Notes under the pieces: generated by a model
The model's database searches: none
What the model was told of the DNA's origin: nothing
The model's input: only the letters and a program-made list of their open reading frames with translations
In this document: positions 1 through 64,000 of the stretch, one piece after another
How positions within the stretch are numbered: position 1 is the stretch's first letter
Layout: the number at the start of each line of letters is the position of its first letter
Program-made: the position numbers and the translations under genes
Origin: a plasmid
Reading direction: 5' to 3' (one strand)
Length of the DNA stretch: 64,000 nucleotides
Sequence record: NZ_CP124633.1

Positions 1-1713
1 TGGTCTGGGTGTAGGCCGTCACCTGCACACCGGCGCCGCCCGCTTTGTTGACCATGGGGATGAACTCGTCGCCAATCAGCTCGTTGAACTCGTCGGCATG
101 CAGGTTGATGCGGACCTTGCCGCCGGCGAGCGAGCCGGGCAGGCCGTCATCGACTCCATGCTTGTAGATGTGACCCGCCACCGAGACCAGGTCGCTGAAC
201 ATGGAGTTGCCCACCGCGGCGGCGACCTCGGTATCCGATAGTGCGTCGAGGCCGACATAGACCACGGCGCGTTTGCGGATGACCTGCATCCAGTCGAAGA
301 TCGGCCGCGGATCGTTGAGGTCCGCGTAGTTGGGCGAAAGCAGCTCCGAGATCCGCCCAGTGGTGAGTTTCTCCAGCAGCGGCAGCAGCGAGGCCACGAT
401 CTTGTCGAAGTAGGTCTTGTCGTAGCGCACGGCGCTCTTCAGGCCTTCCATGACCGGGTCGGCGATGCGTTTCTGTGTCAGGTACTGGTCGATGGCCACG
501 ACCCGCAGGGGCCGTCCTTTCATGTTGAACGGGATGTTCTTGTCGTTGAGCTTGCCCTCGATCTGGATGATGGTGTCCCAGGCCCTGGGATCGTGCTCGC
601 TGATGTATTTCTGGGCATATTCGACGAACAACGCATCGATGTTCACGACGTGGCGGAGGATCTGTTGGTAGTCAGGCCGGATACCCAGCGCGTGCAGCGC
701 GCGGGCGATGATGTTGACGAACCGCCAGGCGAACTCGCGGAACGCCGCGCTGTTGCCTTCGCCGGAGAGCTGGCCGGCGACGCGGGTGGCGACCTCGGAG
801 ATCCGACCGAACCGGCCGACGGCGTTGTAGCGTGCCGACAGGTCAGGATGACCGAGGTGGAACACGTAGAACTCGTCCAGGCGGCTGGCACGTTCGCATT
901 CCACGTACATACGCTTGAGCAGGTCAGCGTCGCCTTTCGGGTCGAAGACGATCACCACCTCGTAGTCCGGCTGCTCCTCTGCGCGCCGGCGCCGGTGGCC
1001 GTGGTGAACCGTCTGGGTCCGCCGGCCCATCTTCGCCCGCCGGCGTCGGCCCCGGCAGTGGGTGCGGCGAATATCCTGGGTGATGAACAGCTCCGCGAGT
1101 CGCGTCTTACCCACCCGCGTAGTGCCGAGTACCAGTGTGTGGCCGACGCGCTCGCCCAGTTGTAGGCCTACGTCCTGTTCGCGCGGCTCGATGCCATGGA
1201 GCCTAGGCAAACCGCCCACGGGCGGCAGCGGCCGTGCGGGGTTCCAGGCCACGTCCCAGGCAGTGGCTTTGGTGACCAGCTTCAGGGGGAAAGGGGCGAA
1301 CTCAAGCTGCTTCTCCAGCCGGCGCGCGCGCTCGTAGAGCGGCGAGGGCTCGACGTAGGAGGCGAACTGGGGCAGGTAGGTATCTGCCAGGCGCTGCGTA
1401 TGCTTCTGCGTCCAGCGAAATCCTTTACCGATGAACAGGTGTTCGTTGCTGACCGGCATCTCGGCGCTGGTCATCGTGTACTTCGGCAGTCGGCGAATGT
1501 TCCGCCGGTAGCGGAGCACCACGCCGGCCTGCTTCAGCCGCACGATACCCAGCCAGGCGAAGCCCAGCGCGGCCACGATGCCGAACAGCGGAGTGAGGGC
1601 GAACGTCCACGGCGCGACGATGCAGAGCGCGGCCGCGGTGAAGCACACGGTGGTGGTGTAGAGCTCCACGGCAGGCCGCAAGAGCGCTTCCAGCGGGTAC
1701 TGGCCAGCCATGG
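1..1713 (-). CDS. traD: Type IV coupling protein TraD-like (ICE PFGI-1/pKLC102 class), N-terminal ~570 aa; C-terminus runs off window start
   Basis: Own minus-strand translation from ATG at 1713: MAGQYPLEALL..., two N-terminal TM helices, Walker A GTTRVGKT, YEVVIVFDPKGD motif; absent from ORF track because its stop lies outside the window. Confidence 0.8.
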
Positions 1714-1714
1714 G

Positions 1715-1984
1715 TTACACCTTCAAGCTTGCCGGCGACTGCAGGCGGCCCGGTCGGCGGCGCTTGGCATGAAGTTCGAGCACCTGTTTCCTGGCTTGCT
1801 CGACCTCATGATCAGGCAGCATCTGCTCCAGCAGCTCGCAGAGGGACGACTCGTCCTCCAAGGCCTTGGACGTCACCTCACCGCCGTAGCGTGAGATCAG
1901 GCCGAGCAACTCCTGGTACATGAGTTGGCGTGCCTGAGCGTCGCTCGACTGCTTGATGAGCAGGGTGATCAGGTGAGTAGTCAT
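1715..1984 (-). CDS. small ICE transfer-operon protein (89 aa)
   Basis: Internal Met MTTHLITLLIKQ... of ORF 1715..2464 preceded by AGGAGT SD 6 nt upstream, directly after stop of upstream gene; upstream part of the long ORF is R-rich junk. Confidence 0.5.
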   Translation of the reverse strand: MTTHLITLLIKQSSDAQARQLMYQELLGLISRYGGEVTSKALEDESSLCELLEQMLPDHEVEQARKQVLELHAKRRRPGRLQSPASLKV

Positions 1985-1992
1985 GAGGACTC

Positions 1993-2493
1993 CTACTGCT
2001 GGATGGCGGTGGATGTGATGAGGGCGGGGTAGTGCCGCAGTCCGAGCCGGTCGACCAGGTCGTCCGCCGGCGCCGGCAATATCTGAAGTCCTTTCCCCCA
2101 GGCACGGATTTCCGTCAGGCGCGCTTCGCTGGCCACGTTCACTGCCAGGCCCACAGCGTGGAGGCCTCGGAGCTCGTCGCCTCGCTCTTTCAGCCAGGTT
2201 CGAGACAGCGTGTCGTCGCCGACGAGGAACAGAGGTTGCAGGCCTGGGGCGTTGATGGCGCGCCCCTGAACCTGGCCTGGCGAAAGGCGTGCCGAGCGAA
2301 CTGGAAACGCACCTGAGCCACGGACACCCAGGTCGCCAGGTCCTGGTATGGCAGCGGATGGCTGCGGATCCAGGCCCTGGTAGTAGGGGAGCGCTGAGGC
2401 GCCGCCCAGGTCTTCGACAACGATCAGCCCGGCGGCCCAGGCTTGAGTCGCGAACGCCGTGCAAAATGCCAGCGTGGCAAGGAACTTCTTCAT
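1993..2493 (-). CDS. exported ICE protein with cleavable signal peptide (TIGR03757-like)
   Basis: ORF 166 aa, MKKFLATLAFCTAFATQAWA signal peptide, operon context. Confidence 0.6.
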   Translation of the reverse strand: MKKFLATLAFCTAFATQAWAAGLIVVEDLGGASALPYYQGLDPQPSAAIPGPGDLGVRGSGAFPVRSARLSPGQVQGRAINAPGLQPLFLVGDDTLSRTWLKERGDELRGLHAVGLAVNVASEARLTEIRAWGKGLQILPAPADDLVDRLGLRHYPALITSTAIQQ

Positions 2494-3071
2494 GGATTGG
2501 TCACCAGCAGGTTGACGCCGAGGACTTGGCTGAGGTGGCGGGATACTGTCCTACGGTATTTGGCGGCAGGCGCGCCGCCGGCGGGGCGGTGGTAGCGGCC
2601 GGCGACCTGGATCCAGTCCACCGGTTTCCCGGGGGCAGAGGCGTACAAGGCGTCCCGCTGCTCGATCAGGATGTCGGAGGTGGCGTCCAGGTTCTTGTAC
2701 GGATCCAGGGACTCGCAGGGGCTGGAGAAACGATGTCCGTTCCAGCCGATGTTGACCTGGCCGAGGCCGGAATCGACGCTCTTGGCCCCGTAGAGGTTGA
2801 TCGCCGCGAGTAGCGCTGTGCAGGCGGCGGTGCGGGTCGCGTAGTAGTAAGATTTCCCGGCGACGTTCAATGTCCAGGGCCAGGGAACGTATTCGCCGCG
2901 CAGCAGGACCTTGCTCTCGGTCAGCGCGACCGAGTAGAGCACCTCGGCCGGAACCCCTTTGGGCAGGGCGATCTGCTTGTACGCCGGCGGAGGATCCACG
3001 GCGGCCTGAACGATGTTGGCCAGAACCAGCAGGGCGGCCAGTTGGAGGGCGCGGATTACAGACGTTGCCAT
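2490..3071 (-). CDS. lytic transglycosylase (SLT domain) of the transfer apparatus
   Basis: 193-aa ORF with signal-like N-terminus and SLT-type catalytic region (YSVALTESK...). Confidence 0.7.
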   Translation of the reverse strand: MATSVIRALQLAALLVLANIVQAAVDPPPAYKQIALPKGVPAEVLYSVALTESKVLLRGEYVPWPWTLNVAGKSYYYATRTAACTALLAAINLYGAKSVDSGLGQVNIGWNGHRFSSPCESLDPYKNLDATSDILIEQRDALYASAPGKPVDWIQVAGRYHRPAGGAPAAKYRRTVSRHLSQVLGVNLLVTNP

Positions 3072-3811
3072 CGGCCGTTCACCTCCTGGACCAGGGCGGG
3101 AAGGGCCCCGCCCAGTCCCAGGGCCATCCAGCGGCCCTCGTCATGATTGAGCGTGATCTGCTTGCTGCGAACCTTCTTCGGGTCGACGCCGGCGAGGATT
3201 GCCCAGTGCCGCACTCGCTCTGCGTCGTTCTGGCTACCGACGAAGTAGAGATCGAACTCCTTGTTCTGCTGCTGCAGGTCGCGGACCCGCTGGATGCAGG
3301 CGGTGCAGTTGTCCTGGACGAACAGGGCCAGGCGCCCGCTGCTCTGCAACGCTGGGCTCATGTTCGGGGCGCCCGACGGGTTGGCCGTGCTGCTTTCGGT
3401 GAGGCGGATGACCCCCTCGCCTGGATAGGCGCGGGCGAAGGCTTCGTCGTATGCGCGCTGGTAGGCGAGTTCCTTCTCGACCCGGCGCCGTTCGGCCTGG
3501 ACCTGTAGATCGGCATACCGCCGCCGTTCCTCTGCCGATCGCGCCTCGATGCCCAGCGCGGTCAGCGGGTCAATGCCAGGTGAGTACACGCCCCGGGGGC
3601 CTTGCATGAGCGTCTGGTAGCGGGTCCATTCCTGTTGATTCAGTCCCCACTCCTGGGCCAGGTCGCTCTGAGATGTCTGTTGTTTCAGCGTGCCGAGTTG
3701 GCTACCGGACAGCTGGCTGCTGGTCTCTCGGCTTGCCGCAGCCTCCTGGCCGACTGCGGGATAGCTCAGCAGCAGCACCAGGCCGGACAGGAGCGATACG
3801 GTTCTGTTCAT
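3056..3811 (-). CDS. exported thioredoxin-like CxxC protein (ICE-conserved)
   Basis: ORF 3056..3886; likely start at internal Met MNRTVSLLSGLVLLLSYPAVG (signal peptide) with AGGA SD; DNCTAC motif. Confidence 0.55.
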   Translation of the reverse strand: MNRTVSLLSGLVLLLSYPAVGQEAAASRETSSQLSGSQLGTLKQQTSQSDLAQEWGLNQQEWTRYQTLMQGPRGVYSPGIDPLTALGIEARSAEERRRYADLQVQAERRRVEKELAYQRAYDEAFARAYPGEGVIRLTESSTANPSGAPNMSPALQSSGRLALFVQDNCTACIQRVRDLQQQNKEFDLYFVGSQNDAERVRHWAILAGVDPKKVRSKQITLNHDEGRWMALGLGGALPALVQEVNGRWQRL

Positions 3812-3821
3812 GTGCGGGGTC

Positions 3822-4514
3822 CTATGGTTGGATGCGAACGCTGCGCGAGGCGCCGGCGACGTCGAAGTGCGCGGTACGATCGTCAAGGTCGGTCAGTCGC
3901 CAGGTCGTGCCGGCGACGGCATCGCCCTGGCGAATGAGGTAGATCTGGCTGAGCTGGGTGGATCCCGGAGGTGCAACCGACAGAAACCGTTCGCCCCCGC
4001 GATACTCCACGCCGAGGATTGAGAAGGGCGGAGGCTCGATCGGCTTGGGTTTCGGCTTGGGCTTGTCAGGGAAGGCACCGCGCTTCGGTGGAGGCACGAT
4101 CAGCGGCGGAGCCTTGGCTTGCTTCTCTTGCAGCGTGCGGACAGAACCGTCCAGCGTCTCCACTGTTGCCTTGAGCACCAGGAGATCGCCGGCCGAGGCG
4201 GTGGTTTGAGCCAGGTTCTCGACGGCGTCGGAGGCCTGCTTGGCGAAGGCCTGCGCGGCGTCAATGCGGTTGGACAGTGCCTGCTGGCCTGAGCGGAAGT
4301 CCTCGTTGCTGACCAGGTGCTGTCCATCCACGGCGTCGAGGCGCTCGTCGACTCGATTCAAGCGAGCCAGGATCGCCTCTAGCGAGGTCTTTTCCGCGGC
4401 ACTGTCCACGCCTGATCGGAGCTGAATGAGTTGGTACTGCTGGTAGCTCAGCAGGCCGGCCATTGCCGTCAAGCAGAGGCCAAGAATCATTGATGCAGGG
4501 GATGGGCGTTTCAT
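3822..4514 (-). CDS. membrane-anchored coiled-coil protein with KPKPKPKP linker (ICE transfer operon)
   Basis: 230-aa ORF, N-terminal TM segment, first gene downstream of a 450-bp AT-richer promoter region. Confidence 0.55.
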   Translation of the reverse strand: MKRPSPASMILGLCLTAMAGLLSYQQYQLIQLRSGVDSAAEKTSLEAILARLNRVDERLDAVDGQHLVSNEDFRSGQQALSNRIDAAQAFAKQASDAVENLAQTTASAGDLLVLKATVETLDGSVRTLQEKQAKAPPLIVPPPKRGAFPDKPKPKPKPIEPPPFSILGVEYRGGERFLSVAPPGSTQLSQIYLIRQGDAVAGTTWRLTDLDDRTAHFDVAGASRSVRIQP

Positions 4515-4965
4515 GAGTGTCCTCGCGCGAAGCCAGAGACACCCTCTCAGACTGCCCCCATTGAGGCAGTAGGAAATACTCGGTGAGTGGGGGTGGGATT
4601 TTTTTGGATAGGATTCTGGCGAATCGCCGGGCCTGATTCGCTATGCGAAGATCAGTCGACTCTGGGTGCCCTTCACACGCATCTAGGCTGCGTCATTTCT
4701 GGTTAACACTGCTTCGAGGAAGCCCTAGGCTATGAATACAGACCTTCCCCAGCTCGAACAAACCATCATTGAGATAGCGTGCCAGGAATTGGTTGAAGCT
4801 GGTCAGCCAAGCCAAAACTCCCTGTCATGCTATGTCGCATCTTTCGAGTCTACTCATCTGGCTTGACTCGTTCGATGGCTAAAGCCGCTTGTGCAGTGGA
4901 GCCTGGCTGAGGCGGGACACTAGCTCAAGATGAGCGTGGCCGTTGCTGGGGTGAGTTACCGACAA

Positions 4966-6300
4966 TCACTCGTCTTCGAACTCCGCCTTTCCCTTCTGGA
5001 CCATTGAGATGGGAGGTATAAAAAACATTGTCCGCTGCGCCGCCGGCATCAGGATATCTGAGGACTTGATGCTGCTGCCCTTTCGCCGCTTGGTGCCACT
5101 GTCCTTGTCGTAAACCTCGATGTCTTTGCACAGAATTGGCATGTGGAGGGCCTCGCGAACGATGCTTTCGTTGGCCATCGTGCTGTTGGCCATGCTCTTC
5201 ATCATGTCCTCGAACGTCTGTACAGGCTGTTGGTAGATCTGCCTGGGCAGCAGCTCGGAAAGCTCTCTCTCGATGCGTTTTCCGGTGACGTTATCGAAGA
5301 AATGCTCTTCACCGAAGCCAAGGTTTTGCTGATCGGTAACCTGTATATCGCGCTTAGTGTCGTACCCCACGAATAGCGCGGGCGTCATTGCGTGCGAAAA
5401 GTGGTTGCCGTACTTCCAGTGGATTTCCTTCATCACAGCGTTGGCGCGATAGCTCTTGGCGAGATGAATGAACCAGTAGGTGCGAGGGTTAGCACCAAAC
5501 GGCGTTATGAAGAATACCGTCATGAACTCTGCGCCGCTTTCTTTCAGTATGCCCTCTGCCAGGAAGCGTTGAATGAGGTGCTGCCATTCATGACGCATCG
5601 TGGCCTTGAAGGAAGGGAGTTTAGCCCACGGAATGTATTTCTCAAGGTCAATATTCTGGAGCGCCTTACGGTTTTCCTCCCGCTCAGAAAGGTAGTCAAT
5701 CAGGCTGTCAACGTTGAACGTCAGCAACACCTCAGCGTTTCTCACTTCCTGAAAGATGGCGCGGATGCTGGAGAATGGAACATCTTTGTAAGCGTACTGA
5801 TCCAACAAGAAAATTGCGCGTTGAGAGAATTTTAATTTCTTGATCTGATTTATTAGCGCAGGGAGAGCGTTGGTGAAGCGTGACTTTATCGGGAATACGT
5901 CCTTGTCTATTAAGTGCGAATATCCTTTCGCGTTAAGTACTGCGTTCAGATAATCTATGTTGTCCTTTTTGATGTCTACAAAATAGTACTTGGCAATTAC
6001 TTCGCGGTCTTGTTTTCTCAGGGTGTTAATTTCCGCAACTGTCTGGCGAACGGTCTCCAACGCGATGATCGGCGATCCATAGTGGATGCCTATACCATCA
6101 TCGTCTTTGTAAATACCCCCTCCACAGAACCCATCGATGATGCTGATTCCTATTCGAGGGATCATCTGGTTGCTCATCACGACCGTTATGTAGGAGCGAA
6201 TATAGTCCTGAATTATCTTGTGTTTGATCTTGCTGTGGGGATTAATCTGAGGATATGTCCCGGTGGAAATATTCCACTTGTACTTTTCATCCTTGGCCAT
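4966..6300 (-). CDS. TcmP-like (three-Cys-motif partner protein family) protein, 444 aa
   Basis: Low-GC ORF; N-terminal KIKHKIIQDYIRSY...IDGFCGGG pattern shared with paralog 7293..8483; adjacent to DUF5131 gene. Confidence 0.55.
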   Translation of the reverse strand: MAKDEKYKWNISTGTYPQINPHSKIKHKIIQDYIRSYITVVMSNQMIPRIGISIIDGFCGGGIYKDDDGIGIHYGSPIIALETVRQTVAEINTLRKQDREVIAKYYFVDIKKDNIDYLNAVLNAKGYSHLIDKDVFPIKSRFTNALPALINQIKKLKFSQRAIFLLDQYAYKDVPFSSIRAIFQEVRNAEVLLTFNVDSLIDYLSEREENRKALQNIDLEKYIPWAKLPSFKATMRHEWQHLIQRFLAEGILKESGAEFMTVFFITPFGANPRTYWFIHLAKSYRANAVMKEIHWKYGNHFSHAMTPALFVGYDTKRDIQVTDQQNLGFGEEHFFDNVTGKRIERELSELLPRQIYQQPVQTFEDMMKSMANSTMANESIVREALHMPILCKDIEVYDKDSGTKRRKGSSIKSSDILMPAAQRTMFFIPPISMVQKGKAEFEDE

Positions 6301-6317
6301 CCGGTAAGTCCTTTAAC

Positions 6318-7060
6318 TCAGGCTAAATTCAAAAGAGGTATTTCATCCCAGGTCTGGCCGTTTAGCAGCCGCCCGTTTGCTTTTTTAGAGCGCTTGACTC
6401 CATCCGCCCCCCATCCGCCCCACTGCTTGAAAAAGAACGCGGAACCGGAGATATCGCACTGACGATGAATGTTGTCGACCCATTCTTGCTGCATGGGACG
6501 CGCTTTCGCGCCTGACTCGCCTCCAACGATCACCCAGTGGATATCGGTCAAGTCTATTTCACCGAGATCTTCCAGAAGGGCTCCGCCGAGAGGAAGCGGA
6601 TTGTGGCATTCACACGGCGCAAGCAGTCGATACGAGGAACGCCATAGGCCTTGTCTTCGACCGATACTCCAAGCCAGGCGTTGGTAGGTGGAACGCGCTT
6701 GCTGAAGTAGTCAGCCAATCGTTCCGCGCGCTTTGTCAGGATTTGAAAGGTATGTTGCGTCGCCTCACGAATGACGTCAAAAATCTGATCGATGTAATGG
6801 TCAGGGACTTTCTCGTGAAACAGATCCGACATGGAGTTTACAAAATAGATAGTCGACTTCTTGCGCTGAAGCGGTTCGCGAAGTTTCTCTGGACGCAGGC
6901 TAAGCTTGAAACCATTTTCATAACCTGGAGTGCCCATGGCCTGCAGTCGGTGCGCCATGTTCTCGGCATAACAATGTTTGCAGCCCGGCGATACCTTGGT
7001 GCACCCCACAATGGGGTTCCAGGTCATTTCTGTCCATTCTATGCTCGTCTGGGTACTCAT
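6318..7060 (-). CDS. DUF5131 (phage Gp37/Gp68, three-Cys motif IEWTEMTWNPIVGCTKVSPGCKHCYA) protein, reading frame broken by a 1-nt deletion in a C/G run near 6578-6580
   Basis: ORFs 6554..7093 and 6318..6551 are N- and C-halves of one protein: ...FLSAEP then +2 frame LLEDLGEIDLTDIHWVIVGGESG...FFFKQWGG; likely start at MSTQTSIEWT (7060) with AGGAG SD. Confidence 0.65.
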
Positions 7061-7292
7061 TGCACTGTAACTCCTGTCGTGCGCGATGCTCATGTAAATC
7101 GGGCGCGAATCAAATGACTATCACCTTAGTGATTGGCCTTTCTGTTCGAGGTCCTGTCAAATTGTAAGTGTAACACATCTATCCAGATAATCTCAGCTAA
7201 ATAAGAATTGCTTAATATGGTATTTGGCTTACAGTCTTATGGGGTGTTAAAACTTTCTTGTCGTCGGCTGGTTTGTGGGCTGTTGGTAGAAA

Positions 7293-8483
7293 CTAAAAAA
7301 TCTCTTTTGGCGAAAATGATTCTGCGCAGAGCACCCAGCGCTCACTTTTCCTCGGCCAATGAGGCCTTACTGGATTCTTTGTCCGCTTTCGAACATCCGC
7401 ATCCAGATTTATGATTTTCCCTTCTTTAGCTAGATCTTTGAATGCGAGTTGCAGATCCGTCGGATAGAGGTCGGTTTCCTCAAGGAAGCTTGCCCAGCAA
7501 TCATTGTCCACGAGCAATGGTGTGGCGGATAGGCGTGTCAGCAAATACTTTTTGGCGAGCATCCTGTTGTCCCGAACATTGACTGGCTCGGGCTGATCCT
7601 CAGGTGAGGAGAAGAGGTCATTAACAGGAAGCCTCTTGCTCGATTGCCGCCTGAGCTTGGTCTCGAACTGACTGACACGCTGAACCATATCCATCTGCTC
7701 GGCGGCCTCTTTGAAGACAATTAGCCCTTTAGAATGTCGCGTGAGATAGATCAGGAAGTACAGGACGCGGTCCATGCCCGGCCGCTCAACGGTAACGTAC
7801 GCAGTCTTGCCGTTGTAGATATCTCCTACCGCCTGGCGGTATTGGGAAACAATAATTTGTCGCCGCTCGGTTGCCGACTCTTTGCCTGAAAACGTGATTG
7901 CCTTACCGAGCAACTCTTCAACGTTCGCTTGCTGGGCCGTCATCGACATTGCTCGGTTGAGGAAGTCGTACATCAGGTTGATGAGAAACTCGGCTCTGTT
8001 CAACGCCAATAGCGGCGCCAGTACCGGTGCGTTGATAACCTTTCGCCAGCCCTTGGGATCAATGAAGAAGAAGGTGAAGCCAAGTTTGGCCCAGCTTGCG
8101 ATATCTTCGATTTTCGTCGTGTAGTCGCCGTGCATGCAGCTGGCGTCTACGACACTGCCCGTATCGTTGGAAAGGAATCTCTGCAGCTTCGCAAAAGCAT
8201 TGTCGTTTTTTTCGATATACAGGGCGCGGAATCTCACCTTTGCGCCATGCTGCTCTTCAAGCGTCTTCGCGCAATCCTTCATCAGGCTCAACGAGATACC
8301 AATGGAGGTGTCCCGCAAGTCATCAGACTCTTCCGACCAGGGGCCGGCGAAGCAGTCGACGTAATTGATCACCTTCTCACTGCGGCCGATGATCATGATC
8401 AGCCGCTGCAAGTAAGTTCTCAGAATGGTGTGCTTGACGTATGCCTGTTCTCTGCCCTGATATTCTATCGGCATCAAAGACAT
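7293..8483 (-). CDS. TcmP-like paralog, 396 aa, with C-terminal wHTH-like tail
   Basis: YVKHTILRTYL...VDCFAGPW pattern homologous to 4966..6300 along most of its length; start MSLMPIEY with perfect AAGGAGGTGA SD. Confidence 0.55.
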   Translation of the reverse strand: MSLMPIEYQGREQAYVKHTILRTYLQRLIMIIGRSEKVINYVDCFAGPWSEESDDLRDTSIGISLSLMKDCAKTLEEQHGAKVRFRALYIEKNDNAFAKLQRFLSNDTGSVVDASCMHGDYTTKIEDIASWAKLGFTFFFIDPKGWRKVINAPVLAPLLALNRAEFLINLMYDFLNRAMSMTAQQANVEELLGKAITFSGKESATERRQIIVSQYRQAVGDIYNGKTAYVTVERPGMDRVLYFLIYLTRHSKGLIVFKEAAEQMDMVQRVSQFETKLRRQSSKRLPVNDLFSSPEDQPEPVNVRDNRMLAKKYLLTRLSATPLLVDNDCWASFLEETDLYPTDLQLAFKDLAKEGKIINLDADVRKRTKNPVRPHWPRKSERWVLCAESFSPKEIF

Positions 8484-8689
8484 TTCACCTCCTTGTTGAC
8501 CCATCTCGGTCTCCTGCCACGGATCGGCTAATCACGTTGAGCGACGTCGTAGTGGCTATACGGTATCGTAGCCCTCGTGGCGTGGCTATGGGGGCGGGGT
8601 ATGCTTAAGTGCTGGTCGCTGAAACCAGTAGAGCGTCGCGGTGTGAATCGCCGCAGGTTTCGTGGAGGCCGTTTCGTTTAAGTCAGGCC

Positions 8690-9145
<456 letters not shown>

Positions 9146-9202
9146 CTATTTCGAAAAACTCGCATTTATTTCGAAAGCCTACAACTTCGATAAGCATTAT
9201 AT

Positions 9203-9226
9203 AAAAAAGGCCACTCAAAGGTGGCC
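9203..9226 (-). terminator. intrinsic terminator after the methyltransferase-helicase operon
   Basis: minus-strand ggccacctttgagtggcc hairpin followed by TTTTTT, 8 nt after helicase stop. Confidence 0.6.
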
Positions 9227-9233
9227 TATCTGT

Positions 9234-11519
9234 TCATGCTGCAATGAGTTGTCGTGCCAACGCCATCTCCACCGAATCTCCGTCTTGGTTCAATGAGTCG
9301 AGACCTGACTCGGGAACGTCTCCCGACGTGCTCTGAGCCACAGCGATCTTCTTGGCCATCAGTTGCAAGCAGGTGATCTGCGAGCTGCCGGCGTAGCCGA
9401 AGAACACCACCCGCACCGGGTGCCTCTGCCCGATCCGCCACGACCGCCGCGCGGCCTGCTGCAGGGTGTACACGTTGTATCCCGTCTGCAGGAACGCGAT
9501 GGTCGGGAAGTCGAGCAAGTCCAGGCCGGTCTTCACCAGTTCCGGGTTGGTGATCAGCACATCGATGCCGCGTTCAACCTGGTCGAGGATCCAGTCCTCG
9601 CGCCGAGAGGTAACGACCGAAGCACGTAGCACTGCCACCTTCAGCCCAGCCTGCTCGAGCACTTTCTTCAGCCTGGACGTGGTGTCGCGCGTTCCGCTGT
9701 AGACCGTGTAGGCCAGGACCTTGCGGCCCTTCGCTTTCTCCTCGAGGCAGAGGTCCAACAGCGCCTGTTCCTTTGGCATCAGTTGCTCGTCGCCGAAGAT
9801 CGCTGGCACGAAGGCCAGTGTGTCCCGGGTTCGCGGATGCTTGACGATCTCCGGTCGGAAACAGCAGTCCGGCCAAGCCAGCAGCACGTTGAGGACCACG
9901 CCCAGGAGCGTGGTATCTCGTCGCGCCAGAGCCTGGCGGAGCTCCGCTGTCAGCGTGGCCGCCAGGCGCTGATAGGCCGAAGCCTGATCCGGCGCCATGG
10001 GCACGTCGACGAGCTCTTCCTGGTAGTCGGGCAGTACGTTGCCGCCGATGTCCCTGAGCTTCAGGAACACGGTGAACGGCAATACGAAGCGGTGGATGCC
10101 CTTCGGGCCGAAGCCGGGAGCCTTCACCGTGCGTACCGAGAGCTTCTTGCCCCGGGCTGTCTTGTGCGAGTCACCATCGCGTTCGGTGTAGATGTCCTTG
10201 AGCACGCCGTGGTCGCGCATGAACGACATGGCTGCTGGAGCCATGCTGCCACGCGCGTTGGGCCGGTAGCCGTCCTCGATCATGCGCTGGGTGAGGATGC
10301 GGAACAGGAGGTAGAACAGGTCGTCGGCGTAGCCGCCCATGAGCGTTCCGGTCAGCAGCACGGTTTTCCGTGCCTTGGCTGCGAGAACGCCCATGGCCTG
10401 GCCCTGGGCCGAACTGCTGTTCTTGTACTCATGCCCCTCATCCACCACCAGCAGGTCGAAGTAGCCATCAGGTAGGTAGCGCTTGATGAACTCGGTCGGT
10501 TGGTAGCCTCCTTCGCCGAAGCCGAACTCGATGTTCGCCATCGATCGCTCCATGCGTTTGGCCTGCCGATCGCTGAAGACGAAGTTGCCCTTGGCGTCCA
10601 TCAGGTTGATGAACTCCGAGACGTTGTCCACCAACATCGTGGCCAGGAAGTCCTCGCCGAAGTCGTTCAGCAGGCGCTCCGCCCTGACCGGGCCGATGGT
10701 TGGAATCCGACACATCGACTTGAGGATCGTTGCGCGCCGGCTGCCGCCGTCAGGCTTGCCTGGCCGGATCAGCGTCCAGAGCGCCCCACGGCAGGAGGAA
10801 CAGGTACGTCGACGGTCACCACGCTCGAACTCCTCCACCGTGACCAGGTTGCCTTCCAGGTCCTCAAGGACCTGGCCGCAATCCGGGCACGCAGCGAGCA
10901 ATTGACCGCCAGCGGCGCGTTTCCTCCAGCAGGCGAGTCGCCAGTGGAAACCCATCCGCATCCGCACGCGGCCGAGGATGAAGAACTCCTGGCGCCCGTC
11001 GTAGGCGTCGCCCATCTGATCTCGCAGCTTGAGCAGCTTGAGTAGAGTATCTGGGCCGTTGAGTACCCAGACGCGGGCGCCTGGGATGGTCTCCAGTATC
11101 TCGCGGCGCCACTTGTAGACCAGGTGCGGCGGAGAGACGACCAGGGTCCGGCGATAGCCGGCCGCGTGCATGACCGCTGCGACAGCGATGGCCATCATGG
11201 TTTTCCCGGTGCCCATCTCGGCGTTGATGATCCCGGCCTGCTCGTTACGGTCCAGCAGCAGGGCGGTGATGGCCTGGACGACCTCGGCCTGGGCCGCGAA
11301 GGGCTTGCGCTTGAGTCGGTCCATCACCAACTGGCGGTGAGCGTTGTCGGATCCGGTATAGACCGGGGGGTTGGAGCGATTGAGCGACTCCAGGAGCTCG
11401 TCGCCGAACTCGTCGATGAAGTCGGTCAGGTTGATGTTCAGGGGGAGGCGGCCAGGGCGGCCGGTTGGGTCAGAGCGTTCATGTGCATCTCCTGCAGGTG
11501 AAGGAAGAAAGCAGGGCAT
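9234..11519 (-). CDS. SNF2-family helicase with Zn-ribbon (CPDCG...CSSCRG) and HhH (IPTIGPVRAERLLNDFG) insertion; true start probably ATG at 11482 (MNALTQPAALAAS...) joined through a C5/C6 homopolymer frameshift near 11449-11453
   Basis: Walker A AEMGTGKT, motif II VVDEGHEYKN, helicase C motifs; strong CAGGAGAT SD serves the +1 frame short ORF that fuses in frame if one C is added. Confidence 0.8.
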   Translation of the reverse strand: MPCFLPSPAGDAHERSDPTGRPGRLPLNINLTDFIDEFGDELLESLNRSNPPVYTGSDNAHRQLVMDRLKRKPFAAQAEVVQAITALLLDRNEQAGIINAEMGTGKTMMAIAVAAVMHAAGYRRTLVVSPPHLVYKWRREILETIPGARVWVLNGPDTLLKLLKLRDQMGDAYDGRQEFFILGRVRMRMGFHWRLACWRKRAAGGQLLAACPDCGQVLEDLEGNLVTVEEFERGDRRRTCSSCRGALWTLIRPGKPDGGSRRATILKSMCRIPTIGPVRAERLLNDFGEDFLATMLVDNVSEFINLMDAKGNFVFSDRQAKRMERSMANIEFGFGEGGYQPTEFIKRYLPDGYFDLLVVDEGHEYKNSSSAQGQAMGVLAAKARKTVLLTGTLMGGYADDLFYLLFRILTQRMIEDGYRPNARGSMAPAAMSFMRDHGVLKDIYTERDGDSHKTARGKKLSVRTVKAPGFGPKGIHRFVLPFTVFLKLRDIGGNVLPDYQEELVDVPMAPDQASAYQRLAATLTAELRQALARRDTTLLGVVLNVLLAWPDCCFRPEIVKHPRTRDTLAFVPAIFGDEQLMPKEQALLDLCLEEKAKGRKVLAYTVYSGTRDTTSRLKKVLEQAGLKVAVLRASVVTSRREDWILDQVERGIDVLITNPELVKTGLDLLDFPTIAFLQTGYNVYTLQQAARRSWRIGQRHPVRVVFFGYAGSSQITCLQLMAKKIAVAQSTSGDVPESGLDSLNQDGDSVEMALARQLIAA

Positions 11520-11586
11520 GCACGTCCCTTTCGGGTATCGGCATACCCTGCAGGGTGGAGTGGAAGGAATCGCCGTGGGGGCGAGG

Positions 11587-13032
11587 TCAGTAGTCGCTGG
11601 GGAGCAACAGGGTGGTCGAACTGCGATCAGCCTCAGTGATGATCCAGAGCCTGGATTCGCCGCCGGCGTCGATGTCGTAGGACGACAGCAGCCGATCGCC
11701 GAACTTCAGGGCTCTCTGGTTGGTGTTCCAGTCTTCCTGGTCCAGCGTCCCCCAATCTCCCGCCAGATGGCGGTTCAGCAAGGGCGCTGGGTTGAGTTGA
11801 CCGATTTCCACCAGGTGGCTAACGGCAGCGGTCATTACGACCTGGCCAGGGTTGAACAGCAGCGGTTCCGGGGTAGGCTCAGGTTGGGGCTCTTCAGCTT
11901 CTTCCGTGGTTGCGGCCGAGGAGCTGATGGTCAGCACGCGGCCCTGATTGACCGAGGAAGGTGTCATTTCCCATGCCCGGATGATCGGGATGAAACGGTC
12001 GGTGAGGATCCTCACCTCGGTGATGTTGCCGTCGTCGTCTTCGGTGAATTCGGTCTTGCGAACCTTGTCCTTGTAGGTGTCACCCTTCACGACCAGGATC
12101 CGGCCCGACTTCGATTGCACGACGCCGGATATCGCGCCGGCGGCCAAGGCCAGGGCCAGGTGCCAGCGAGACAGCTCGCGGACTGGTGGGCGCGGCTGCA
12201 GCCCCGCTTGCGCGAAGTGCAGGTTGAAGTCAGGCCAGAGACCTCGCAGCCGCTGGATTTCACCGGCGAACTGCTCCGGCTCCAGGGTTACTCGGTAGAA
12301 GTGCTCCAGCTCGCTGGTGGCCGGCAGAACCACGTAGGGTTCCCATGGCCAAGCCGCTGGAATTTCCTCGGCCTTTTCCTGGCCCGCGTCGATCGCCTGC
12401 AGGCGAGACCTCACCTGATTGGCGTCCGCCCGGGCCAGGTCCTGCCGACGGACCCGGATGCCGAAGATCACCACCTGCTTGAAGGTAGGATCCGCGGCTG
12501 CGTAGATGTGCAGGCCAGTGAAGTGGTTGCTCAGCCAGCCAGACAGCTCATCGTCCAAGACGTAGTGAGGAACAATCAGGACCATGACGCCGCCGTACTG
12601 CAGCAACGGCAGGCAGCGCTGGTAGAACGCTTTCTCCAGACGCCGGCGGCCGCTGCCCTGGTACTGCGACGCACCGGAGTGGTCCGCCACCAGGTCGCCA
12701 TAAGGCGGGTTGAGCCAGAGCAGTCCGAACGACTGCCTGCTGATCATGGTGTCGAAAAGGTCACTGTGCAGCACTCGGTCAAGCAAGCCACGAGCGTGGT
12801 CGGCGCGCTCGCGGTCGTACTCGACAGCGAGGGCTTGGACCTGATCGCGGCCGAGGGTGTGCGCTGCCTCAGCCAGGGCAACCCCCTCACCGGCGCAGGG
12901 ATCACAGATCCTCATTCTGCCCGACGGGGCAGGAGCGAGGGCCTGCAGAGCGCGTTCGAGGGTGACCTCATCGGTAGGGAAGTAGCCGTTGCGTGCAAAG
13001 TTGCGCGCCAAGCGCGGGAACATGAGGGCCAT
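11587..13032 (-). CDS. gamma-class N6-adenine DNA methyltransferase with ~200-aa C-terminal domain of unknown function (...WIITEADRSSTTLLLPSDY)
   Basis: motif I DPCAGEGVA before motif IV LNPPYGD; 481 aa; operon partner of the SNF2 helicase. Confidence 0.8.
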   Translation of the reverse strand: MALMFPRLARNFARNGYFPTDEVTLERALQALAPAPSGRMRICDPCAGEGVALAEAAHTLGRDQVQALAVEYDRERADHARGLLDRVLHSDLFDTMISRQSFGLLWLNPPYGDLVADHSGASQYQGSGRRRLEKAFYQRCLPLLQYGGVMVLIVPHYVLDDELSGWLSNHFTGLHIYAAADPTFKQVVIFGIRVRRQDLARADANQVRSRLQAIDAGQEKAEEIPAAWPWEPYVVLPATSELEHFYRVTLEPEQFAGEIQRLRGLWPDFNLHFAQAGLQPRPPVRELSRWHLALALAAGAISGVVQSKSGRILVVKGDTYKDKVRKTEFTEDDDGNITEVRILTDRFIPIIRAWEMTPSSVNQGRVLTISSSAATTEEAEEPQPEPTPEPLLFNPGQVVMTAAVSHLVEIGQLNPAPLLNRHLAGDWGTLDQEDWNTNQRALKFGDRLLSSYDIDAGGESRLWIITEADRSSTTLLLPSDY

Positions 13033-13062
13033 GGGGCCTCCTTGAGTCTGAGAGGGATGGCT

Positions 13063-13666
13063 CAGGCTTGCGCCTGAGCATCGGTGGTAAGAATGCTTTC
13101 GCGGATCAGCTCACCGAGGGTGGGCTCGAGCACGTCGACCCGCAGGGCGAGTCGCCAGGCGCAGACGTTGCCGATCGTCCCGGGTAGGGCCGTCAACATC
13201 TGGTGCTGGGTGAGGACCTCCATCACCGGCTCGCGCCAGTGCTGCAGGAGGGGAGCGGACAGGTTTCCATCACCAGCGGCCAGAGCCTCTGGTGTGGATC
13301 CTCATCGCGCTGCAGGAGTGCGAAGGCGAGGTGATTGCCTCGGTCGGGCGCCGAGGCGCGCCGATCGAACAGCCAAAGATTGAGCAGGCTGCCGAACAAC
13401 GTGCCGCGGAACTGGCGGGTGGTGCGTTTCTCCAGGAGATCCTGGTTTGGGAAGACAGGTAAGCGGCGGCCGTCCACGATGATGTGGAAATGGTCGATGC
13501 CATTTTCTTCCCGGCCCAGCGTCAGCCTGGCCAGGAACTCTTGTGTCACGGTGTCGCGGCCCCAGGCCGAAAGAAAGACCAGGTTGCGCTGCTCGTCGCA
13601 CACGCAGGCGTCGACGTACAGGTCTGGGCACTCTTCGATCTGGTAGAGCGGGGTGGGACTGGGCAT
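13063..13666 (-). CDS. hypothetical protein; ORF 13223..13666 (147 aa) plus overlapping 53-aa frame (MEVLTQHQMLTALPGTIGNV...) probably one ~200-aa protein split by a C-run deletion near 13250-13253
   Basis: CAGGAGG SD before 13666 ATG; +2 frame after ctcccctcc reads ...LPLLQHWREPVMEVLTQ... continuously. Confidence 0.45.
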
Positions 13667-13757
13667 AGGAACCTCCTGGAAGGAGGAGCCACGCCGCCCT
13701 CAAGGGGCGGTGAAGCCCCTCGGGGTGTAGTCCAACTGGTGCAGGGGAGCGTGGTGG

Positions 13758-14012
13758 CTACCGAACGCTCTTGGTGTGAGGGTCGAACCTGAGCCCATCG
13801 GCTTGGTGCAGCGGCCCTTGGCCGATCAGGAAGACCTGGCAGAGGTACTGATCGCGTAGCGCGACAGCCGCTTCCGCCTGCTCCAAGGTCAGCGACAGCT
13901 CCTCGATGAACAGGTCGATGAGCTCGTCGTCGCCGGCGACGTCGTTGTTGGACAGTTGATCCTCGAGGTAGGCGAGGGTTTCCTGGGTGAGGTTGGTGAA
14001 CAGTGGGTTCAT
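13758..14012 (-). CDS. small highly acidic protein (84 aa), possible DNA-mimic/anti-restriction-type protein
   Basis: AGGAGC SD; EDQLSNNDVAGDDELIDLFIEELSLTLEQAEAA; flanked by CCCTCAAGGG hairpins. Confidence 0.45.
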   Translation of the reverse strand: MNPLFTNLTQETLAYLEDQLSNNDVAGDDELIDLFIEELSLTLEQAEAAVALRDQYLCQVFLIGQGPLHQADGLRFDPHTKSVR

Positions 14013-14079
14013 GGTGTGCTCCTGGTGGTAGACGAGGAGCGCCCTTGAGGGAGCCCCTCAAGGGAAGTGGTTGGTGCGG

Positions 14080-14442
14080 TCAGGCTTGGTGTTCTTGCGT
14101 CAGACGGTCTCGCCACTCCTGGTTGGTCTCATCGTGAGCCAGATCCAGGAACTCCAGCGGACAGCCGTAGTAGAACGGGCCTGCTTTCTCCGGAATGGTC
14201 TTGTAGCCCCATTGCCCGGCCGAGCAGTCCAGCAAGTGCAGCTCGATCATGGTGATCGAGTGACCGGCCGGCTTGCCGAAATAGAATCCGGCAAGGTGGA
14301 AGGTTCGTTTTACGACAGTCCAAAGTTCATTGCCGGAGACTGCGTGTGCCAGCACCTCGGTGCTGCCTGCGAAGGTACTGGTTGGGGCCAGCAGCTCACG
14401 CAGCAGGTCTTCCTTCGTCTGATGTGAGAAAAGCCATCCCAT
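14080..14442 (-). CDS. hypothetical protein (120 aa)
   Basis: ORF with CAGGAGCAC SD. Confidence 0.5.
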   Translation of the reverse strand: MGWLFSHQTKEDLLRELLAPTSTFAGSTEVLAHAVSGNELWTVVKRTFHLAGFYFGKPAGHSITMIELHLLDCSAGQWGYKTIPEKAGPFYYGCPLEFLDLAHDETNQEWRDRLTQEHQA

Positions 14443-14544
14443 AGGTGTGCTCCTGTGGTTGGCCAGGTCTCCCTGACGGGAGAACCCGGCAGGGGTGGGT
14501 AGGGTGTTGCTTCAGCGTGTTGCGCGCTCAAGGCGCTGGAGGAG

Positions 14545-15336
14545 TCAGCTGGTTGACAGAGCAACGCCAATAGCAGCAGCGCTTACAGCCATTGCGCTGA
14601 TAGCCTGGTGGGTGGAACAGGTTGTAGTAGCACTCCGGGCTGCCGTGCGGCGCTCGTAGTCATCGTCTAGCGACTGATTGACCCCGGCTTTGGCTCCAAC
14701 ATGGAGAGGGCACGCTTTGCGGGTCCACACTTGTTTTTTGAAGTCGAGCTCATAGCCCAGCGCGCCGAGTCGCACACATTGTTGGCGTAGTCGCTTGCGG
14801 TCGACCGTGGTGTCCAGCTTGACGATTTCGCCTAGCGGCCAGACCGTCCCGAACAGTTCTGCATCTGCGTCTGTGTCCAGAGTGGCGGCCTGCTCTGCAG
14901 GAGCCGGAGGGTCCATACCGAAAGGCGCGTCGTCCCCGGTTGCAGCGGGGCGCAGAGGCTTCGGTTTCTGGGGCGACTTCGGCGGTGCCGCCGGTGCGGC
15001 AGTGGGTTGCTGGATCGCGGGCACTTCGTCGAGCGGATCCACCTCATTGCCAGAGAGACGCTCTGCCTCCTCGTCGCTGAGGTTGTCCACGTCGTCCAGA
15101 GTCATGCTGTCGAGCTTCGCGCGGATCTCGACGACCAGCCGGCCGCCGGTGGTGTAGTAGGAGGGACGGATCTCGGTGATGGCGAAATCACCGCGGTACT
15201 TGCCTTCGATGTGCTGGTCCAGGAGAGCGTCCTTGATGACGAACTCCCCGATCGAGGTCGAGAGCTTTCCCACGTTGAACTCGCCATTGCGACCGTTGAT
15301 GGTTCGAATGGCCAACTGGCCGGGTATGTTGATCAT
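14545..15336 (-). CDS. DUF3275-like ICE protein with Pro/Ala-rich acidic linker
   Basis: ORF 14545..15459; start taken at MINIPGQLAIRTINGRNGEF because upstream extension is R/S-rich junk. Confidence 0.5.
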   Translation of the reverse strand: MINIPGQLAIRTINGRNGEFNVGKLSTSIGEFVIKDALLDQHIEGKYRGDFAITEIRPSYYTTGGRLVVEIRAKLDSMTLDDVDNLSDEEAERLSGNEVDPLDEVPAIQQPTAAPAAPPKSPQKPKPLRPAATGDDAPFGMDPPAPAEQAATLDTDADAELFGTVWPLGEIVKLDTTVDRKRLRQQCVRLGALGYELDFKKQVWTRKACPLHVGAKAGVNQSLDDDYERRTAARSATTTCSTHQAISAMAVSAAAIGVALSTS

Positions 15337-15391
15337 GGCGTGACCTGCGAAAAGGATGATCCCGCCGAAGCGGGATCGTGGTGAGGGAGAA

Positions 15392-15742
15392 CTACTCGGT
15401 ATCCGGGTTGCCCTGGAGGCTTTCTTCCTGCAGCTCGATGCGCAGGTAGGAAGGCTCATCGGACGGCTCGACTATCGAGAGGACCAGCAGCGCGAGCGCG
15501 CGGTCCTGCCCCTCTTCCTCCTTGTGGTACAGGTGGAATTGGATGTGCTTCGCGGTCGGCTGGAGCGAAAGCTCCTGCCAGGCGGTTTGAACGACACTGG
15601 CCAGCCGGGTGCCCATCTCGTCGACCCTGGCAGGGTTGGCGAGATAGACCAGGCGCAGCCAGGCCGCGTTGGTGAGAACGATCGGGAGTTTGAGGTACGC
15701 AGCAGTGTGACCTGCGCTGGAGTGGTTGTTGAGAGAGGTCAT
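15392..15742 (-). CDS. hypothetical ICE protein (116 aa)
   Basis: ORF with GGAGAC SD. Confidence 0.5.
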   Translation of the reverse strand: MTSLNNHSSAGHTAAYLKLPIVLTNAAWLRLVYLANPARVDEMGTRLASVVQTAWQELSLQPTAKHIQFHLYHKEEEGQDRALALLVLSIVEPSDEPSYLRIELQEESLQGNPDTE

Positions 15743-15977
15743 GAGAGGTCTCCGAATACGCAGGCCTCTCCCGCGGGGATGAGGTCCCCGCGTGGGTGGG
15801 TAGGATGCACTCCATCACTTGCGTGATGCGACCGCGCTGCCGAGTGCTGTGGCGGTCTTGGGTGGGTTAGCGCTTGCGCGCCGGAGCCTTAAACCCTGGC
15901 TCCTTGGGAGGCGCTGTCAACGACAGCGAGCCAATTCGAATTCGGGGGCTGGCGGGATTTCCCGCCGGCCGGATTGC

Positions 15978-16685
15978 TCAATCGTCATAAAGCGGCAGGC
16001 CCTTGAGCGTGGGCGCGAATGGATCAAGTACCAGGAGCCGGATGTCTGCTTGTCCCGCGAGGTGAAGCAGATCGACCAGGTGTTCGTCGAGGCCGAAGTC
16101 AAGCTGTTCTTGTCGAAGAGCGGCTGCGGTCATCTCCAGGATCTCCAGACACTCATCCGTCCAAGGGGTGTTGTGCAAGCGAAAGCCCACGGCACCGTGC
16201 TCGTTACACCAGAAGAGCGATACCAACACCGAGGGCAAGCGGATTGGCATCTTGGTCGAGAACCTTTCGTAGAGGCTATTCCACGCCCTGATGGGTAGAT
16301 GTGTTTTTCTGATCTCCCAGCAGCGGTTATAACCGCCGCCGAACGAAAGGTATCGAACGACACTCTCGGCTTCGGTCAGTGAGTATTGATCTCCGATAAG
16401 CTTTTTTCTGCCGTCCTGCTCACCGTAGATGCTGTAAAGTACGTTTCTCACTATTCCTTGGTGAGGGCATTTTTCAACTCTTTCATCGTCTAAGTCTTGG
16501 GTTACCACGGCGAAATCGCCATTGAAGTAGCACTGCTCGCACTGAAAATATTCGTCTGGGAGGTGCTGCTGGGTTTCATGCAGTGCGCGGTAGCACGGTA
16601 GATTGTCGCCTTCGTCAGTGATCTGCAGGTTTCGCTCGATGCGGAAACTCTCATAGCCGCGAATAAACGGATTGAGTTGAGTCAT
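15978..16685 (-). CDS. Cys-rich hypothetical protein (CYRALHE...CEQCYFNG...KCPHQG), lower-GC cargo
   Basis: 235-aa ORF, GGAGAT SD, local drop in GC. Confidence 0.55.
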   Translation of the reverse strand: MTQLNPFIRGYESFRIERNLQITDEGDNLPCYRALHETQQHLPDEYFQCEQCYFNGDFAVVTQDLDDERVEKCPHQGIVRNVLYSIYGEQDGRKKLIGDQYSLTEAESVVRYLSFGGGYNRCWEIRKTHLPIRAWNSLYERFSTKMPIRLPSVLVSLFWCNEHGAVGFRLHNTPWTDECLEILEMTAAALRQEQLDFGLDEHLVDLLHLAGQADIRLLVLDPFAPTLKGLPLYDD

Positions 16686-16785
16686 GGGGTATCTCCGGTT
16701 GCCGGGAAGCCCATGCCCTTGGAGGCTATGGACCTCCAGGTGAGTAGGGGCGCCGAAGCGCCCAGGTGATGTCGAGTTGTTGTAG

Positions 16786-17064
16786 TTAACGCGATAGGTG
16801 TTCTTCTTTACGCCGAGCCTTCTGGTATCGCTCTACCAGGCCATAGTATTGAAGTACCGGTGATGTGCTCGAGTCGCAACCATGCTCACAGTCGGCCTGC
16901 GCCAAAGCTTCGATTGCATCTTGAATTACATAGAGCTCGATACTGAGTCCTGCATCGCCAAACTCATCAACCAAGCCTTTGCACAGAATGTACTCGAACT
17001 TGCTTTGTGCGGCTTGTACTCCGATGTTGAGTAGAGCTGGGAGCCTTTCTGGGTATGTGTTCAT
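16786..17064 (-). CDS. hypothetical protein (92 aa)
   Basis: ORF, start at MNTYPERL. Confidence 0.4.
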   Translation of the reverse strand: MNTYPERLPALLNIGVQAAQSKFEYILCKGLVDEFGDAGLSIELYVIQDAIEALAQADCEHGCDSSTSPVLQYYGLVERYQKARRKEEHLSR

Positions 17065-17168
17065 GGTGAGTTCCAATTCGTAATCAAATCGGAGAGGTCA
17101 CCTCCCAACAGGGGTGATGACCCCGTCTGGGTTGAATTAGAAGATGAACATGGGCAAAAGGGTAAAGC

Positions 17169-17366
17169 TTAATATTCCCGTTGCGTCCAAGTACCGTTGT
17201 CTAATGCCTGTTGAGCAAGATCGCGGGAGGGGTAATATTCAACCGACTCGCGCGAGGCTGGTCCTTCTTCATCAAGGGTGCCGATATAGAAGCCGGCGTT
17301 GGACATAAGAACCTGCAGCGGCAGTTCGAGACGAAGATGGGCGAGTGCCCGCTTTCCGTATTGCAT
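17169..17366 (-). CDS. hypothetical small protein (65 aa)
   Basis: start MQYGKRAL with AAGGAGA SD. Confidence 0.45.
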   Translation of the reverse strand: MQYGKRALAHLRLELPLQVLMSNAGFYIGTLDEEGPASRESVEYYPSRDLAQQALDNGTWTQREY

Positions 17367-17439
17367 GGTGATTCTCCTTTCGGTAGGAAACACCAGTCCC
17401 AAGGGGACTGAGGTCCCCTAAATGGGAAATGTTTGGCGG

Positions 17440-17598
17440 TTAGGCCAGGGCAGATACCTGGGCATTGTTGCTGGCTAGGAACAGCCAGGCGAAGTTGCAG
17501 AAATGCCTGCTGAGCAGCAACTCGTCCTCGATGTCAGAGAGGCAAACTTCCTCTACTTCCGGCAGGGCGGGCAGATCTACGATTTGGATATTGCTCAT
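17440..17598 (-). CDS. hypothetical small protein (52 aa)
   Basis: start MSNIQIVDLP with GGAGAT SD. Confidence 0.35.
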   Translation of the reverse strand: MSNIQIVDLPALPEVEEVCLSDIEDELLLSRHFCNFAWLFLASNNAQVSALA

Positions 17599-17735
17599 GA
17601 TGATCTCCAGATAATGGAGAACACCACGCCCTGGGGGAGATGGTGCCCCCCGGATGGGTATGCGATGAAGAGTGGCGCATAGCGTAGGTAGTGAAAGGCC
17701 CTCGGGATGAGGGCCGGTATTCAATCAAGCCGTGC

Positions 17736-18215
17736 TCAAGCAGCGGCTTGTTCAGCAGGGGCTGCGGGTTCACCTTGCGGTTCGCCTTGGCCTTGCTGGG
17801 CTTTTTCAGCTTCTTCCTTCGCATCGTAGACGGTGGTGCCATCTACTTTGATCCAGGAGATGAAGAGCAGCCGGCCTTTGAGACTTGCGTCGGGCCTGCC
17901 TTGTTTCTCGCCTTTCTGGTGGATGAAGGGATCCGCCCAGATATCGCCGATACGGAAGGAAATCAGAACCTTCTTCTTGGCCTCGACTGCTTCCTTGCAA
18001 CGGCGGACAAGCTTTTCAGCCTGGGCGCCGACCACTTTGCAGTCGATGTAGGAGTATTCCACGCTGTCTGCCGCGCCATGGAGGGCTGCGACGGTTACGG
18101 CGAGGAACGGTTCACCTCGGCGGATCGGTACTTCGCGGATGCGATTGAGGTAGCCGATACCGGTGGTGTGCAGGTCGAAATATTTGGCTTCTTGGGCTTG
18201 GGTGTTGTTGCTCAT
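17736..18215 (-). CDS. DUF3577/STY4534-like ICE protein
   Basis: start MSNNTQAQEAKYFDLHTTGIGYLNRIREV; Gln/Glu-rich C-terminal tail. Confidence 0.6.
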   Translation of the reverse strand: MSNNTQAQEAKYFDLHTTGIGYLNRIREVPIRRGEPFLAVTVAALHGAADSVEYSYIDCKVVGAQAEKLVRRCKEAVEAKKKVLISFRIGDIWADPFIHQKGEKQGRPDASLKGRLLFISWIKVDGTTVYDAKEEAEKAQQGQGEPQGEPAAPAEQAAA

Positions 18216-18480
18216 GATGGTTCTCCAGTTTCGTAAGCGAAAGCGGAGAAACACCTTGCCCGTCAGGGAAAAGTATTCCCCGCATGGGTCGGTATTGGGA
18301 GGTAAATCTGAGGGAGAGGGCTTCCATCAACCTGTGGTTGATTGATCGCGCTACCGGAAGCTGGTGCGATCTTGGGTTCGATCTACACGGAAGTCCGTGT
18401 CGTAGTCTTTCAGATCATGACTACTGGGGGAGGGTTGCCGACAACGTCAGCAGCTCACGGGGTAAAGGATGGGCAGGGGA
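18216..18480 (-). repeat. ~265-bp leader element, copy A (homologous to 19317..19570)
   Basis: shared blocks gcggagaaacac, attccccgcatgggtcgg, gctaccggaagct, ggtcttgggttcgatc, gttgccgacaacgtcagcag. Confidence 0.5.
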
Positions 18481-18504
18481 AAAATGAATGTCAATACCCT
18501 TGAA

Positions 18505-18536
18505 ATGAAAAAAGCGCCCAGTGTTGGGCGCTTTCA
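18505..18536. terminator. bidirectional intrinsic terminator
   Basis: aaagcgccca-gtgt-tgggcgcttt perfect 10-bp stem flanked by A-run and T-run. Confidence 0.55.
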
Positions 18537-18539
18537 TGG

Positions 18540-18674
18540 TCAATGATGACGGGGAAGAATCCGATGTTTTTGGCACCAGGTCTTGACTTGAGGCCAACTG
18601 AACCAGAGGGCTATGCCGGAGCAGATAACCACCAGGCTGGTCATGATGATCATGCCGAACTCGGTCTGGGACAT
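18540..18674 (-). CDS. small hydrophobic peptide (44 aa), tentative
   Basis: own translation MSQTEFGMIIMTSLVVICSGIALWFSW...; below ORF-track size cutoff. Confidence 0.3.
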   Translation of the reverse strand: MSQTEFGMIIMTSLVVICSGIALWFSWPQVKTWCQKHRILPRHH

Positions 18675-18675
18675 T

Positions 18676-18852
18676 TCACTCCTCCTCCTCGGTGAGAGCG
18701 ATACCTATGAGCCAGATTACCATACCCATGACGAAAGCATATGCCGTCAGCAAGCGGTGCTCGCTGAGGAAGATGCCCACCAGGCTCGCCGCAACGGCAG
18801 TGGTACCGATTTTTCGTAGATCGTCTGCGAATGCAGCACGCTTCGATTTCAT
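18676..18852 (-). CDS. small membrane protein (58 aa) ending TEEEE, tentative
   Basis: own translation MKSKRAAFADDLRKIGTTAVAASLVGIFLSEHRLLTAYAFVMGMVIWLIGIALTEEEE; GAGGAA SD. Confidence 0.35.
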   Translation of the reverse strand: MKSKRAAFADDLRKIGTTAVAASLVGIFLSEHRLLTAYAFVMGMVIWLIGIALTEEEE

Positions 18853-18926
18853 GGTTTTCCTCGATGAATGCCGGAAAACCGTCCCCGCGGGAAGGTTTCC
18901 CGGCAGGGGTTGGTGAGAGGTACGGA

Positions 18927-19316
18927 TCAGCAGGTCAGCGGATCAACCGGTGCGATCAGTTGATCGAGGGAGCCCAGCTTGAGCTCCTTCCTGACCGGTG
19001 TTTTGGCCTTGGGTGTCGCCTTGGCCGGTTTGGATTTGCGCGCGCGCTTGGGCTTTTGCACTTCGCGCGTGTTGGCCAGATACCAGTCATTGAGGTTGAC
19101 TTTCTTCAACCGGACGATCGCCGGGACGTCGCTGATGTGTTCCAGCTCTTTGGCGGTCGGGCCAGCAAGCATGGCGGGCTCGATACGCTGGACACTCGAC
19201 GCAACCGGTGCTTGTGCTTGCACTACGACCGGAGGGCGACTGAGCGCTCTGCGGAACTCACGCACAACACTGCCGAGGGCAAAGCCGATTTCGAAGCTGG
19301 TGGATTGCTTGGACAT
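18927..19316 (-). CDS. Lys-rich putative DNA-binding protein (129 aa)
   Basis: GCAGGAGAAAC SD; C-terminal KPKRARKSKPAKATPKAKTPVRK. Confidence 0.45.
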   Translation of the reverse strand: MSKQSTSFEIGFALGSVVREFRRALSRPPVVVQAQAPVASSVQRIEPAMLAGPTAKELEHISDVPAIVRLKKVNLNDWYLANTREVQKPKRARKSKPAKATPKAKTPVRKELKLGSLDQLIAPVDPLTC

Positions 19317-19570
19317 GGTGTTTCTCCTGCAGGTTGAGGGTGCGGAGAAAACACTGGCCCTGGCGGGGAAGTGGATTCCCCGCTGGGTTGCGGAAGGGAG
19401 CTTCTATCGACCGAGGCCGACCGACCGTGCTACCAGAAGCTATACGGTCTTGGGTTGGATCAACACGCTGGGCTGTGCTGCAGCACTTCGGATCCGAGCT
19501 GCATGGGGCATGTCGCTGACAACGTCAGCAGATCACGCGCTCATCATCGAAGCGGGGGGCGAAAGTGTCA
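19317..19570 (-). repeat. ~255-bp leader element, copy B (homologous to 18216..18480)
   Basis: see copy A. Confidence 0.5.
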
Positions 19571-20235
19571 AGGTCAAGCAGGAGGGGGAGCGGATGCAGG
19601 ATGCAGCGGGCGGAGAGCGAGGGCGGAAGAGCGCGGCTGGTAGAAACCCTGTCAAAGGTTTCCCCAGCCGTGTCTGGAAGGGGAGTCAAGTGAGCCACCT
19701 GTGGTTGAATCGTCGATCCCTGGGCATTGATCGTCTCGATCCCATCACCCGGCCATTATCGTGGCTTGGCCAGCAAACAGTAGGCACGCATCCGCGTACA
19801 AAGGGAGCCCTGCGTATCACCGGCGGGCCACCGGCAGGGAGAAGGATCCCGATGGGTAGCCTGATGGTCCTGGAGCAGGAGCATCAGGCTACCCATGGAG
19901 AGGGAAAAGGAGGGGCCGTAACACCAGTACGACCCTTAAATCGAGGAAACACCGAACCTCTTGAGAACCCTATGTGCCTTTAAACTCGCTCGACACGAGT
20001 TGACGGCTGCATGACAAGCAAAAGAACAGGGAGACACAGGGAGAATTCTCAACCAGATCCGCACGCCCCACCCGGTGTTGTAGCGTGCTTACGGTTTGGC
20101 GATGAGGCGAACCTGCATCACCAGGGCGCTACTGATGACCGTCAGTAGCCAGCGGGGTGAAATCAAAGTTGATGGCATTATGTGTTCAGAAGGCCGGTTT
20201 ATCAAGCAGCGCCGGGGTTTACTGGCTTCTGGAGG

Positions 20236-20673
20236 TTATTTGACCGCGACCACCGCGCCCTCGGGGATGGGAGCAGGGAGCGCAATGGCAGTGGCTCCGA
20301 GGCGGCGTGTGACTAACTGGCCGTTGCGCCTGACGCCAACTAGGTCGGATTCCGTACCGGCATCCACGGCTGCCGCCAGCCCTGCCGGCGGCGAGGCGAT
20401 GAAGGCGTAGCTGGTGCCGGCGGCGATGTAGCCCTGAAGCCGCACTGGCTTGCGGAACCAGGCCGGTAGACCAAGAGCGGAGTCCGCCGGCGAACCGCTG
20501 AAACCGGGGTTGGCGTGTGCGTACTCCGCCAGCCTGGCGCGGTAGAGCAGCAAGCTCCTGGCCAGGGTGTCGACCTCGGCCAGTTCGGCGCTCGAGGTCG
20601 CGTGGTCGCTTTGTACACTCAGCCAGGTCCCGGTGAGCAGGGCGAGCAATAGGGCAATCCAGAGCAGCGGCAT
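20236..20673 (-). CDS. pilM: type IVb pilus protein PilM
   Basis: last gene of R64/PAPI-1-type pil cluster; N-terminal TM MPLLWIALLLALLTGTWL. Confidence 0.65.
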   Translation of the reverse strand: MPLLWIALLLALLTGTWLSVQSDHATSSAELAEVDTLARSLLLYRARLAEYAHANPGFSGSPADSALGLPAWFRKPVRLQGYIAAGTSYAFIASPPAGLAAAVDAGTESDLVGVRRNGQLVTRRLGATAIALPAPIPEGAVVAVK

Positions 20674-20690
20674 GATATCTGGACGACTCC

Positions 20691-22070
20691 CTAGTTGAGG
20701 TAGGTTGCCGTCACACGCATGCCGGCGGAGTTACCGAATCCTGCGAGCACAACGGTGCTGTATAGGCAGAACCGGTGTCCGGCTTTAACCATGGCGGAGA
20801 TCGAGGCGTCTTCAACTACGTCAGCGTTTCGCCCAGCGGTGGAGCGCGCTTGACCGACGATCACTCCATCGACTTCCAGGCGCAGAACTCCGGGGCCGGA
20901 GCCATTGATCAGCGCGTCCCTGGAGACCGCTTGGCAGTGGGTGCGGGGTCGGTTATCGGCGGGATACTGTGCCAGCACCACAGGGGTGGCGATATTCACG
21001 CCACTGGGCCGTTTCCACAGCCCATCGGTGCAGAATAGGGGGCCGCTGTTGTCTCTGCCTACCAGGCCATTGGGGGAGCATCCTGCATTTTCTGCCGCCA
21101 AACCATTGATCTGAAGGTACTCGCCGACGGTCGTTCTGCCTTCGGAGGTGAGCTTTCCTCCTCTGAGCTCACCGCCGGTATAGACGCTCTTGTTCATCCA
21201 CGACCTGACCCAGGCGCTGTCGCTCATGTACCAGCCACCGTCCCATTTCTCGTTGTACCAGCCCGAGTTGCCGCGGGTCCTGAACCAGCCTCCGGTGTAC
21301 GTCTCGCCGGCGACGTCAGCAGTGCCGGCTTTCACCGTGCCAGTGGCTGTCACGTTGCGCGCGCTGATGTCCGCGCTGGTCGTGATGTTTCCGCTGGCGG
21401 TGATCGCTCCGGCTGCTGCGATATTGTTGCCGCCCATATTCAATGCCGTGTTCATCCGGTTGAGCTCGGGATGACCCGGGACGGCATTGCGGTAGAGGTA
21501 CTCGTTGGCGATGGCACCGTCCTGGAAGAACAGCGCCGTCGCCAGGTGTCCAGCACCGGGAGCGCTACCGAAATTGCTTAACGCCACCTGCCAGGCGGCG
21601 CCCTGAGCAATGCCGGTATTGGTTTTCGAGATGTAGCCACCCTGGGCGCCCATGAGCTGGGCGATCCGCCGGATCGACATCTCCGGGGCCGCTTGCCCAC
21701 CCGTGGTGACGATCAGCGTTTCGAGTTGGTTCGCGGCGGGCTTGCGAGCCCGCACCTGGTACTGCTGGCCGAAGATGTTGGTGTCGCTGAAGCCTGCGGG
21801 CAGGTAGCGGGTGTTGCGCAGCATCGGGACGGTGATCACCGCCGGGGCCGTGGCGCCGGCGCTGGCCAGAACCGTGCTGAAGTTGTCCTTCAGGTACTTC
21901 TCCGCTGCCTTGGCCACCTGCTGTTGCTGCTGGGCCGCGTGCTGTTCATTCAGGCCGTCTAGATAGCTCATCAAGACTGAAATCCCGCCGGTAGTCGCGA
22001 TGGCGATGATGATCAGGGCGATCATTAATTCAATCGAGATAAAGCCGCGGTTGATCTTGGTGTTATTCAT
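20691..22070 (-). CDS. pilV: type IVb minor pilin / adhesin PilV
   Basis: prepilin leader MNNTKINRG/FISIELMIAL, Gly/Thr-rich; no shufflon repeats seen. Confidence 0.75.
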   Translation of the reverse strand: MNNTKINRGFISIELMIALIIIAIATTGGISVLMSYLDGLNEQHAAQQQQQVAKAAEKYLKDNFSTVLASAGATAPAVITVPMLRNTRYLPAGFSDTNIFGQQYQVRARKPAANQLETLIVTTGGQAAPEMSIRRIAQLMGAQGGYISKTNTGIAQGAAWQVALSNFGSAPGAGHLATALFFQDGAIANEYLYRNAVPGHPELNRMNTALNMGGNNIAAAGAITASGNITTSADISARNVTATGTVKAGTADVAGETYTGGWFRTRGNSGWYNEKWDGGWYMSDSAWVRSWMNKSVYTGGELRGGKLTSEGRTTVGEYLQINGLAAENAGCSPNGLVGRDNSGPLFCTDGLWKRPSGVNIATPVVLAQYPADNRPRTHCQAVSRDALINGSGPGVLRLEVDGVIVGQARSTAGRNADVVEDASISAMVKAGHRFCLYSTVVLAGFGNSAGMRVTATYLN

Positions 22071-23019
22071 AGGTTGGCTCCCACAGGCTTCTGCGAGCCT
22101 GGCGATTCACGTCGTCCTCAAGCAGGTGAATCTGCTGCCGGCGAATCTTGTCGCGCATGGCGACGGAGTCCATCCCGGTGAATAGCAACGGTTCCGCATG
22201 CAGTCGTCGAGCTGCGCCATCGCTTACCAGTTCCTGGCAGATCACGCCCTGAATGCCTTCAGCCACAACATCGTAGGCATTGGACGCGAGGGGTTTGGCC
22301 AGGGTGATAAGCCGTTCGATGGCTTGCGGGCAGTTCTTGGCGTGGATGGTCGATATGACTAGGTTGCCGTTCAGCGAAGCTTTGCAAGCCTGATAGGCGG
22401 TGTCTTCGTCGCGGATCTCGCCAATCAGCACCAGGTCGGCTCCGGTACGCAGCGTGCGCAACAGGGCTTCGCTGTAGCCTCCCGAGCGTCGCGAGGTCCT
22501 GACCTGGATACAGCGGCCTAGGCCATGCTGGCCGCTGAGATTGGTTTCCTGCGGATCTTCGACGGTGAAGCCCACCCCGCCCAGGGTTTGCAGTCGGGCG
22601 AGGATCAGAGAGGCGGCAGAGGAGGTTTTTCCGGTCGCCATATCGCCACAGAACAGAATCAACCCCTGCAACTGCGGAGCCATCAGGGCGGAGACCACTT
22701 CGCTCGGATAGCCGATGTCTTCGAAGCTTCTGACTTGGGCCGTCGATCGGCGCAGCACGAAGACACTCCCGCCGTTGAAAGCATCTTCCAGTTGGGTAAC
22801 GCGCAGTAGCACGCCGTCGACGACGATGGCGAACTCAGGATCCTGCAGCTCCTCCAGCGTTTGCCTGCAGATCTGGAGCAGTTCCTGGGCGTGCGGCTCC
22901 CACTCGCGAGGCACTTCGACTCGGCGCGCGCCGGCGCCGGCCAGGCCTTTCACGTCGGCGAAGCCTTCACCGAGGTAGAGGTCGACGAACTGGGCCTGGA
23001 TGATCGGGTTCACACTCAC
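22063..23019 (-). CDS. pilT: PilT-like ATPase
   Basis: Walker A GDMATGKT, PilT/VirB11-like layout. Confidence 0.7.
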   Translation of the reverse strand: MSVNPIIQAQFVDLYLGEGFADVKGLAGAGARRVEVPREWEPHAQELLQICRQTLEELQDPEFAIVVDGVLLRVTQLEDAFNGGSVFVLRRSTAQVRSFEDIGYPSEVVSALMAPQLQGLILFCGDMATGKTSSAASLILARLQTLGGVGFTVEDPQETNLSGQHGLGRCIQVRTSRRSGGYSEALLRTLRTGADLVLIGEIRDEDTAYQACKASLNGNLVISTIHAKNCPQAIERLITLAKPLASNAYDVVAEGIQGVICQELVSDGAARRLHAEPLLFTGMDSVAMRDKIRRQQIHLLEDDVNRQARRSLWEPTYE

Positions 23020-23546
23020 GAACTATAGGTCCAGGTGATGCTGTTGCTGTCGCTGCTGCAGGCCTGGGTCGCGGCTGCGGTGGTCACTTCTCCGGTGATC
23101 GCGGATCCGCTGTTGATCTTGGTCTGCTCGAAGGTGTTCTTCGCGATCTTGGTACTTAGGGTGATGCAGGCGTCCTTGGGCAGCTTGCTGGTGGTGATCG
23201 AGAAGCCCATGCCGGTGGACGAGACAGTGACCGATCCGCCGTAGACGTTGTAGACGACGCCGGAGGAGACACTCATGTTCTTCGGCACGCCGTTGATTGC
23301 GATCAGGCTCGGGATCAGGTTGGTACCGCTGGAGCCGTAGCCCGAAGAGGTCTTCAGGGCGCGTGCGTTGGCCGCAATGACGCTGATGTTGCGCTGTTCC
23401 TCGTTGGCGTTGGACGAACTGAACATCCCTGCCGCTGCGGCCAGCCCCAGGCCGACTCCGATGGCGATGATGATCAGCACGATGATCATCTCGATGGAAA
23501 CGAAACCGCCCTGCGTCGGACGGGAAGTGCGTTGCGTAGTGCTCAT
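23016..23546 (-). CDS. pilS: type IVb major prepilin PilS
   Basis: leader MSTTQRTSRPTQGG/FVSIEMIIVLIIIAI with Glu+5. Confidence 0.8.
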   Translation of the reverse strand: MSTTQRTSRPTQGGFVSIEMIIVLIIIAIGVGLGLAAAAGMFSSSNANEEQRNISVIAANARALKTSSGYGSSGTNLIPSLIAINGVPKNMSVSSGVVYNVYGGSVTVSSTGMGFSITTSKLPKDACITLSTKIAKNTFEQTKINSGSAITGEVTTAAATQACSSDSNSITWTYSS

Positions 23547-23567
23547 GGAGCGCTCCTTGGTGAGGTT

Positions 23568-24653
23568 TCAGTGGTTCATGGATTGGATGAGCTGCTGTGC
23601 CTGGTAGGCGCCGAGCAGGACCAGGATCATCAGCGCGCCGATGAAGATCAGGGCGAAGTTCTTCACCAGCCCGGCGGCCAGCTCGATCTGCTTGAGGCTG
23701 GTCTCCTGCCAGCGGCGGCTGAACTTGACCAGCGCTTCGGAGAAGCCTCCCCGGTTGGCGAGGATGCACAGGTACTGGATGGCCTGTCGGTCGGGGAAAT
23801 CGTGACCGGCGCTGCGAAGGGCGACTCCCAGGTTATGGCCCAGGCCCACGCCGTAGCGGGCAGCTTCCAAGCGCTGCTTCAGCCAGGGCGGGGAGATCTT
23901 GATCATGCTGGCCAGGCTGTCGTAAGGGCGTATGCCGGCGTTGAGCATGACCGCCATGTTCAGCAGGAAGGTGGTGCCTTGGAGCATGCGGTAGATGGAC
24001 CAGGGCGGCAGCGTCCGGTCCAGCCAGACCCGGCCTTTCCAGCGGTAGGTCGGCAAGGTGACGATGACCACCACCGTGAGAGTGATGACGGCGACCAGAA
24101 CGTAGATACCAGGTCCTGTGACGAAGCTGGCAATGGCGTTGAGCGTGGCGAGTGGGCCGGTCCAGGTGACTGGGTCGGAAAGCCTGGCCAGGCTGGGGAC
24201 CATGCGATAGGCCACGATGCACAGCAGGAACACCATCATGGCGGACAGCGCCGAGGGGTAGAGCAGCGCCTGCCAGATGGTGGCGCGGATCCTGGCCTGG
24301 GCCTCGACCAGGGAGACGGCATCGCCCATGGCCTGAACCAGGTTGCCGCTCATCTCGCCGGCTTCGATCAGCGCTCGCTCCTGGGCGGGCAGATAGAGCG
24401 CCATGGCGGTGGCCAGACGCTTGCCGTTGGACAGCCCCATCAGCGCTTCGCGACTGGCGATGGCCACCGGATGAAACGGATGCTGTCCCTCATGAGCGAA
24501 GATCTTGTGTACCTCTGCCACAGCGTCCTTCAGCGGGACCCCGTTTTCGAGCAGGGTGGACATGCTTTCGTAGAACTGCAGGCGTTCCTTGCGACCGAAC
24601 TGCTTGCTGTAGAAGGCGAACTGCAACTGCTCCCAGAAGCCCCCCATCAGCAC
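23568..24653 (-). CDS. pilR: pilus inner-membrane platform protein PilR (GspF family)
   Basis: 361 aa, three TM blocks. Confidence 0.8.
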   Translation of the reverse strand: MLMGGFWEQLQFAFYSKQFGRKERLQFYESMSTLLENGVPLKDAVAEVHKIFAHEGQHPFHPVAIASREALMGLSNGKRLATAMALYLPAQERALIEAGEMSGNLVQAMGDAVSLVEAQARIRATIWQALLYPSALSAMMVFLLCIVAYRMVPSLARLSDPVTWTGPLATLNAIASFVTGPGIYVLVAVITLTVVVIVTLPTYRWKGRVWLDRTLPPWSIYRMLQGTTFLLNMAVMLNAGIRPYDSLASMIKISPPWLKQRLEAARYGVGLGHNLGVALRSAGHDFPDRQAIQYLCILANRGGFSEALVKFSRRWQETSLKQIELAAGLVKNFALIFIGALMILVLLGAYQAQQLIQSMNH

Positions 24654-26227
24654 GCCTCCTGCGAGTAGAAGCTATCGTCGAGCAGATGCTCATCGAAGTC
24701 GAGTGGCCCAATGAAATCCTCGACCATCTGCGGGTCGAACATGCCCTCGTTGATGCGGCGGATGGCGTGGGCGTGCTTGGTGATGCCCTGCATGGTCTTG
24801 ACCCAGTAGTTGCGTGCCTCGGCTGGGCCGCCTTTGGCGAACACACGCATGAAGGCCAGGGTGGGCATCACCACCTCGGCGACGATCGAGCGGCCGTTGA
24901 CCCCGGAGCCACGGCAGGCCTGGCAGCCAGGCCCCTTGACGTACACCTGGGAAACATCGGTCAAGCGCTGGACCCGTTCGACCAGATCGGGCGCGAGCTG
25001 GTCTTGGTGGTCTTGGAAGCGCACTTTGCAGTGGGGGCAGAGCTTGGGCAGCAGGCTCTGGTTGATCAGACCGGTCAGCAGGGCCGGATCGAACAGCAAG
25101 CCGGGGTCGACGCCCAGGTCCTTGAGGCGCTGGACAATGCCGATCGCGCTATTGGTGTGCAGGGTCGACCACAGGCCGTGCCCGGTCATCGCGCCACGGA
25201 AGGCGGCGACAGCGGCGAAGAGGTCGCGCACTTCGCCGATCATCATGTAGTCCGGATCCAGGCGCATGCCGTTGGCGATGCCTGCGGCCCAGGCCTGGCG
25301 TTCTGCGTCTGGGTCAGTGGCGTCATAGACCAGTGGGGTCTGGTTGATGCCTTCGCCGCGAATGCGGTATTCCGGTGGATCCTCGATGGTCAGGATATGC
25401 TTGGATCCGCCATGCAGCTTATCGAGTCCTTCCATGGTGACCTTCAAGGTCATCGACTTCCCTGACCCGGTGGGGCCGGACAGGATGTTGATGCCGTAAG
25501 GCATGCGCATCATGCGATCGAACAGCGCGTTCTGCTCGGGCAGGTAGCCGAGCTGCTCCAGGCTGTCGAGGCCGGTATCGTCGTAGAGCAGCCGCAGGAT
25601 CATCAGGAACCCACCGGCGCGCGGGCGGGTCGCGATCCGGGCGCCGAACAGGTTCAGCTTCTCGACGAAGGCCTGGCTCATCCGCGCGTCCTGGTCCAAT
25701 TGCGGCTTGAAAAGCGGCTCGGCCACGTCGCACATGGACTGGTAGATGGTTGCGCAAAGTTCGTGCAGTTCCTGGCTGCGGTACTGCTCGACGGTCTTCA
25801 GCAGGCCGTCGACGCGGAAACGGATCTTGCTGCCGGTGCCGGCGGGACTCACGACGAAATGCACGTCACTGGCGCGCAGCTCTGTGGCCTTACGAATGAT
25901 CTTGACCACGCGCTCCTGCATCTGGGTGGCGCGCTGGCCATCGCTATCGACCAGGCCGTCCATGGCGACGGCGCGGTAGAGCTGGTGAATGGTCTGCAGG
26001 TCGGTGAGGTTGAGCTGGTATCGGAAGCCACGGCGATCGAGACGGTCGATGAACGACAGAACGTGAATGTCGTTCTGGTGGCTCTCCGATAGATAGAGCG
26101 TGCCGTCGGCGGCCAGGGCCATGATCTCTTGCAGGTGTTTCGAGACCTCCCACTCGCCACCGTCGGCGGTGAGCAGTTGGGTCACCATGGAGGGCTGTGC
26201 AAGCGCGGCAATTTGAAGGTTCGTCAT
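24647..26227 (-). CDS. pilQ: pilus assembly ATPase PilQ (GspE family)
   Basis: Walker A LSGPTGSGKS, CxxC tetracysteine. Confidence 0.85.
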   Translation of the reverse strand: MTNLQIAALAQPSMVTQLLTADGGEWEVSKHLQEIMALAADGTLYLSESHQNDIHVLSFIDRLDRRGFRYQLNLTDLQTIHQLYRAVAMDGLVDSDGQRATQMQERVVKIIRKATELRASDVHFVVSPAGTGSKIRFRVDGLLKTVEQYRSQELHELCATIYQSMCDVAEPLFKPQLDQDARMSQAFVEKLNLFGARIATRPRAGGFLMILRLLYDDTGLDSLEQLGYLPEQNALFDRMMRMPYGINILSGPTGSGKSMTLKVTMEGLDKLHGGSKHILTIEDPPEYRIRGEGINQTPLVYDATDPDAERQAWAAGIANGMRLDPDYMMIGEVRDLFAAVAAFRGAMTGHGLWSTLHTNSAIGIVQRLKDLGVDPGLLFDPALLTGLINQSLLPKLCPHCKVRFQDHQDQLAPDLVERVQRLTDVSQVYVKGPGCQACRGSGVNGRSIVAEVVMPTLAFMRVFAKGGPAEARNYWVKTMQGITKHAHAIRRINEGMFDPQMVEDFIGPLDFDEHLLDDSFYSQEAC

Positions 26228-26235
26228 GGCGGTAC

Positions 26236-26769
26236 CTACTGGATGAACGGCTGCGGTACCGCCCCGGGCAGCGCCGGCGGAACGGAGGCGCCTTGGGCCG
26301 AGGAGGCGGCTTGGGTGGGGGCAACGCTGGAGAAGCCCACGGGCACGCGGTTGCCGTCCTTGTCGGTGAGTACGACCTGGTCCAGGGAGATCGACTCGAC
26401 GCGGTAGTTGCCCGGCAGCTCCGCGCCGCTGGCGGCGTCCACCTCGTACCCGCCCGGGAACAAGAATGTGGCAGTCATCTTGCCGCCGGCGCCGTAGATG
26501 GTCCGCACCACCGGCGGAACCGGCTGCGTGATCGTCGGCGGCGCCGGCGGCACCGGCATGGCGAACGTCTGCCCCTGGGCGCTGACGACCTGGCCGGTTT
26601 CGCCTTTGCCCTCCAGTTGCCGTTGCGCCGTGGCCAGACGCACCTTGGCCTCGGTGAGGATGGCCTGGGCCTGGATCTCCGCCAGTTCGCCAACGGTGCC
26701 GGCGCAGGCCTGGCCGGACGCGAGGAGGAAGAGCACGGCCACGGCCATGCCGATCGGCTCAGTTCGCAT
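26236..26769 (-). CDS. pilP: pilus biogenesis protein PilP
   Basis: signal peptide, cluster position. Confidence 0.65.
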   Translation of the reverse strand: MRTEPIGMAVAVLFLLASGQACAGTVGELAEIQAQAILTEAKVRLATAQRQLEGKGETGQVVSAQGQTFAMPVPPAPPTITQPVPPVVRTIYGAGGKMTATFLFPGGYEVDAASGAELPGNYRVESISLDQVVLTDKDGNRVPVGFSSVAPTQAASSAQGASVPPALPGAVPQPFIQ

Positions 26770-28084
26770 AGATTTCTCCTGTGACAGTCCAGTCCAACTG
26801 GCTGTCCTTGAGCGTGGTTTCGAGGTTGGTGATGCGGACCCCGGCGGCGGGCAGCCCCTGGAAGGTCAGGTCTGCCGGGAGCCTGGTCTGGGCGCTGAAG
26901 GTGAATTTCTTCCAGGAGGGCAACACCAGTTGCTGCTCCGTCGCCGCTTCCGCGCCAGGAAGGGGAGGGGTTGTCTCCTGGCTGATCGACAGCTTGGGCT
27001 CGACACCCTGACGGTAGAGATGGCTGGTCAGCGCCTGCAGCGTGTCGTCGGCTGGCTGCAGCGGCTCATCGCTACCGATGGCGACTTTCAGGTCAACCTT
27101 CAGGGCCGCGGTGTTGCCGTTGTCGATGACGAAGGCGGGGCGGCCGGTGAACAGGTGCTGGCTGGCCGCTGTCAGGTCGGCTGCCGTGCTGTTGCCGGTA
27201 CGGTGGTAGGTGGCGACCAGGACCCTGCCGTCGCACTTGCTGGATTCGAAGAGCCAGCCCTGGATCGACAGCGACAGTACCCCCGTTGCCTTGCTACAGG
27301 CGCGTAGCATGTCCTCGAGGTCAGGCATGAGCGTCCAAGGCTTCTGCAATGACGCCAGGTCCAGCGGCTGCTTGGCCTGGGCGTTCTTCTCGGCCAGCTC
27401 GGCGAGGCGCCTCTGCTCCTCGAGGAGCGCGGCTTGTCTGGCGAGCTCTTGCTGGTGGGCATTCCATAGGTAGTAGGCGGTTAGCGACCCGCCTACCAAG
27501 CAACCGAGCAGGGCCACTGCCGTCCACTCCCTGGCGGACAAGCCGAAGGTGAGTTGCCGGAGGCGGTAGTCGCGCCGCAGGCGCTTCGGCGCGAGCAGCT
27601 CCTCGATGTCGAAGTCCTTGACGGGGAAATCGAACCCTTCGGGAACGAAGACCTGTGCGTTTCGCAGCACGCCGCGCGTAGAGAGCTTCCTGACCCGGTC
27701 CCGGGCCTCGTCGAGGGTGGTGACCACATCCTGCCCGGGGACAATTGCGCCATCGAGCGTGGCGACCAGCGCGTAGCGGTCCTCGTCGATTTTCCAGCAG
27801 GCCAGGAAGTCGCCGTCGAACTGGCCTGAAAGCGCCGAGGCCAGGGAGTACATGCCCTTGACTGCGCCTTGCGACTTCGAAACGAAGCCGGCCTGAATCA
27901 CCGTCGGCGAATGGCGGATGGCAACGATGTCCAGATGCTCTTCCTTGCCCAGCTTGCGCGCTTCCTTCATGTACTGCCGCTGGCTGGACAGCGGCCGCCA
28001 GAACAGGCCGCTGACGAACTTGTTGCCGTGGTAGCTCAGGATCGAGACGTCTGGTCCACGGCTGCCGAGGTCAGGCTTCTCCAT
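26759..28084 (-). CDS. pilO: pilus biogenesis protein PilO
   Basis: 441 aa, central TM, cluster position. Confidence 0.7.
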   Translation of the reverse strand: MEKPDLGSRGPDVSILSYHGNKFVSGLFWRPLSSQRQYMKEARKLGKEEHLDIVAIRHSPTVIQAGFVSKSQGAVKGMYSLASALSGQFDGDFLACWKIDEDRYALVATLDGAIVPGQDVVTTLDEARDRVRKLSTRGVLRNAQVFVPEGFDFPVKDFDIEELLAPKRLRRDYRLRQLTFGLSAREWTAVALLGCLVGGSLTAYYLWNAHQQELARQAALLEEQRRLAELAEKNAQAKQPLDLASLQKPWTLMPDLEDMLRACSKATGVLSLSIQGWLFESSKCDGRVLVATYHRTGNSTAADLTAASQHLFTGRPAFVIDNGNTAALKVDLKVAIGSDEPLQPADDTLQALTSHLYRQGVEPKLSISQETTPPLPGAEAATEQQLVLPSWKKFTFSAQTRLPADLTFQGLPAAGVRITNLETTLKDSQLDWTVTGEIYAN

Positions 28085-28087
28085 GGT

Positions 28088-29797
28088 TCAGCCCAGCACG
28101 ACGGGGGTGATCAGCACCACGATGACCTCGCGCTTGGTATTGCGGGTCAGCCCGCCGCCAAGCCCGAAGAACCCAGCGTCGCCGGTGCCGACCTTGTTGG
28201 TGTCCTCGGTGGTCTGGTCGAAGCCGGAGAGTACCAAGGTCTCGCCGCTGCGCAGGCGTACCTTCTGGTCGAACAGTTGTATGTCGTAGCTCGGGAACTG
28301 GGCTTTGGAGTCCCCGCTGGTCTGCATTTCGAACGTCGGCCGGGAGGTCATGTTGATGTTGATCTTCAGCAGCATCTCGCCGCTTTCCATCACGAACGGC
28401 AGCAGGCTCATGTTGTAGCCGCTGGTCACGGCGCCCGGGATCAGCGAGGTGGTACTGCCGACCTGGGCGACGTTGGAGATCTGGCTGGAGGCCAGGTAGC
28501 TGTCGTAGCGGCCGATCTGGATCGGCGCCGACTGGAGGTTGAGCGTGGTCACGGACGGGGAGCGGACGGTCGAAACGCGGCCCTGCTGGGCCAGCGCCTG
28601 GACCATGGCTTTGGAGCCAGCCCAGGCGCTGTTGGCGGTATCCAGGATGCTCACGGAGCCGGAGATCGCACTTTGGTCGATGCCCGGCATGGTGTTCTTC
28701 AGGCCGATGCCCCACTTGTTGTTGAGCGACTTGTAGACCAGGTTCCAGTCGATCCCCAGTTGATCCTTGTCGGTGAGGGCGACCGAGAGCACGTTGACGT
28801 TCAGCAGCACCTGCTTGGTGATGCTCTCGTTCTCCCGGTTGACCAGCTGCTGGACACGGTTGAGGACCTCTGGACGGTCGGTAACGGTCAGGGTGCCCGT
28901 GGCACGCGACAGCGACATGCGTCCCATGCTCGGCGTCAGCATCGAGTTGATGCTGTTTTCTATGTCGCTGAGGATCGAGGTCTTCAGCTCAGAGCTGGTT
29001 GTCTGCTTGCTGCCGGAGTCGCCGCTGATGCCGGAGCTGCCATTCTGCCCAGTGGATCCGGAGCCATCCCCGCTGATGCCGGCGGCCGTCGTCATACCAG
29101 AACGCACGGTGGAGTCCACCGTATTGACGTCGTCGAAGGCGTAGATGCGGAAGGTCCGAGTGTCCAGGTAGTAGAACTCGACCCGTTTCTCGGTTGGGTT
29201 GTAGCGCCAGGACACGCCGGCGCGGGCGGCGATGAGATCGAGGAATCCGCTGACCTTGCCGTTCCATTTGATGTTGTACAGCGACCGCGGGCCGTAGGAC
29301 CCGAAGCTCGACCCGATGCTGCCGCCGGCACCTAGGGACATGCCGTTGGCGACGGAGGCAGGAAACAGCATGGTGGCCATGTCCTGGCCGCCTTGGATGG
29401 GCGGCGGGGCGTTGCTCGCGCGCTGCTGAGGTTGCAGGGCAAAAGCGGCCGGGTTCAGCGCGTCGGGCGTGATACTGACCGCCAGGTGGCATTGGTTGAT
29501 GACTTCCTGGGCGGCCTCCTGCAGCGACGCTGCGCCTGCAGGGCGCCACGTCACGATGCAGTCACTGGACAAGGTGTGCGAAACGCTCAGAGGCTTCGTG
29601 CTGACCCAGGGTTTGTCGGAGAACACCACCGTATCGCGGCGATCCGGTCGGGTGTTGCGCATCTGTGCTGCGATCGTCGACGCGGAATCTGCCGTGGCTT
29701 CGACACGATCCGCCGACTCGTTCACCCGTGCGACCGAGCAACTGGCCAGCGCGGGGATCAGGAGGCAAGGCAAGAGGTTCTTCAGGGGGGCACGCAT
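28088..29797 (-). CDS. pilN: lipoprotein secretin PilN
   Basis: lipobox LIPALASC, secretin C-domain, Gly/Ser-rich linker. Confidence 0.85.
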   Translation of the reverse strand: MRAPLKNLLPCLLIPALASCSVARVNESADRVEATADSASTIAAQMRNTRPDRRDTVVFSDKPWVSTKPLSVSHTLSSDCIVTWRPAGAASLQEAAQEVINQCHLAVSITPDALNPAAFALQPQQRASNAPPPIQGGQDMATMLFPASVANGMSLGAGGSIGSSFGSYGPRSLYNIKWNGKVSGFLDLIAARAGVSWRYNPTEKRVEFYYLDTRTFRIYAFDDVNTVDSTVRSGMTTAAGISGDGSGSTGQNGSSGISGDSGSKQTTSSELKTSILSDIENSINSMLTPSMGRMSLSRATGTLTVTDRPEVLNRVQQLVNRENESITKQVLLNVNVLSVALTDKDQLGIDWNLVYKSLNNKWGIGLKNTMPGIDQSAISGSVSILDTANSAWAGSKAMVQALAQQGRVSTVRSPSVTTLNLQSAPIQIGRYDSYLASSQISNVAQVGSTTSLIPGAVTSGYNMSLLPFVMESGEMLLKININMTSRPTFEMQTSGDSKAQFPSYDIQLFDQKVRLRSGETLVLSGFDQTTEDTNKVGTGDAGFFGLGGGLTRNTKREVIVVLITPVVLG

Positions 29798-30920
29798 CAG
29801 TTCTTGCGCTCCTTGACGATGATCAGGGACTGCGGCCGGCTGGCGTTCACCAGGAAGGGCCGTTCGGCAGCGTCATACAGCGGGAACAGCTCGGATACCA
29901 CGTCCTCGAAGGAGCCGTGGAAGGTCAGAGGAGCTTCGATCGGATAGTTGAGATCCTGCGGCTCCCAGCGGACGGTCCAGCGTGCGCGCTTGGCCCAGGC
30001 TTCCAAGGTGTCGCGCAGGGTTGATCCCGTTTCGGCTGACCAGGACTGTGTCAACTGCCGGCTCGGCTCTGTCGGCGTGAGCACCTTGACCGGAGGGGCG
30101 GAAGCCACGGTGGCCGGAGTGGGCGGCGTGGACTTTACGGCGGAAGCCAGGGGCTTTATCGGTGCCGAAGCCGCGGGAGGAGAAGAGGGGTGGCCATCCT
30201 TGGCCGGTGCGGCTGGGGGGAGCACAGTGGTGGATTCAGGCTTCTTGGTCGGAGCGGGGCTGGTTGTGATCGGCGCCGGCGTTGGCACCGAGGCGACCAC
30301 GACGGGCGATTCCAGCGTGCTGACTTTTTCCGTGGAGGAGGGTTGCGCTACCGCCGCTGGAGTTGGGGCAGCGGGCTTCGCATATAGTTGCTGGACCGGT
30401 TTCGGCCTCGGCGCCGGGGAAGTTGATAGCCCGGGCGCAGCACGAAGCAGACCTGCCGCGCGACCTCGTCGACCTTCACCTGCCAGGCAGGGCCGGAGAG
30501 GACCTGGAGGGTGTTGCGCAGGGTCATGGGGCCGAGCTTGTACTGAGCCGCCGGCAGCGGCCGGGTGTAGAGGATGTTCACATGACCGGCCTCTGCCGGG
30601 CACAGCGAGTAACCCGAGCGGCTCATCACGTACTGCATGGCGTCCTTGACACTCGGGTTCATGCTCGACGGGATGGTCACGTCGATAATCTGTGCCATCA
30701 GGTCGCGCTGGCCAGCGTCCGGCTGGGTGCTGACCAGGGTGTAGCGCCCGTAGCGCACGACGGGCTCCTTCTCCGGCTGTACGCCATTCGGGTACAGGTC
30801 CGGTGAGAGCAGGTCTGGATTGCGGCTGCTGTCGAAGGCGGGCCTGGCCGGCTCAGCCTTGTGGGTCGTGCAGCTGGCGAGCAGCAGGCACAGCGTGAGA
30901 GTGGTCAACTGCCTGGTCAT
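29797..30920 (-). CDS. pilL: pilus lipoprotein PilL, reading frame broken by 1-nt deletion in C/G run near 30416-30419
   Basis: N-domain ORF (lipobox LLLASC, start MTRQLTTL with AAGGGGG SD) ends GYQLP...; TcpQ-like C-domain (SWSAETGSTLRDTLEAWAKR...IIVKERKN) continues in +2 frame after Pro/Ala linker. Confidence 0.7.
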
Positions 30921-31095
30921 TGAGGCCCCCTTTGATGATGGGGCACACAATGGCAGGCCAATCGCCATGCCTCAGCAGGAAATACTCGGCAACAGGGTAG
31001 GGGATTTCTTTGGCCCACCCGCAGGATTGTGCTTCAAGGGGAGCCAACAGAATTTGGAACAAAGCGTGTGCTAAGGCTGCGTGCGATTGACTGTT

Positions 31096-31113
31096 TGTGA
31101 TTTATAAGTCACA
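31096..31113 (+). promoter_or_regulatory. operator-like palindrome TGTGAtttataagTCACA with embedded TATAAG -10
   Basis: immediately upstream of toxin-antitoxin operon. Confidence 0.4.
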
Positions 31114-31121
31114 GTTGGCCC

Positions 31122-31421
31122 ATGGTTGAAGTCAAACAAACCGCCACTTTCATGGCATGGGAAAGCAAGCTAAAGGATCGGCGGGCTAAGGCCGTGATCG
31201 CCGCCCGTATCTTCCGATTGGCGAATGGACTACCCGGCGATGTGTCACCAGTCGGCCAGGGTGTGAGCGAGTTGAGGATTCACTATGGCCCAGGCTATCG
31301 GGTGTACTTCCAGCAGCGCGGGACGGAAATCGTCATTCTGCTATGTGGTGGAGACAAGAGCAGCCAGGCCAGGGATATAGAAATGGCGAAACGCCTGGCA
31401 AATGAGTGGAGGCCGCAATGA
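31122..31421 (+). CDS. RelE/ParE-superfamily toxin (addiction module killer, HigB-like)
   Basis: 99-aa ORF, toxin first, ATGA overlap with antitoxin. Confidence 0.8.
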   Translation: MVEVKQTATFMAWESKLKDRRAKAVIAARIFRLANGLPGDVSPVGQGVSELRIHYGPGYRVYFQQRGTEIVILLCGGDKSSQARDIEMAKRLANEWRPQ

Positions 31422-31708
31422 CCGAGCAAATTTATGATTATGACCCCGCGCAAGCGCTGGACAGCCCGGAGGCCATGGCTCTGTTCATCGCAGACGCTTT
31501 GGATACTGGAGACACCGCCTATATCGCTAAGGCTATGGGAGTCGTGGCCCGCGCCAAGGGGATGACGGAGTTGGCCAAGGAAACGGGTTTGGCCAGGGAG
31601 CAGCTTTACAAATCGTTTAGTGAGCGCGGGAACCCTACATTGAAAACCATGCTGGCAGTAATGCGAGCTCTGGGAGTTGATCTGACCGCCCGCCCGCATG
31701 CTCAGTGA
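31418..31708 (+). CDS. HTH antitoxin (addiction module antidote, HigA-like)
   Basis: MTEQIYDYDPAQAL...ELAKETGLAREQLYKSF HTH. Confidence 0.75.
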   Translation: MTEQIYDYDPAQALDSPEAMALFIADALDTGDTAYIAKAMGVVARAKGMTELAKETGLAREQLYKSFSERGNPTLKTMLAVMRALGVDLTARPHAQ

Positions 31709-31790
31709 GAACTCGTCCAGTTAGAGTTCTCTCTCCCGATCCTTGGCTATCACTGGTGAATCGAGTTGCTGGGCTCACTCATGTATCGTG

Positions 31791-32123
31791 CTATCGCTCA
31801 TACCTAGGGAATAGGACTTCCCTAATCTTTGAATCCATCACTGACTCTATCTCGTCATAGGTGAAGGGGTAGCGTGCAACTTCATCCTCGACGAGTTCTA
31901 TGTATAGCGCTGGAACTGTAGGTTCCCGGTGAAGGTAATATAAGGCGATTGCTGTCGCCATTTCGCAAAGTCTATCTGGGTCGGCCAGCGTTTCCTTAAT
32001 GTTCGCTAGCAGCTCTGGAGAGGCGGCATGTGCGAGCTCGTAGAGCGCCTCGATCTTCAGCAACGCTTGCAGCACCATATTTCTTCTGTAGTCGATAGTC
32101 GGTGAGGGCTGCTCGAATCTCAT
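31791..32123 (-). CDS. hypothetical protein (110 aa), low GC
   Basis: start MRFEQPSPTIDY with AGGAGATG SD. Confidence 0.45.
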   Translation of the reverse strand: MRFEQPSPTIDYRRNMVLQALLKIEALYELAHAASPELLANIKETLADPDRLCEMATAIALYYLHREPTVPALYIELVEDEVARYPFTYDEIESVMDSKIREVLFPRYER

Positions 32124-32263
32124 TTTTGGGGCATCTCCTGCTGAACAGTCGTGTCGTTGTGATCGAGCTTGCTTCCTGCTCCTCCGTGTTGCAGCAGGAA
32201 GTGCTCGGTTGGTGCGAGTAGTTTTTTTGCTGTGTCGATCAGCGGCTGGTTCAACCCGAGTAA

Positions 32264-34240
32264 TCAGCGTTCGGCAAGGCTTGCGGCCAAAAGCGCACGG
32301 TTTCCGTCGACCTGCTCGGGCTCGATGAGGTCCTGGGCAACCTGGCGTTTCGCGTTGAGCAGTTGCCACAGCTGCTCGTCGATCGTGCCCTCGACCAGTG
32401 GGATCTTCACCACCACCATGCGGAGCTGGCCGTTGCGGTACGCGCGGTCCTCGGCTTGTTCCTGCTGACCTGGAGTCCAGGGCAGGCCGAGGAAAAACAC
32501 GTAGTTCGCCGCAGTGAGGTTGTTGCCCGTCCCGGCGGCCGCCGTGGTGCAGATGAACACCCGGCAGTCGGGATCCTGCTGGAAGCGATCGATCGCTTTC
32601 TGCCGCTTGGTGAGCGAGTCATTGCCCACCAGCGTGACGCAGCCGTGCCCGGCCTGCTCGCAGAGTTCTTTCAGCGCAGCCACGGTCGGCTTGAACTCGC
32701 AGAACAGGATCACCTTGTCCTCGGCGTCGAGCTCGCTCAACAGGTCCATCGCCACGCGAACCTTCACTGTTTCCAGGTAGCGCCGCAGCGCGCCGAGTCT
32801 CGCGAAGACCGGTCGGTCCTCGAGGCGCAACAAGTCGTATTGCTGGCGTTCCTCGGTGGAGAGAGCCACCTTCAGCAACTGCCGCTGCTTGCCCTTGAGA
32901 TTGGGCAGTACGTCCTTGCGCCTGCGCAGCATCCAGTCGCCCAGTTCCGCCCGCAGGCTCTGGCGGAACTCGGGGTTGCCGGCGAAACGGTCGCAGAACT
33001 CTTTCAGCGGCAGTTGGCCTATTGGGTGGCCCGAAAGGCGCAGCAGGGTGTGCAACTCGGTCTCGCGGTTGAGAACCGGCGTGCCGGTGAGCAGGTAGCG
33101 ATTCGGCACCTGGGCGGCGATGTCGAAACCGTGCCGCGTGCATTGCGCCGTCGGTTCCTTCATCCGTTGTGCCTCGTCGATTACCATCACGGCGAAGCGA
33201 GAAGCGTTGGCGACGAAGGGGCTCAACTGCTCGTAGTTGACCAGGATCCACTGAGCCTCTGGGTCGTCCTGCTGGATGGTCACGATGGCCGAGGGATAGA
33301 CCTCCTGGATCTCGCGCTGCCAGTTGATCAGCAGGGTAGCCAGGGTGATGACTAGGATTGGTCTGCCGGCCGCGCGGATCGATGCCGCAATGACCGCCTG
33401 GCGGGTCTTGCCCAACCCCATGTCGTCGGCCAACAGGGCACTCGTTCTCTGCAGCAAGTGAGCGATGCCGGCTGGCTGGTGAGCCAGTAGCGAGTAGCCC
33501 TGCAGTGCCGACTCGATATCAGCTGAACTGTACTCGGTGCGCTCGATCTCCGGCACCGCGGCGAGGTAGATGTCACAGGCTGACTCGTCCTCCAAGGATG
33601 GCGCTGCCGGTTCCTGCTGTGGACCGCCGATGCTCATGCTGGGCAGCTCGGTCGCCGGCGCGAAACTACCGTCGCTGAGCAGCTCCTGGACGGTATCCAG
33701 TATCTCGAATTGTTCTTCGGCGAGGCCAAGCTCCAGGATCAGGTTGCTGCGAAGCAGCTCAGGTGTGGCGTCGATGCGCCAGGAGCTCGATGGACGCAGG
33801 AACACCCCGCGCATACGCCGAGCCACCGCCACCACACCGGGATGGAACTCGCCTGACAGCAGGACGCCGCCTTCGGCCAGCGGCGCGATGCGCAGCAGCA
33901 AACCCCAGGTGAAGGCCTGTCGGTCAAGCGAGGCCTGTGCAGATTCGACCATGCCGCTGAAGTCCCGCCAGGACTGTGAGTGGAGGCCTCCAGCGAGCTC
34001 GGCGAGTCGGTTGTATAGAGAGTCAAGTTCGGGCAGCAACTTGGCCTTGGGGACCCGCCAGTAGCGGTGCAACGGATGCTCCCGGGCGCTGATGAAGAAG
34101 CCGGACAGTTCCAGCAGCGCGCGGTTGCTGCCTGCGATGTAGGGGATCTTCAAGCCGAAGTCGTAGCCGTCGAAGATAGCCCGCTGCAGAAGCGTCGAAG
34201 GAGTTGCGGAGGTACGGTTGACCAGGCGTGGACGGTTCAT
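32264..34240 (-). CDS. SNF2-family helicase (ICE backbone)
   Basis: Walker A DDMGLGKT, DEAQ box VIDEAQ; start MNRPRLVNRT overlapping upstream stop (ATGA). Confidence 0.8.
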   Translation of the reverse strand: MNRPRLVNRTSATPSTLLQRAIFDGYDFGLKIPYIAGSNRALLELSGFFISAREHPLHRYWRVPKAKLLPELDSLYNRLAELAGGLHSQSWRDFSGMVESAQASLDRQAFTWGLLLRIAPLAEGGVLLSGEFHPGVVAVARRMRGVFLRPSSSWRIDATPELLRSNLILELGLAEEQFEILDTVQELLSDGSFAPATELPSMSIGGPQQEPAAPSLEDESACDIYLAAVPEIERTEYSSADIESALQGYSLLAHQPAGIAHLLQRTSALLADDMGLGKTRQAVIAASIRAAGRPILVITLATLLINWQREIQEVYPSAIVTIQQDDPEAQWILVNYEQLSPFVANASRFAVMVIDEAQRMKEPTAQCTRHGFDIAAQVPNRYLLTGTPVLNRETELHTLLRLSGHPIGQLPLKEFCDRFAGNPEFRQSLRAELGDWMLRRRKDVLPNLKGKQRQLLKVALSTEERQQYDLLRLEDRPVFARLGALRRYLETVKVRVAMDLLSELDAEDKVILFCEFKPTVAALKELCEQAGHGCVTLVGNDSLTKRQKAIDRFQQDPDCRVFICTTAAAGTGNNLTAANYVFFLGLPWTPGQQEQAEDRAYRNGQLRMVVVKIPLVEGTIDEQLWQLLNAKRQVAQDLIEPEQVDGNRALLAASLAER

Positions 34241-36132
34241 CGGTCTTCCAACCGAGTGAGCAGCCACTTCGCCGTGGCTTCGGCGAGGCCCGCCTTCCAG
34301 CGACCATCGGCGAAGCGTGTCATGTGGGCGGTCATGTCGGGCCAGTTCAGGTTCGTCGCTATGGCTCCAGAGCGAATCCGTTCCATGAACCAGTGGTATG
34401 CCTGGCCGGCAGGGGAATCGGCCGGCACGGGGTTATTATCGAATTCGCGCAATTGCACCGTGGAAAGGTGCTGGGGATTCCAGGGCCTACCTAGAGGCTC
34501 GCCATGTTCACGCCTGAGCTCCAATTCGGCAGAGGCCAGTGGGCGGCCAGCCTCACGTACTGAGAGCAGTCGGCAGTCTCCTCGATAGGCGGCCTGGTCG
34601 TAGCTATCTATGCAATGGGCCAGCGCGATATGTTCGGCGTAGAGGGCGGCAGGGCAGCGGAGCTCGACGATCTGCAGGCCATTGGGGCAAGCGATAAGGC
34701 CGACAGGCAGCATTCCCTCCCAGGTGGTGTACTCGTCGGTGTCGACCAGATCGGGCAGGCTGCTCTGCACTGCGGCGCGCAGTTCCCTCTGGACCTGGTG
34801 GTAGTCGTCCACCAGGTTGCCAGCCTGTCGGTAGGTACAATGACCCAGGTACGCCTTCAGGGCGCTGCGCGCCTGCCGAACAACCTGTGAGCTCCCCTGG
34901 TCGAGGGCGGTATAGAACTCCTTGATGTCTCTCAGGCGTGCAGTGATTGCAAGCCATGCCGGATCCTGCCAATCCGACGGGCAGCCGTTGAAGAGACGGT
35001 TGTAGTCGGGCTTGGCGTTGTGAACTTGCCAAGGGATCGCATTGTAGGCGGCATAGAATGCTGTCCATTGAGCGCGAGTGATCGGCCGCCGGTTACCTAG
35101 CGATGCTGCCATAAGGAGAGTATGCCATCCCGAATATCGGCCTTCCCGTTTGCGATGGAAGAGAGCTCCTCCCGCACGGCCGGGACTGACGTGACTAAGA
35201 AATCGAATCGAGGCCCGTGGCGCCTGAAATAGCCAGGCGAAAAAGTTGATGACCGAAATCCCTTCGTCCGCGACCTGCCCAAGAATACGGGCCATATCGA
35301 GGTTCAAGTCGCATGGCACGGCGGCGGCCTGCGGTCGTTCACTGTCAAGCAGGGAAAAAGGGCAAGGAAGGAAATGGCAGATGCTCTCGCCGTTGTCGTT
35401 GGTCGTCGTGTGGGGCCAGACTCCCTCCTCGCAATCCACCAGTAGCGGCGTCAAGACCGGCTGAGTCTTCAGCATTTGCAGCCGGCGCATCTGGTCGCCT
35501 TGAGCCAGCCAGTTGTAGAGCTGGGGCGAGAGGCACCGAACCGAGCGGATGGCGAACAGCAGATCTTGGTCCAGGACCTGTCTGAAGGTTCGCAAGACCG
35601 CTCCGATCTGCTTCAAGTAGAACCGGCGTCTCGGTGAGTAGTATCGATTGTGGCTGACTGATGGATACTGACTCTTGGGGAATGAGCCGAGGTCCTGACG
35701 CGCTAACTGAGTGGCCAACCCCTGTGCCCTCTGGGTGTAGGAGCTGAGCACAGGAACGGCATCGTCGAACTTCTTGAGGCGCTGCAGCAGCTTCAACGCT
35801 CCGGCTGGGGACGGCGTGCTTGCAGGGATACGATGGGCAGGTTTGCACTCCCACGCACCGATCAGTTGACCGTCGAAGACCTGGAGCAGAGGCCCTGCGC
35901 GCATGATGGTGTAACGCACACCATTATCCGCAGCGACGGTGATGCACCAGCACCTGGTCGTAGAGGTGCTGCGCAGGTAGTGACGGATGAACTTGGTTCG
36001 AGCTGTCCCTGCGAGGGAGAAATGCGTTGCCCAGGTGTTGGCAACGGCGAGCTGCCGCTCGCTGTAACGGGCCAGAGATGGATCCTGTAGCGGCCCGCTA
36101 GGGGAGGCGTTGTCGAGTGGTGCCACGCGCAT
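34237..36132 (-). CDS. large conserved hypothetical protein (631 aa)
   Basis: long ORF translationally coupled to helicase. Confidence 0.55.
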   Translation of the reverse strand: MRVAPLDNASPSGPLQDPSLARYSERQLAVANTWATHFSLAGTARTKFIRHYLRSTSTTRCWCITVAADNGVRYTIMRAGPLLQVFDGQLIGAWECKPAHRIPASTPSPAGALKLLQRLKKFDDAVPVLSSYTQRAQGLATQLARQDLGSFPKSQYPSVSHNRYYSPRRRFYLKQIGAVLRTFRQVLDQDLLFAIRSVRCLSPQLYNWLAQGDQMRRLQMLKTQPVLTPLLVDCEEGVWPHTTTNDNGESICHFLPCPFSLLDSERPQAAAVPCDLNLDMARILGQVADEGISVINFFAWLFQAPRASIRFLSHVSPGRAGGALFHRKREGRYSGWHTLLMAASLGNRRPITRAQWTAFYAAYNAIPWQVHNAKPDYNRLFNGCPSDWQDPAWLAITARLRDIKEFYTALDQGSSQVVRQARSALKAYLGHCTYRQAGNLVDDYHQVQRELRAAVQSSLPDLVDTDEYTTWEGMLPVGLIACPNGLQIVELRCPAALYAEHIALAHCIDSYDQAAYRGDCRLLSVREAGRPLASAELELRREHGEPLGRPWNPQHLSTVQLREFDNNPVPADSPAGQAYHWFMERIRSGAIATNLNWPDMTAHMTRFADGRWKAGLAEATAKWLLTRLEDR

Positions 36133-36445
36133 GCTCCTGTGTAAGCGAGCAGCACTGTGGCTGGTCGGTGTGCTACGGATCGATGGGAAATGTTCAGGCC
36201 ACGCGGCCTGTATTTCTTTGGATTACGAGGCCAGGAACACCAAGTGGACGCTGAGAGTCACTGCAAAGAGAATTAAAACGGTGAAGCTGAACATCATGAC
36301 CTTCATGGCCACTGACCTCAAAAGGAGCCCCCGACAGGCCTGTGTGCGGGAACAGGGTGTCGGGGGCGGGGAACACGCCGGGGATATACAGCGTGTATGG
36401 CTGAGCGTAGCTGGCCCGAATAGCGATGCAAGTCTGACAGCGAGC

Positions 36446-37198
36446 TCAGCCTGAAATGAGACATTTCAGCCTTGCCTTCCAGCCTCGCGGTTGCTCTTCA
36501 GATGGTTTTCCCCGAATGAGGTCGATGAGTTGCTCCCTCGCCTGTGCTTCATTCAGGGATCTTTCCTCCTGGGTCTTGAGGTTCAACCAGTTCAATGTGG
36601 TCTGGTAGGTGTCCATTTTCCAGCCAGCGGTATCTTCCCGACCCAACTGCAAGCGCTCCGGATGAACTTGCACAGGCAGCCCTTGTAGCAGGACCTGTTG
36701 CCGGAGTTGCCCGTACAGGCGGTAGAAGGCGTCGTTGACCTGGTAGTGGTTGAGCGTCACGTCGTGGAGCTGGCTCTTCTGCTGCTCGGCCAGGAAGAAT
36801 CGAGCAATACAGGTGCGGTGGTTGCCGTCGGAGCCGACGTAGAAATTCAAGCCATCGAGTGTGTTGTAGTGGATCGCGGGCCTGCGCTCCGTTGGCTGCA
36901 GGTAGTAGCTCGGGTTGTCCAACAAGGCCTGCAGGTTTCGCTGCATTCGCTTGCCGCCAGTGAGGAAGTCGAGCCAGGACCTTCCCCGGTAGTCTTTGCG
37001 GTCGGTACCCACGACGCGGAACACATTGATCGATCCCGTCTCGGTCCAGTAGTGGCTTTGAAGGAAGGCGTGCTTTTCCTGGGGGTAGGCTTCCTCCCAC
37101 GACAGCAGGACCTCTGATGCCCATGCTGGCGGTTGCTCGACTTGCCTGCGCACGAAGTCGAAATTGAGGTTCCTGTCGGTACTGGTCTGCATGTTCAT
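36446..37198 (-). CDS. hypothetical protein with ParB/sulfiredoxin-like DGNHRTCIARF motif
   Basis: 250-aa ORF. Confidence 0.5.
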   Translation of the reverse strand: MNMQTSTDRNLNFDFVRRQVEQPPAWASEVLLSWEEAYPQEKHAFLQSHYWTETGSINVFRVVGTDRKDYRGRSWLDFLTGGKRMQRNLQALLDNPSYYLQPTERRPAIHYNTLDGLNFYVGSDGNHRTCIARFFLAEQQKSQLHDVTLNHYQVNDAFYRLYGQLRQQVLLQGLPVQVHPERLQLGREDTAGWKMDTYQTTLNWLNLKTQEERSLNEAQAREQLIDLIRGKPSEEQPRGWKARLKCLISG

Positions 37199-37206
37199 GT
37201 ATTTAT

Positions 37207-39126
37207 CTATAGCCCGCGCGGGTTGTCGAAGTCAGGTTGGCCGTTCTTGGTGGGATAGCTGACTTTGCAGCCGGTGGTGCGATAGCCGCTGCAGCCCCAG
37301 AAGTCGAAGCCGCTCTTGCCGGCTTTCTTGCGGTGGACCAGGGGCAGACCGCACTTGCCGCAGAGGAAGTCACTGGCCGGCGCCGTGGGAGCGCTGGCGG
37401 TAGAGCTTGCTCGCGGGTCGCCCTGTGCGCTGGGATGCGCGCGCAGCGTCTGCAGCTCTGACTGCAGGAGCTGGTAGAACTGCTGGACCACGTTCATGTA
37501 GGTGTCCTCGCTGTTGGCGATCCGGTCCAAGGCGACCTCGAGGTTGCGGGTGAAATCGAGGCTGAGGAAGCTGAAGTTGTGCTCCAGGAGCGCGATGGTG
37601 GCCTCGCCCAGCTCGCCGGGGACCAGGCTTCGCCCCTTCATCTGCACCTGGCCTTTGTCGATGATGTTCTTCACGATCGAGGCGTAGGAGGATGGCCGAC
37701 CAATCCCGCGGCGCTTCATCTCGCCCACCAGGCTGGCATCGGTGAAGCGTTTGGGAGGGGTGGTTTTCTTCTCCAGGACCTCGCCGCTGTAGACCTTGAG
37801 TATCTGGCCTGGCTCCAGCGCCGGGATGGGGCTTGAAGGCGTTTCGTTCTTTTGCTCCTCGGCATCATCGCCCTGCAGCAATTTTCTCCAGCCAGGCACG
37901 TTCAACAGCTTCCCTTTGGCGCCGAAGCGCAGCGGCTTTTTGTCGGGGCCGACGCCCAGGAGGGTGATGGTTCTCACTGCGTACACGGCAGCTTCGATCT
38001 GGCTGGCAAGCGCGCGAACTCGAATGAGCTGGTACAGCGCCTGCTCATCAGCAGTTTCACCGGCGGTAGCGGCCATCCAGTCGGTAGGGGTGATAGCGGG
38101 GTGGCCTTCCTGAGCGTCTTGGTCCGCTTTGAACATTCGCTGTTGCTCTACACACTTCAGCCCCAAGGCTTTGGCGACAGCACGGATATCCGGCATCGAG
38201 TCCTTCGAAATATTGGGGTTGTCCGTTCGGTGGTAAGTGATGAGCCCCTGTTCATACAGCCGCTGGGCGACTTTCATCGTCTTGTCGGGTGACCACTTCA
38301 GTGCATTTCCGGCTGCCATCTGGAGCGAAGAGGAGATGAACGGTGCCGGAGGCGTATCGGTTTCTTCGCCATCAATGCAGGTCTCGACGATCACATTGCG
38401 TATAGCCCCCACCAGTTCTGCGAGTTGACGATCCTGGACATACGGAAATTCCTTGCTGGCAAACGTGGGCACTGGATCCCACTCCGCCTTCCAGGTGCGG
38501 CCGTCGCTGGGCGAAACGAAGGCCAGTTCCACCCCGAAATGCTTGATTGGTGTGAAGGCGCGAATCTCCCGCTCTCGCAGGACCACCAGGTACACAGCGA
38601 CGGACTGCACGCGCCCGGCGGTGGTTGGCCTGCCCATCACGCGCCGCAACTCTGGCGTGACCAGATATCCCACCAGGCGATCGATGACGCGACGGCATTC
38701 CTGCGAGGCGACCTTCGGGAGGTCCAGGCGACGCGGCGAGCTGAGTTCGGCGCTGATGCATGACTTGGTGATCTCTTTGAAGGCAACGCGCTTGTAGTTC
38801 TTGATCCCGGCAGCCTGGAGTATGTGCCAGCCGATGCTTTCGCCTTCCCGATCCGGGTCGGATGCGACGTAGACTTCCACGGCTTTCTGCCGCAGCTCCT
38901 GCAGCCGTGCGACGATTTTTTCCTTGCCCGAAAGGATCTGGTAGTGGGGTTTGAAATCCTGGCCTACGCCGACGGTGAGCATCTGCGGATCCTGGCCGTG
39001 AACGGGTAGGTCTCTGATGTGACCGGCAGTCGCTTCGACCTGCCAGGTCACGTCGGGACGAATGGAGGGGAGAAGGGACCGCAGCTTTTTCAGCTTGCCC
39101 GGGGCTTCAATGATTACAAGGTGCAT
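37207..39126 (-). CDS. topB: DNA topoisomerase III (type IA) with C-terminal zinc ribbon
   Basis: Toprim N-terminus MHLVIIEAPGK, CGKCG...C...C tail. Confidence 0.85.
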   Translation of the reverse strand: MHLVIIEAPGKLKKLRSLLPSIRPDVTWQVEATAGHIRDLPVHGQDPQMLTVGVGQDFKPHYQILSGKEKIVARLQELRQKAVEVYVASDPDREGESIGWHILQAAGIKNYKRVAFKEITKSCISAELSSPRRLDLPKVASQECRRVIDRLVGYLVTPELRRVMGRPTTAGRVQSVAVYLVVLREREIRAFTPIKHFGVELAFVSPSDGRTWKAEWDPVPTFASKEFPYVQDRQLAELVGAIRNVIVETCIDGEETDTPPAPFISSSLQMAAGNALKWSPDKTMKVAQRLYEQGLITYHRTDNPNISKDSMPDIRAVAKALGLKCVEQQRMFKADQDAQEGHPAITPTDWMAATAGETADEQALYQLIRVRALASQIEAAVYAVRTITLLGVGPDKKPLRFGAKGKLLNVPGWRKLLQGDDAEEQKNETPSSPIPALEPGQILKVYSGEVLEKKTTPPKRFTDASLVGEMKRRGIGRPSSYASIVKNIIDKGQVQMKGRSLVPGELGEATIALLEHNFSFLSLDFTRNLEVALDRIANSEDTYMNVVQQFYQLLQSELQTLRAHPSAQGDPRASSTASAPTAPASDFLCGKCGLPLVHRKKAGKSGFDFWGCSGYRTTGCKVSYPTKNGQPDFDNPRGL

Positions 39127-39241
39127 CGTCGGAGTCTCTCGGAACAGTCGGTCGAACTGTCGCGATTAGTGAGTGGGCCAACAATGAGAAATGAACGGTG
39201 CGTTGTTGCAGTTTTCGGGAGGTGCTGTAGAGCGGGATCGA

Positions 39242-39439
39242 TCAGAAATCGAGCTGCTGTTGCTGCTCCTGGGCAAACCCTTTCAACCAGGACGCCCGCA
39301 TCGCAGGATGACTGTAGGGGCAGTCGAACACCCGTAGCCCTTTCCGCGCGGCCTCAGCACCAATAGCCCGTACAGTCCGGTGGGGATCGTTGAAGTGTCG
39401 TCTGTCCAGCTTGTCGGTACCGGTCGCTTTCTTTGACAC
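39242..39439 (-). CDS. crpP: CrpP-like Rmf-fold small protein (65 aa; GTG start), family originally reported as ciprofloxacin-modifying but later disputed
   Basis: (M)SKKATGTDKLDRRHFNDPHRTVRAIGAEAARKGLRVFDCPYSHPAMRASWLKGFAQEQQQQLDF; GAGGTG SD before GTG; ORF track's upstream ATG lacks SD. Confidence 0.55.
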   Translation of the reverse strand: MSKKATGTDKLDRRHFNDPHRTVRAIGAEAARKGLRVFDCPYSHPAMRASWLKGFAQEQQQQLDF

Positions 39440-39465
39440 ACTGCACCTCGTACTGGTCGAGATTT

Positions 39466-39932
39466 CCGAATCGGAAGTTCTTGCCACCAGCAACTTCACG
39501 AACGGGCGGCCAAAATTAAGGATGCTGGTTCATCAGCTGTTTCCGGTATAACTGATCATGTTGGTTGCTCCAGTCGCTGGAATGCTTGTCGATGTTGCGG
39601 GCGGCGAAGAATGGTTCTAGCCACCTGCAACTTCACGAGTGGGCGCGGTAAATTAAGACCGGCGTTTCACCGTCGCTTCGGCAATGCGCTGAGCCACTCG
39701 GATGAAGGTCGCTCGATCTTCTTCCTCCATAAGCGCCATGCACTTCAGTACGGAGATCTCGTCGGCGCTGAGGGGAGGCCTGGTCAACGGCTCTGGGCAA
39801 TGTGAACCTGCTTGGTCATCTTTCCTGTTCATGGCGGATTTCCTGTCGGGCGAGTCTTTGTAGAGGCTGCGGGCGGCGAAGAGTAGTGCTTGCCACCCGC
39901 AGCTTCACGAATGGGCGGCCAAAAATTAAGCC
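39466..39932. repeat. three 55-65-bp direct repeats (39466..39521, 39597..39660, 39867..39932) sharing core GCCACCnGCAaCTTCACGAnnGGGCGgcnAAAATTAAG
   Basis: read directly; each follows a gene end on the minus strand (ssb, 59-aa ORF) or precedes crpP. Confidence 0.6.
39653..39832 (-). CDS. hypothetical small protein (59 aa) between repeats, tentative
   Basis: own translation MNRKDDQAGSHCPEPLTRPPLSADEISVLKCMALMEEEDRATFIRVAQRIAEATVKRRS. Confidence 0.3.
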   Translation of the reverse strand: MNRKDDQAGSHCPEPLTRPPLSADEISVLKCMALMEEEDRATFIRVAQRIAEATVKRRS

Positions 39933-39937
39933 ACCTG

Positions 39938-40426
39938 TTACATGGGGATGTCGTCGTCGAAGGCGCTGTCGTAGTCCTGCTGCGAGCGCGCATCCTGCTG
40001 AGTAGGTTGCGGCGGCACCTGCCGAGTCTGCTGATGCTGGGTCGATTGGCCATTGGTCGACGGCAACAGGGTGACCTCGGCCAGGCGATGCGGAAGGATG
40101 GAAATGCGCGAGGCTTCGACCTTCAGCGCCTGGACTTCTTCGCCTGACTCTTTGTCGGGCCAGCGGTCCATGATCGCCCGGCCTTCGACCTTGACGCGCA
40201 TCCCTTTCGCGAACAGTTCGGCGAAACGCTGGGCATCCTGATGCCACCACTCGACGCTGCACCAGAAGCCGCCGCGATCCTTGTAGCCACCTTGGCCATC
40301 GGGAATCGAGTTGTCGAACATCACGTTCAGTCGCAGCAACTGCCGCGGGGGATTGTTGCCGTTCGGGAAGCTGCGGTGCTCCGGCGCCGAGCCGATGTTG
40401 CCTTCCCAGAAGACGGGGGTAGCCAT
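39938..40426 (-). CDS. ssb: single-stranded DNA-binding protein
   Basis: OB-fold N-domain, Gln-rich linker, acidic tail DDDIPM. Confidence 0.85.
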   Translation of the reverse strand: MATPVFWEGNIGSAPEHRSFPNGNNPPRQLLRLNVMFDNSIPDGQGGYKDRGGFWCSVEWWHQDAQRFAELFAKGMRVKVEGRAIMDRWPDKESGEEVQALKVEASRISILPHRLAEVTLLPSTNGQSTQHQQTRQVPPQPTQQDARSQQDYDSAFDDDIPM

Positions 40427-40455
40427 GATGAATCTCCAGTCGGTTGAGTCGGGGG

Positions 40456-41286
40456 TTAGTGGGTGGAGCGTGGTTTGAAGGGGGAGCGAGTGGCGCGGCT
40501 GGCCACGTACCCGAGCAGTTCACGGGTTTGCCGAGCCGTTGCAGCCAAGGTGTTGGCCATGTGCTCCTTGAACACTTCGCTGGCCAGCTTTTCGACGCCG
40601 CTGTCGTAAAGGGAGTTGAACAGCAGCTCCGCGTCATGAGCGGAGCGCAGCAAGCCGTAGAGCAGGTCCTTGGCGATGGAGGAGCCGGCCACGCTGGGCA
40701 AGGACTTGGCGGCCACACCTTCACCGATGATCTGCCCCTGGAGGAAGTTCAGGGCCTGCTTGATCTGCTCGGGATTCGCCGCGTCCAAGGACTCGACGGC
40801 CAGGTAGTTGCATACGACCTGTTCTGTCCTGGGTCGGGCCGGCTCGCCGAGGGTGTGGTCGCGCATCAGGTCGAGGGTCTTGATAGCGAACTGGAGCAGG
40901 TGGTTGTGGCTGAGGATCTCGGGTTGCTCGATGATCGCCTGTTCCATCTTGTTGAAGGCGTTGATGTAAGCGACCTTCCAGTGCATAGCCTCCTTGCCAG
41001 TGAACCCCATGCAGAGAAGGGTGAAGCCGTCGCGAGTCATGCGCACGTATGGCTCTGGCCTGTTGTTCGCTCCTGTGCGGGAACACTCCTCAAAATTGAG
41101 GAGTGCAAAATCCTCGGGACATTCCAAGTTTTTGATATCCCGTAACACGTTGTCGTGCCTCTTCCGAAAATGCTTGGCGACGTCGAGGCTGGTCGTGGTG
41201 GGCTTGCCGCCGATGATCTCGACGCTGACCTCGGTGGAGGGCTGGGCTTTGGTGTTGGAAACGGTCTTGCTGCTGATGTTGCTCAT
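40456..41286 (-). CDS. Rha-family phage-type regulatory protein
   Basis: start MSNISSK with GGAGAGA SD; TTSLDVAKHFRKRHDNVLRDIKNL. Confidence 0.6.
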   Translation of the reverse strand: MSNISSKTVSNTKAQPSTEVSVEIIGGKPTTTSLDVAKHFRKRHDNVLRDIKNLECPEDFALLNFEECSRTGANNRPEPYVRMTRDGFTLLCMGFTGKEAMHWKVAYINAFNKMEQAIIEQPEILSHNHLLQFAIKTLDLMRDHTLGEPARPRTEQVVCNYLAVESLDAANPEQIKQALNFLQGQIIGEGVAAKSLPSVAGSSIAKDLLYGLLRSAHDAELLFNSLYDSGVEKLASEVFKEHMANTLAATARQTRELLGYVASRATRSPFKPRSTH

Positions 41287-41333
41287 GTTGTCTCTCCGTT
41301 GGTGATCGTTTCGTCGAAGGTAGAGCGGTACAG

Positions 41334-41882
41334 CTACATGCCCACGGAACCAGGGCGGGTCTGACTCTGCTGCAGTCGGCCCATGAACTCGGCCTCGGCC
41401 TGGCCCATCTTTTCCGCGCACTCGGCGGCCTGCTTGCCGATGGAGTGGATCAGGCTGATCTGCATGTTGAGGGTGATGCGCTGCAGCTCCATCTCGTAGA
41501 GGTCTTGCAGCAGGTATTCCGGGGTCTTGTCCTGGCGCAGCATTTCCGCCCACACCCCGACGCCCATCCGCCGGGTTGCAATGTGCTGCCAGCGAAGAAA
41601 GGTGGTGCGGGCGGATGTGCGCTGCTCGATGAGTCGGGTGGGCAGTAGAGTGAAGGGTGGGCGACGAACCTGGGCCAGCAGTCCCTGGGCAAGTTCAAGC
41701 AATCCCTGCTCCAGGACTTCGCACTGTTCCGCCAACTGGGCCAGCTCCCCCTTACCTTTAAAAGGCTTTAAAAGGCCTTTTAGTGAGGCACTGTGTTGCA
41801 GCGCCTGGAAGGCAGTTTGTTGCAGTGGGCGGAAGGCACTTTGTTGCAGAGCGCCTTGCTGGTCCTTATCGAGCTGCCGCAT
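41334..41882 (-). CDS. hypothetical protein; N-terminal 40 codons coincide with a DNA repeat array (see 41735..41887), start may be downstream TTG
   Basis: ORF with GAGGA SD at 41882. Confidence 0.45.
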   Translation of the reverse strand: MRQLDKDQQGALQQSAFRPLQQTAFQALQHSASLKGLLKPFKGKGELAQLAEQCEVLEQGLLELAQGLLAQVRRPPFTLLPTRLIEQRTSARTTFLRWQHIATRRMGVGVWAEMLRQDKTPEYLLQDLYEMELQRITLNMQISLIHSIGKQAAECAEKMGQAEAEFMGRLQQSQTRPGSVGM

Positions 41883-41887
41883 TCCGA
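41735..41887 (-). promoter_or_regulatory. three ~24-bp-spaced direct repeats CTGCAACA(A/C)A(G/C)TGCCTYC plus palindrome AAAAGGCCTTTT
   Basis: read on minus strand between stop of 41888..42616 and body of 41334..41882; same CTGCAACAA motif ~90 bp upstream of topB (39204..39211). Confidence 0.4.
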
Positions 41888-42616
41888 TCAGTCCTCGAGC
41901 TCGACACGGTCAGCGTCATCATCGGCATCACTGTCAGAGCGGCCCCGGGTGATCGGCGGAGCGAAGTTCGAGCGTCGGGTGCCCTCCAGGATGTCCTGCG
42001 GGATCTCGCCGAACTTCTCGTACATCTTCCGCGCGGCTTCGGCGCGAGCATTGTTTGCGGCGAAGTCGTCGCGAGTAGCGCCCGAGAACTGGTAGCTCTG
42101 GGCCAGACCAAAGAGGCTGCGCAGCACCGACGCACCTTCGTCGAGCCAGACCTCCATGTCGCGGCGACCGACCAGCCCGACGTGCTGGGCCAGCAGGATT
42201 CGACGGGCGAGTTCGTCGTAGTTGGTCAGGAGATAGACTGCCTTGAAGCCGAGAGGGTTGGAGATGAACAACGGGACCTTGACCGGTGTGACGGACAGGT
42301 TCTCGGAGATATCGAGGGTCGCTGGCAGCTTGGCCATGACGTCATCCAGCCGCTGGTCGATGGCCTTGAGTGCGGCTTGGCAGATCTCGACTTTCTCTTC
42401 GATCTGAACCAGCCACCAGTCGGAGTACGGATCGTCCTGTGCCGCCCCGCGGTGCATGCGATTCACGTAGGCGCAGAAGCCGGAGAGGCCGAGGATGCTG
42501 TGCTTGGCATCCGACTTCTGCCTGCCTGTCCAGATGCGGGCGGCGTGATAGGTGTGAAGCGTCAGGGCGACATCGCTGCGGAGAGAGCCGATCTGAAGCC
42601 GATGGGTTTCAGCCAT
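41888..42616 (-). CDS. conserved ICE protein (TIGR03761-like)
   Basis: start MAETHRLQIGS with AAGGAAC SD. Confidence 0.5.
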   Translation of the reverse strand: MAETHRLQIGSLRSDVALTLHTYHAARIWTGRQKSDAKHSILGLSGFCAYVNRMHRGAAQDDPYSDWWLVQIEEKVEICQAALKAIDQRLDDVMAKLPATLDISENLSVTPVKVPLFISNPLGFKAVYLLTNYDELARRILLAQHVGLVGRRDMEVWLDEGASVLRSLFGLAQSYQFSGATRDDFAANNARAEAARKMYEKFGEIPQDILEGTRRSNFAPPITRGRSDSDADDDADRVELED

Positions 42617-42772
42617 GGTGCAGTGTTCCTTTATAGGGAAGGGGTTCGGCCACATCGTGCTGATCGGGGTAGGAGCGCGCAGTAGGAAATACATGGTTCG
42701 CCGCTGGGGTATTTCCGCTGGCAGTGCGGGTTCATCATCATCCCGCTTGCGGCTCATGGAGGTTGGCTTCCT

Positions 42773-42970
42773 TCAGCTCTTGGCCCCCTCGGGGGCGTTG
42801 TCTATCGCTACGTCGACGCAACTTTTGAGCTTGCCGAGCAGCTCGCTCAGTTCCTGCAGCTCCGTAAAGTCGATAGGCCATTCATCGTTGTCGTTGAATA
42901 GGGTTGCCAGCCCTAGCAGCCGCTCGAATTCGAGTTCGTCCATAGGGGCATACACGATTGAGTCGCACAT
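42773..42970 (-). CDS. small acidic protein (65 aa) immediately downstream of the 57-bp array, tentative
   Basis: MCDSIVYAPMDELEFERLLGLATLFNDNDEWPIDFTELQELSELLGKLKSCVDVAIDNAPEGAKS; AGGAA SD; non-repetitive, protein-like. Confidence 0.3.
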   Translation of the reverse strand: MCDSIVYAPMDELEFERLLGLATLFNDNDEWPIDFTELQELSELLGKLKSCVDVAIDNAPEGAKS

Positions 42971-43004
42971 CTTTTCGGTTCCTATTGGGTGGGAGAAGTT
43001 GATA

Positions 43005-43965
43005 GCCGCCACCGGCGCCGAAGTCAGTTCCTGGTGGAGTGGTTCCAGTGGAACCACCCAACTCGCCGCCGGCGCCGAAGTCAGTTCCTGGTGAAGTGGT
43101 TCCAGTGGAACCACCCAACTCGCCGTCGGCGCCGAAGTCAGTTCCTAGTGGAGTGGTTCCAGTGGAACCACCCAACTCGCCGCCGGCGCCGAAGTCAGTT
43201 CCTGGTGAAGTGGTGCCAGTGGCACCACCCAGCTCGTCGACGGCGCCGAGGCCTGGTCCTGGCGGAGTGTTGCCAGTGGCAACACCCAGCTCGCCGTCGG
43301 CGCCGAAGTCAGTTCCTGGTGAAGTGGTTCCAGTGGAACCACCCAACTCGCCACCGGCGCGGAGGTCGGTTCCTGGTGAAGTGGTGCCAGTGGCACCACC
43401 CAGCTCGTCGACGGCGCCGAGGCCTGGTCCTGGCGGAGTGTTGCCAGTGGCAACACCCAGCTCGTCGACGGCGCCGAGGCCTGGTCCTGGCGGAGTGTTG
43501 CCAGTGGCAACACCCAGCTCGCCGCCGGCGCTGGGGTCGGTCCCTGGTGGGGTGATTCCAGTGGAACCACCCAACTCGCCGTCGGCGCCGAAGTCAGTTC
43601 CTGGTGGAGTGGTTCCAGTGGAACCACCCAACTCGCCGCCGGCGCCGAAGTCAGTTCCTGGTGGAGTGGTTCCAGTGGAACCACCCAACTCGCCACCGGC
43701 GCGGAGGTCGGTTCCTGGTGAAGTGGTGCCAGTGGCACCACCCAGCTCGTCGACGGCGCCGAGGCCTGGTCCTGGCGGAGTGTTGCCAGTGGCACCACCC
43801 AGCTCGCCGCCGGCGCTGGGGTCGGTCCCTGGTGGGGTGATTCCAGTGGAATCACCCAACTCCTCGACGGCGCCGAGGTCGATCCTTGGCAGAGTGTTTC
43901 CACTGGAAACACCCAGTTCGCCACCGGTGCCGAGGTCAGGACCTGGCAGAGTGATGCGGGCCGCA
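43005..43965. repeat. ~17 tandem copies of a 57-bp repeat (unit ...GAAGTCAGTTCCTGGTGGAGTGGTTCCAGTGGAACCACCCAACTCGCCGCCGGCGCC); matches the sixteen-57-bp-repeat putative oriV described for pKLC102-type elements
   Basis: period counted directly; two frames on each strand stay open across it. Confidence 0.85.
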
Positions 43966-43999
43966 TCACCAAAAAACACGACGCCCGACCGAGACTTTC

Positions 44000-45331
44000 T
44001 CATGGCTCATCACCCCGCTCGGATGGCACGCTCGATCCGTGCCTGGGCCGAATGAGGTCCTTGAGCCGGCTGAGGACTTCGTTCCCTGTCCGGGTATCCC
44101 CCTTCGGCTGAACCTGAGGCTGTGTAGGCGTTGTGGGGCTTGGTGGTGCCGGAGCACGACTGGGGCGTTCCGCTGCTGGGATGGTTCGTTCAGCCGGTTC
44201 TTCCGGAGCCCAAGAAGCGTTGAACTTTCCCTGGACTGCACGCTGGATGAGCGTCATGAGGTAGCCGAACGGATTACCGACGGTTCCGCCGGCACATCGG
44301 TGCCGCCACTGCTCGATGATGGGTAGCCGAAGCTCCTCGGACACCCGTCGGAGCGCGCTTACCGCCTGGAACCGTTGCTCGCCCTCCAGTCCGTTCAGGA
44401 GATCCTGCCAGTTCGGATGTGCTTCCTCGCGTGTTCGCGGTTGTACTGGTTTTTTAAATACAGAATCTTGTTTGTATGTATACGTACTATATGAGTTCGG
44501 CATCCGAACCAAGGGCGTACTCGGCGGATTCTGTCTGGGTTCGGCATCCGAACTCAGCGGTAAAGCGCATTGCTTGCCGCTGATTTCACTGAGTTCGGCA
44601 TCCGAACTCGGGGTTGAATGAGGTAGATCGGGCAGAGTTCGGATGCCGAACTCTGCCGCTGGATCTGCTTCGAGCTGACTATCGATAGCCCATTGCTGGT
44701 GGTTCAAGCGTCCCTCGAGCTTCTCCAGATGGGTTGGGAGGCGGCGACCAACGTCCGGGTCATCCCTGAACTCCCGCCATGTGACCTGGCCGATTTCGCG
44801 TATGGCTCGGTTGCTGTCGCCGGTGGACTGGCTCAGCAACTGCATGTAGTCGGGGTCCAGCTCCAGGGCTTCTGCCGGGGATACCGGTTCGTCGTGGAGG
44901 ATGTAGACGTTGCCCTGTACTTGCCCGTTGAGGTCGTTGCGCAGGCGACGGCCGAGACTGAGCCAGCGTGTCAACCGAAGGACCTTGAGTGCCTTGGCGA
45001 TGGTTTCGCGCGAGGCGATCTTACCCGGCTGCATGCCGAGATAAGGGCGTAGTTGCTCGTATGTAGGGAACGCGGTCAGCCCGTCGTCGTTGATGAGCAA
45101 GCGGAACACTTGCCAGCAGTTCCGCTCCAGCGGGGTGAGGCGTTTATCCAGCAGCAGGCGCCGAGGAACGGTTTCATGCGGGTTGCCGCTGAAAATGATG
45201 CCGGAATATTGTTGAGCCAGCGGTTCGCCGCTCTCGGCATCAAGCCGCTTCTTAAACAAGTGGGCCTCGAGATGTCCCGAGGCCGAGTCCAGCAGAGTCG
45301 AAATGGGAAAGCGCGACAGCCTCATTGTCAT
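44000..45331 (-). CDS. STY4528-like ICE replication-initiator protein
   Basis: 443-aa ORF, N-terminal wHTH domain, low-complexity linker, conserved C-domain ...NPFGYLMTLIQRAV... Confidence 0.6.
   Translation of the reverse strand: MTMRLSRFPISTLLDSASGHLEAHLFKKRLDAESGEPLAQQYSGIIFSGNPHETVPRRLLLDKRLTPLERNCWQVFRLLINDDGLTAFPTYEQLRPYLGMQPGKIASRETIAKALKVLRLTRWLSLGRRLRNDLNGQVQGNVYILHDEPVSPAEALELDPDYMQLLSQSTGDSNRAIREIGQVTWREFRDDPDVGRRLPTHLEKLEGRLNHQQWAIDSQLEADPAAEFGIRTLPDLPHSTPSSDAELSEISGKQCALPLSSDAEPRQNPPSTPLVRMPNSYSTYTYKQDSVFKKPVQPRTREEAHPNWQDLLNGLEGEQRFQAVSALRRVSEELRLPIIEQWRHRCAGGTVGNPFGYLMTLIQRAVQGKFNASWAPEEPAERTIPAAERPSRAPAPPSPTTPTQPQVQPKGDTRTGNEVLSRLKDLIRPRHGSSVPSERGDEP
44408..44655. promoter_or_regulatory. 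origin-like module inside the rep ORF: 45-bp AT-rich tract (44446..44490) plus four GAGTTCGG-CAT/ATG-CCGAACTC palindromes at 44486, 44539, 44593, 44637
   Basis: read directly; arms 6-11 bp, spacing 53/54/44 bp. Confidence 0.45.
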
Positions 45332-46083
45332 GGTGTCGTATCGCCTTCGGACTGAACCAGGTTGAGGAGTTGCTGCTGCGCAGACTCAATCTCCAAGCGG
45401 GGGCTCTGTGGCGGGTGAGCCGTAGGCGAGGGGAGGTGAGCGCTGACGTTGGCCAGGTAAAGGGTGGCGGGCTTGGCCTGTTCTTTCCTGTTTGGTTGGT
45501 AGAGGCTGTCTTTCAACCAGCTCTGGATGAGAGACCAAACGATGGCGAGGCTGATGAACTCTGGACTGTCTTGTTCGACTCCGGCGTTGACTTCCTCGGT
45601 GAGGATCATCGCGATGTCCAGCAACTCCATGCTGTCCTCGAGGCGGACCTGGTTTTCCTGCATCAGGTGCTCCCAGCGGAACCAAATCTGGCGTTCGGTC
45701 TGTTCGTCAAGTTGCCGCCAGCGACCGCGGCGCGGGTGGATCTCCAGGATCAAGCGCTTGGTGGCGGTGTCCTCCGGCGACAGACCGAAAAAGCTCTGAA
45801 TCATCGTTGTGGTGGCTCCCAGCTTCAGTGCGCGTTCGATCTGCAGCTCTTCCTGCGCGCTGCGCTCGGCTGTGGCCAGGATTTTCTCCATGACGTCGAT
45901 GTTCACTCTGACGTCTACCCAAGAAACCGGGGTATTGGTCAGGATGCTCATGACGGCGGGCTGTTGGAGCTGGGCCAGGATCTCCGGCCGCAGTCCCATC
46001 TCGGCACAACGCCTGAGCTGGCCGTTGCGCAGGTGGTTGATCACCTGCGTCAGGACCGCTTCATTGATCAACGACTTCGACAT
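45328..46083 (-). CDS. DUF2857-like ICE protein
   Basis: 251-aa ORF, ATGA coupling. Confidence 0.5.
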   Translation of the reverse strand: MSKSLINEAVLTQVINHLRNGQLRRCAEMGLRPEILAQLQQPAVMSILTNTPVSWVDVRVNIDVMEKILATAERSAQEELQIERALKLGATTTMIQSFFGLSPEDTATKRLILEIHPRRGRWRQLDEQTERQIWFRWEHLMQENQVRLEDSMELLDIAMILTEEVNAGVEQDSPEFISLAIVWSLIQSWLKDSLYQPNRKEQAKPATLYLANVSAHLPSPTAHPPQSPRLEIESAQQQLLNLVQSEGDTTP

Positions 46084-46110
46084 GTCGATCCCTCCCCTAA
46101 TCGTGCGAAA

Positions 46111-47844
46111 TCACTGGTCGGTAGCTGCTTGCTCGGAGGCGGCCGGCGGCAGCTCAAGGTCAACCAGACGTCGGGCAAGACGAATTATCCGGAACAGTTT
46201 CACCAGGGCTTCGTCATTGAGACGGCCTGCCTGGCTGGATGGCTGATCGCCTGTGGTGGGTTGGCCCAGCAGCAACTGAGCGAGGCCAGCTGAGAATTGA
46301 AACTCGCCCAGGGCGTCGCGGCAGGTCTGCTGGTCGTGTGAGTTCAGGACGACTTGGACCTGGCCGCTGAGCGCTTGAAGCAGCGTGATGAGGTGCAGCG
46401 CTGAATCAGTAATCTCAGGGTCTTCATTGGGCTCGCGATACGTGTAACCCACACCGCCCTGGATCCTGACGATCTCGCCTGGGGCGCCGACGTGCAGAGC
46501 GATTTCTTCAGCCAGATCAGCGATGTGCTGTCGCAGGATTTCGGAGGTGTCGATCGACCGCTCGATGTACCAGAGGTCGGTGATCGGGTGCAGGCCGCCG
46601 ACTTGCACCGGGATTGCGTGAAGAGCTGTTTCTTCGAAGACAGGTAGATGTTCACCCTCGAGAGCGGCCAGACGTTGGCGAGTCTGCAGGATCTTGGTCG
46701 ATACCGGACTCACGATATGGCCTGCCAAGAGCGCTGCATGCTCCTCATCGGTCAGTTGCTGCTGTTGTACAGGTAGCGGCGGAGTTGGCGGGGTAGAGGG
46801 ATTACCCGGGAGGCTATTGGTCTTGGACGTTTGGAGGCCGGCAGCGGGGCTCTGTGATTGTGCTTGTCCAGTAGTCGACGCGGCAGGACTTTCCTGCCCT
46901 ACTGGTGGGATTTCAGGTGGTGCGGCAGGTGCGGGCAGGTCGACCAGAGTGCCCCGGCGCTGTTCCTGCTGGCCGTTGGTGATCTCGAGCAGGATCTGGT
47001 CATAACGCAGGCCCAGGGGCCGCTTCATCTGATCGATGAGCTCGTCCTGGAAGCGGTCGAATATGAACTCGTCAGGGCTACTGTCGAAGATTGCCAGCGT
47101 GTCCTGGAACAGCATTTCAAAGTCAATCCCTTCACCGGCGTATAGACGTGCCCAGCAGGAGGATGCCGACTTTCTGAGTGACAGGAGTTTTTCGATTTGC
47201 GGTTTACCGAGCCCTGAATACAGCATCACAGGGATGGCTGGCAGCAGTATCTCAACGGCATCCAGCATCTTGCTGATGTGTGAATGTGAAACAGGATAGC
47301 CGTCATCGGTGAGCTTCCGTGACAGCTCGCGGATGCCGACCGGTTCGCCTTTCTCCTCCTCATACCAGGCTTTCGCTTTCTGAATGCCCACGGCTCGCTC
47401 GATGAACTTGAGGTCACCCTTCAGATCGTTCTCAGCCAGGTGACCAGTCAGCGCGATGATTTCGCCGCGCTGCTTGTCCCAGGGCCTGAACAGGCAGTTG
47501 AAGCGGAAGTAACGTTCGTCGCCGGTTTCTTTGTAGAGCTCGTTGAGAATTTCCAGGCGAGTGTTTCCGCCGTTGCGAATGCGGTATTTGTCTTCCCCAG
47601 GGCGTCGAGTCACTGGTGGCGGCGTATCGAGGCCTCGATGCCGGATCGATTCTTTCAACTCATCGTATTTCGGGTTTCGAGTGGTCCGGGGGTTGTCGTG
47701 CCAGGGGAGGACCTGGTCGAGTGTCAGCACCATGGGCGTGTCGCTGATCGGGTCCGACAACTGTTCCAGAACGGGCGGCGCGGTGAAACCAGGGGCAAGT
47801 AGCCGGTCTTTCAGATCTTGCGGGTTGATCTTGGCCATACTCAT
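46111..47844 (-). CDS. parB: ParB-family partition / nuclease-domain protein (PFGI-1 class)
   Basis: 577 aa, N-terminal ParB-like domain ...KYRIRNGGNTRLEILNELY. Confidence 0.75.
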   Translation of the reverse strand: MSMAKINPQDLKDRLLAPGFTAPPVLEQLSDPISDTPMVLTLDQVLPWHDNPRTTRNPKYDELKESIRHRGLDTPPPVTRRPGEDKYRIRNGGNTRLEILNELYKETGDERYFRFNCLFRPWDKQRGEIIALTGHLAENDLKGDLKFIERAVGIQKAKAWYEEEKGEPVGIRELSRKLTDDGYPVSHSHISKMLDAVEILLPAIPVMLYSGLGKPQIEKLLSLRKSASSCWARLYAGEGIDFEMLFQDTLAIFDSSPDEFIFDRFQDELIDQMKRPLGLRYDQILLEITNGQQEQRRGTLVDLPAPAAPPEIPPVGQESPAASTTGQAQSQSPAAGLQTSKTNSLPGNPSTPPTPPLPVQQQQLTDEEHAALLAGHIVSPVSTKILQTRQRLAALEGEHLPVFEETALHAIPVQVGGLHPITDLWYIERSIDTSEILRQHIADLAEEIALHVGAPGEIVRIQGGVGYTYREPNEDPEITDSALHLITLLQALSGQVQVVLNSHDQQTCRDALGEFQFSAGLAQLLLGQPTTGDQPSSQAGRLNDEALVKLFRIIRLARRLVDLELPPAASEQAATDQ

Positions 47845-48110
47845 GCCTCCGCCACCTGAGGCGTGTTCGCCGCAGCCAGCTCTGCCTGCAGACGCTGGTT
47901 CTTGGCGAAGAGCTCGTCGACCATTCGGTTCGCTCGAGCGAGTTCTTCTTCGAGCTCGTTGCTACGCTCCAGCCGGTAGACGATCTCGCTGTTGGCCGAG
48001 CGGTGGTTATGCGCGGCTTTTTGCTTGAGTTGATCGCGGAGCCCTTGCGGCATGCGTACAACAAACTTGTCTTCTGCGTGTTTGCGGTCGATCGAAGTAA
48101 CGTTCTTCAT
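47841..48110 (-). CDS. Arc/MetJ-type ribbon-helix-helix DNA-binding protein
   Basis: FVVRMPQGLRDQLKQKAAHNHRSANSEIVYRLERS. Confidence 0.65.
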   Translation of the reverse strand: MKNVTSIDRKHAEDKFVVRMPQGLRDQLKQKAAHNHRSANSEIVYRLERSNELEEELARANRMVDELFAKNQRLQAELAAANTPQVAEA

Positions 48111-48130
48111 ATTGTTCTCCTGCAGATCGC

Positions 48131-49021
48131 TCAGTACTGAGCGACCGTGGTCTGGAATGAGGGCGATGGAGACGCATTACTGGCCTGGAAGAAATCCAGT
48201 TGTGCCAACCCCTCAAGCGCTGCGCTGTTGAGCCAGAGGCGTTCGATTCGCTCTCTGGAGCCGTCTGCATAGGCGTGGCGGTCGACTCTGTGCCAGGTGG
48301 TGTAGAGCTCGTCGTAGAGTGGGCAGGGATATCCGGAGAGCACCACCATGCCGCGCAGCCGCTTGAGGAATGCCGCCAGCTCCTTGTGCTGGTTGTCGTC
48401 CAGTTCGTACCGGTACGACTTGCCTGTGGCGTTGTGGCGCACCTTCGTGCTGCGGGTCGAGTGGACATAGGGCGGATCCACGTAGTGCAGCGTATTCGGC
48501 CGGTCGTGATATTCCATCAGCGCGAGGGCGTCGCGGTTTTCGATCACCACGCCCTGCAGGCGTTCTGTTATCGCGGTCAGCGTGTCGGGGTAGTTGCGCC
48601 AGTCCAGTGCAGGTCCGGTACCGGATCTGGTCGAGGTTGAGCGGAACCCTGTACGTTCGCCGGACGCAGCTGCGGTACCGAAACCTTGCAAGCTTCGGAT
48701 TACCATCCGCCGCGCGCGCTCGAGCGGATCGGACGTTTCCGCGTAGCTGGCTTCGAACTCTTCCCGGGCAAACGGGGTAAGCGCCAGGGCCTGGCGCAGT
48801 TGCTCACCGTGATCCCGCGCGACGCGGAACAGGTTCACCACGTCCCCGTCGAGGTCGTTATAGATCTCGGCGTAGCTGCGGGCTTTCCGGAGCAGGACGG
48901 AGGCTGCGCCGCCGAAGGGCTCGACGTAAGTGTGATGTGGCGCCAGGTGCTGGATGATCCAGGGAGCAAGTTTCCACTTGCCTCCGTGGTAGCGCAGGAT
49001 TGGGCGACGAACCCCTTTCAT
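48131..49021 (-). CDS. DNA adenine methyltransferase, D12/Dam class (orphan)
   Basis: N-terminal [12 protein letters not shown], motif IV YVDPPY. Confidence 0.75.
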
Positions 49022-50040
49022 GACGTGCTCTCCTGCTCCGCCTTGCGGCGCTTGAGCTGGTCGCGAAGCTGAGTGGGGAGGCTGCTGATCCGGAGTGTGT
49101 CGCGCTCCTCGTCGTACTCGATCCTGGAGCCCAGCAGGTGCGCCTCGAAGCTGATCGACAGGCCTTCGGCACGGCCGGTGAAGCGGCGGAACTGGTTGAG
49201 GGTGCGCTTGTCCGCCGGGATTTCCGGCGACAGGCCATAGTCCTTGTTGCGGATGTAGTCGTAGAACGCCCGCGGTTGCTGGTCGTCCATCAGTTCCGAG
49301 AGTGCGTCGAGGGTCATCGGCTCGCCGATGCGCGCCTGCGAGGTGGCGTAGTCGACCAGCGTCTCGGTCTTCTCACGGGCCTGCTGCTCGGCCATGCCCT
49401 CGCTTTCCACGAAGTCGCTGAAGGCCTTGAGCAAGGTACGGGTTTCACCGGGTGAGTCGATGCCCTCCTGGCAGCCGATGAGGTCGCGGAAATAGTCGGA
49501 GGTCTTCTTCCCGCCCTTGCCCTTGATGAACGAGATGTACTGCATCGACTGCTTGTTGTTACGCCACTCGGAGATGTTGATCCGCGCCGCCAGGTACAGC
49601 TGGCCGAAGTCGAGGTGGCGCGATGGGGTGACCTCCAGCGACTCGTTCACCGCCACGCCTTCGCTGTGGTGCAGCAGGGCGATCGCCAGGTAATCGGTCA
49701 TGCCCTGCTGGTAGTGGGCGAACAGCACGTGGCCGCCGGTGGAGAGGTTGGACTCTTCCATCAGCTTCTGCAGGTGCTCGACCGCTTCGCGGCTGAAGCT
49801 GACGAAGTCGCGGCCGCCCTCCAGGTACTCGCCGAGCCAGCCGCTGAACGGGTAGGCGCCGGACTCGCCCTGGAAGAAGCCCCAGGCCTTGTTCTTGGCG
49901 TTGTAGCTTTCGTTGAGGTCGGCCAGCAGGTTCTCGATGGCCTGGGAGTCGCCCAGCTCGGCGTCGCGCGCGTGGAGCACGGCCGGGGTGCCGTCGGGCT
50001 TCTTCTCGATCAGGTGGACGATGGCGTGTTTGATAGGCAT
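49018..50040 (-). CDS. ndpA: nucleoid-associated protein NdpA/YejK family
   Basis: [11 protein letters not shown] and C-terminal [18 protein letters not shown] align with E. coli YejK blocks. Confidence 0.85.
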
Positions 50041-50273
50041 CAGAAAGACTCCTGGTTCAGGGAACGCTGCCTGTCGGCTCGACGGAGCATGGCGCGGGCA
50101 TTGAGCTCGCCGCGTGCGTCGCTTGGCGTGGAAGAAATGAAGATCGAGGCGCAGCCGATCTTGCTGAGCTTCAAGTGGCCGCCGGCGGAGCGGTCGACGC
50201 TCCAGCCTTCGGCTTGAGCGAAGGCCACCAGCCGGCGGACGCTTTCCCGGGCGCCGCGAAGGAAACTACGCAT
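50040..50273 (-). CDS. small protein with weak YcfA/HicA-like pattern ([14 protein letters not shown]), tentative
   Basis: start MRSFLRG with GAGGAGA SD. Confidence 0.3.
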
Positions 50274-50508
50274 CCGTGGTCTCCTCACTACTGTTGAGCT
50301 GCAGCCAGGTCTCCATCTCTGCCAAGGAGCGGGGAAGGCTATCGGTGGCGGCGGCATCCAGGAGGCGTTTCACCAGCGCCTGAAGGCTGCGACGATCGTT
50401 CTGTCGGCTGCAGGCCAGGTCGTCATGCGCGGAACGCAGCATGCGGACCTCTGTGCGCAGTTGAGCGAGCTCGTCCTCAGCCGGCCGGTAAGCGGTGACG
50501 TCAGGCAT
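50266..50508 (-). CDS. hypothetical protein (80 aa)
   Basis: ORF, operon context. Confidence 0.4.
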   Translation of the reverse strand: MPDVTAYRPAEDELAQLRTEVRMLRSAHDDLACSRQNDRRSLQALVKRLLDAAATDSLPRSLAEMETWLQLNSSEETTDA

Positions 50509-50758
50509 CGTGCGCTACCTCCTTGGGATTTCTACAGGACAGTTCCCAGCGGCTCTCGATGCGCTTTTCGTGGTCGCCTGCCTGTGCCGGCATACGGGTG
50601 ATGTAGGCGTTGTCCTCGCCAAACAGCCGTTCGGCAAGGCGGGAGGCTGCCACCTTGTCGCTCCAGGTGCAGGTCGCTCTCTGCTTCTGAATGGTATTGG
50701 TCCAGAAGCCGGCGCCATCGAACTTGACGATGCACTGATAGGTCTGGGATGCCTTCAT
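50501..50758 (-). CDS. hypothetical protein (85 aa)
   Basis: ORF, overlapping starts/stops. Confidence 0.4.
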   Translation of the reverse strand: MKASQTYQCIVKFDGAGFWTNTIQKQRATCTWSDKVAASRLAERLFGEDNAYITRMPAQAGDHEKRIESRWELSCRNPKEVAHDA

Positions 50759-51282
50759 GATTCGGCCTCCTTACTGAGTGCATCACCGACCTGAACGGCC
50801 ACCAGTTCGGGCAACTCCGGCTCATGCCCGGGATAGTTGTTGGCCAACTGATGCAGGAACTCACGTGCGGCGTCCTTGCTGCCTGCAATGCGGAACACCG
50901 CGGTGAGGTGCTGGGAGCCCTGAGTGCCGCAGCAGAGGTGCGGCACCAGGCTCACTTTCAGCGAGCAACTGAACAGGTGGCGAGGGATCCATACCGACCA
51001 GAAGTAGGCTGAAAGCAGTTGCCCCGGAGCGCGCGTAGTGACCACCAGGGTTCCGGCCTGGGTGGTCGAGATTTCGATGTACCCCAGTTCCTCCAGCTCA
51101 CGAAGCTCTCGCTCCATCGAACTGGGTGCGACCGTGCTCTCGTCCCGCGAAAGGCGCGAGATCACTTGGCTGAGGGCGTCCAGCTCGATGGGGTTGACCC
51201 CAACGTGATTGGCATGAACCACCGCCGAGTCGGTGAACGCGGCCGAGGCGTGGATACTCGGAAAGCGGGCTTCAGTGTTCAT
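50755..51282 (-). CDS. hypothetical ICE protein (175 aa)
   Basis: start MNTEARFPSIH with GGAGG SD. Confidence 0.45.
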   Translation of the reverse strand: MNTEARFPSIHASAAFTDSAVVHANHVGVNPIELDALSQVISRLSRDESTVAPSSMERELRELEELGYIEISTTQAGTLVVTTRAPGQLLSAYFWSVWIPRHLFSCSLKVSLVPHLCCGTQGSQHLTAVFRIAGSKDAAREFLHQLANNYPGHEPELPELVAVQVGDALSKEAES

Positions 51283-51457
51283 CAAAGACAGCCTCCAACT
51301 GATGGACGTCGTAGCTCCCGCAGCAGGGGCAGACCAACACCTCGGCTTCTCCTTCTGGGGTGTTCTCGGCGGGAAGAATCTGGCGCACCAGGTGGTATGG
51401 CTGGTGCTGACCACAATTCATGCACTGGTGGGTGACCAGGTGCTGGGAAGTGTTCAT
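51272..51457 (-). CDS. zinc-ribbon small protein (CMNCG...CPCCG), 61 aa
   Basis: start MNTSQHLV with AAGGAG SD. Confidence 0.45.
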   Translation of the reverse strand: MNTSQHLVTHQCMNCGQHQPYHLVRQILPAENTPEGEAEVLVCPCCGSYDVHQLEAVFDEH

Positions 51458-51633
51458 GCATGGGCTCCTTGCCGGCTTGGGCCAGCAACTGGCAGCGGAA
51501 GATGAGATGAAAAATGAGGTTGCAGGACCGGTAGCGCTGAAGGCGTGACGGTCGCTGCTAGAAGGAGCCGGACACATCCGGTGGTAAGGTTGGCGTCGCC
51601 AAACAAACCCACCCAGACCACAGGAGGTCCGGC

Positions 51634-52080
51634 ATGACGAACGAATACCGCTTTGGATACGACGAGATGCTTATCCAGATCCAGGCATGCGTTCCTGACT
51701 CACAAAACGGGGACGGATTGGCTATGACGATGGCCAGAGCCCAATGGATAAGCCAAGTCTTTGTGCTGTGTACCCTTGGTAACTCACTGGCACGTGACAA
51801 AGGCTGGAGGCTATGGGGCATGGATGCCATTGAGTATGCGCTCATGCGTCGCTACTCCTGGCCACTGGAAACCATTCGGGAGATGCCAATTCGGGATAGG
51901 TGGCTAGCACTGCATGAAGAACTGGCGGATTTGCAATGGGATGAAGAGGCTCAGCAGGTATGGCTAGCGAAGATCGAACCAGTGCTGCCAGGCGCACCGG
52001 GGACGGACTACGACGTCTGGCGTTCGGATGCGCCAGGATTTCAATTACCCCAAGCTCCTGGCTATCTAGTGGTCCGGTAA
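51634..52080 (+). CDS. hypothetical protein (148 aa), low-GC plus-strand island inside a minus-strand operon
   Basis: AGGAGG SD 6 nt upstream; AT-rich codon third positions unlike neighbours. Confidence 0.5.
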   Translation: MTNEYRFGYDEMLIQIQACVPDSQNGDGLAMTMARAQWISQVFVLCTLGNSLARDKGWRLWGMDAIEYALMRRYSWPLETIREMPIRDRWLALHEELADLQWDEEAQQVWLAKIEPVLPGAPGTDYDVWRSDAPGFQLPQAPGYLVVR

Positions 52081-52462
52081 CGAATGCTTCGGGTCTCGAG
52101 CGCTTATCGGGCCAAATCTGTTCGGGGTCGATCCTGACCACCGTGGAAAAGCGATAGCCGTGCTCCTGCCAGTGCAAGACTGCCCCGCACCGGTGACTAA
52201 TCAATCCCTCCTGCTCGAGCCGCTGAGCCACCCAGCTTGGGCGTAGCCCTCCGTATGGTATGTCCTCACGGCTGTTAAGAACGTACTCGATGACACCGTG
52301 GATGAGGGCAGCGCTGGGAACAAGTAGGCAGGCATCCAATAGCCAGGCATTGGCGGCGGACCCGTCATACACTCGTCCGTGGTGGCAGAAGTTCTGCAAG
52401 GCTTGTATCCATTCGGCGCTCGCTATCGAAAGGAGATTGTTAGCGGGCTGCTGGTCACGCAT
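51842..52462 (-). CDS. hypothetical protein; 3' ~240 nt overlap antisense with 51634..52080, true stop uncertain
   Basis: start MRDQQPANNLL with AAGGAG SD (same ccggcaaggag 11-mer as before 51457). Confidence 0.4.
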   Translation of the reverse strand: MRDQQPANNLLSIASAEWIQALQNFCHHGRVYDGSAANAWLLDACLLVPSAALIHGVIEYVLNSREDIPYGGLRPSWVAQRLEQEGLISHRCGAVLHWQEHGYRFSTVVRIDPEQIWPDKRSRPEAFVTGPLDSQELGVIEILAHPNARRRSPSPVRLAALVRSSLAIPAEPLHPIANPPVLHAVLATYPELASPEWFPVARSSDA

Positions 52463-52518
52463 GACTAGACTCCTTGCCGGCTCCCGCCGGCGAGAGATCG
52501 GAAGTTCAATGAAGGGGC

Positions 52519-53862
52519 TCATGCAAGAGCTCCCTGCCAAGTTGGTGCAAGGTCGGCGAAGCGGGTCTGGTTGGCGATGAAGGCGGCGCGGACGGTGCCG
52601 ATCGGGCCGTTGCGGTACTTGCCGATGATGATTTCGGCGATGCCCTTGGCCTCGGTGTTGGGGTGGTAGACCTCGTCGCGGTACACGAACATGATCACGT
52701 CCGCGTCCTGCTCGATTGCGCCGCTCTCACGCAGGTCTGCGTTGTTCGGTCGCTTGTTCGGCCGGTTCTCCAGGCTGCGATTGAGCTGGGACAGGGCCAC
52801 GACGGGGCAATCCATCTCCTTGGCCAGTGCTTTCAGCGAGCGGGAGATCTCCGAGATCTCGGTGGCTCGGTTTTCCAGGCCTGGGCAGCGCATCAGCTGC
52901 AGGTAGTCGACCAGGATCAGTACGGGGTGGCCGTACTTCCTGGCTGCACGGCGAACCTTGGCGCGCAGCTCTGTCGGCGTCAGGTTGCCCTGGTCGTTGA
53001 TGACCAGTCGGCTGCCATAGTCGTTTATGCGCTGGATCGCGACGGTCAGCCTGGGCCAATCCTCCTCTTGCAGTTGGCCCTTCATCAGCTTGCCAAGGTC
53101 AAGGTGGCCGAGCAGGGCAGCAAGCCTGAACAGCAGCTGCTCTGCTGGCATTTCCATGCTGTAAACCTGGACAGACTTCTGTTGGTCGCTCTGCAGCGCG
53201 GCGTCGATCAAGTTGAGGGCAAACGACGTTTTGCCCATCGAGGGACGGGCACCGACGATGATGAGATCCGACTTCTGTAGTCCGCCGGAGAGCTCGTCGA
53301 GATCCTTCAGGCCTGTCGGGACCCCCGTTACCGTCACGTTGTTGTTGAAGCGGTAATCGATGGTGTCGACGATCTTCGCGAGGCCCTTGTTGATATCGAC
53401 AAAGTCGGACTTGTGCTGATCTTGGCCGAGGGCGAACAGCTTCTGCTCGATCTCCTCCTGAACCTCACAGGGATTCGCCTGGTGGTTCGAGGCGGTTCTG
53501 GTGCAGTGGTGCCCGAGAGACATCAACTGCCGCAGGTGCGCCCGATCGCGAACGATCTGCGCGTAAGCCTCGATATTGGCCACGGAGGGCGTGTTGTCAG
53601 CGAGCTGGCCGAGGTAGGCCAGCCCACCGGCTTCTGGAAGGTCTTCGATCGCTTCCGACACTGTCACGACGTCAAACGGGGCGTCCTTCGCGGCCAACTC
53701 GCTGATGGCGGTGAAGATCAGCCGATGTTCATGCCGGAAGAAGTCCTCCTTCTGCAGGTGATCGCCGACAATGTCCCATGCCGCGTTGTCCAGCATCAGA
53801 CCGCCGAGTACCCCTTGCTCCGCCTCGACGGAGTGCGGCGGCGTGAGTTCCAGAACACTCAC
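52519..53862 (-). CDS. dnaB: replicative DNA helicase DnaB
   Basis: N-domain HSVEAEQGVLGGLMLD, Walker A GARPSMGKTS, RecA-like core. Confidence 0.9.
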   Translation of the reverse strand: MSVLELTPPHSVEAEQGVLGGLMLDNAAWDIVGDHLQKEDFFRHEHRLIFTAISELAAKDAPFDVVTVSEAIEDLPEAGGLAYLGQLADNTPSVANIEAYAQIVRDRAHLRQLMSLGHHCTRTASNHQANPCEVQEEIEQKLFALGQDQHKSDFVDINKGLAKIVDTIDYRFNNNVTVTGVPTGLKDLDELSGGLQKSDLIIVGARPSMGKTSFALNLIDAALQSDQQKSVQVYSMEMPAEQLLFRLAALLGHLDLGKLMKGQLQEEDWPRLTVAIQRINDYGSRLVINDQGNLTPTELRAKVRRAARKYGHPVLILVDYLQLMRCPGLENRATEISEISRSLKALAKEMDCPVVALSQLNRSLENRPNKRPNNADLRESGAIEQDADVIMFVYRDEVYHPNTEAKGIAEIIIGKYRNGPIGTVRAAFIANQTRFADLAPTWQGALA

Positions 53863-54077
53863 TTCGAGTCCTCCCGGCCGATCTGCATGAACGTGCTTCC
53901 GCCCGGGGCGCCGATGATCTCTAGCGCTTTCACCTCCACCTTGGCGGACTCGATGATCACCGAACTCACATGAGCCACCGCTTTCGCGCGTTCGATATCC
54001 AGAGGCTTCTCTTCGTCAAGCAGGCCTTCGATGGTGGCAAAGAGGTGATTACGCAGATCCTCAATCTTGTTTTTCAT
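53859..54077 (-). CDS. hypothetical small protein (72 aa)
   Basis: ORF coupled to dnaB. Confidence 0.4.
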   Translation of the reverse strand: MKNKIEDLRNHLFATIEGLLDEEKPLDIERAKAVAHVSSVIIESAKVEVKALEIIGAPGGSTFMQIGREDSK

Positions 54078-54788
54078 GCTCGACCTCCTGAATGGTGCGC
54101 TTGAGCTTGCTGATGACGCGGATTGCGCTCTTCAGCTCAGGTGGATAGCGATGGATGGAGTTGCGGCGCATGCGTTCGGCCCGGGTGATGAGCTCCAGGT
54201 TGTCGATGACGACGTTCTGCTTGTTGTTGTCCTTGAAGCAGACGCAATGGCCGGTTGGGATGGGGCCGAAGTGTTCTTCCCAGAGCAGGATGTGCATGCC
54301 CTTCCAGTCCCGGGGGGATAACCGGTATCCGAGATCTTTCGTTGCAGGTAGCCATCAGCGCTGACCCGTGTACTGCCGACTGGGAGCCATGTGTGGGGCT
54401 TTTGCCCCTTCTTGAACTGCGTTTCCGACGAGCGTCCTCGCGCGAGAAGCCCCTTCATGCCGCAGTTCCATGGCGTATGCCCCTTCTTGAACTGCGTTGC
54501 ATTGCCTTCGATTTGAAGCTTCCGGCCGCAGGCCTGCAGAATCTGCTTGGCGAGCTCTGGGCTTTTTTTCAGTCCTAAACGGTGGGCTTTGGCGTAGATC
54601 TGCTGGACCGTTTTGTTCAACCTGGCTGCTAGGACCTCGTTCGGCATATCCGGATACAGGCGCAACAGCACCAGTTCCTGTTCGGCAGTCCAGATTTCGC
54701 GGATGCAGCGCTCCTCTCGGTTGCTGAATTTGCTGCGGGCACGCACCAGGGCCTCGTAGGCGATGGTCGAGAGAGCAGAGCGAGTCAT
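54061..54788 (-). CDS. phage-type HNH endonuclease, frame broken by 1-nt deletion in C6/G6 run at 54312-54317
   Basis: ...WLPVGSTRVSADGYLQRKISDTGYP then +1 frame RDWKGMHILLWEEHFGPIPTGHCVCFKDNNKQNVVIDNLELITRAE. Confidence 0.65.
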
Positions 54789-55486
54789 CGGGAACCTCCC
54801 TGCTCGAGCGCGCCCTGAACTCGCCGGCTGACGCCGCGGTGCAGGCGAGTGTTTTTGCCGTGCTCCCAGCCTGCGTGCAGCGAAGCCTGGTCATAGGCCA
54901 GGGGCTTCGTCGGCGCTGCCGGCTCCAGGAGTTTCAGCTCCGGATGGTGTAGTTCGAGGTAGGCCTTGATGGCTGCTTGAGTCGACTCGTCCGGCCTGCC
55001 GGCAAAGTCACGTACCAGCGAACGCACTGCGAGAAGCCAGCCTTCGACGAAGAGCTTGCTGCGACGGCGCTTGGTCGACAGCTTGCAGCGCTTCTGTTGA
55101 GCGACATGAGCCGAGCGCGCCGCCACCAGTTGGTGGTGGAGCGTAGAGTAGGCGTGAGCGGCTAGCTCAGGGCCGATCCCTCGGCCCATGAACTTGAACG
55201 TCCAGCCCGCTGGCATCGCGTATGCCGCCAGGTAGTCGCAGCCGAAGGAACTGGCGCAGATCCCGGCCAGTTCATGCAGCCATGGGGCAGGAGAGCGCCT
55301 GGTTCGAGTGGGAACGCACGCGGTCTCCACCGTGTGGGCCGAGATCTCCGCATCGCTGAGGTCGAACTGGCGCTTCAGGATCGCGGCCTGGCGCAATGCG
55401 GTTTCCGCTTCATTCGGCGTGGCCCCCTTGGCATTCGCAAGGGCCATCAGCTTCTCGACCTTGGCAAGGACTTTTTGCTTGTCCAT
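54785..55486 (-). CDS. DUF2786-like protein
   Basis: MDKQKVLAKVEKLMALANAKGATPNEAETALRQAAILKRQ. Confidence 0.55.
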   Translation of the reverse strand: MDKQKVLAKVEKLMALANAKGATPNEAETALRQAAILKRQFDLSDAEISAHTVETACVPTRTRRSPAPWLHELAGICASSFGCDYLAAYAMPAGWTFKFMGRGIGPELAAHAYSTLHHQLVAARSAHVAQQKRCKLSTKRRRSKLFVEGWLLAVRSLVRDFAGRPDESTQAAIKAYLELHHPELKLLEPAAPTKPLAYDQASLHAGWEHGKNTRLHRGVSRRVQGALEQGGSR

Positions 55487-56172
55487 TACGCGCCCCCCTT
55501 GCAGCAGGTTGAGCCCTGCTCGGTGGCGGAGCGGTCCAGGCGCTCGATCTCGGCTAGCACCAGGGCGCCGGCGCGTACCAGGTTCTCGCGCGCCGACTTA
55601 GGCTTCCACCACTCTTCGTCCCAGGGCCAGAACAGTGCAGAGCCATTCCGAATGCCGCCCGGCCAGTCGGTGCCGATGCCGCCGGCATGGAGTGCGTAGC
55701 AGCCGGCTGCCTGGGCGATCTGGCCAGCGCTAGCGTCGTCGTTGCTGGTATCGAAGCCTTCGACGGTGATCTGGCGCCGGCGCTCGGCCTGTACATCGAG
55801 CCAGGCCTGCGGAACAGGGGAGAGGTTTGAAGTTGGGTAAATTCGGTCTGCGACCTGCCGTACCCGGTCGACAATATCCAGGGCTGCTACGTTGCCCAGT
55901 GCGACCTCCAGGGCGGCGAGCAGGTTGGCCATCAAGAACTGCTCACGCTCGTCCGCGTGGCTTTTTGCGCTTGGGCGCCTGTTCCAGTCGACCTGTGCTG
56001 AATACCTCGCTGTTACCGGGTCTGGCTCGCAGTAGGACGGCCCGATGTGAACCTGGCAGTCCTGGCATTCAATGGCACAGTTCCAGGCATCGGTGTCGAG
56101 CAGCTCGGGTTCCAGCATTCGAATGTTCGTGCTGCTGCAGAGCGGGCAGGGCTTGAGCTTGGGGTCACTCAT
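55486..56172 (-). CDS. Lar-family-like zinc-ribbon protein (restriction alleviation-type N-terminus) with C-terminal domain
   Basis: MSDPKLKPCPLCSSTNIRM...CQDCQVHIGP. Confidence 0.5.
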   Translation of the reverse strand: MSDPKLKPCPLCSSTNIRMLEPELLDTDAWNCAIECQDCQVHIGPSYCEPDPVTARYSAQVDWNRRPSAKSHADEREQFLMANLLAALEVALGNVAALDIVDRVRQVADRIYPTSNLSPVPQAWLDVQAERRRQITVEGFDTSNDDASAGQIAQAAGCYALHAGGIGTDWPGGIRNGSALFWPWDEEWWKPKSARENLVRAGALVLAEIERLDRSATEQGSTCCKGGA

Positions 56173-56999
56173 GGCCTGCCTCCCTGCCCGTCGTCGGTGC
56201 TGGGCTTAGCTTGGGAGGAGCCGGCGGCGAGCAGGTCGGCCAGCTCGTTTTCGGTGTCCCAATCGATCTGCTGAAACACATCCTTTATCTCGTCGAGTGC
56301 CGAGCGGCATTTGTTCCAGTTCGCGTACACCTTGTCTTCGTCGTAGATGTTCCGGCCCCGGTACGCGTCGACCTGCTCAGGATCGAGCTGCGCCTTGATG
56401 GCGGCGAAGTGTTCGAGGCGGACCAGGCGGTAGCCATCAGGCACGCTGTGCTGAGCCTTGGCGGGCGGGGCTGAGCCTGCGAGAACTTCACGCACCTTCT
56501 CGATGCCATGCATCACCGTGGTCGGCCATGAGCCATGGTCGGCAGCGTTGACCACTACCCGCAGGACGTGCTCCAGCTCCGCGACCCTGGCCTGGGCGAC
56601 GTCGCGCTGATTCAAGGCCTTGGCACAAGCCTCGCTGAGCAGGCGCTCATGCTGTTCTGCTGCCGCATCGAGACCGATTGGACTCAGGTGCTCTCCGAGC
56701 GGTCGCACGTACTGACACACCGGGCCGTTATCGGTATCGTGGATCGACAGCACGAACCAACCGGCGCCTTCGGGCCGCGTTGGGATCCACTCGCTGTATC
56801 GTTGGTCCGAACGGGCAGAGTCGTAGAGGCGAGGCGCATCCGACTCCATGAAGACGTTCTGCAACTCCAGTCCAAGCCGGCGCAGAGTTTCCTGCGCCTC
56901 GCTGGAAGAGCAGTTGTCGGCCAGGTCCGGATAGTTCGGATGGGTCCAGAAGCCGAACTGATCGCGTTCGACCAGGTGGGCTTGAATCATAGGCTTCAT
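56169..56999 (-). CDS. hypothetical protein (276 aa)
   Basis: start MKPMIQAH with GAGGGGGG SD. Confidence 0.45.
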   Translation of the reverse strand: MKPMIQAHLVERDQFGFWTHPNYPDLADNCSSSEAQETLRRLGLELQNVFMESDAPRLYDSARSDQRYSEWIPTRPEGAGWFVLSIHDTDNGPVCQYVRPLGEHLSPIGLDAAAEQHERLLSEACAKALNQRDVAQARVAELEHVLRVVVNAADHGSWPTTVMHGIEKVREVLAGSAPPAKAQHSVPDGYRLVRLEHFAAIKAQLDPEQVDAYRGRNIYDEDKVYANWNKCRSALDEIKDVFQQIDWDTENELADLLAAGSSQAKPSTDDGQGGRP

Positions 57000-57492
57000 G
57001 CCAGCCCCCCTCGCTCATGCCAAGCACTGCACTTGCCTCTGCGGCCAGTTGCTGGCCTTCCGGGCTAGGCGAGCTGCCGACGAAGAGCATCAGCCGCTCG
57101 ATGACCTTCACGGTGTCCTGGGAGGGTTGGGCGAACTCGGCCAGGTGATCGATGGCAGTCGCGATATTCCAGATAGCCCTGTTCATGTCCCGCTGGATCA
57201 TGTGGATCGAGCTGGCATTGGCCGCGATGGCCAGTTGCGACTTCGTCTGCAACAGTAGGTCGTGGGCGATTTGGAGCAGGGCGTTCTGCAGGGGCTGTCC
57301 ACAGGCACGCTGCTGAGCGCGAACCGGAGCGACAAGGCCCTGCAGCATCGCAGCACCTTCAGCCTCGACCAGCAGATTGTCGGAAGCACCGGCGGCAGCG
57401 CCTGCTTTGGCCATGTAGCCTTGCACGTAGGCGTCGAACTGGGTCTCGGCGATCAGGCTCAGGATGAGGTTGTTGCGGTTCTGGAGGTTCAT
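56996..57492 (-). CDS. hypothetical protein; current frame reads through G6 run (57005-57010) to 56728, with G7 it would stop at 56996 and couple to downstream gene
   Basis: protein-like sequence up to ...AVLGMSEGG then junk. Confidence 0.4.
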
Positions 57493-58226
57493 ATGAGACC
57501 CTCCGGAGCCGATTGCAGAGCGTCTGTCCAGAGCCGAAGGGTTTCCTGCTCCTCGCTGGTCAGAGCGATCTGTGCGGTGCAGTCAGCGACCTTCTGTTTG
57601 ATGACGCGCAGGCGCTCCTCGACTTCACTGCCATCGTCATAGGCGATTTCGTTAATCAGATGACTAATGAAGTCACATCGCAGGCTCCCCACCTGACTAG
57701 CGAAATACTCGGCTTCACTGCGCCACCCGATGAGCTGCTTGGGACGCTCCAGCCAGCGTTTGAGTTTTGAGTGGAGCTGGTGCGTGGAGTACAGAGGATC
57801 GAACACCTTGGCCCGGTTGTAGATCAACGCGATCTGCAGGATTTCCAGCCGCTCTTCGAGCGTATTTCCCGGAAGCGGGTAGTTCGAGGCGACCAGTTGC
57901 TTGGCCAGGCGCCCACGCAGCTCACGCCGTTTCTTGGCTTGTTTCTCGTCGCGATCACGCTTTTCTTTCGCATGCTCAACCTGCTTGTTCACCGAGTCGA
58001 GCAGGCGCGCAGCGTCTTGTAGGAGCTGTTTTTGTTCGAAGCTCAAGTAGCAACCCAGCTTCCCGAACAGGTCGGTACCGCCACCAGTCAGCTTGCGTAT
58101 TTCTCGCGCAGCGCCGGTCAATTTGGCCTGCTGGCTCCGAAGGTCGGCGGCGCTGCCGAACTTGTTCAGTTGCAGCACAAGTTCCGCGTCGACGTCGCGG
58201 GCTTGGGTGATAGGAGTCTTCGCCAT
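57489..58226 (-). CDS. hypothetical coiled-coil protein (245 aa)
   Basis: start MAKTPITQARD; between parA and downstream genes. Confidence 0.45.
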   Translation of the reverse strand: MAKTPITQARDVDAELVLQLNKFGSAADLRSQQAKLTGAAREIRKLTGGGTDLFGKLGCYLSFEQKQLLQDAARLLDSVNKQVEHAKEKRDRDEKQAKKRRELRGRLAKQLVASNYPLPGNTLEERLEILQIALIYNRAKVFDPLYSTHQLHSKLKRWLERPKQLIGWRSEAEYFASQVGSLRCDFISHLINEIAYDDGSEVEERLRVIKQKVADCTAQIALTSEEQETLRLWTDALQSAPEGLI

Positions 58227-58227
58227 G

Positions 58228-59093
58228 TCAGCGCCCTCCCTTGACCAGTGCTGCAACCGCCTCCGGCGTCAGCGCCAGGAAGCGGTCAGTCCACTCGGGA
58301 AAGACCTCGATGGCCAGGTTGCGGATGATTTCCAGCGCGGGCGCGGATGTGCGATTCGAGGGTTGCCGCGTTTCGAGGCGGTGCGCTGGTAGCCCGCGCG
58401 ATGCTGCGTTGCGAAACACGACGGCATCCGGGACAGTCGTTTCGAGCACAGAAATGTCCTGATGCTCATCGAAGATGGCACGCACATTCTCGTGAATCGC
58501 CCGGGAGTCATTGGTCTGGTCCAGGCAGTTGATGACGATCTGTACATTGGGAATCCGCATGCCGAGGCGCTCGTAGGGACGCAGTCCATCGAGCATTTGC
58601 ATGGTGCCGCGGTTGAACTCGCGGGCAGTGAGCATGTTGGGCTGTAGGGGGAAACAACCAGATCCGATGCGAGCACGACCATTTCGAGTAGGGCGGAGCG
58701 CGCACCTTGGGTGTCGATCAACACCAGGTCGTAGCCCTGTTTCAAGGACGGCATGAGGTTTGCCAGCCGGAGCCGGCCATCGGGCGCCTGGAGCAGTAGG
58801 TTGTTGAGCTGGTTGTTCTGGTCGTTGGAAATCACGACGTCCAGGTTGGGGATAATCGTCCTGGAGATGATCCTCGCTGGGTCAGTTATGTTGGCGGCGA
58901 GCAGGTCGTAGATGCCGCCCTGGGCGACTTCAGGAAGCTCGTAGTACGAGGATAGGGAGGGCTGGACGGGGTCCAGATCGATGAGGAGGGTTCGTATGCC
59001 TGCGTCGGCGCAAAATGCACCGAGGTTGGCGGCGGTGGTGGATTTCCCTACACCACCCTTGGTGGATACAATTGAAGTCGCTTTCGCACTCAT
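58228..59093 (-). CDS. parA: ParA/Soj partition ATPase, frame broken near 58636-58650 (G5 run)
   Basis: N-half STKGGVGKST Walker A in ORF 58269..59093, C-half MLTAREFNRGTMQMLDGL in ORF 58228..58635; adding one C gives DLVVSPLQPNMLTAREF. Confidence 0.8.
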
Positions 59094-59186
59094 GTCTACA
59101 GCCTCTAATGTGGGGTCATTAGAGGCTGCTAAACAGACTCGTTGTAACGGGAGTGGAAACCCTTCCTAGACGACCTTGGTCCAAAT

Positions 59187-59252
59187 GGCTTTTAACCAAT
59201 TGGTTGGCTTTTAACCAATTGGTCGTAGGTTCGAATCCTACACGACCCACCA
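59187..59252 (+). other. att core: 3' 49 nt of tRNA-Lys(UUU) (TTGGCTTTTAACCAATTGGTCGTAGGTTCGAATCCTACACGACCCACCA) preceded by a 17-19-nt tandem duplicate of the anticodon-arm segment; no 5' half of the tRNA
   Basis: read directly; anticodon loop CTTTTAA, T-arm GGTTCGAATCC, CCA end. Confidence 0.8.
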
Positions 59253-59364
59253 TTTTCGACGGGGCGAGTTGCATAGGTCTAGGAAGGGGTGTTACGCCGG
59301 TTCTTGTCTAGCAGCCGTCTGGGCCGAACATTAGGCCCGCATTGACGTGATGTCAATATGGAAT

Positions 59365-59396
59365 AGCCCGCCTATTTAGGTGGGCTTTTCTGTTTC
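59365..59396 (+). terminator. hairpin agcccgcc-tattta-ggtgggct followed by TTTTCTGTTTC
   Basis: read directly; adjacent 6-bp inverted repeat ATTGAC-gtgat-GTCAAT at 59341..59357. Confidence 0.45.
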
Positions 59397-59588
59397 TAAG
59401 GCCCTGAAGCCATGGGATTGGCCCTGAGCTGGCCGCTCATACCTATCTGTAGGCGTAGCAAAGCACCTCCGACGTAATCTGCGATTACAGAGGGTCATGC
59501 GGTGATAGCCGCGAGAATTCAGGGCTCTGCGAGTGCGCCGGCGTTGATGTGCAGAGGCCCTCGCTTATTTCAGATTTTCCCTACCGGC

Positions 59589-60890
59589 CTACCGATCGGC
59601 CAACGGGGGGCTTGCTTTCTTTCCGACAACGGTACCCCATCTAGGAGCGCAGTTGCCCTCGGTTGTCGTCAGGCTTGCCTGTCGCAACAGGTGTTGGGCC
59701 AGCAGCGCGAACAGCAAGTCCTGTTCGGAGTTGTCCGCTGGTGGGGGTACCGCGTCGGCTCTTCTTTGAGTACAGAAGGGTGGTGAGTTGTAAGCCTGAA
59801 TCTCCTGATCAGACCCCGTACTCGTCACTTCTGCTGTGGGTACCTGTGTCGACGGACTGCTTCCTCTCTGAGTTGGGCGTGGCAGCGCCGGCCTTGAATG
59901 AGCCGCCTTCTGCGGCGATCCACTGTAATCGACCTTTTGGGTCTGTGCCACGGCGCCCTGAGCTAGGCTTCGCTCGTTAAGCACTGCCCGAATCTGATCG
60001 TGATCCGTCTCGATATAGCTCATTGTTGTTTGGATGTTGGAGTGGTTGAGTAGATCCTTGGCGACATGGATATTGCGCTCATGCTGCTTCATCAAGTCGG
60101 AAGCCAGGGTGTGCCTGAATCGATGGGGCGTCATTCGTACCCCGGTCTTCTCGGTCAACTTTCTGTACATCGCCTCGACTTGGTCGGCATTCATTTCCTT
60201 GCGTGCATAGTGGCGTGAGAAACGATTCACATTGAATAGCTGGTCGTGGTGGCTCATGCTTACCTGCTCGGCTTCCTGGAGTAGCCGCCGTATATGGGGG
60301 GCTATCCCATCGGTGATGGGGACGGAAAACTCTCGGTGGGTTTTCTCTGTCTCAGCCCGGATCAGGATCATTTTTCTTTTCCAGTCCACATCGCACTTAC
60401 GAATGCACAGCAGCGCATTCAGACGGATGCCGGTTTCGTAGAATGTCTCGAATACGCACCGCCAGAACCAAACCGGAGTGATTCGTGCGCGTTCCCCCGT
60501 GCAGTGCTCGGAGCTATCTAGCACTTTCAGCCAGGAGCGAGCGCTTTGTATGGCATCGAGTGCTACTGTCTTGCTCGGCCGCTTTGGCGGCGTCACTCCG
60601 GTTTTCTTGAAAGGATTGATTTGGCTGTGGGTCAGCAGTTCGTACTCAATGGCATATCCCCAAACGGTGCGCAGGTGGCTCGAGTAAGTGTTCCAACTGC
60701 GTTTGGATAGCCCCTGCTCCAATACCTTTCGTCTCCATTCCAATACACTCCGATGAGTGATTTCCTGCACGGTGACTGTGCTGCCGAAGTGCTTCATGAG
60801 CGCTCTGGTTGCTGCTCGATAGGTCTTCTGGCTGGCCTCTCTGAGGTCGTGTGCGAAGAGATATTCCTCGGTCAATTGAAGTGGGGTCAT
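59589..60890 (-). CDS. int: tyrosine recombinase / integrase (XerC-like)
   Basis: HRFRHTLASDLM...TTMSYIETD catalytic box; C-terminal ~90 aa low-complexity tail may be artefactual. Confidence 0.85.
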   Translation of the reverse strand: MTPLQLTEEYLFAHDLREASQKTYRAATRALMKHFGSTVTVQEITHRSVLEWRRKVLEQGLSKRSWNTYSSHLRTVWGYAIEYELLTHSQINPFKKTGVTPPKRPSKTVALDAIQSARSWLKVLDSSEHCTGERARITPVWFWRCVFETFYETGIRLNALLCIRKCDVDWKRKMILIRAETEKTHREFSVPITDGIAPHIRRLLQEAEQVSMSHHDQLFNVNRFSRHYARKEMNADQVEAMYRKLTEKTGVRMTPHRFRHTLASDLMKQHERNIHVAKDLLNHSNIQTTMSYIETDHDQIRAVLNERSLAQGAVAQTQKVDYSGSPQKAAHSRPALPRPTQRGSSPSTQVPTAEVTSTGSDQEIQAYNSPPFCTQRRADAVPPPADNSEQDLLFALLAQHLLRQASLTTTEGNCAPRWGTVVGKKASPPLADR

Positions 60891-62817
60891 TCCACACCCC
60901 CTTCGGCATCGGTGATGACCGTGAGGCTTGGGTTGTCCAGAGGCTGCACAGGGAACAGCAGTTTGGGATCCTGGAGCAGGTATGCCTTGAGCTCTTTCGT
61001 CTTGCGAGGACCAGAAACCTTGATGGTCCAGATGTTCAGGTTCTTATTGGTCTTTCGGTGAAGACCCTGTTTCTCGAACGCGCGTTGCACCAGCTTCCAG
61101 CCGGTCGTCTCCTTGGCCTGGGCCAGCTTTTCGAGCTCTGGATGCTCATGGACATAACGCTTGAAGATTCCTGGTGTGACCAGCATGGCGGTCCCGTCGA
61201 CGGTATGTATCAAGGCTTTGGTGTCGTTGATGAACAGGCGACGGGCCGCGGTGCCAGCTTTCATCCAGCCAACGAATCCCTGTCCCAGATCAGTGCTTCT
61301 GCTAGGCATAAATACGTCTTCAACTGTTTCAGGAGCGCAATCTGTTGGCTCCTTGTTCCCTAGTGGCTGCTGTAGGTTCTCCTCCCCGCGAGTGTTCGTA
61401 GGAGAAGCAGCCGGTGAGTCGTGGCTAGTGTCTAGCTCTTCTGGTGGCGAATTGATATTACCAAGAAGTGCGTACAAATCGTCTGTTTCTTCTTGATCAT
61501 CAGTTGAGGGTTTCGCAATCGCCTGTATGTCGTTTGACGGTTTCGCAATGGTCGGCGCAGGCTGGCGGAGCGTCATCTTGGCTTCTGGCGCCTGTCGCTG
61601 TTCAATCGGATCGTTGGGGATTTCGCAGGTCGTTTCCGGCTTTTCAGGGGAGGCGTTGCCCTCTTCAATAACGAGTGATCCGCTGTAGGAATCAGGCCGC
61701 TCGGCAGGGTCAGCCCAGATCAAGGCTGGAGCGATCTTGAGGAGCGTGAACTTGTTTCTCCACCCAGCACCATTGTCTATCGTGGCCGTCCAGATGGCCT
61801 TGTCTTCGGCGTTCGTCTGGATGACGGCCTGGTCCTGGAGCATGTTGAAGAATGGCGCGTTGGAGGAGGGGACCCCTTCGATTCCCTGAGCCAGCAGGTA
61901 GGCTCTCAACTGATCGGCCGCGGGCTTGCTCACCAGCCAGAGTGCGTCCTGAGTCAGCCATCCATCGGACGGGCCGCTAGGTTGATTCAACTTGAACTTG
62001 TCCTTCACCAAGAAGCGAAGGCCGTCTGCCAACTGCCGCTGCAGCGACTGCTTCGGTGCAGCCAGCGCTCGATCCGGATTACCCCCAGCTCCTGCGCGAC
62101 TGAGGCCTGGTCTGCCTTCACGACAATCTCACCGAGGATCCCGGCGTGCTCGTACTGCCCTGCGAACAGATAGATCAATTGAGCCCACAGCTCTGGAAAG
62201 CGACTGAGCCAGTCGAGTGCAGTGCGCGGTAGCAGTTGGTGGATGAGTAGCGCTGAGGCTGCGCCGTGGAGTTGGTATTCGCGGGACTTCACATACTTGA
62301 AGCGGTAAGGCTGGTTGATCGGTCCGTTCCAAGGGTGCCAGGTGCTGCCGTCCTGCAACTCCACCTGCAGGTCGACGACGATCTTGCCTATGTCGTGAGC
62401 CAGGGCACCATAAGCCGCGGCAGCCGACCAGGCTTCAGCCTGGGCTGACTGTGACTCCGGCGCTGCGCCGATCGGGAGCAAATAGGTCTGTCGTACCTTC
62501 AGTGCGTAGGCCACGATCTCCAAGCCGTGATCGATCATCCCGCCTGGATGGGCATGGTGATGGTTCTCCGAAGCAGGGAGTTGCTGGACCAGCTCGGCGT
62601 AGTTGGCCAGTGGTCGGCGGTAGATCTCCTCGAATTGCTGCTTGGACAGCGAGGCGCGCTGCCAGATGTTCTCCAGTAGCTGCCGCCGACGAGGCGTGCC
62701 GAGCAGCTCCATACTGCTCAGAGGAGGGAGGAATCCCCCGGGGGCAGCTTTGGTTAGTGGGCTGAGGGAAGGCTTTCTGGAGATCCAGGAAAGGAGTTGA
62801 AACATGGGAGGCTCCAT
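60887..62817 (-). CDS. traI: MobH-family relaxase TraI (HD-domain, PFGI-1 class), frame broken at G5 run 62081-62085
   Basis: HD motif HHAHPGGMIDHGLE in ORF 62005..62817; C-domain ORF 60887..62032; with G6 reads ...VAQELGGNPDRALAAPKQSLQRQLADGLRFLVKD. Confidence 0.7.
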
Positions 62818-63134
62818 GACGATTCATGGAGCGGGCTTTTCCGCCAGATCAGGGGTTGGCAACAACGATAAAACAACGGTAGCGGGGAAGGGTATTTTGT
62901 TGGCAATATGCCATCTTGGTCTTGTGCTTTACCTGGGAGGAACTGGGCCAGGCTCAACCATGGGGCACCTGCTGGTGAATGTTCACCCGTAGCCTTTTCG
63001 TGTTCGCCGGCGCGAACGCAGCCATTTCTGCCTTCCGGCAGGCCCTTTCGGGTAGGGCTTTTACCCTTGTGGACCATTCCCTTCGCCCTTCAAGCCCATT
63101 TCCCCTTTGGGCCATTTGCTCCTGCTACAGCTGC

Positions 63135-63266
63135 TCACCGATGGGGCAGGTATTGATCCAGATCCATGGAGTCGTGAAGCACGCGAACCACCTCGAGCAC
63201 CTGGTCTGTCGCCACTCGGTAGAAGACGAAGTGCCTGGGCCGAACAACCTTACCGACGTTGGGCAT
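63135..63266 (-). pseudogene. C-terminal remnant of a ParE/RelE-family toxin
   Basis: MPNVGKVVRPRHFVFYRVATDQVLEVVRVLHDSMDLDQYLPHR; no intact N-terminus in frame. Confidence 0.3.
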
Positions 63267-63416
63267 GAGCGGCAGTAAATGAGGTGGATGCTGCGCAAGC
63301 TTGCGCCTACTTCTTCACGGTCGAGGCCACTCGATGTTCTGGGCACGGGTTGCCAATTCAGCTGTTTCGGCGTATAGATGATGGCAGTATGCCCTTTTCT
63401 GGGGGAGAGGAGGTTG

Positions 63417-63761
63417 ATGATGAAGGCACACGCCAACAAAGGTTTTGCCGCCCGGGTTGGTTATGCTCTGGGCACGCTTGTGCGCTTCTGCCTACATGAT
63501 CGTCGGCCTGTCGCGCGCTGGGCCAAGCGAGTCAGCCTGTTGGTGGTGCTGCTAGTTGTGCTTGTCCACAACTTTACCTGGCTGGCCAGCGTCTCACTGT
63601 CGTTGCTGTGTATGGGGCTGGTAGGCTGGGCTTTAGTAAGAAGTGATATGAAGTTAATGTCGGCCGAAAATAAGATAAGCTTATTTGATCGCGAGAATGG
63701 ATATCGTGATGGCCTATCTGGCTATGGTCATTATATAAATGGGATGCGTGTTGATGACTGA
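63417..63761 (+). CDS. membrane protein (114 aa, two TM helices), AT-rich 3' end
   Basis: GGAGAGGAGG SD before ATGATG at 63417. Confidence 0.5.
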   Translation: MMKAHANKGFAARVGYALGTLVRFCLHDRRPVARWAKRVSLLVVLLVVLVHNFTWLASVSLSLLCMGLVGWALVRSDMKLMSAENKISLFDRENGYRDGLSGYGHYINGMRVDD

Positions 63762-63795
63762 GGTTTGGCCTGGTAGAACCAGGCCAATTTCAACA

Positions 63796-63999
63796 TTAGT
63801 TACCTTTCTGGATACCGGTAGACACTGTCTTAATACCTGACTCAGCGAGGTTTCCCGCTCTTTCTCCCGCTTTGCCAACAGCGTCTGTACCAGCTTGAAG
63901 TCCACCTAGGACCGATCCTACGCTTACTCCTGCCCAGCCTACAGCTGTTATCCATAGCATGGGTAAAATAACGAACATCGCCCCCATCACAAAGTTCAA
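63796..63999 (-). CDS. hydrophobic hypothetical protein, start at or beyond window end
   Basis: ORF abuts window end. Confidence 0.3.
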   Translation of the reverse strand: MNFVMGAMFVILPMLWITAVGWAGVSVGSVLGGLQAGTDAVGKAGERAGNLAESGIKTVSTGIQKGN

Positions 64000-64000
64000 T

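Follow-up and report, generated by a model that had tools for sequence, protein, structure and literature searches.

Genes of the TcmP family (TIGR04474) are found adjacent to genes of the three-Cys DUF5131 family (PF07505, 'phage Gp37/Gp68'), and the pair is catalogued among candidate defence systems as PDC-M30 and PDC-M41. The family is large: there are >8000 DUF5131 matches, and one kind of TcmP alone, collected by the T1-type profile, makes up 2299 representative clusters at 50% identity. RadicalSAM.org places DUF5131 in Megacluster-5-2 and spore photoproduct lyase (SPL) in Megacluster-5-3 (PMC9477430). We found no functional study of DUF5131, TcmP, PDC-M30/M41 or PF07505 in the searchable literature.

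The locus described here, part of a 64,000-nucleotide stretch of plasmid record NZ_CP124633.1 ('the window'), consists of the same two families in adjacent genes, with the difference that two partners of different TcmP subfamilies surround one DUF5131, whereas most loci have one. Our reading of the whole, to which we give a probability of about one half, is that positions 4793-9198 hold a widespread mobile TcmP2-DUF5131-TcmP1 module of the PDC-M30 candidate type together with an IS3 remnant, that the module would act as a SAM-dependent modifier, and that the frameshift in its central gene is an artefact.

Organization of the locus

All three genes are encoded on the minus strand, exactly where the initial annotation had put them, and HMM searches bore out its family assignments, with all scores above the cutoffs (a curated 53 bits for TIGR04474 and a gathering threshold of 28.9 bits for PF07505). 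TcmP2, the T2-type protein (7293..8483; 396 aa, or 403 aa from an alternative start at 8504), scores 99.9 bits against TIGR04474, and TcmP1, the T1-type protein (4966..6300; 444 aa), scores 233.4 bits. Between them lies the radical-SAM-like, three-Cys gene of the DUF5131 or Gp37-Gp68 family (6318..7060), present in the window as two frames, 6554..7060/7093 and 6318..6551, that match PF07505 with 229.5 bits (profile positions 1-163) and 107.1 bits (173-243). Both TcmPs are encoded beside this gene, as the family rule for TcmP has it. TcmP1 starts 17 bp past the DUF5131 stop codon; TcmP2 is set apart from DUF5131 by a spacer of 232 bp (7061..7292, minus strand, 42% GC), presumed to be the regulatory or promoter region for DUF5131 and TcmP1. 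A comparable spacer, of 240 bp, occurs in a homologous trio in P. brassicacearum. A promoter and terminator scan of the cassette gave nothing above shuffled controls or expectation.

Alignment to pKLC102 follows the backbone from 1 to 4792, breaks there, and restarts at 9199, leaving a cargo block of 4406 bp (4793..9198). pKLC102 and pUM505 carry different cargo at the same junction, and on the evidence of these alignments the host element is a pKLC102/pUM505-type ICE and the insertion point a variable site, in keeping with the earlier view of the cassette as ICE cargo. The initial annotation had described a low-GC, AT-rich block at 4515-8660. The GC content of the cargo block is indeed low relative to the backbone (51.4%, the flanks having 64.3% and 62.9%), and 'AT-rich' is true in that relative sense only, but the borders were misplaced and are corrected here to 4793-9198. 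Between 4515 and 4792 (minus strand) lies a conserved intergenic region of the backbone that shares 97-98% identity with pKLC102 and pUM505. It precedes the first gene (3822..4514) in a traD-containing string of transfer genes, and is directly adjoined by the cassette. The IS3 remnant that had been seen on the far side is present, too, but belongs within the block rather than outside its border. It is a 5'-truncated, ISPst4-like transposase gene (8644..9198, minus strand) with an rve domain at 8851..9111, 85-87% DNA identity to ISPst4-family IS3 over ~8644-9139, and an NF033516 match that covers profile positions 246-327 of 369. Other copies of the block have it as well, and in three of them (L004, L005, L008) the rve ORF is called. 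We searched for repeats and found none, direct or inverted, at the borders of the block.

A conserved core with variable partners

The cassette is common and already catalogued, neither new nor rare. With an intact 247-aa DUF5131, it is found in ~1000 public Pseudomonas contigs, and NCBI annotation of identical proteins already uses the TcmP and DUF5131 names. The cargo block of the window differs from those of L002 and L003 by 1 base, and is otherwise identical. Megablast of the cassette found no PLSDB plasmid and no INPHARED phage, and PHROGs returned nothing for either TcmP and, for DUF5131, only an unannotated family.

The pairing itself proved to be conserved on phages and mobile elements, as had been claimed: a single adjacent TcmP accompanies DUF5131 at 68/80 genome loci and 38/80 viral loci, roughly half of the viral DUF5131 genes being without TcmP. 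Carriers include ICEs, Tn3 and Tn7-like elements, and prophages. The partner gene usually overlaps or abuts DUF5131, and where TcmP lies upstream its stop is ≤11 bp from the DUF5131 start in 29/39 loci; in 14 genome loci the partner is convergent. Type I and IIG restriction-modification (R-M), TIR and UvrD genes are among the neighbours, and in S. meliloti a TcmP gene adjoins hna, but a census of 135 flanking ORFs turned up no consistent third component. Median identity is 56.6% for the DUF5131 core versus 14.8% for the partner, with a Spearman correlation between the two of 0.04. TcmP partners, these comparisons show, are hypervariable, and are swapped freely relative to the conserved DUF5131.

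The suggestion that the cassette is a modification or defence module finds its counterpart in PADLOC. The genes are adjacent, as in candidate system PDC-M30; PDC-M30A matches with 93.8 bits (T1) and 45.7 bits (T2), PDC-M30B with 246 and 98 bits, the PDC-M30B/M41B match to DUF5131 scoring 246 bits, and the PDC-M41 A and B models match also. HMM searches found no nuclease domain in the cassette. Matches to the PDC-M30/M41 candidates would also suit an effector-type anti-phage defence that dispenses with self-modification, in which DUF5131, when triggered, attacks or changes a nucleotide or the nucleic acid of phage or host, and the TcmPs are sensors or specificity factors, two of them widening the range of phages covered. 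A hypervariable partner joined to a conserved core is the typical pattern of a sensor-effector arms race, neighbouring genes are of the defence type, and 68.8% of the 32 P. aeruginosa strains with PDC-M30 are phage-resistant, which is a correlation only. DUF5131 occurs alone in many viral contigs, however, and the loops of motifs I and IV in the TcmPs, methyltransferase-like and invariant within clades as described below, suggest catalysis over mere sensing. We consider an effector of this kind unlikely, though worth keeping in mind, and favor an enzyme that modifies nucleic acid.

The frameshift in DUF5131

As given, the window has no single intact DUF5131 frame of ~245-250 aa. A single-base frameshift had been noticed at 6578-6580, and it is there: a run of CCC (6578..6580, minus strand) stands where other copies have CCCC, one C is lost, and DUF5131 is split at codon 160. 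Ten other copies (L002-L011) have CCCC and an intact 247-aa DUF5131. If the frameshift were genuine, this ICE copy would carry a decaying, non-functional module with a pseudogenized radical-SAM core. The sequence does read CCC, natural mutation by homopolymer slippage is common, and, as exact searches with both truncated products of DUF5131 found the same break in no other assembly, no identical assembly contradicts it. The same one-base shortening, however, affects 10 other G/C runs. Compared with near-identical references (~58 kb), the window has at least 11 single-base losses, all of them in G/C runs and the window always the shorter sequence, and 1 substitution. Six of the losses were mapped to genes, five of these six to annotated genes, among them those for an SNF2 helicase and a TcpQ pilus protein. 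These two backbone genes are broken by the losses, and so is another of 201 aa. Because the DUF5131 loss is one of at least 11 of the same type, against 1 substitution, it is probably a homopolymer sequencing artefact, judged by comparison with other strains' sequences, and the real gene intact. Genuine decay strikes us as rather doubtful, and the 'broken' gene of the initial annotation is probably not biology at all. With losses this systematic, any 'frameshifted gene' in this window should be distrusted.

DUF5131 as a radical-SAM-like enzyme

The three-Cys motif reads C-TKVSPG-C-KH-C in the window. C20, C27 and C30 are invariant among 30 relatives, as are G180-G181-E182-S183-G184. The spacing, CX6CX2C, is a variant that does not match the canonical radical-SAM CX3CX2C, and a sequence search of the PDB found no meaningful relative of DUF5131. 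Even so, RadicalSAM.org lists the family in the superfamily, a placement that the invariant Cys triad, GGESG and the TIGR04471 match described below also favor.

Membership in the RadicalSAM.org megacluster of SPL raises the prospect of a role in DNA-damage repair or tolerance, performed by an SPL-like radical-SAM enzyme and a DNA-binding TcmP under SOS control. In three loci (L014, L018, L025) a gene for a LexA/UmuD-like S24 repressor overlaps the start of DUF5131, and pUM505 has umuD and an SOS-response peptidase at the same ICE hotspot. Yet S24 proteins account for only 3/135 neighbours, mobile elements and variable regions are the only places where the module occurs, and diversification and swapping of partners to such extremes would be unexpected of a repair factor. 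Repair is, we think, improbable.

The TcmP fold and its motifs

TcmP1 has an RlmJ/Trm1-like class I methyltransferase fold at ~residues 20-296, followed by a C-terminal winged helix. TcmP2 has the same fold, with variant forms of motif I (DCFAGPW) and motif IV (IDPKGW), and both proteins have the Rossmann-like fold expected of methyltransferases. The loops of motifs I and IV are clade-invariant in both TcmPs, and in the family alignment the motifs are in register with those of genuine E. coli RlmJ. The catalytic (D/N)PP(Y/F/W) form of motif IV is absent: T1 has DQYAY, T2 has DPKGW, and the family consensus is D-p-y-g, the Asp always being kept. Given this departure from DPPY, methyl transfer may have been lost in both paralogues.

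The top structural matches of TcmP are rRNA and tRNA methyltransferases (RlmJ, Trm1); a BFVD fold search returned generic methyltransferases only, with low TM-scores. By sequence, hmmsearch of the TcmP profiles against the PDB found no RlmJ and nothing else meaningful, a PDB search with TcmP1 itself was equally fruitless, and hhalign of the TcmPs (A1 and A2) against one RlmJ sequence gave probabilities of 6.8% and 1.7%, neither of them significant. Homology to RlmJ is argued from the fold only; we do not claim that the TcmPs belong to the RlmJ family, but that they have its fold and probably work in a similar way. That rRNA and tRNA methyltransferases match best could mean that the module modifies rRNA or tRNA, TcmP targeting RNA in the manner of RlmJ and Trm1, and DUF5131 adding a radical-SAM step, by analogy with RlmN and Cfr, such that translation would be altered. 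A similar fold does not settle what the substrate is, however, and the C-terminal winged helix and the neighbourhood of mobile-element and R-M genes fit DNA better. An RNA-directed role seems to us a slim prospect.

Two TcmPs from two subfamilies

TcmP1 and TcmP2 had been described as homologous end to end, and at the profile level this is nearly so (344 columns, 16% identity); BLASTP aligns just 66 aa, with 21% identity. T1-type and T2-type proteins are each the sole partner of DUF5131 in other taxa, and P. brassicacearum has the same trio, conserved at 65-76% identity. T1 is downstream in 15/15 loci, and T2 is upstream in 3/4. By these comparisons, the two come from two ancient subfamilies, and are not the local pair, 'duplicated and diverged', that the initial annotation took them for. 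Duplication of a partner in place and then divergence, yielding an unusual and element-specific architecture, is most improbable even though both proteins pass TIGR04474 and align at the profile level over nearly their full length, and a recent event of this kind is ruled out by the low identity, the sole-partner loci and the P. brassicacearum trio.

The layout had also been called unusual. Our survey agrees insofar as DUF5131 is directly flanked by two TcmP genes in 0/80 genome loci and 0/80 viral loci, but not insofar as a second TcmP is found nearby in 7/15 T1-type loci.

How the module might work

We envisage the module as a SAM-dependent nucleic-acid modifying complex. The chemistry would be performed by the conserved radical-SAM-type DUF5131 core, and the fast-evolving TcmP would bring, or methylate, the DNA or RNA target. 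The trio would then be one enzyme with two alternative partners, T1 tightly coupled to it and T2 behind its own 232-bp spacer, and its role would lie in conflict between mobile element and host or phage, as defence or as self-protection. The complex need not be obligate: about half of viral DUF5131 genes are without TcmP, and at 14 genome loci the partner is convergent.

A bolder proposal, which we offer quite tentatively and think on the whole unlikely, is that TcmP/DUF5131 modules are 'programmable' radical-SAM systems for modifying nucleic acid, of a kind not described before, in which one highly conserved SPL-clade enzyme is directed by interchangeable, fast-evolving RlmJ-like adaptor or methyltransferase subunits. 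The Pseudomonas trio would be a dual-adaptor form with two targets, and the DNA or RNA mark or lesion that it makes, of undescribed chemistry, would determine what becomes of incoming phages or of the element itself. The family is large, and offers several handles for testing: the partner fold and winged helix, the conserved core, the swapping of partners, the dual-partner layout that recurs in one clade, and the LexA-like repressors under which some loci lie.

Comparison with known systems

TcmPs share their fold with RlmJ (the E. coli 23S rRNA m6A2030 methyltransferase, PDB 6qe5) and with Trm1 (the tRNA m2,2G26 methyltransferase, PDB 3axt), without a significant sequence-level match. They differ from both in the added C-terminal winged helix, in the altered motif IV, and in being encoded on mobile elements beside a radical-SAM-like gene; from RlmJ, they appear to differ also in the part that links motif I to the GSP motif, most of which is missing as we read the alignment.

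DUF5131 is listed with spore photoproduct lyase in Megacluster-5; its three-Cys motif is invariant, and it carries a GGE-type motif as well. Its Cys spacing is CX6CX2C rather than CX3CX2C, it has no PDB relative by sequence, and no role in lesion repair is known for it. The 'Radical SAM mobile pair' (TIGR04471, rSAM_mob_pairA, and its partner) is likewise a two-gene 'mobile' pair, and DUF5131 is a distant relative of its A protein; at 51.4 bits (E=9.5e-14), far under the TIGR04471 cutoff of 355, it does not belong to that family.

Type I R-M systems serve us as a working analogy only. The cassette has no nuclease, no homology to HsdS, HsdM or HsdR, and no shown sequence specificity. Like the cassette, however, Type I systems combine a conserved catalytic core with fast-diversifying, exchangeable target-recognition subunits, and R-M genes are frequent neighbours of TcmP/DUF5131 loci.

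Genes and family assignment

The cassette consists of three genes, all on the minus strand: TcmP1 (4966..6300; an open reading frame of 444 aa), DUF5131 (6554..7060, or to 7093, plus 6318..6551; one gene in two frames) and TcmP2 (7293..8483; 396 aa, or 403 aa if the start is at 8504). The initial annotation had placed them correctly, and the family names that it gave them hold up in HMM searches. The TcmP model, TIGR04474, scores 233.4 bits on TcmP1 and 99.9 bits on TcmP2 (curated cutoff 53), and PF07505 matches DUF5131 in two parts, at 229.5 bits (profile positions 1–163) and 107.1 bits (173–243; cutoff 28.9). The genes also match PADLOC's A and B models for each of two candidate defence systems, PDC-M30 and PDC-M41, and NCBI names the proteins TcmP and ‘phage Gp37/Gp68 family protein’. 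Many Pseudomonas aeruginosa genomes encode the exact TcmP1 and TcmP2 proteins at the same site of the integrative conjugative element (ICE), and at least 1000 contigs, a lower bound, are on record for each of the following: the exact DUF5131 in its intact form, the exact TcmP2, and the most frequent allele of TcmP1. Since the cassette is widespread and has been catalogued before, its novelty is low.

The frameshift in DUF5131

DUF5131 had been described as broken, and in the window it is interrupted at codon 160 by the loss of a single base. We think that this is probably a sequencing artefact, and put the odds at roughly four in five. All ten of the cassette copies fetched for comparison have DUF5131 as an intact gene of 247 aa, and over 4406 bp the block differs from two of them (L002 and L003) by one base only, CCC at 6578–6580 instead of CCCC. 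Outside the cassette, the window was compared with near-identical references, L003 and pUM505, over ~58 kb in total. Against L003 (window 1–14297) there are three single-base deletions and no substitutions; against pUM505 there are three and none at 17399–41170, and five, with one substitution and one 19-bp insertion, at 43545–64000. The insertion (TGGCTTTTAACCAATTGGT, at ~59186) is absent from pUM505 and lies in a stretch otherwise ~99.9% identical. All 11 single-base events fall in runs of G or C, and in all 11 it is the window that is shorter; besides the loss in DUF5131, they lie at 11445, 13253, 19583, 19901, 30415, 51563, 54311, 57004, 58646 and 62081. Of the five of these ten that were mapped to genes (11445–30415), four interrupt annotated ones: the gene for the SNF2 helicase, at codon 13, a TcpQ pilus gene, a hypothetical gene and one of 201 aa.

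The rival reading is a cassette copy that has truly decayed: the break, if real, would take away GGESG, an invariant motif at residues 180–184, and inactivate DUF5131. Eleven losses in one direction against one substitution is a pattern different from what selection, or the decay of one cargo gene, would give; it is the signature of systematic under-calling of homopolymers, and for this reason we favour an artefact. Any frameshift in the window is suspect.

Setting within the ICE

The backbone is that of a pKLC102/pUM505-type ICE. A cargo block had been recognized at 4515–8660, and the block is real, but its borders are not those: pKLC102 aligns with 1–4792 and again from 9199 onward, which leaves 4793–9198 (4406 bp) as cargo. 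This block has a GC content of 51.4%, compared with 64.3% and 62.9% in its flanks. The IS3 remnant reported at its far side lies inside it, beyond TcmP2 (~8644–9139, including an rve fragment at 8851..9111), and is 85–87% identical to IS3 elements of the ISPst4 family. A search for repeats flanking the block found none. It adjoins 278 bp of conserved backbone, upstream of the first gene in the string that contains traD, and a scan for consensus promoters was uninformative. The junction is a general cargo site. There, pKLC102 carries a recombinase/SDR/TetR/DsbA set, and pUM505 an SOS peptidase, umuD, integrases and a mer transposon.

Elsewhere in P. aeruginosa, copies of this ICE carry additional insertions beside TcmP2. 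One has an ISL3 transposase and a Lar restriction-alleviation gene (L006:5047–7180), and in three others the reverse transcriptase of a group II intron stands in place of the SNF2 helicase or interrupts it (L007, L010 and L011:4226–5944). Elsewhere in the backbone (~17400–41170 and ~48130–49020), identity to the pUM505 annotation places a RelE/ParE toxin–antitoxin pair, crpP, a type IVb pilus cluster with a PilV shufflon adhesin, and a DNA adenine methylase adjoining ParB and YejK. Next to a gene for an STY4528-family replication protein, recognized by homology to pUM505, a 57-bp unit is repeated in tandem 16.6 times (43007–43953; 84% matches), putatively as the iteron-type origin of pKLC102-family elements.

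Two ancient partners

The two TcmPs had been called homologous end to end, and they are: profiles built from 40 relatives of TcmP1 (T1-type) and 59 of TcmP2 (T2-type) align over 344 columns (38–430 versus 19–379; probability 96%, E=2.7e-9). They had also been called a duplication, and a local one we reject, for the profiles are only 16% identical and BLASTP is near-blank (21% identity over 66 aa, E=0.003). TcmP1 and TcmP2 represent ancient subfamilies, and the dual-partner layout is old and conserved.

In a species-level set of 80 genome loci, each with DUF5131 as its anchor, 68 have an adjacent TcmP, 38 upstream and 30 downstream; T1-type genes are downstream in 15 of 15 cases (adjacent in 14), and T2-type genes upstream in three of four. 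TcmPs directly on both sides occur in none of the 80, nor do two adjacent TcmPs occur in any of 80 viral contigs, of which 38 have one and about half have no TcmP at all. A second, shorter TcmP lies 0.5–3 kb away, however, in seven of the 15 T1-type loci (L014, L015, L018, L025, L027, L032 and L034), passing the TIGR04474 cutoff in all five scanned (L014, L018, L025, L027 and L032), and L176 has the same layout. On the chromosome of P. brassicacearum, outside any ICE, the order T2, ~240 bp, DUF5131, 17 bp, T1 recurs in full, with proteins 65–76% identical. The arrangement thought unusual in the initial annotation is indeed a minority one, but it is not peculiar to this element; on this survey it is a recurrent architecture of one clade.

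Upstream partners end within 11 bp of the DUF5131 start, or overlap it, in 29 of 39 loci. The pair is not always one operon, however, since in 14 genome loci (L015, L021–L023, L028, L030, L031, L034, L036, L038, L040, L041, L051 and L070) and in most TcmP-bearing viral loci the partner is convergent—a short TcmP (~275–300 aa) tail to tail with DUF5131, the 3′ ends often overlapping.

Neighbourhoods and mobility

The two genes have diverged very differently: over 56 loci, median identity is 56.6% for DUF5131 and 14.8% for the adjacent TcmPs, and the two are uncorrelated (Spearman 0.04). Among 135 flanking ORFs, no third gene recurs consistently. HTH regulators (four) lead this census, followed by N6_Mtase, type I S subunits and S24 peptidases (three each) and by TIR, UvrD, Eco57I and MmeI-type genes (two each). 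A LexA/UmuD-like S24 repressor gene stands directly upstream of DUF5131 at L014:6339–7004, L018:6363–7004 and L025:6290–6982, in the order Tx, S24, DUF5131, T1, and overlaps the DUF5131 start in the first two. In some Betaproteobacteria, then, the module may be under control of the SOS type; SOS-linked DNA repair was among the rival readings that we considered.

The DUF5131–T1 core also travels behind a tyrosine recombinase in Tn3/mer context. At these loci (L173:4235–7317, L174 and L012:6000–9078) the recombinase, of 323 aa, lies 30 bp upstream of the core, and in P. aeruginosa the setting is a Tn3/mer transposon. Oddly, a 90% protein cluster whose members are named ‘cointegrate resolution protein S’ includes the exact DUF5131 protein. 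In an uncultured Halomonas (L175:1–9979) the core is apparently cargo of a Tn7-like element: it comes directly after that element's genes for a Mu-type transposase, TniB and TniQ and after a 526-aa ORF that has no annotation, and a DinG-like helicase gene faces it.

A possible modification module

What the domains are, how they are conserved, how the genes are coupled and where they lie are matters of observation; the mechanism given in this paragraph is inferred from them. On the likeliest reading, the TcmP/DUF5131 pair would be a self-contained, SAM-dependent module that modifies nucleic acid. In it, a conserved radical-SAM-type core would be joined with an RlmJ-like partner, exchangeable and fast to diversify, whose part is to bring the target or to methylate it. 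The Pseudomonas trio would then have two partners for one enzyme, T1 tightly coupled and T2 behind an AT-rich spacer of its own. That the module is carried on prophages, ICEs and transposons, and has restriction–modification and TIR neighbours, suggests a role in conflict with phages or with restriction systems, be it defence or self-protection. Effector-type defence and RNA modification are the other rivals that we weighed. We found no experimental work on the family in the literature, and a single observation bears on phenotype, as a correlation only: of the 32 strains of P. aeruginosa in which PDC-M30 was found, 68.8% were phage-resistant (PMC10855318). The earlier observation was real at these genes, and its interpretation partly right. 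What remains of interest is the uncharacterized family itself—the T1-type profile alone gathers 2299 representative clusters at 50% identity—for which structural and evolutionary leads are now testable.

Comparison with RlmJ and radical-SAM proteins

Sequence methods reached no link from TcmP to RlmJ. When E. coli RlmJ is aligned with 68 TcmPs, its LDTHAGAG (motif I) and IDPPY (motif IV) coincide with two conserved blocks, of consensus yiD.FaG.G and flD-pyg. The invariant forms are DGFxGGG and LLDQYAY in T1, and DCFAGPW and IDPKGW in T2, and the strong constraint on both loops within each clade argues for their being working sites. Methyl transfer by TcmP is putative and not assured, since the T1 and T2 loops deviate from canonical DPPY: where RlmJ has IDPPY, TcmP motif IV is non-canonical (LLDQYAY, IDPKGW). 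The C-terminal 80–100 residues form a winged helix (PF22560), a match below threshold in T1 and recorded for relatives in both clades. DUF5131, for its part, has an invariant triad, C20-x6-C27-x2-C30, as well as GGESG. It is placed by RadicalSAM.org in Megacluster-5-2, neighbouring spore photoproduct lyase (PMC9477430), and shows remote kinship (E=9.5e-14) with the ‘radical SAM mobile pair A’ family.

Follow-up and report, generated by a model that had tools for sequence, protein, structure and literature searches.

The window, that is, the whole 64-kb stretch of DNA analysed here, is a Pseudomonas aeruginosa ICE of the pKLC102/pUM505 family in its circular (attP) state. Membership of the pKLC102/PAPI-1 family was taken to require a tyrosine integrase adjoining a MobH-type relaxase, with ParA (Soj) at the opposite end; the window carries a tRNA-Lys attP, int, a MobH relaxase, ParA, a type IVb pilus and 57-bp repeats. 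Nucleotide identity to pKLC102 and pUM505 is 97-100%. pKLC102 (NC_019202.1) is ~97% identical over window positions 1-4792 and 9199-18000, and pUM505 (NC_016138.1) is colinear with 17399-64000, where one SNP is the only non-indel mismatch outside the 57-bp array and the remaining differences are eight one-base window deletions and a 19-bp duplication. The gene order, read from the pUM505 and pKLC102 annotations, is common to the window, both plasmids and the family ICEs: traD, cargo, the pilL-pilM type IVb pilus genes, topA, ssb, parB, dnaB, parA, attP(tRNA-Lys), int and traI. The 54-kb chromate/mercury cargo of pUM505 is absent from the window which, unlike pUM505, has a small cargo module made up of 444-aa, DUF5131 and 403-aa genes and an IS3 remnant. 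The 19-bp duplication lies in attP and sets the window apart from the pUM505/pKLC102 family. The element also carries crpP.

One-base differences from near-identical relatives

The window was compared with a reference set that tiles all 64 kb and includes clean relatives such as pUM505, chromosome CP137915.1 and contig ABLKDX040000004.1. Apart from the attP duplication, the net changes in the window are 13 one-base deletions, no one-base insertion and one synonymous SNP. The same picture is seen in each alignment, with no mismatch and seven window deletions against L040 (1589-23027), no mismatch and three against L024 (18090-39796), one mismatch and three against L042 (36111-57841), one mismatch and four against L038 (42520-59204), and no mismatch and one against L015-L019 and L022 (59203-64000). 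Thirteen deletions, no insertion and one substitution in a sequence otherwise identical to its relatives lie far beyond chance. The sites are collected in Table 1.

Table 1. Shortened runs and landmark features of the window. Restored ORF lengths were obtained by inserting one base per site and are counted from the first in-frame start, with the annotated length in brackets.
Feature	Run in window	True run	Position	Strand	Context	Run in relatives	Window ORF (aa)	Restored ORF (aa)
DUF5131	G3	G4	6578..6580	-	restored gene about 6318-7093	GGGG in 10/10 panel loci; likewise L040, L041, L046	ends at 179	258 (247)
SNF2/DEAD helicase	G5	G6	11441..11445	-	gene 9234-11488, ~12 codons in	G6 in zero-SNP relative L040 and in L041; G5 in L046	761	751 (749)
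Hypothetical, 201 aa	G4	G5	13250..13253	-	gene 13062-13666	GGGGG in 11/11 panel loci; G4 in L046	147	201
G run	G3	G4	15385..15387		intergenic	GGGG in 10/10 panel loci		
A run	A	AA (in gtAAgggg)	16746..16746		intergenic			
G run	G5	G6	19584..19588		between pilM and 129-aa gene	deletion shared by L046; G5 in more divergent L027		
G run	G3	G4	19902..19904		intergenic	GGGG in 8/8 relatives		
pilL / TcpQ-domain gene	G4	G5	30416..30419	-	gene 29797-30968	GGGGG in 7/7 relatives	206 + 268	390 (374)
Repeat array, 57 bp x 16.6 copies			43007-43953					
G run	G2	G3	51564..51565		intergenic	GGG in 12/12 relatives		
HNH endonuclease	G6	G7	54312..54317	-	gene 54061-54788	G7 in 10/10 relatives		242
Hypothetical, 165 aa	C6	C7	57005..57010	-	gene 56996-57492, 6-12 nt before stop	C7 or GC6 (7 nt) in 11/11 relatives	254	
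parA/soj	G5	G6	58647..58651	-	gene 58228-59093	G6 in 11/11 relatives	274 and 135	288
48-nt tRNA-Lys 3' fragment (attachment site)			59204-59251					
traI / MobH-family relaxase	C5	C6	62082..62086	-	gene 60887-62817	C6 in 8/9 relatives; exception L021, itself carrying the same kind of deletions	270 and 381	643 (639)

An earlier note on this DNA had reported one-base deletions in at least eight genes, all in the same direction. All eight exist, each run being exactly one base below its covering relatives (assemblies that share the deletion excepted), and the direction is indeed uniform; the count was too low. Five of its positions are exact and those given for the helicase, parA and traI are slightly off; the helicase run is GGGGG at 11441-11445, and the stated 11449-11453 reads CGGCC. 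Two of the eight cases call for a qualification. The helicase deletion stands, but the frame is open from an alternative ATG at 11519 and the protein is not truncated; in more distant relatives this run reads GGGGGA+A or GGGAGGA, again one base longer. At 57005 the TGA of the 165-aa gene shares bases with the ATG of the downstream gene (56169-56999), which is intact; the 165-aa gene itself changes only in its final few codons, and readthrough adds 89 codons. With one base added its ORF again has 165 aa. The claim that one added base per site restores the proteins was borne out: from residue 16 to the end, the eight restored products match the exact sequence found in 2-13 reference loci. The restored DUF5131 protein, for instance, contains RFLSAEPLLEDLGEIDL and is identical to 13 of them. 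Maintenance and transfer genes are among those hit, as the note had observed for parA, traI and pilL; the helicase gene is affected too.

The five further deletions were absent from that list and lie outside confidently annotated genes. The site at 15385 is ~49 nt upstream of the place at which relatives such as L005 have the start of the DUF3275 gene, and that at 19584 falls within a hypothetical plus-strand CDS, itself doubtful, that is annotated in the RefSeq record of pUM505. At all sites the run is longer and the gene intact in the covering relatives, save for L046 (11441, 13250 and 19584), L021 (62082) and, also at 19584, the more divergent L027. No +1 allele was seen among the relatives at these sites.

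Run length, base composition and sister assemblies

Every one of the 13 one-base indels is a deletion, and 12 fall inside G/C runs; the AA dinucleotide at 16746 is the only exception. The fraction of G/C runs that are shortened climbs steeply with true length, from 1/1268 (0.08%) at length 3 to 3/276 (1.1%) at 4, 2/49 (4.1%) at 5, 4/14 (29%) at 6 and 2/2 (100%) at 7. None of the 45 A/T runs of at least 5 nt in the window is shortened. Under-calling confined to C/G runs, with an error probability that rises in this way, is what a sequencing artefact predicts; G:C bias and length dependence are also what a real mutator predicts, so that these features alone do not discriminate between the two. 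A single run-length law holds from 3 to 7 nt, intergenic DNA included, which argues for one process rather than two. Coding (parA, traI, pilL, helicase) and intergenic DNA are both affected, at ~0.2 deletions per kb. Sites outside confident genes make up 4-5 of the 13, against ~12% expected from run positions, a marginal excess (p roughly 0.02-0.06). Purifying selection acting on true mutations would shift the count in this direction.

The zero-SNP element recurs in two further assemblies, L046 and L021, each with a set of deletions that overlaps the window's without being identical to it. L046 (strain 2021CK-01161) shows no SNP over window positions 1-21516 and differs at five homopolymers: its runs at 6578, 15385, 16746 and 19902 have the full length, and at window position 4599, where the window is not short, it has lost a base (T7 to T6). 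Three deletions (11441, 13250 and 19584) are common to both. L021 has the 62082 deletion like the window and three more G/C-run deletions just outside the window range. Deletions in runs of at least 6 nt recur wherever another error-bearing assembly covers the site (11441, 19584, 62082). Recurrence at long runs combined with idiosyncrasy at short ones is what a consensus with both systematic and stochastic errors should show. Outside the runs most prone to error, the deletions are irreproducible between assemblies, as artefacts would be, a comparison made between related isolates or copies that need not be the same DNA. The deletions shared with L046 (three) and L021 (one) could also be produced by a tree of real inherited mutations.

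Origin of the shortened runs

The frameshifts are best explained as consensus errors of the assembly, and not as mutations or gene decay, with a probability of about 0.93. We infer the platform from the pattern: the sequence most likely came from long reads that were not effectively polished with short ones. Data of this kind derive run length from signal duration or pulse counts, and the G/C runs of high-GC genomes are systematically called one base short. The consensus takes over this bias whatever the depth of coverage, giving deletion-only errors that become likelier as runs lengthen, and a shortened run inside a gene then appears as a frameshift. PacBio-only assemblies of high-GC genomes show systematic C/G homopolymer deletions that truncate essential genes despite coverage >300x (PMC8574707), a Streptomyces HGAP/Quiver assembly retained 205 indels, of which almost all were in homopolymers of G or C (PMC4832174), and the systematic errors of nanopore sequencing are homopolymer indels that lead to frameshifts (PMC8011154). 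The window resembles these long-read-only cases (ARAMIS, PMC8574707; S. albus SM254, PMC4832174; Homopolish, PMC8011154) in having deletions only, without accompanying substitutions (13 indels and one SNP, against references with 0-1 SNPs), in C/G runs that truncate essential genes, are longer in relatives and are corrected by adding one base. It departs from them in the deletion within an AA dinucleotide and in a density ~7 times the residual PacBio density (205 per 7.17 Mb; PMC4832174), which would imply a poorer platform or coverage, or an element that escaped polishing.

Real slipped-strand mutations accumulated in the ICE, for example in a mutS/mutL-deficient chronic-infection lineage, would instead leave an element in decay, its relaxase, pilus and partition genes inactivated and its transmission lost. 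This is very unlikely, even though in mismatch-repair mutators of P. aeruginosa 96% of the indels fall in G:C homopolymers, for the most part of 5-7 bp, at rates that climb with run length (PMC4702332, PMC3764201); such mutators share the G:C-run bias, length dependence and frameshifts of the window. The marginal excess of non-genic sites and the deletions held in common with L046 and L021, as inherited mutations would be, point the same way. The rest of the spectrum does not fit. Mismatch-repair-deficient lines yielded 690 substitutions and 108 indels, insertions being 3.3 times as common as deletions (Dettman 2016, PMC4702332), and natural hypermutators have an SNP:microindel ratio of ~5:1 with at most 219 microindels per genome (Marvig 2013, PMC3764201). 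True mutators thus show ~5-6 substitutions per indel, with 98.8% of mutations being transitions, more insertions than deletions, runs mainly of at least 5 nt and no more than ~0.03 indels per kb. Under these spectra (PMC4702332, PMC3764201), the chance of 13 or more indels among 14 changes is ~6e-11, and that of 13 deletions out of 13 is ~5e-9. Five of the 13 deletions lie in runs of at most 4 nt, which seldom slip, and their density exceeds ~6-fold that on the branch with most mutations among natural hypermutators (P for at least 13 events in 64 kb ~6e-7). Moreover, sibling-like copies of the zero-SNP element differ at homopolymers only, and covering relatives other than L046, L021 and L027 have the longer run and an intact gene. 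We know of no mechanism that mutates an element by -1 slippage only.

The same relatives bear on the idea that the longest tracts vary within the population. Here the 6-7 nt tracts of parA, traI, HNH and helicase would be heterogeneous and would turn ICE functions on and off by phase variation, and the consensus would have taken the off length, the short-run deletions being artefactual. All affected runs of at least 6 nt do recur where other error-bearing assemblies cover them (11441, 19584, 62082), and the idea that homopolymers serve mutators as reversible switches is discussed by Dettman et al. (PMC4702332). Even so, relatives do not display both on and off lengths: short runs occur only in L046 and L021 and, at 19584, in L027, shortened genic tracts are confined to the error-bearing L046 and L021 with none in a clean assembly, and +1 alleles are lacking. 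The tracts are also shorter than classical contingency tracts, usually of at least 8 nt, and the single run-length law reaches down to runs of 3-5 and into intergenic DNA. That the -1 state at the longest tracts is real and recurrent in a clinical lineage, with slipped-strand switching that silences ICE conjugation and partition during infection amid short-run noise, is very unlikely too, and so is the mixed population as a whole. Nearly negligible is the proposal that programmed ribosomal frameshifting or transcriptional slippage reads through the G/C runs and that the short runs are functional. In some bacterial genes homopolymer tracts can support transcriptional slippage. A conserved shift would then be expected among relatives, but the clean ones have a single frame with the longer run, and intergenic sites are equally affected.

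Homopolymer under-calling is supported by the sequence-level tests on relatives, spectrum, run length and other assemblies. The preference of the earlier note for under-calling over independent pseudogenisation appears well founded.

The record at face value

Taken as deposited, the record would suggest a decaying, non-transmissible ICE with ~11% of its genes pseudogenised (an estimate, 8 of ~75), the genes for the relaxase and the partition ATPase and one pilus gene among them. The earlier note reasoned that real deletions would make the element non-transmissible; the logic is sound, the premise very unlikely. If 0.2 per kb were real and genome-wide, roughly one gene in five would be frameshifted, a load that we infer to be incompatible with a living cell. 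The reported gene breakage is almost certainly not a real feature, in which case the frameshifts hold no biological news. In all probability the element is intact and mobile, a relative of pUM505 and pKLC102 whose genes would owe their broken look, in comparison with that family, solely to run-length errors.

Left unrecognised, such an artefact would distort mobility typing, counts of pseudogenes and conclusions about evolution. The source assembly and its siblings (such as strain 2021CK-01161 and GCA_028638125.4) need short-read or homology-based polishing, and the practical lesson is to polish or re-sequence before pseudogenes are called. The 10-kb chromosomal flank of L021, with no G/C run of 6 nt or more and ~0.7 errors expected, is clean, as is the 10.5-kb mer plasmid of strain 2021CK-01161, which likewise has no such run and, by a hand estimate, a similar number of expected errors.

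One-base differences from near-identical relatives

More than 40 related loci, including pUM505, pKLC102, pY89 and many Pseudomonas aeruginosa chromosomes, were collected by looking up exact protein matches to intact genes nearby. Some are the same element with 0 or 1 substitution, and jointly they tile the entire window. Against these tiling relatives and pUM505, the window carries 13 one-base deletions and no one-base insertion; the other differences are one synonymous SNP (46633) and one 19-bp tandem duplication at attP. The SNP, the sole substitution relative to the clean relatives, lies in a ParB-family gene, where the window has T and pUM505 and three related loci (L038, L042 and L045) have C; it may be either genuine or an error of the consensus.

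Reference loci, one-base deletions and annotated features of the window
Feature	Position	Change (relatives → window)	Restored (aa)	Annotated (aa)	Remark
L046 (CP124626.1, strain 2021CK-01161)	1-21516				0 mismatches
L040 (ABLKDX040000004.1)	1589-23027				0 mismatches
L024 (CP137915.1)	18090-39796				0 mismatches
L042 (CP137915.1)	36111-57841				1 mismatch
L038 (CM142193.1, GCA_054881555.1)	42520-59204				1 mismatch
L015-L019, L022 (several chromosomes)	59203-64000				0 mismatches
DUF5131	6578	G4 → G3	258	247	restored from first start
SNF2 helicase	11441	G6 → G5	751	749	
Hypothetical	13250	G5 → G4	201	201	
Deletion site	15385	G4 → G3			
Deletion site	16746	AA → A			
Deletion site	19584	G6 → G5			
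Deletion site	19902	G4 → G3			
PilL/TcpQ	30416	G5 → G4	390	374	
Deletion site	51564	G3 → G2			
HNH	54312	G7 → G6	242	242	
Hypothetical	57005	C7 → C6	165	165	
ParA	58647	G6 → G5	288	288	
TraI/MobH	62082	C6 → C5	643	639	
444-aa protein gene	cargo module, 4966-9204				weak GMT-like wHTH match
DUF5131 gene	cargo module, 4966-9204				
403-aa protein gene	cargo module, 4966-9204				no Pfam match
IS3-family transposase remnant	8662-9204				cargo module
parA	58228-59093				adjoins integrase gene
tRNA-Lys 3′ fragment	between parA and integrase gene				48 nt
Integrase gene	59589-60890				adjoins parA

Eight of these sites had been listed in an earlier note, and all eight are present. In a flank-anchored census of the first 39 loci, all relatives carry the longer run at the genic sites, with the exception of one locus at 62082, and the eight are thereby confirmed. 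The comparison with reference sequences proposed in that note gives the same picture, pUM505 and near-identical relatives being one base longer. Five coordinates stand as given, and three need correction: the helicase run occupies 11441-11445 (not 11449-11453), that of parA 58647-58651 and that of traI 62082-62086. The count of "at least eight" extends to 13 with five further sites outside confidently annotated genes. By location, eight sites fall in solid genes, one in a doubtful RefSeq hypothetical and four in intergenic DNA; from the run distribution in pUM505, about 12% of errors would be expected outside genes, and the observed excess is marginal.

A fourteenth candidate, 13722-13725 (G4 versus G5), was rejected. 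This length difference lies between two small genes, within the palindrome cccctc(g)gggg, and is a genuine polymorphism rather than an error, since the G4 of the window is shared by pKLC102, L040, L046 and several chromosomes (L008, L011 and L012).

Insertion of one base per genic site restores full-length proteins, as had been claimed, and the restored sequences, from residue 16 to the end, are found exactly in 2-13 reference loci. The description of all eight genes as interrupted needs qualification. The helicase is not interrupted, as a 761-aa reading frame remains open with merely about 12 N-terminal codons replaced. At the 57005 junction the 165-aa gene is indeed changed, in its last few codons alone, with read-through into the next gene. 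Exact look-up of the truncated products (179-aa DUF5131, 274-aa ParA and the 254-aa read-through protein) returned no record, which is weak evidence for private alleles because these NCBI records call no product for frameshifted genes. Examples are the 201-aa gene in L046 and TraI and TraU in L021, a further copy of the element (GCA_028638125.4), presumably because NCBI's annotation pipeline marks such genes as pseudogenes.

Probable under-calling, weighed against slipped-strand mutation

When the corrected sequence is taken to be the true one, shortening is more frequent in longer G/C runs: 1/1268 runs of three, 3/276 of four, 2/49 of five, 4/14 of six and 2/2 of seven. No A/T run of at least five is altered (0/45). 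On the plus strand, ten sites are G runs and two are C runs; given that 62% G was expected, P is ~0.1 by a hand estimate from run counts, which is not significant, and strand asymmetry was dropped as a signal.

The pattern in the window matches what has been published for consensus sequences built from long reads alone in high-GC genomes. There, C and G are systematically deleted from homopolymers, so that essential genes are truncated even at very high coverage (PMC8574707), a Streptomyces genome retained 205 residual indels after HGAP/Quiver, nearly all in G or C homopolymers (PMC4832174), and the systematic errors of nanopore reads are homopolymer indels that lead to frameshifts (PMC8011154). 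The biological alternative that has to be taken seriously is slipped-strand mutation in a lineage deficient in mismatch repair, a process that likewise targets G:C runs in a length-dependent manner and could in principle account, through inheritance, for deletions shared between assemblies. However, P. aeruginosa mutS lines accumulated 690 base substitutions against 108 indels, with insertions exceeding deletions 3.3-fold (PMC4702332), and natural mutS/mutL sub-lineages show an SNP:microindel ratio of ~5:1 with no more than 219 microindels in a genome (PMC3764201). On these figures, the probability of 13 or more indels among 14 changes is ~6e-11, that of all 13 indels being deletions ~5e-9, and that of 13 or more events within 64 kb ~6e-7. 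Slippage also sits poorly with the five of the 13 sites that occur in runs of four or fewer.

Systematic homopolymer under-calling in the assembly, which the earlier note had favoured over pseudogenisation, is therefore supported as the very probable source of the frameshifts (probability about 0.93): the spectrum, the error-bearing sibling assemblies and the published long-read signature agree. Judged from the sequences compared, the "pseudogenes" of the window are very probably not a real feature. The frameshifts are of low biological interest, and in practice the record should be polished.

The same element in other assemblies

The same class of deletion occurs in public assemblies of this ICE, with three shared and one private in L046 and four in L021. 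The 761-aa helicase, possible only with the G5 allele, is recorded in just three contigs, of which L046 is the one shown. L046, which lies outside the 39-locus census and has no substitution relative to the window or L040, is short like the window at 11441, 13250 and 19584, is full-length at 6578, 15385, 16746 and 19902, and has a private T7 to T6 change at window position 4599. L021 matches window 59203-64000 at 100% identity, with the C5 at 62082 also present, and carries three further G/C-run deletions just past the window, in a region that lacks gene calls for TraU and others. In DNA that is otherwise identical, failure thus recurs at long runs, whereas at short runs it is idiosyncratic.

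Two stretches outside the element, both too poor in long G/C runs to be informative on genome-wide error, are clean. The 10-kb chromosomal flank of L021 has no indels relative to the chromosomal loci L016 and L022, and only ~0.7 errors would be expected there because it contains no G/C run of at least six. A 10.5-kb mer plasmid of strain 2021CK-01161, also without such runs, has no indels relative to pKPC-038c. Two ~10-kb samples of L016 were compared: six G/C runs of at least six lie in the 11 kb of ICE DNA (1-11302) and none in the core chromosome next to it (11400-21302), which leaves the element disproportionately vulnerable to this class of error.

The assembly of strain 2021CK-01161 includes linear "plasmid" contigs of 1.3-6.5 kb. 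Two of them, L047 and L049, carry annotation as parts of the ICE (TraG N-terminal domain, CBASS-like module), while no features are annotated in L051 (6402 bp). These small linear contigs point to a troubled assembly around the element, and the records of L046, L021, L047, L049 and L051 probably need polishing too.

Identity and layout of the element

The window (60% G+C, most genes on the minus strand) is the circular attP form of an ICE of the pKLC102/PAPI-1 family, a known kind of element that is probably intact beneath the deletions. By megablast against plasmid records, 17399-64000 is colinear with the P. aeruginosa plasmid pUM505 (NC_016138.1; record 97226-123322 then 1-20442), and 1-4792 and 9199-18000 are ~97% identical to pKLC102 (NC_019202.1). 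The E. coli genomes searched gave no match. Following the annotations of these two plasmids, the genes run from traD through a small cargo module, the helicase and a DUF6094 gene to the type IVb pilus cluster pilL-pilM, and then through topA, ssb, parB, dnaB, parA and int to the traI(MobH) relaxase. In integrated copies, unlike in the window, the integrase abuts chromosomal genes; its position next to parA across attP (58228-60890) thus indicates the excised/circular form or a tandem junction. A tRNA scan found no complete tRNA in the window, where the attP 3′ fragment alone is present.

Relative to pUM505 the window is a mosaic, found intact in other chromosomes (L040, CP137915.1). Outside the array of 57-bp repeats, the right-hand 46.6 kb (17399-64000) differs from pUM505 by one SNP, eight one-base deletions and the 19-bp attP duplication, whereas 1-4792 is just 97.9% identical. 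The 54-kb chromate/mercury cargo of pUM505, ending at ISPst3, is absent from the window, and the cargo module at 4966-9204 is not at this position in pKLC102 or pUM505; its 403-aa protein is widespread (1223 index blocks). The crpP gene (39245-39439, minus strand) is 100% identical to the copy in pUM505, annotated there as the ICE-associated CrpP fluoroquinolone-resistance determinant.

The perfect 19-bp tandem duplication (TGGCTTTTAACCAATTGGT x2; 59186-59223) lies within the attP core, the portion of the tRNA-Lys 3′ fragment that belongs to the anticodon arm. The segment is single-copy in 14/14 reference att sites (pUM505 attP; attL/attR of chromosomal copies), and the duplication may have arisen by genuine recombination or slippage at the palindrome AACCAATTGGTT, or may again be an artefact of assembly. 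A direct-repeat array of 57 bp x 16.6 copies (84% matches; 43007-43953) is flanked by DUF2857/STY4528-type replication genes and AcaB/DUF3158 genes. It is identical in CP137915.1 (L042) and out of register in the pUM505 record, and presumably corresponds to the pKLC102 repeats that have been described as oriV.

Follow-up and report, generated by a model that had tools for sequence, protein, structure and literature searches.

Leaders assigned to the radC RNA motif, each followed by a predicted Shine-Dalgarno-pairing module, in a pKLC102/PAPI-1-type element of Pseudomonas aeruginosa

The window, which is the whole stretch of 64,000 nucleotides of the plasmid record NZ_CP124633.1 that was analysed, belongs to a Pseudomonas aeruginosa ICE of the pKLC102/PAPI-1 type. 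Nearly all genes of this element lie on one strand, and the two genes behind the leaders considered here are both encoded by the minus strand:

17736-18215, minus strand: DUF3577 gene (Pfam PF12101, E=7.7e-55)
18927-19316, minus strand: Lys-rich gene of 129 aa, the first gene of its unit, without a Pfam family

The DUF3577 gene carries the NCBI name 'STY4534 family ICE replication protein' (annotation in pKLC102), and the predicted fold of its product is most like the OB folds of SSB and PriB, with weak scores. Homologues of the Lys-rich protein ('MS..S..FG.ALGTV.REF') are found behind a radC core in many loci. The products of the 6-kb cluster are the SSB-like DUF3577 protein, DUF3275 and small unknown proteins, and the element also codes for a DNA methyltransferase, a helicase and AcaB-like and Rha-like regulators.

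The minus-strand regions 18216-18500 and 19317-19600 have 77% column identity over about 285 nt when aligned with MAFFT. The preliminary description, made from the sequence alone, proposed homologous leaders upstream of these two genes, and this proposal is borne out, with unrelated proteins encoded behind the two leaders. The three ordered blocks on which it relied are all present in both leaders, with small spacer differences in two of them. The block GACAACGTCAGCAG is exact at 18440-18453 and at 19518-19531 (with at most two mismatches it has four matches in the window, versus 0.68 expected by chance), ATTCCCCGC(A)TGGGT is at 18275-18289, where the block of the second leader is without the spacer base, and GCGGAGAAACAC is at 18243-18254, where the second leader has one additional A. 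In the orientation of the genes, the three blocks correspond to the radC hairpin P1, to the 5' arm of hairpin P5 and to an anti-Shine-Dalgarno strand, respectively. The similar N termini (MSNNTQ and MSKQST), also taken as a sign of relatedness, do not reflect homology, and BLASTP aligns nothing between the two proteins.

The closeness of the two copies, and nothing more, would favour the view that the similarity is a functionless leftover of a tandem duplication. The probability of this is practically negligible, as the likeness stops at the start codons, the proteins are unrelated, and in dozens of species this leader, with compensatory changes, precedes genes of no fewer than five families that are not homologous to one another. 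A simple tandem gene duplication, which the preliminary description had named as the contrary explanation, is rejected because the downstream proteins are unrelated.

A third homologous copy, absent from the preliminary description, is located at 15807-15944. The cores of the three leaders are:

19400-19547, minus strand: radC core of the Lys-rich leader (RF01754 76.9 bits, covariation)
18320-18469, minus strand: radC core of the DUF3577 leader (RF01754 96.9 bits, PX/PK2 pairing)
15807-15944, minus strand: radC core of the third leader (RF01754 81.8 bits)

These are full-length matches to the Rfam model of radC RNA (RF01754, model positions 1-149 of 149), for which the gathering score is 40 bits. 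On this sequence evidence the two leaders and the region 15807-15944 are copies of the radC RNA motif, an element already known since 2010. The motif was named by Weinberg et al. (2010; PMC2864571) as a structured mRNA leader, and the founding alignment (radC.sto) has three PA14 and three PA7 entries, including the PAPI-1 orthologues of the copies in the window; over its 102 nt, the flank of the PA14 entry NC_008463.1/5292463 has the same sequence as the window upstream of 15942, which is the flank of the third copy. The placement is also as described for radC, as the copies are in 5' UTRs, in the orientation of the genes, before genes for products acting on DNA such as the SSB-like DUF3577 protein. 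In the 2010 paper radC is rated 'switch: ? complex' and is remarked to be absent from phages (PMC2864571). This is in agreement with the scan made here for a phage origin, where model R1 found no radC core in 80 listed viral loci, from 120 stretches with the P1 15-mer. BLAST searches for distant copies gave only Pseudomonas and Stutzerimonas relatives among plasmids, and none in E. coli genomes. In the literature searched for the function of radC RNA or RF01754, no functional study was found, only the discovery paper and a structure-prediction paper. Rivas 2020 (PMC7657543) has radC among the families with extra covarying pairs.

The structure of the core was analysed with 136 copies from the window and 79 related loci, which are all Pseudomonas-type elements and not independent samples. 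Covariance models were built from two copies and the rest was aligned with Infernal, because a three-copy MAFFT alignment misplaced the third copy. Each of the 136 copies has the orientation of the gene that it precedes, with 60-200 nt between it and the start codon. The core, of about 140 nt, consists of the helices P1, P2, P3, PX and P4 and the pseudoknots PK1 and PK2, and none of its helices is longer than 11 bp. When considering the Rfam structure (P1-P4), 93% of the cells are paired and double changes are seen in 30 of the 35 pairs, a level that is reached by 0 of 500 shuffles, and slid controls are at 20-53%. The pseudoknot formed by the P2 loop with the strand that follows P3, annotated as SS_cons_1 in the 2010 alignment, is paired in 92.4% of cells, with covariation in 4 of its 4 pairs. 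The outer stem of P4 (3 bp) is weak (77.8% paired) and is better replaced by PX (99.2% paired; 18371-18366 with 18349-18344 in the DUF3577 leader) and PK2 (98% paired; 18361-18356 with 18325-18320), both of which have compensatory changes. The revised structure, including PX, PK2 and PK1, is 95.3% paired, with 42 of 48 pairs covarying. Judged by these alignments, PX and the pseudoknot PK2 are covarying helices that neither the Rfam nor the 2010 structure contains. A covariance analysis of copies from related ICEs was proposed in the preliminary description, and the helices indeed covary in the 136 homologous copies. With its conserved junction bases and two pseudoknots, the core has the aptamer-like type of fold that is looked for in riboswitches.

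The counts of the noncanonical pairs discriminate between the two strands. There are 471 G-U/U-G cells versus 62 A-C/C-A cells, and since the G-U cells far outnumber the A-C cells, the fold belongs to the gene-sense strand. The same is seen for PX and PK2, which are outside the search model, as wobble pairs are common in them and A-C cells are rare.

Upstream of the cores, the following transcription signals are found:

19543-19571, minus strand: sigma-70-type promoter of the Lys-rich unit (TTGACA, 17-nt spacer, GATGAT; 10/12 consensus matches)
18510-18535, minus strand: intrinsic-terminator-like hairpin (11 pairs, 6 G-C) followed by the T run TTCATTTC
18466-18494, minus strand: sigma-70-type promoter of the DUF3577 unit (TTGACA 18494-18489, 17-nt spacer, CATCCT 18471-18466)

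The terminator-like hairpin closes the Lys-rich unit directly upstream of the DUF3577 promoter, and similar terminators are present upstream of many copies in related loci. The predicted transcription start of the Lys-rich unit (about 19536-19537) is the first base of helix P1, and that of the DUF3577 unit is at 18458-18459. In the related loci TTGAC is present in 112 of 128 unique flanks, and in 104 of these 112 it is 41-44 nt before the inner P1 hairpin, with a spacer of mostly 17 nt. This fixed distance places the start of the transcript at the first helix; the first bases of the RF01754 model are in fact the second hexamer (the -10 box) of the promoter. The third copy has no TTGACA box upstream and begins 34 nt past the stop codon of the preceding gene. 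The three radC copies head three operons of the element.

The predicted start can be compared with published RNA-seq data of PA14 (Wurtzel et al. 2012; PMC3460626), in which PA14sr_131 is a 127-nt RNA at about 1000 RPKM. With genes as anchors, this RNA is placed on the core of the DUF3577 leader, its 5' end being at the first base of P1 (possibly 1-2 nt off), which by this inferred mapping is 7-8 nt past the second hexamer of the promoter. The level of this RNA is 5-20 times that of the DUF3577 coding region behind it, and, compared with 28 °C, cultures at 37 °C have 2.2-4.1 fold more of the coding RNAs behind the leaders, at constant leader RNA (PMC3460626). An antisense RNA, PA14sr_130, overlaps P1-P2 and not the loop of P5 (PMC3460626). 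The PA14 data are consistent with control after transcription start.

Within the core, the inner P1 hairpin hardly varies in sequence, and GCTGACGTTGTCAGC is a perfect inverted repeat just past the transcription start. The conserved blocks, for example this repeat, could instead serve as operators in the DNA, bound by a transcription factor that the element encodes, with the RNA folds being incidental. The main variant, GCTGTCGTTGACAGC, retains the dyad symmetry, the inner P1 is at about +8 to +22 of the conserved promoter, and AcaB-like and Rha-like regulators are encoded by the element. However, the other helices change freely in sequence and yet stay paired, which a protein-DNA site does not explain, and the departures within the inner P1 are G-U wobbles (about 20 cells), with 2 non-pairs. 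As a complete explanation operators are highly improbable; an operator within P1 could coexist with a function of the RNA.

The strand bias and the promoter layout also bear on a possible role of the leaders as single-stranded DNA in conjugation, either as a Frpo-like promoter or as a priming site on the transferred strand, allowing early expression in the recipient. The radC leaders resemble the Frpo/ssi promoters in being repeated structured elements upstream of establishment-type genes of a conjugative element. The gene types are those of leading regions (an SSB-like protein, a DNA methyltransferase, a helicase), such promoters are known for plasmids (PMC11541004, PMC9849209), and, as nearly all genes lie on one strand, orientation alone leaves a function of a DNA strand possible. 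A Frpo promoter must however fold on the template strand, where the 471 G-U cells become A-C mismatches and only the 62 others favour it, whereas the radC fold is that of the gene-sense strand; the promoter is an ordinary duplex one, its -35 and -10 boxes being side by side upstream of the helices and not within a long hairpin; the terminal helix of the fold pairs the Shine-Dalgarno sequence, which is meaningful only in mRNA; and, in PA14 cultures that are not mating, an RNA starting at the predicted position is abundant. The chance of a function as single-stranded DNA is therefore very slight, although a priming site on the sense strand could still fit, and a Frpo-like promoter is rejected on the strand test and the promoter layout.

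Downstream of the core, after a short C-rich and G-poor linker (43% C, 12% G), each of the two promoter-bearing leaders continues as a conserved 3' module. In this module a G/C-rich hairpin (P5) is followed by a helix (P6), in which the Shine-Dalgarno (SD) sequence and the adjoining bases as far as the start codon are paired with an anti-SD strand located upstream. A 3' module also follows the third core, and copies of the P5-P6 module without a core are found upstream of six or more other genes, all located between 13.6 and 19 kb. The modules are:

19314-19390, minus strand: 3' module of the Lys-rich leader (model R2, folds)
18850-18912, minus strand: stand-alone P5-P6 before a 58-aa membrane-like ORF, 18676-18852 (R2 E=0.00045 with filters off; fold)
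18213-18291, minus strand: 3' module of the DUF3577 leader (model R2, folds)
17596-17657, minus strand: stand-alone P5-P6 before a small ORF starting at 17598 (R2 E=0.0011; fold)
17364-17425, minus strand: stand-alone P5-P6 before a 65-aa ORF, 17169-17366 (R2 E=0.003; fold)
17062-17134, minus strand: stand-alone P5-P6 before a 92-aa ORF, 16786-17064 (R2 E=0.0081)
16683-16743, minus strand: stand-alone P5-P6 before a DUF5983-domain gene (Pfam), 15978-16685 (R2 E=0.0044; fold)
15740-15806, minus strand: 3' module of the third leader, before a 116-aa gene, 15392-15742 (fold; weak R2 match, E=0.68)
13664-13728, minus strand: stand-alone P5-P6 before a 147-aa gene, 13223-13666 (R2 E=2.3e-05; fold)

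In the Lys-rich leader (91.2 bits with model R2) P5 is CCC-A-GCGGGGAA...TTCCCCGC-CA-GGG, and in P6 the strand GTGTTTTCTCC pairs with GGAGAAACAC, which comprises the SD sequence and its flank, reaching the ATG at 19316; P5 and P6 are both present in the minimum-energy folds. In the DUF3577 leader (42.5 bits) P5 is at about 18288-18259, the anti-SD strand GTGTTTCTCCGC at 18254-18243, the SD sequence GGAG at 18226-18223 and the ATG at 18215, and the predicted probability that the SD sequence is unpaired is 0.007. In the third leader P5 is GCGGGGA..TCCCCGC and P6 pairs GAGAGG with CCTCTC beside the ATG at 15742, with the SD sequence predicted to be only partly paired. The SD flanks covary between gene classes, and the predicted unpaired probability of the SD sequence has a median of 0.003, versus 0.20 after shuffling of the upstream part (n=119). 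The z-scores of the leader folds are -3.4 and -3.5, the latter for the DUF3577 leader. The P5/anti-SD module lies outside the published boundary of the radC motif and is an addition to the published description. The shared structured 5' UTR suggested in the preliminary description is thus supported by the Rfam matches, the covariation, the G-U strand bias, the promoter at a fixed distance and the SD-pairing helix.

The anti-SD strand has a second potential partner, as its sequence complements the 5' arm and the loop of P5 as well. The energy of this alternative pairing averages -15.0 kcal/mol for the P5 arm and loop with their own anti-SD strand versus -11.6 kcal/mol with the anti-SD strands of other classes, and the own pairing is the stronger one in 79 of 86 cases; the loop-specific part of it has modest support (55 of 79). 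A mutual-information analysis of 88 joined leaders, made to find base pairing between the core and the 3' module, yielded no stacked pairs, and the correlations in it were all of the two-clade kind. In the light of this lack of covariation, the core and the 3' module may act independently. The predicted stability of the off state is far above that of the on state.

The increase of the coding RNAs at 37 °C, with unchanged leader RNA, would fit an RNA thermometer in which host temperature melts the SD helix and the genes are thereby turned on. In the predictions for the leaders of the window, however, the pairing of the SD sequence is essentially constant from 20 to 50 °C, and the helices have at least 10 bp and energies of -13 to -17 kcal/mol, whereas known zipper-type thermometers are far less stable. 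A thermometer also needs no 140-nt core with two pseudoknots, and the effect of temperature could be indirect. A thermometer is very unlikely, and a simple melting mechanism is unsupported by the predicted thermodynamics. With an off state of this stability and a pairing of the SD sequence that does not change between 20 and 50 °C, a switch would need an additional factor.

The abundance of PA14sr_131 raises the question of whether the core is mainly a stable small RNA acting in trans, its association with the downstream genes being secondary. The idea of a small RNA, one of the options in the preliminary description, holds in part, in that an abundant 127-nt RNA of PA14 coincides with the core of the DUF3577 leader. 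In favour of a trans-acting RNA are the level of PA14sr_131 when compared with the coding region, a core with two pseudoknots that would withstand nucleases, and the resemblance of the linker between the core and P5 to a Rho loading site. A trans-acting role as the main function is nevertheless unlikely, as 136 of 136 cores precede a start codon by 60-200 nt in the same orientation, with an SD-pairing module, no target is known, and the build-up of leader fragments is also common for cis-acting riboswitches. It is also compatible with a cis-acting leader, and the two explanations are not mutually exclusive.

The structures are probably best explained by a cis-acting mRNA leader, in which the radC core is combined with an SD-pairing 3' module that keeps translation initiation off by default. 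The order of the proposed unit, as seen in the two promoter-bearing copies, is a sigma-70-type promoter, the core of about 140 nt at the 5' end of the transcript, the C-rich linker and the P5-P6 module. By masking the SD sequence together with the bases between it and the start codon, helix P6 would keep translation off by default, and the alternative pairing of the anti-SD strand with the 5' arm and loop of P5 could free the ribosome-binding site. Without translation, transcripts may be shortened or degraded past the core, and this would explain the accumulation of the core as a stable short RNA. We infer that such a leader may work as an on/off switch, in which the core has a role and a protein, a ligand or another factor is the trigger. 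As the same 3' module is present before most cistrons of the 6-kb cluster, this cluster looks like one post-transcriptional regulon.

When compared with the radC motif as published (PMC2864571), the copies of the window share P1-P4, the P2-loop pseudoknot and the position in 5' UTRs, and there is no difference in kind; PX and PK2, the -10 box as the first bases of the model and the downstream P5/anti-SD module go beyond the published description. The architecture, a pseudoknotted 5' domain followed by an SD-pairing helix with a competing pairing of the anti-SD strand, is like that of translational riboswitches and protein-binding leaders. The C-rich linker, together with the truncated leader RNA, also recalls riboswitches that act through Rho. 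Unlike in translational riboswitches, no covariation was found between the core and the expression platform, and neither a ligand nor a binding protein is known for radC; the platform is moreover present at many places that lack the core, unusually for a riboswitch. Another comparison is provided by repZ of the IncI plasmid ColIb-P9, where, as reportedly described by Asano and Mizobuchi, translation is activated by a pseudoknot, depends on a leader peptide being translated and is prevented by an antisense RNA. Like the radC leaders, this system belongs to a conjugative element and has an upstream hairpin loop complementary to a sequence by the structured ribosome-binding site, which this pairing could open. 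The radC leaders differ from it, as 123 of 124 leaders have no ATG-initiated ORF of at least 8 codons with an SD-like sequence, and as the antisense RNA PA14sr_130 misses the loop of P5.

A more specific, tentative and at present rather doubtful extension of the cis-acting leader is a factor-responsive switch of two parts, in which the stable double-pseudoknot core and the reusable P5/anti-SD module would together gate the translation of establishment and replication genes of the ICE. The level of full-length mRNA would then also be gated, through Rho or decay. Candidate triggers would be a temperature-linked signal of the host or a protein encoded by the element, such as the SSB-like DUF3577 protein, which might act on its own leader.

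The finding of these leaders is itself a rediscovery, as radC has been in Rfam since 2010. The element does provide an informative setting, in which a conserved RNA of unassigned role can be turned into a concrete model that is testable by mutation. This model concerns the way in which elements of the pKLC102/PAPI-1 type, which carry virulence and resistance genes in P. aeruginosa, may restrain their replication and establishment genes.

The upstream regions of the DUF3577 gene (18216-18480) and of the Lys-rich gene (19317-19570) were noted in the preliminary description as similar leaders with three shared sequence blocks. In the gene-strand alignment they are 77% identical across ~285 nt, and all three blocks are found in both leaders, although an indel of a single base distinguishes the copies in two of them. 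A scan of the entire window with the Rfam models at curated thresholds (the gathering score of RF01754 is 40) finds RF01754, "radC RNA" (type Cis-reg), at full length in three places, each on the minus strand, which is the coding strand for the genes in this part of the window:

18320-18469, minus strand: c18, radC RNA core in the DUF3577 leader, 96.9 bits
19400-19547, minus strand: c19, radC RNA core in the leader of the Lys-rich gene, 76.9 bits
15807-15944, minus strand: c15, radC RNA core in the leader of a 116-aa gene (15392-15742), 81.8 bits, unnoticed in the preliminary description

This confirms the observation, but the element is a known one: it is the radC RNA motif, which was described by Weinberg et al. 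(PMC2864571) and graded there as a likely RNA with a probable cis-regulatory role, possibly as a switch. The Stockholm file of that study has three P. aeruginosa PA14 entries and three PA7 entries, and for one PA14 entry, NC_008463.1/5292463-5293000, the 102-nt flank matches the window sequence upstream of 15942 without a difference; the founding alignment therefore included PAPI-1 orthologues of the window elements. A literature search for a functional study of radC RNA after the 2010 description did not find one. The genes behind the two similar leaders are as follows:

17736-18215, minus strand: DUF3577 gene (Pfam PF12101, E=7.7e-55)
18927-19316, minus strand: Lys-rich gene, 129 aa, no Pfam family match

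The two proteins are unrelated, so that the similarity of the leaders ends at the start codon, and a simple tandem gene duplication, which had been considered as a rival source of the similarity, is ruled out.

The core was compared in 80 genome loci around DUF3577 homologues (by their titles nearly all Pseudomonas, Stutzerimonas or Azotobacter, with a few Streptomyces or Leclercia), using a covariance model built from two window copies and the Rfam structure. This model identifies 136 copies in the window and 79 of these loci (1-4 per source), all 136 in gene orientation. When the Rfam structure is applied to the 136-copy alignment, 93% of the cells are in standard pairs and 30 of the 35 pairs change on both sides; none of 500 shuffles reaches the observed paired and covarying values, and structures shifted by 1-3 columns are 20-53% paired. 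This covariance analysis of aligned relatives, as had been proposed, supports the earlier reading of a structured 5' UTR, together with the RF01754 matches and a module pairing the Shine-Dalgarno (SD) sequence. The alignment has 471 G-U/U-G cells versus 62 A-C/C-A cells, which assigns the fold to the gene-sense strand, whether in RNA or, theoretically, in single-stranded DNA of that sense. Among the alternatives for such an element the most attractive one, a single-stranded-DNA promoter like the Frpo of conjugative plasmid leading regions, is very improbable, as it fails the strand test by this same count and fails the promoter-layout test as well. A DNA operator in the near-invariant dyad of helix P1 is very unlikely and leaves the other helices of the RNA fold unexplained.

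A mutual-information scan reveals two extra helices, PX and PK2, which are absent from the Rfam model and from the structure line of Weinberg et al. and which lie outside the model used to make the alignment. In c18 (minus strand), PX pairs 18371-18366 with 18349-18344 (GAUCGC:GCGAUC; 99.2% paired, compensatory in five of the six pairs), and PK2 pairs 18361-18356 with 18325-18320 (GCUUCC:GGAAGC; 98% paired, compensatory in four of six). PK2 crosses PX and is thus a pseudoknot. These two helices replace the outer stem of P4, which is weak (only 77.8% paired), and the pseudoknot of Weinberg et al., between the P2 loop and a strand 3' of P3, is supported (92.4% paired). With PX, PK2 and the latter pseudoknot added, 95.3% of the cells are paired and 42 of the 48 pairs covary. 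Rivas 2020 (PMC7657543) names radC as one of the families with covarying pairs that their database structure lacks, and PX and PK2 may already be among the extra pairs of that study. The c18 leader has a minimum-energy fold in which CGUGA at its 5' end (18460-18456) is paired to the start-codon UCAUG (18218-18213), replacing the outer P1 stem, and CAUG is the consensus of both outer P1 strands; a 5'-3' closing pairing of this leader is possible in this predicted fold.

Downstream of the core, the stretch that leads to the start codon contains in every leader a C-rich, G-poor linker (43% C and 12% G, versus 30% C and 27% G in the background), a hairpin, P5, built as CCC-N-GCGGGGAA...UUCCCCGC-N-GGG, and a helix, P6, formed by an anti-SD strand with the SD sequence and the bases that follow as far as the AUG. 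The two gene-proximal blocks of the preliminary description correspond to the P5 5' arm and to this anti-SD strand. The SD flanks vary among the gene classes and the partner strand changes to match, examples of such pairings being GUGUUUCUCC with GGAGAAACAC, CAGGCCUC with GAGGUCUG, GGUCUCC with GGAGACC, and GUGUAUCUCC with GGAGAUACA. The predicted unpaired probability of the SD core has a median of 0.003, versus 0.20 with the upstream part shuffled, in 119 related, non-independent leaders; the fold z-scores of the two full leaders are -3.4 and -3.5. By eye, the same P5 and SD hairpin is present, beyond the annotated motif, in the flanks of the Burkholderiales and metagenomic members of the Weinberg file (PMC2864571). 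In one large DUF3577 clade ("MAHAN..."; loci L031-L081, about 5657-6003 per locus), the core is ~200 nt from the start codon, with a conserved extra segment of ~100 nt between the core and P5.

In the 5' arm and loop of P5 the anti-SD strand has a second complementary partner, for example GCGGGGAAUUCACU with AGUGUUUCUCCGC (12-13 bp, -15 to -20 kcal/mol). The pairing of the P5 arm and loop with the leader's own anti-SD strand has a mean of -15.0 kcal/mol, versus -11.6 kcal/mol with the anti-SD strands of other classes, and the own strand is better in 79 of 86 cases; the contribution of the loop only is weaker (own better in 55 of 79). This alternative pairing suggests two predicted leader states, an off state in which P5 and P6 would be formed and the SD paired, and an on state in which the P5 arm would pair with the anti-SD strand, leaving the SD free. 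The off state is predicted to be much more stable than the on state, and the predicted SD pairing is constant from 20 to 50 C, so that a factor would be needed for switching. A plain RNA thermometer, to which the thermodynamics give no support, is unlikely. No covariation linking the core to the module was found, and a search for leader peptides in the leaders found none.

Upstream of the core, a TTGAC(A) box is present in 112 of 128 distinct flanks, 41-44 nt before the inner P1 hairpin in 104 of these 112 and mostly with a 17-nt spacer; the second hexamer (for example GATGAT, CATTCT or TATACA) coincides with the first bases of the Rfam model. This spacing makes the first base of P1 the expected transcript start. 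The c19 promoter (19571-19543, minus strand; TTGACA-17-GATGAT) has 10 of 12 consensus matches in a promoter scan, and that of c18 (minus strand; TTGACA at 18494-18489, CATCCT at 18471-18466) was read from the sequence and the flank comparison. An intrinsic terminator precedes many copies, for example at 18510-18535. The c15 type is without the TTGAC box and lies 34 nt after the preceding gene.

The published PA14 RNA-seq data (Wurtzel et al. 2012, PMC3460626) agree with the predicted c18 transcript start. Table S6 of that study lists PA14sr_131 (5290034-5290160, plus strand, 127 nt), at 1013 RPKM at 28 C and 1123 RPKM at 37 C (~1.1-fold), without the remark "TSS not detected". Anchoring the PA14 coordinates on the 44-aa gene PA14_59390 (window 18540-18674), we infer that PA14sr_131 maps onto the c18 core, at 18458-18332 (minus strand), with its 5' end 7-8 nt past the -10 hexamer, a placement with a possible error of 1-2 nt; checked over a longer distance, the mapping was 5 nt off. 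The coding regions behind the leaders, PA14_59400 (DUF3577; 52 to 198 RPKM), PA14_59410, PA14_59430 and PA14_59380, are 4.1-, 3.6-, 3.4- and 2.2-fold up at 37 C versus 28 C (Table S2, PMC3460626). The leader RNA is 5-20 times commoner than the coding region in PA14, and such a constant, abundant leader RNA fits control exerted after initiation, through translation-dependent attenuation or decay downstream of the core. A trans-acting small RNA made from the leader is a minor possibility, being compatible with the data and with a cis-acting leader.

Two other PA14 transcripts map nearby (PMC3460626). The antisense PA14sr_130 (99 nt, ~480 RPKM, with terminator) maps to ~18415-18513 (plus strand), overlapping P1-P2 of c18 and heading towards the hairpin at 18510-18535, with a weak candidate promoter (TAGTCT, 18403-18408) upstream. 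PA14sr_128 (222 nt, ~3000 RPKM, with terminator) maps to ~20113-20334 (minus strand), at the pilM 3' end and just downstream, which is the upstream end of the ~660 nt that separate pilM from the c19 promoter, a stretch with no convincing gene. This stretch also contains a near-perfect ~20-bp hairpin (GGGTAGCCTGATG...CATCAGGCTACCC; 19845-19903), for which the surrounding 181 nt have a fold z-score of -5.0; its sole Rfam match, to a microRNA on both strands, is spurious and below threshold.

The window belongs to a P. aeruginosa integrative conjugative element of the pKLC102/PAPI-1 family; its region 15300-19700 is 95.7% identical to pKLC102 (typed as MOBH/MPF_G) and shares 96-97% identity with further plasmid records from P. 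aeruginosa. The minus-strand genes include DnaB, NdpA-like, Dam methylase, DUF2857, AcaB-like, Rha-like, SSB and topoisomerase III, followed by the type IVb pilus cluster, the radC-leader cluster and a DUF6094 methyltransferase with an SNF2 helicase. The NCBI name for DUF3577 is "STY4534 family ICE replication protein", and its AlphaFold model (17736-18215, minus strand; pLDDT 76) is closest to the OB folds of SSB and PriB, with weak scores (E 6e-4 to 2e-2) and a consistent ranking. A conventional SSB gene is also present (39938-40426). A partial tRNA (59187-59249, plus strand; Rfam 31.3 bits), in which the D-arm region is absent and the Lys (UUU) anticodon loop and 3' end are present, probably represents what is left of the tRNA-Lys attachment site, as is typical for these elements; ARAGORN found no intact tRNA across the window.

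A covariance model of P5 and P6 has 210 matches at E <= 0.1 in the sequences searched with the core model, every one oriented like the genes; among the best 150, 96 are behind a radC core and 54 are stand-alone. The covariation of the module alignment is moderate (double changes in 16 of 19 pairs, versus 8.6 in shuffles). With filters off, the window has eight matches at E < 0.01, all on the minus strand within 13.6-19.4 kb, and a weak ninth, which belongs to c15:

19314-19390, minus strand: before gene start 19316, radC core upstream (c19)
18850-18912, minus strand: before gene start 18852, no radC core upstream
18213-18291, minus strand: before gene start 18215, radC core upstream (c18)
17596-17657, minus strand: before gene start 17598, no radC core upstream
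17364-17425, minus strand: before gene start 17366, no radC core upstream
17062-17134, minus strand: before gene start 17064, no radC core upstream
16683-16743, minus strand: before gene start 16685, no radC core upstream
13664-13728, minus strand: before gene start 13666, no radC core upstream

From this distribution it follows that the core heads operons and that most cistrons of the cluster have the SD-hiding module in front of them. What is added to the published radC motif is modest and testable: PX and PK2, the promoter, the SD-hiding module with its repeated use in the cluster, and the connection with the PA14 transcripts.

Follow-up and report, generated by a model that had tools for sequence, protein, structure and literature searches.

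The 64,000-nt stretch of plasmid DNA that we analyzed (the window) matches pUM505 (NC_016138.1) of Pseudomonas aeruginosa over the interval 39100–40450 (100% over 1351 nt). pUM505 bears a pKLC102-like integrative conjugative element (ICE) with a relaxase of type MOBH and a mating system of type MPF_G. On the minus strand, a PFL_4669-family gene, a DUF3158 gene, a gene for a Rha-family regulator, ssb, orf59, crpP and a type IA topoisomerase gene follow one another, and a family of repeat units lies between ssb and crpP (Table 1). The relaxase gene is ~20 kb away from this array. Elsewhere in the same window, we found three copies of the radC RNA motif (Rfam RF01754).

Table 1. Genes and repeat units of the ssb-topoisomerase region, in minus-strand order.
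Feature	Position in window	Strand	Remarks
ssb, ICE-type	40426..39938	-	repeat R3 begins 8 nt past its stop
Unit R3	39863..39932	-	first unit after ssb; 56 bits
orf59, 59 aa	39832..39653	-	real small gene
Unit R2	39569..39660	-	52 bits; 78% identical to R3 over 77 nt
Eight-codon ORF MISYTGNS* after R2	39533..39559	-	remnant of the 5′ end of an Xre-type regulator gene
Unit R1	39477..39522	-	59 bits, top-scoring motif copy; without 3′ hairpin arm
Perfect 13-bp palindrome TTCCGAATCGGAA	39464..39476	.	between R1 and the crpP ribosome-binding site
crpP, 65 aa	39439..39242	-	GTG start, GAGG ribosome-binding site, reference allele
Type IA topoisomerase gene (topA/topB)	39126..37207	-	downstream boundary of the variable slot

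A repeat search resolved one family of three 40-nt direct copies (39476–39515, 39613–39652 and 39885–39924) that are 78–90% identical and spaced by 137 and 272 nt. The initial annotation had placed three direct repeats of 55–65 bp here. Their number and positions hold, but not their length: the similarity common to R1, R2 and R3 covers about 40–55 nt, and only R2 and R3 have the longer 77-nt unit in common. The placement of the repeats relative to the genes was also read correctly. R3 does follow ssb; R2 does overlap the end of the 59-aa ORF, the TAA stop of orf59 being the TAA within CTTAATTT of R2; and R1 does precede the 65-aa crpP-like gene, the TCGTGAAG of R1 ending 54 nt ahead of the GTG start. 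The core GCCACCNGCARCTTCACGANNGGGCG has exactly three matches in the 64 kb when both strands are searched, even with 3 mismatches allowed (chance expectation 0.01; three matches were reached in 0 of 100 shuffles). We also built a 46-column weight matrix for the units from the relatives described below. R1–R3 score 52–60 bits with this matrix, against at most 8.6 bits elsewhere in the window and 6.2 bits in the plasmid's other 59 kb, making R1, R2 and R3 the sole copies in the whole 123-kb plasmid.

Read in the gene sense (minus strand), the unit consists of an AT block CTTAATTT, a GC box, TCGTGAAG, yt.CtGG.GgCAAGgAC and ..TCG. In more detail, it is CTTAATTT(T), an 8–9-nt GC box GGCCGCCC, TCGTGAAG and then YTGCNGGTGGCAAGMAC, and the AT-rich patch of each unit is the only one in otherwise GC-rich DNA. 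In R3, the AT block CTTAATTTTT (39930–39921) is followed by TCGTGAAG (39910–39903), a CAAGCAC box and the 3′ arm of a hairpin. Both R2 and R3 run on for ~35 nt beyond YTGCNGGTGGCAAGMAC, and this extension forms a 12–15-bp hairpin with the first part of the unit.

Since the window is pUM505 itself, its 65-aa gene is the AMRFinder reference crpP, at 100% identity. The gene product exceeds the cut-offs of two NCBIfam models, with 115.7 bits for CrpP_fam (NF033696; cut-off 55) and 57.8 bits for Rmf_CrpP_fam (cut-off 28), which bears out the CrpP/Rmf similarity initially ascribed to this ORF. The score against Pfam RMF was 19.9, under the cut-off of 27.9, and our search for a sequence-related solved structure of CrpP found none. 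A ciprofloxacin-modifying activity has been claimed for CrpP and was disputed in later work. On other plasmids, CrpP-family genes lie among ArdC, DUF3560 and entry-exclusion genes, which are typical of establishment or leading regions; this gene context suggests an establishment-type role for CrpP.

The second small gene, orf59, had no Pfam or NCBIfam match, and BLASTP against the Xre protein returned nothing. A Smith-Waterman comparison with the C-terminal half of the Xre-type regulator, which occupies the same slot in other ICEs, gave a score of 64 (shuffles 21.6 ± 3.8; 64 was reached in 0 of 3000). Judging from this alignment, the two are clearly homologous, and orf59 is a paralogue of the C-terminal half of the regulator, with the helix-turn-helix part missing. 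Set against its P. paraeruginosa copy, orf59 shows 8 synonymous and 5 non-synonymous codon differences, and by this measure it evolves like a coding sequence.

We compared the ssb-crpP interval among relatives. There were 22 related loci with both ssb and crpP, from at least seven Pseudomonas species and from metagenomes, and each had 1–5 units. The repeats are present in all 22 relatives with the ssb-crpP-topB order, as the initial annotation had implied; in every one of them they sit inside the ssb-crpP interval and none is antisense. The first unit begins 4–14 nt past the ssb stop in 19 of the 22. These loci contain 49 distinct units, every one in the gene sense and none outside the interval; the distant P. 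monteilii/P. putida-type ICE loci were scanned over ±4 kb. Gene content varies and unit number with it, and the interval is polymorphic in length. The interval is 156 nt with one unit in pKLC102, 227 nt with two units in pY89, 386 nt with two units and orf59 in P. paraeruginosa and three metagenome contigs, 499 nt with three units and orf59 in pUM505, and 538 nt in p2014S05-249-1, where two units flank an Xre-type helix-turn-helix gene. More distant ICEs (from P. monteilii, P. huaxiensis, P. ulcerans, P. putida, P. bharatica, Pseudomonas sp. MN1F, P. veronii and several metagenome contigs), whose SSB is 60–67% identical to the pUM505 protein, have 2–5 units in intervals of 660–1340 nt. Between units lie the Xre-type regulator, orf59, orf128 or nothing, confirming that gene content at this place differs among pKLC102-like elements, as had been supposed.

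Three ICEclc-like loci (two from Ralstonia and one from P. veronii) that have ssb and the topoisomerase gene without crpP contain zero units, three unrelated plasmids with crpP-family genes have no unit, and the 19 viral loci from a whole-collection pattern scan for TCGTGAAGNNNCNGNNNNCAAGRAC contained no true copy. The metagenome matches listed for the same pattern are mostly chance single matches. Among these listed matches, the full matrix picked out ten loci above 36 bits with relatives of DUF3158, ssb, orf59, crpP or topoisomerase; L084 (25.5 bits) and L098 (34.2 bits), also among the matches listed, lack genes of this neighborhood. A search for a candidate regulator that co-occurs with the units returned none besides crpP itself. 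The units are a family of about 55-base, gene-oriented intergenic elements limited to the ssb-crpP interval of pKLC102/PAPI-1-type Pseudomonas elements. The family is previously undescribed; our literature searches found no description of these repeats, nor of transcription starts or small RNAs in PA14_59150–59180.

The units are conserved as linear sequence. In a set of 17 units with pairwise identities below 90%, invariant or near-invariant blocks recur at fixed spacing: the AT patch A.TTt, CC, TCGTGAAG, tt.CtGG.GgCAAGgAC, and TCG ~31 nt after the start of TCGTGAAG. In orthologous units from different species these blocks stay while the spacer sequence diverges, and several types of paralogous unit (a to e) have each persisted across species. 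Counted by hand, the distance from the end of TCGTGAAG to the start codon downstream is 40–76 nt for all intact small genes (orf59, 70 nt; Xre, 72 nt; crpP, 54 nt; orf128, 56 nt; P. veronii crpP, 40 nt). The palindrome TTCCGAATCGGAA downstream from R1, which is also kept in pY89 and p2014S05-249-1, is a candidate operator.

Folding divides the units. RNAalifold on 16 units gave 0 consensus pairs, that is, no structure common to all. On the sense strand, the folds of R3 (z = -3.69) and R2 (z = -3.12) are more stable than those of shuffled sequences, R1 gives z = -0.76, and most non-first units do no better than shuffles. The R3 hairpin, GCUGCGGGUGGC ... GCCGCCCGCAGC, has arms at 39892–39906 and 39863–39877 that form a 15-nt inverted repeat with 87% complementarity. 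In three lineages the unit next to ssb folds into a hairpin, and its stem sequence differs from one lineage to another (GCUGCGGGUGGC/GCCGCCCGCAGC in P. aeruginosa, GGUGUUGGGGG/CCCCCAACC in P. veronii and GAAGCUC..GGUGAC/GUCAC..GAGUUUC in the P. monteilii type). In P. aeruginosa R2 also has a hairpin, and this unit resembles a duplicate of R3; its stem, GUUGCAGGUGGC/GCCGCCCGCAAC, differs from that of R3 by one C-G to U-A change and one A.C mismatch. The hairpins of R3, R2 and the first units hold G.U pairs and G.U to G-C changes on the sense strand only, and one stem position runs through the series C-G, U.G, U-A across R3, the P. paraeruginosa R2 and the pUM505 R2. R2 hairpins carry A.C mismatches and thus look like decaying copies. 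An 18-nt inverted match to the first unit inside ssb (40359–40376) is specific to P. aeruginosa. We rejected long-range pairing between the first unit and the ssb coding RNA: its energy is not above that of shuffles and the ssb codons differ in the other lineages.

The differences between arrays allowed us to reconstruct how they rearrange. The first unit of pY89 is an R3/R2 hybrid in which the 5′ part is R3 and the 3′ part and leader are R2, the product expected if R3 and R2 of a pUM505-like array had recombined. pKLC102 has the first Xre codons fused to the start of crpP, and P. paraeruginosa has the R2 leader fused to the ribosome-binding site of crpP. The R2 module of pUM505 has just the eight-codon remnant of the Xre gene start left, and its leader and ATGATC start align with the intact Xre gene of p2014S05-249-1; similarly, a metagenome contig (L155) with four units has no credible ORF and retains the orf128 leader. 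Read from these alignments, the gene-less modules of pUM505 R2 and L155 are demonstrably deletion remnants. Deletion end points fall inside genes or leaders, outside the units, in pKLC102 and in locus L007.

These rearrangements bear on the proposal, made in the initial annotation, of serial cassette insertion at a recurring site. The units would then be site-specific recombination sites of a cassette-capture system, like integron attC, where repeats also part variable small genes. Variable genes do lie between the units, and two of them (orf59 and Xre) end exactly in CTTAATTT of the next unit. However, in pKLC102 and P. paraeruginosa the end points are not within the units, the crossover of the pY89 hybrid falls within shared sequence, and, unlike attC, the units have imprecise boundaries and neither a shared imperfect palindrome nor an adjacent integrase gene. 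No recombinase gene is annotated among the neighbors of the array (DUF3158, Rha, ssb and topoisomerase), and the motif occurs nowhere else, so that there is no second site to exchange with. The cassette proposal is thus largely refuted, and we consider it very improbable. The frequent end points beyond the units, together with the R3/R2 hybrid, indicate homologous recombination and decay instead. The picture is that of an accessory slot duplicated, converted and eroded by general recombination.

We compared the units with known signals. A scan of 39000–40600 for the sigma-70 consensus, -35 and -10 hexamers at a spacing of 16–18 nt, found 0 sites; the sigma-70 registers +2, -19 and -41 from TCGTGAAG stand ~3 sd above the local mean over the 49 units, with log-odds that are still negative. 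Judged by eye, the consensus sequences of sigma-54, sigma-32, AlgU and PvdS/ECF, as well as those of CRP/Vfr, LexA, AlgR, RsmA (CANGGANG) and REP, fit some copies only or have the wrong spacing. No Rfam family reached its gathering score over the whole window, and matches up to E 10 in 39100–40500 were at chance level. The suggestion that the repeats are terminators is not supported: a strong hairpin is present in R2 and R3, not in R1, and the hairpins of R3 and R2 are followed by CCTCTACAAAG and ACATCGACAAG with no T run. A terminator scan returned a single 5-bp stem (39672..39660), ahead of the R2 AT block.

Signals of other mobile elements were also considered. With a matrix that we built from the six published sites of the ICEclc BisDC promoter motif (27-bp MEME motif, Sulser et al.; PMC9286271 S3 Fig), R1–R3 score -1.1 to 1.3 and rank 1441st to 3591st of 127,952 positions, and we discarded this candidate. 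The ICEclc bisS palindrome is absent from the window, and the experimentally defined 33-bp site of TprA, the RHH activator of PAPI-1 (PMC8565334, supplementary Table S5), has no match there within 3 mismatches. The ICEclc transfer-competence motif (PMC9286271, PMC12409273) is comparable to the units in its broad ICE family, its inrR/DUF3158-ssb operon neighborhood, its GC richness and its place upstream of ICE genes. It marks many operons across the element, whereas our unit lies only between ssb and crpP, and ICEclc-like loci have none of our units. Plasmid establishment genes show a comparable arrangement: a conserved one-orientation sequence heads several small genes near ssb/anti-restriction genes on a conjugative element. 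In R388, the ssb and ardC promoters are under ArdK control. On p576, four promoters that resemble one another serve the establishment genes under one repressor, as the Reg576 regulon (PMC6294495). These systems have a short defined operator repeat, mapped promoter starts and a known repressor, whereas our units have no recognizable sigma-70 promoter and some have no gene behind them.

Two structured elements offer further comparisons. Frpo/ssi repeats adjoin ssb, psiB and ardA in F-like and I1 leading regions and are likewise one-orientation direct repeats upstream of ssb-region genes. Frpo-type hairpins span hundreds of bases and rebuild -35/-10 boxes; in contrast, our units are ~55 nt and mostly without a hairpin, and where stems occur they are at most 15 bp. 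The radC RNA motif (RF01754) is also a structured element repeated upstream of ICE genes, but it has another length and sequence, and the units give no match to it even at E = 10.

Among the readings offered in the initial annotation, that of regulator-binding elements appears to be the best remaining. We tentatively favor the view that the units are repeated promoter/operator-type heads, working as double-stranded DNA, for the small accessory genes, and we give it a chance somewhat short of even. The linear sequence is conserved, the spacing is fixed, the orientation is bound and the units stand 40–76 nt before starts, which favors DNA recognition by the transcription machinery or a regulator; we infer that the units act on transcription. 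The look-alike p576 promoters are a precedent for such heads. The unit would be a lineage-specific ~55-bp cis-regulatory element recognized by RNA polymerase plus an element- or host-encoded factor. One unit is placed directly after ssb, and further units head the Xre regulator, orf59, orf128 and crpP. With a unit at the head of each small accessory gene, we propose that a single control governs the expression of all of them. We further propose that the likeness of the heads permits homologous recombination and gene conversion between them. Such exchanges, together with ordinary deletions, would add, remove and truncate modules and so produce arrays of 1–5 units and gene-less remnants. For PAPI-1, a published study assigns ssb (PA14_59150) and the topoisomerase gene (PA14_59180) to separate transcription units, reports induction of both by TprA/NdpA2 and does not list the intervening genes (PMC8565334). 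Several findings argue against promoter/operator-type heads. Some arrays hold units 108–137 nt apart with no gene between them, no sigma-70, sigma-54 or ECF consensus fits, no candidate regulator other than crpP itself goes along with the motif, and crpP-family genes on other plasmids are without it. Moreover, the motif is absent from all other promoter regions of the 123-kb plasmid, and thus no regulon is visible.

The main rival, possible but on balance unlikely, is that the units work at the RNA level, as intercistronic signals in a polycistronic RNA running from ssb to the topoisomerase gene. They might end the ssb message in a hairpin that protects or attenuates it, they might provide processing sites, or they might be bound by a small RNA or an RNA-binding protein that sets the expression of the downstream small genes. 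Such a role would suit the closeness of the first unit to the ssb stop (19/22 loci), the sense orientation of every unit and the hairpin that first units keep in three lineages with differing stems. The G.U pairs, the G.U to G-C changes and the C-G, U.G, U-A series fit the sense strand alone and hint that R3, R2 and the first units, at the least, act at the RNA level. Against this stand the lack of a consensus structure over all units, the ordinary folding of most non-first units, the A.C mismatches in R2 hairpins, the missing T run, the lack of an Rfam match, and a pairing with the ssb coding RNA that is neither above shuffles nor conserved. From ssb to the topoisomerase gene, the PAPI-1 induction ratio falls from 3.89 to 2.29 in one comparison and goes from 2.21 to 2.90, with no fall, in the other (PMC8565334).

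Two further accounts seem improbable to us, and about equally so. By analogy with Frpo/ssi, the units may be single-strand DNA signals on the transferred or rolling-circle strand, either priming (ssi-type) sites or promoters for early expression once the DNA has entered by conjugation. A one-orientation direct-repeat array beside ssb, hairpins that favor one strand and the company of ArdC, DUF3560 and entry-exclusion genes kept by CrpP-family genes elsewhere are in line with this idea, and the three radC motifs show that structured upstream elements are used in the pUM505 ICE. Stems of 12–15 bp, however, are too short for a -35/-10 duplex, most units have no hairpin at all, and the relaxase gene is distant (~20 kb). 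Alternatively, the units could be functionless leftovers of segmental duplications of the ssb 3′ flank that look conserved through recency. R2 and R3 do have 77 nt including flank in common, and modules are visibly decaying, as the cut-off Xre start and the A.C mismatches in R2 attest. Recency sits badly with blocks that are invariant in ICEs whose SSB proteins are only 60–67% identical and whose inter-unit sequence is beyond alignment, and with several paralogous unit types (a to e) that are each kept across species.

Promoter/operator-type heads remain our preferred reading, and they lend themselves to a more far-reaching version that we regard as rather unlikely. In this self-contained slot system of pKLC102/PAPI-1-type ICEs, one dedicated factor, or the single-stranded entry DNA, would activate all genes behind the units immediately after transfer, and the common heads would let small genes be swapped by recombination. 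If true, the slot would work in an integron-like manner by a different mechanism, and the swapped genes might encode anti-host or anti-defence proteins, including the ribosome-factor-like CrpP.

Around the world, crpP is monitored as a supposed mobile gene for fluoroquinolone resistance, and its function is disputed. Our results are of specialist interest, a new principle not being demonstrated. They place crpP last in a small and rapidly changing series of accessory genes, all of them headed by the same conserved unit that is specific to the pKLC102/PAPI-1-type ICE lineage. Variation of the unit array explains the length polymorphism of the ssb-crpP interval among clinical isolates. Finally, TCGTGAAG and CAAGRAC offer a mutable handle on when crpP and its neighbors are expressed, be it in donors, in fresh transconjugants or constitutively, and the timing of crpP expression would bear on what CrpP is for.

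We found three strong matches to the radC RNA motif in the window (77-97 bits, minus strand; table below). Two of the three copies lie upstream of small ICE genes, of which one is a replication gene of the STY4534 family and the other is hypothetical. The copy at 15807-15944 lies within the annotated istA gene of the IS21-family element ISPst3 (15781-17280) and is not intergenic.

Features of the window and of a related locus (L003)
Feature	Position	Strand	Remark
radC RNA motif	15807-15944	minus	81.8 bits
radC RNA motif	18320-18469	minus	
radC RNA motif	19400-19547	minus	just downstream of pilM (20235-20672)
parS-like palindrome array	43034-43177 and 43262-43461		upstream of the PFL_4669-DUF3158-ssb operon
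Perfect 13-bp palindrome TTCCGAATCGGAA	39464-39476		flanked by R1 and the ribosome-binding site of crpP
orf59	39653-39832		paralogue of the C-terminal half of an Xre-type regulator
Xre gene	L003 1917-2270		Xre-type regulator

A 27-bp MEME motif has been published for ICEclc promoters as the 'transfer competence promoter motif' (P81655/P58432), and the 5' part of two radC copies (19531.. and 18453..) matches it; the site at 19531 agrees with P81655 at all but 1 of 25 positions. Because of these matches, the MEME motif at P81655 and P58432 appears, from sequence comparison, to be a portion of a radC motif. In PAPI-1, the small RNA PesA follows pilM2, shares its strand and overlaps the gene that comes next at that gene's 3' end (PMC5493400). 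The minus-strand radC copy at 19400-19547 occupies the position described for PesA, and PesA may be a radC-motif RNA.

Within the parS-like array, GTGGAGTGGTTCCAGTGGAACCACCCAAC occurs three times and GCGGAGTGTTGCCATGGCAACACCCAGC twice. The ParB-family (BisD-like) protein of the ICE, whose gene lies ~3.5 kb from the array, may load at these palindromes. No copy of bisS as known from ICEclc is present. The ssb gene contains a partial, inverted copy of the repeat core, 18 nt long (40359-40376, plus strand), in which 16 of 18 positions are complementary to R3. Its nucleotides are not conserved in other lineages, so this match is probably due to chance.

Upstream of crpP, the palindrome TTCCGAATCGGAA is kept in p2014S05-249-1 and, with one central change, in pY89. 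It is possibly an operator; one regulator that might bind it is the Xre protein, whose gene lies just upstream in some relatives. For the Xre ORF, annotated as 103 aa, the true start is probably at MIGNRLREERLRLE, 14 codons upstream of the annotated one. In pKLC102 (L004 1699-1853), the crpP start region is fused directly to the opening codons of the Xre gene, so crpP may be expressed there from the Xre leader. In orf59 the DNA-binding helix-turn-helix of the Xre-type regulator is missing; orf59 could be a partner or antagonist of this regulator.

CrpP-family genes also occur on the unrelated plasmids pMBUI4 (L020), P. fragi pAd12 (L021) and P. antarctica pP27494_2 (L022), where their neighbours are ArdC, DUF3560, entry-exclusion, SprT-like and StbABC genes, a neighbourhood typical of establishment or leading regions. 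This setting fits the view that CrpP is an Rmf-like factor of the establishment type and not a resistance enzyme.
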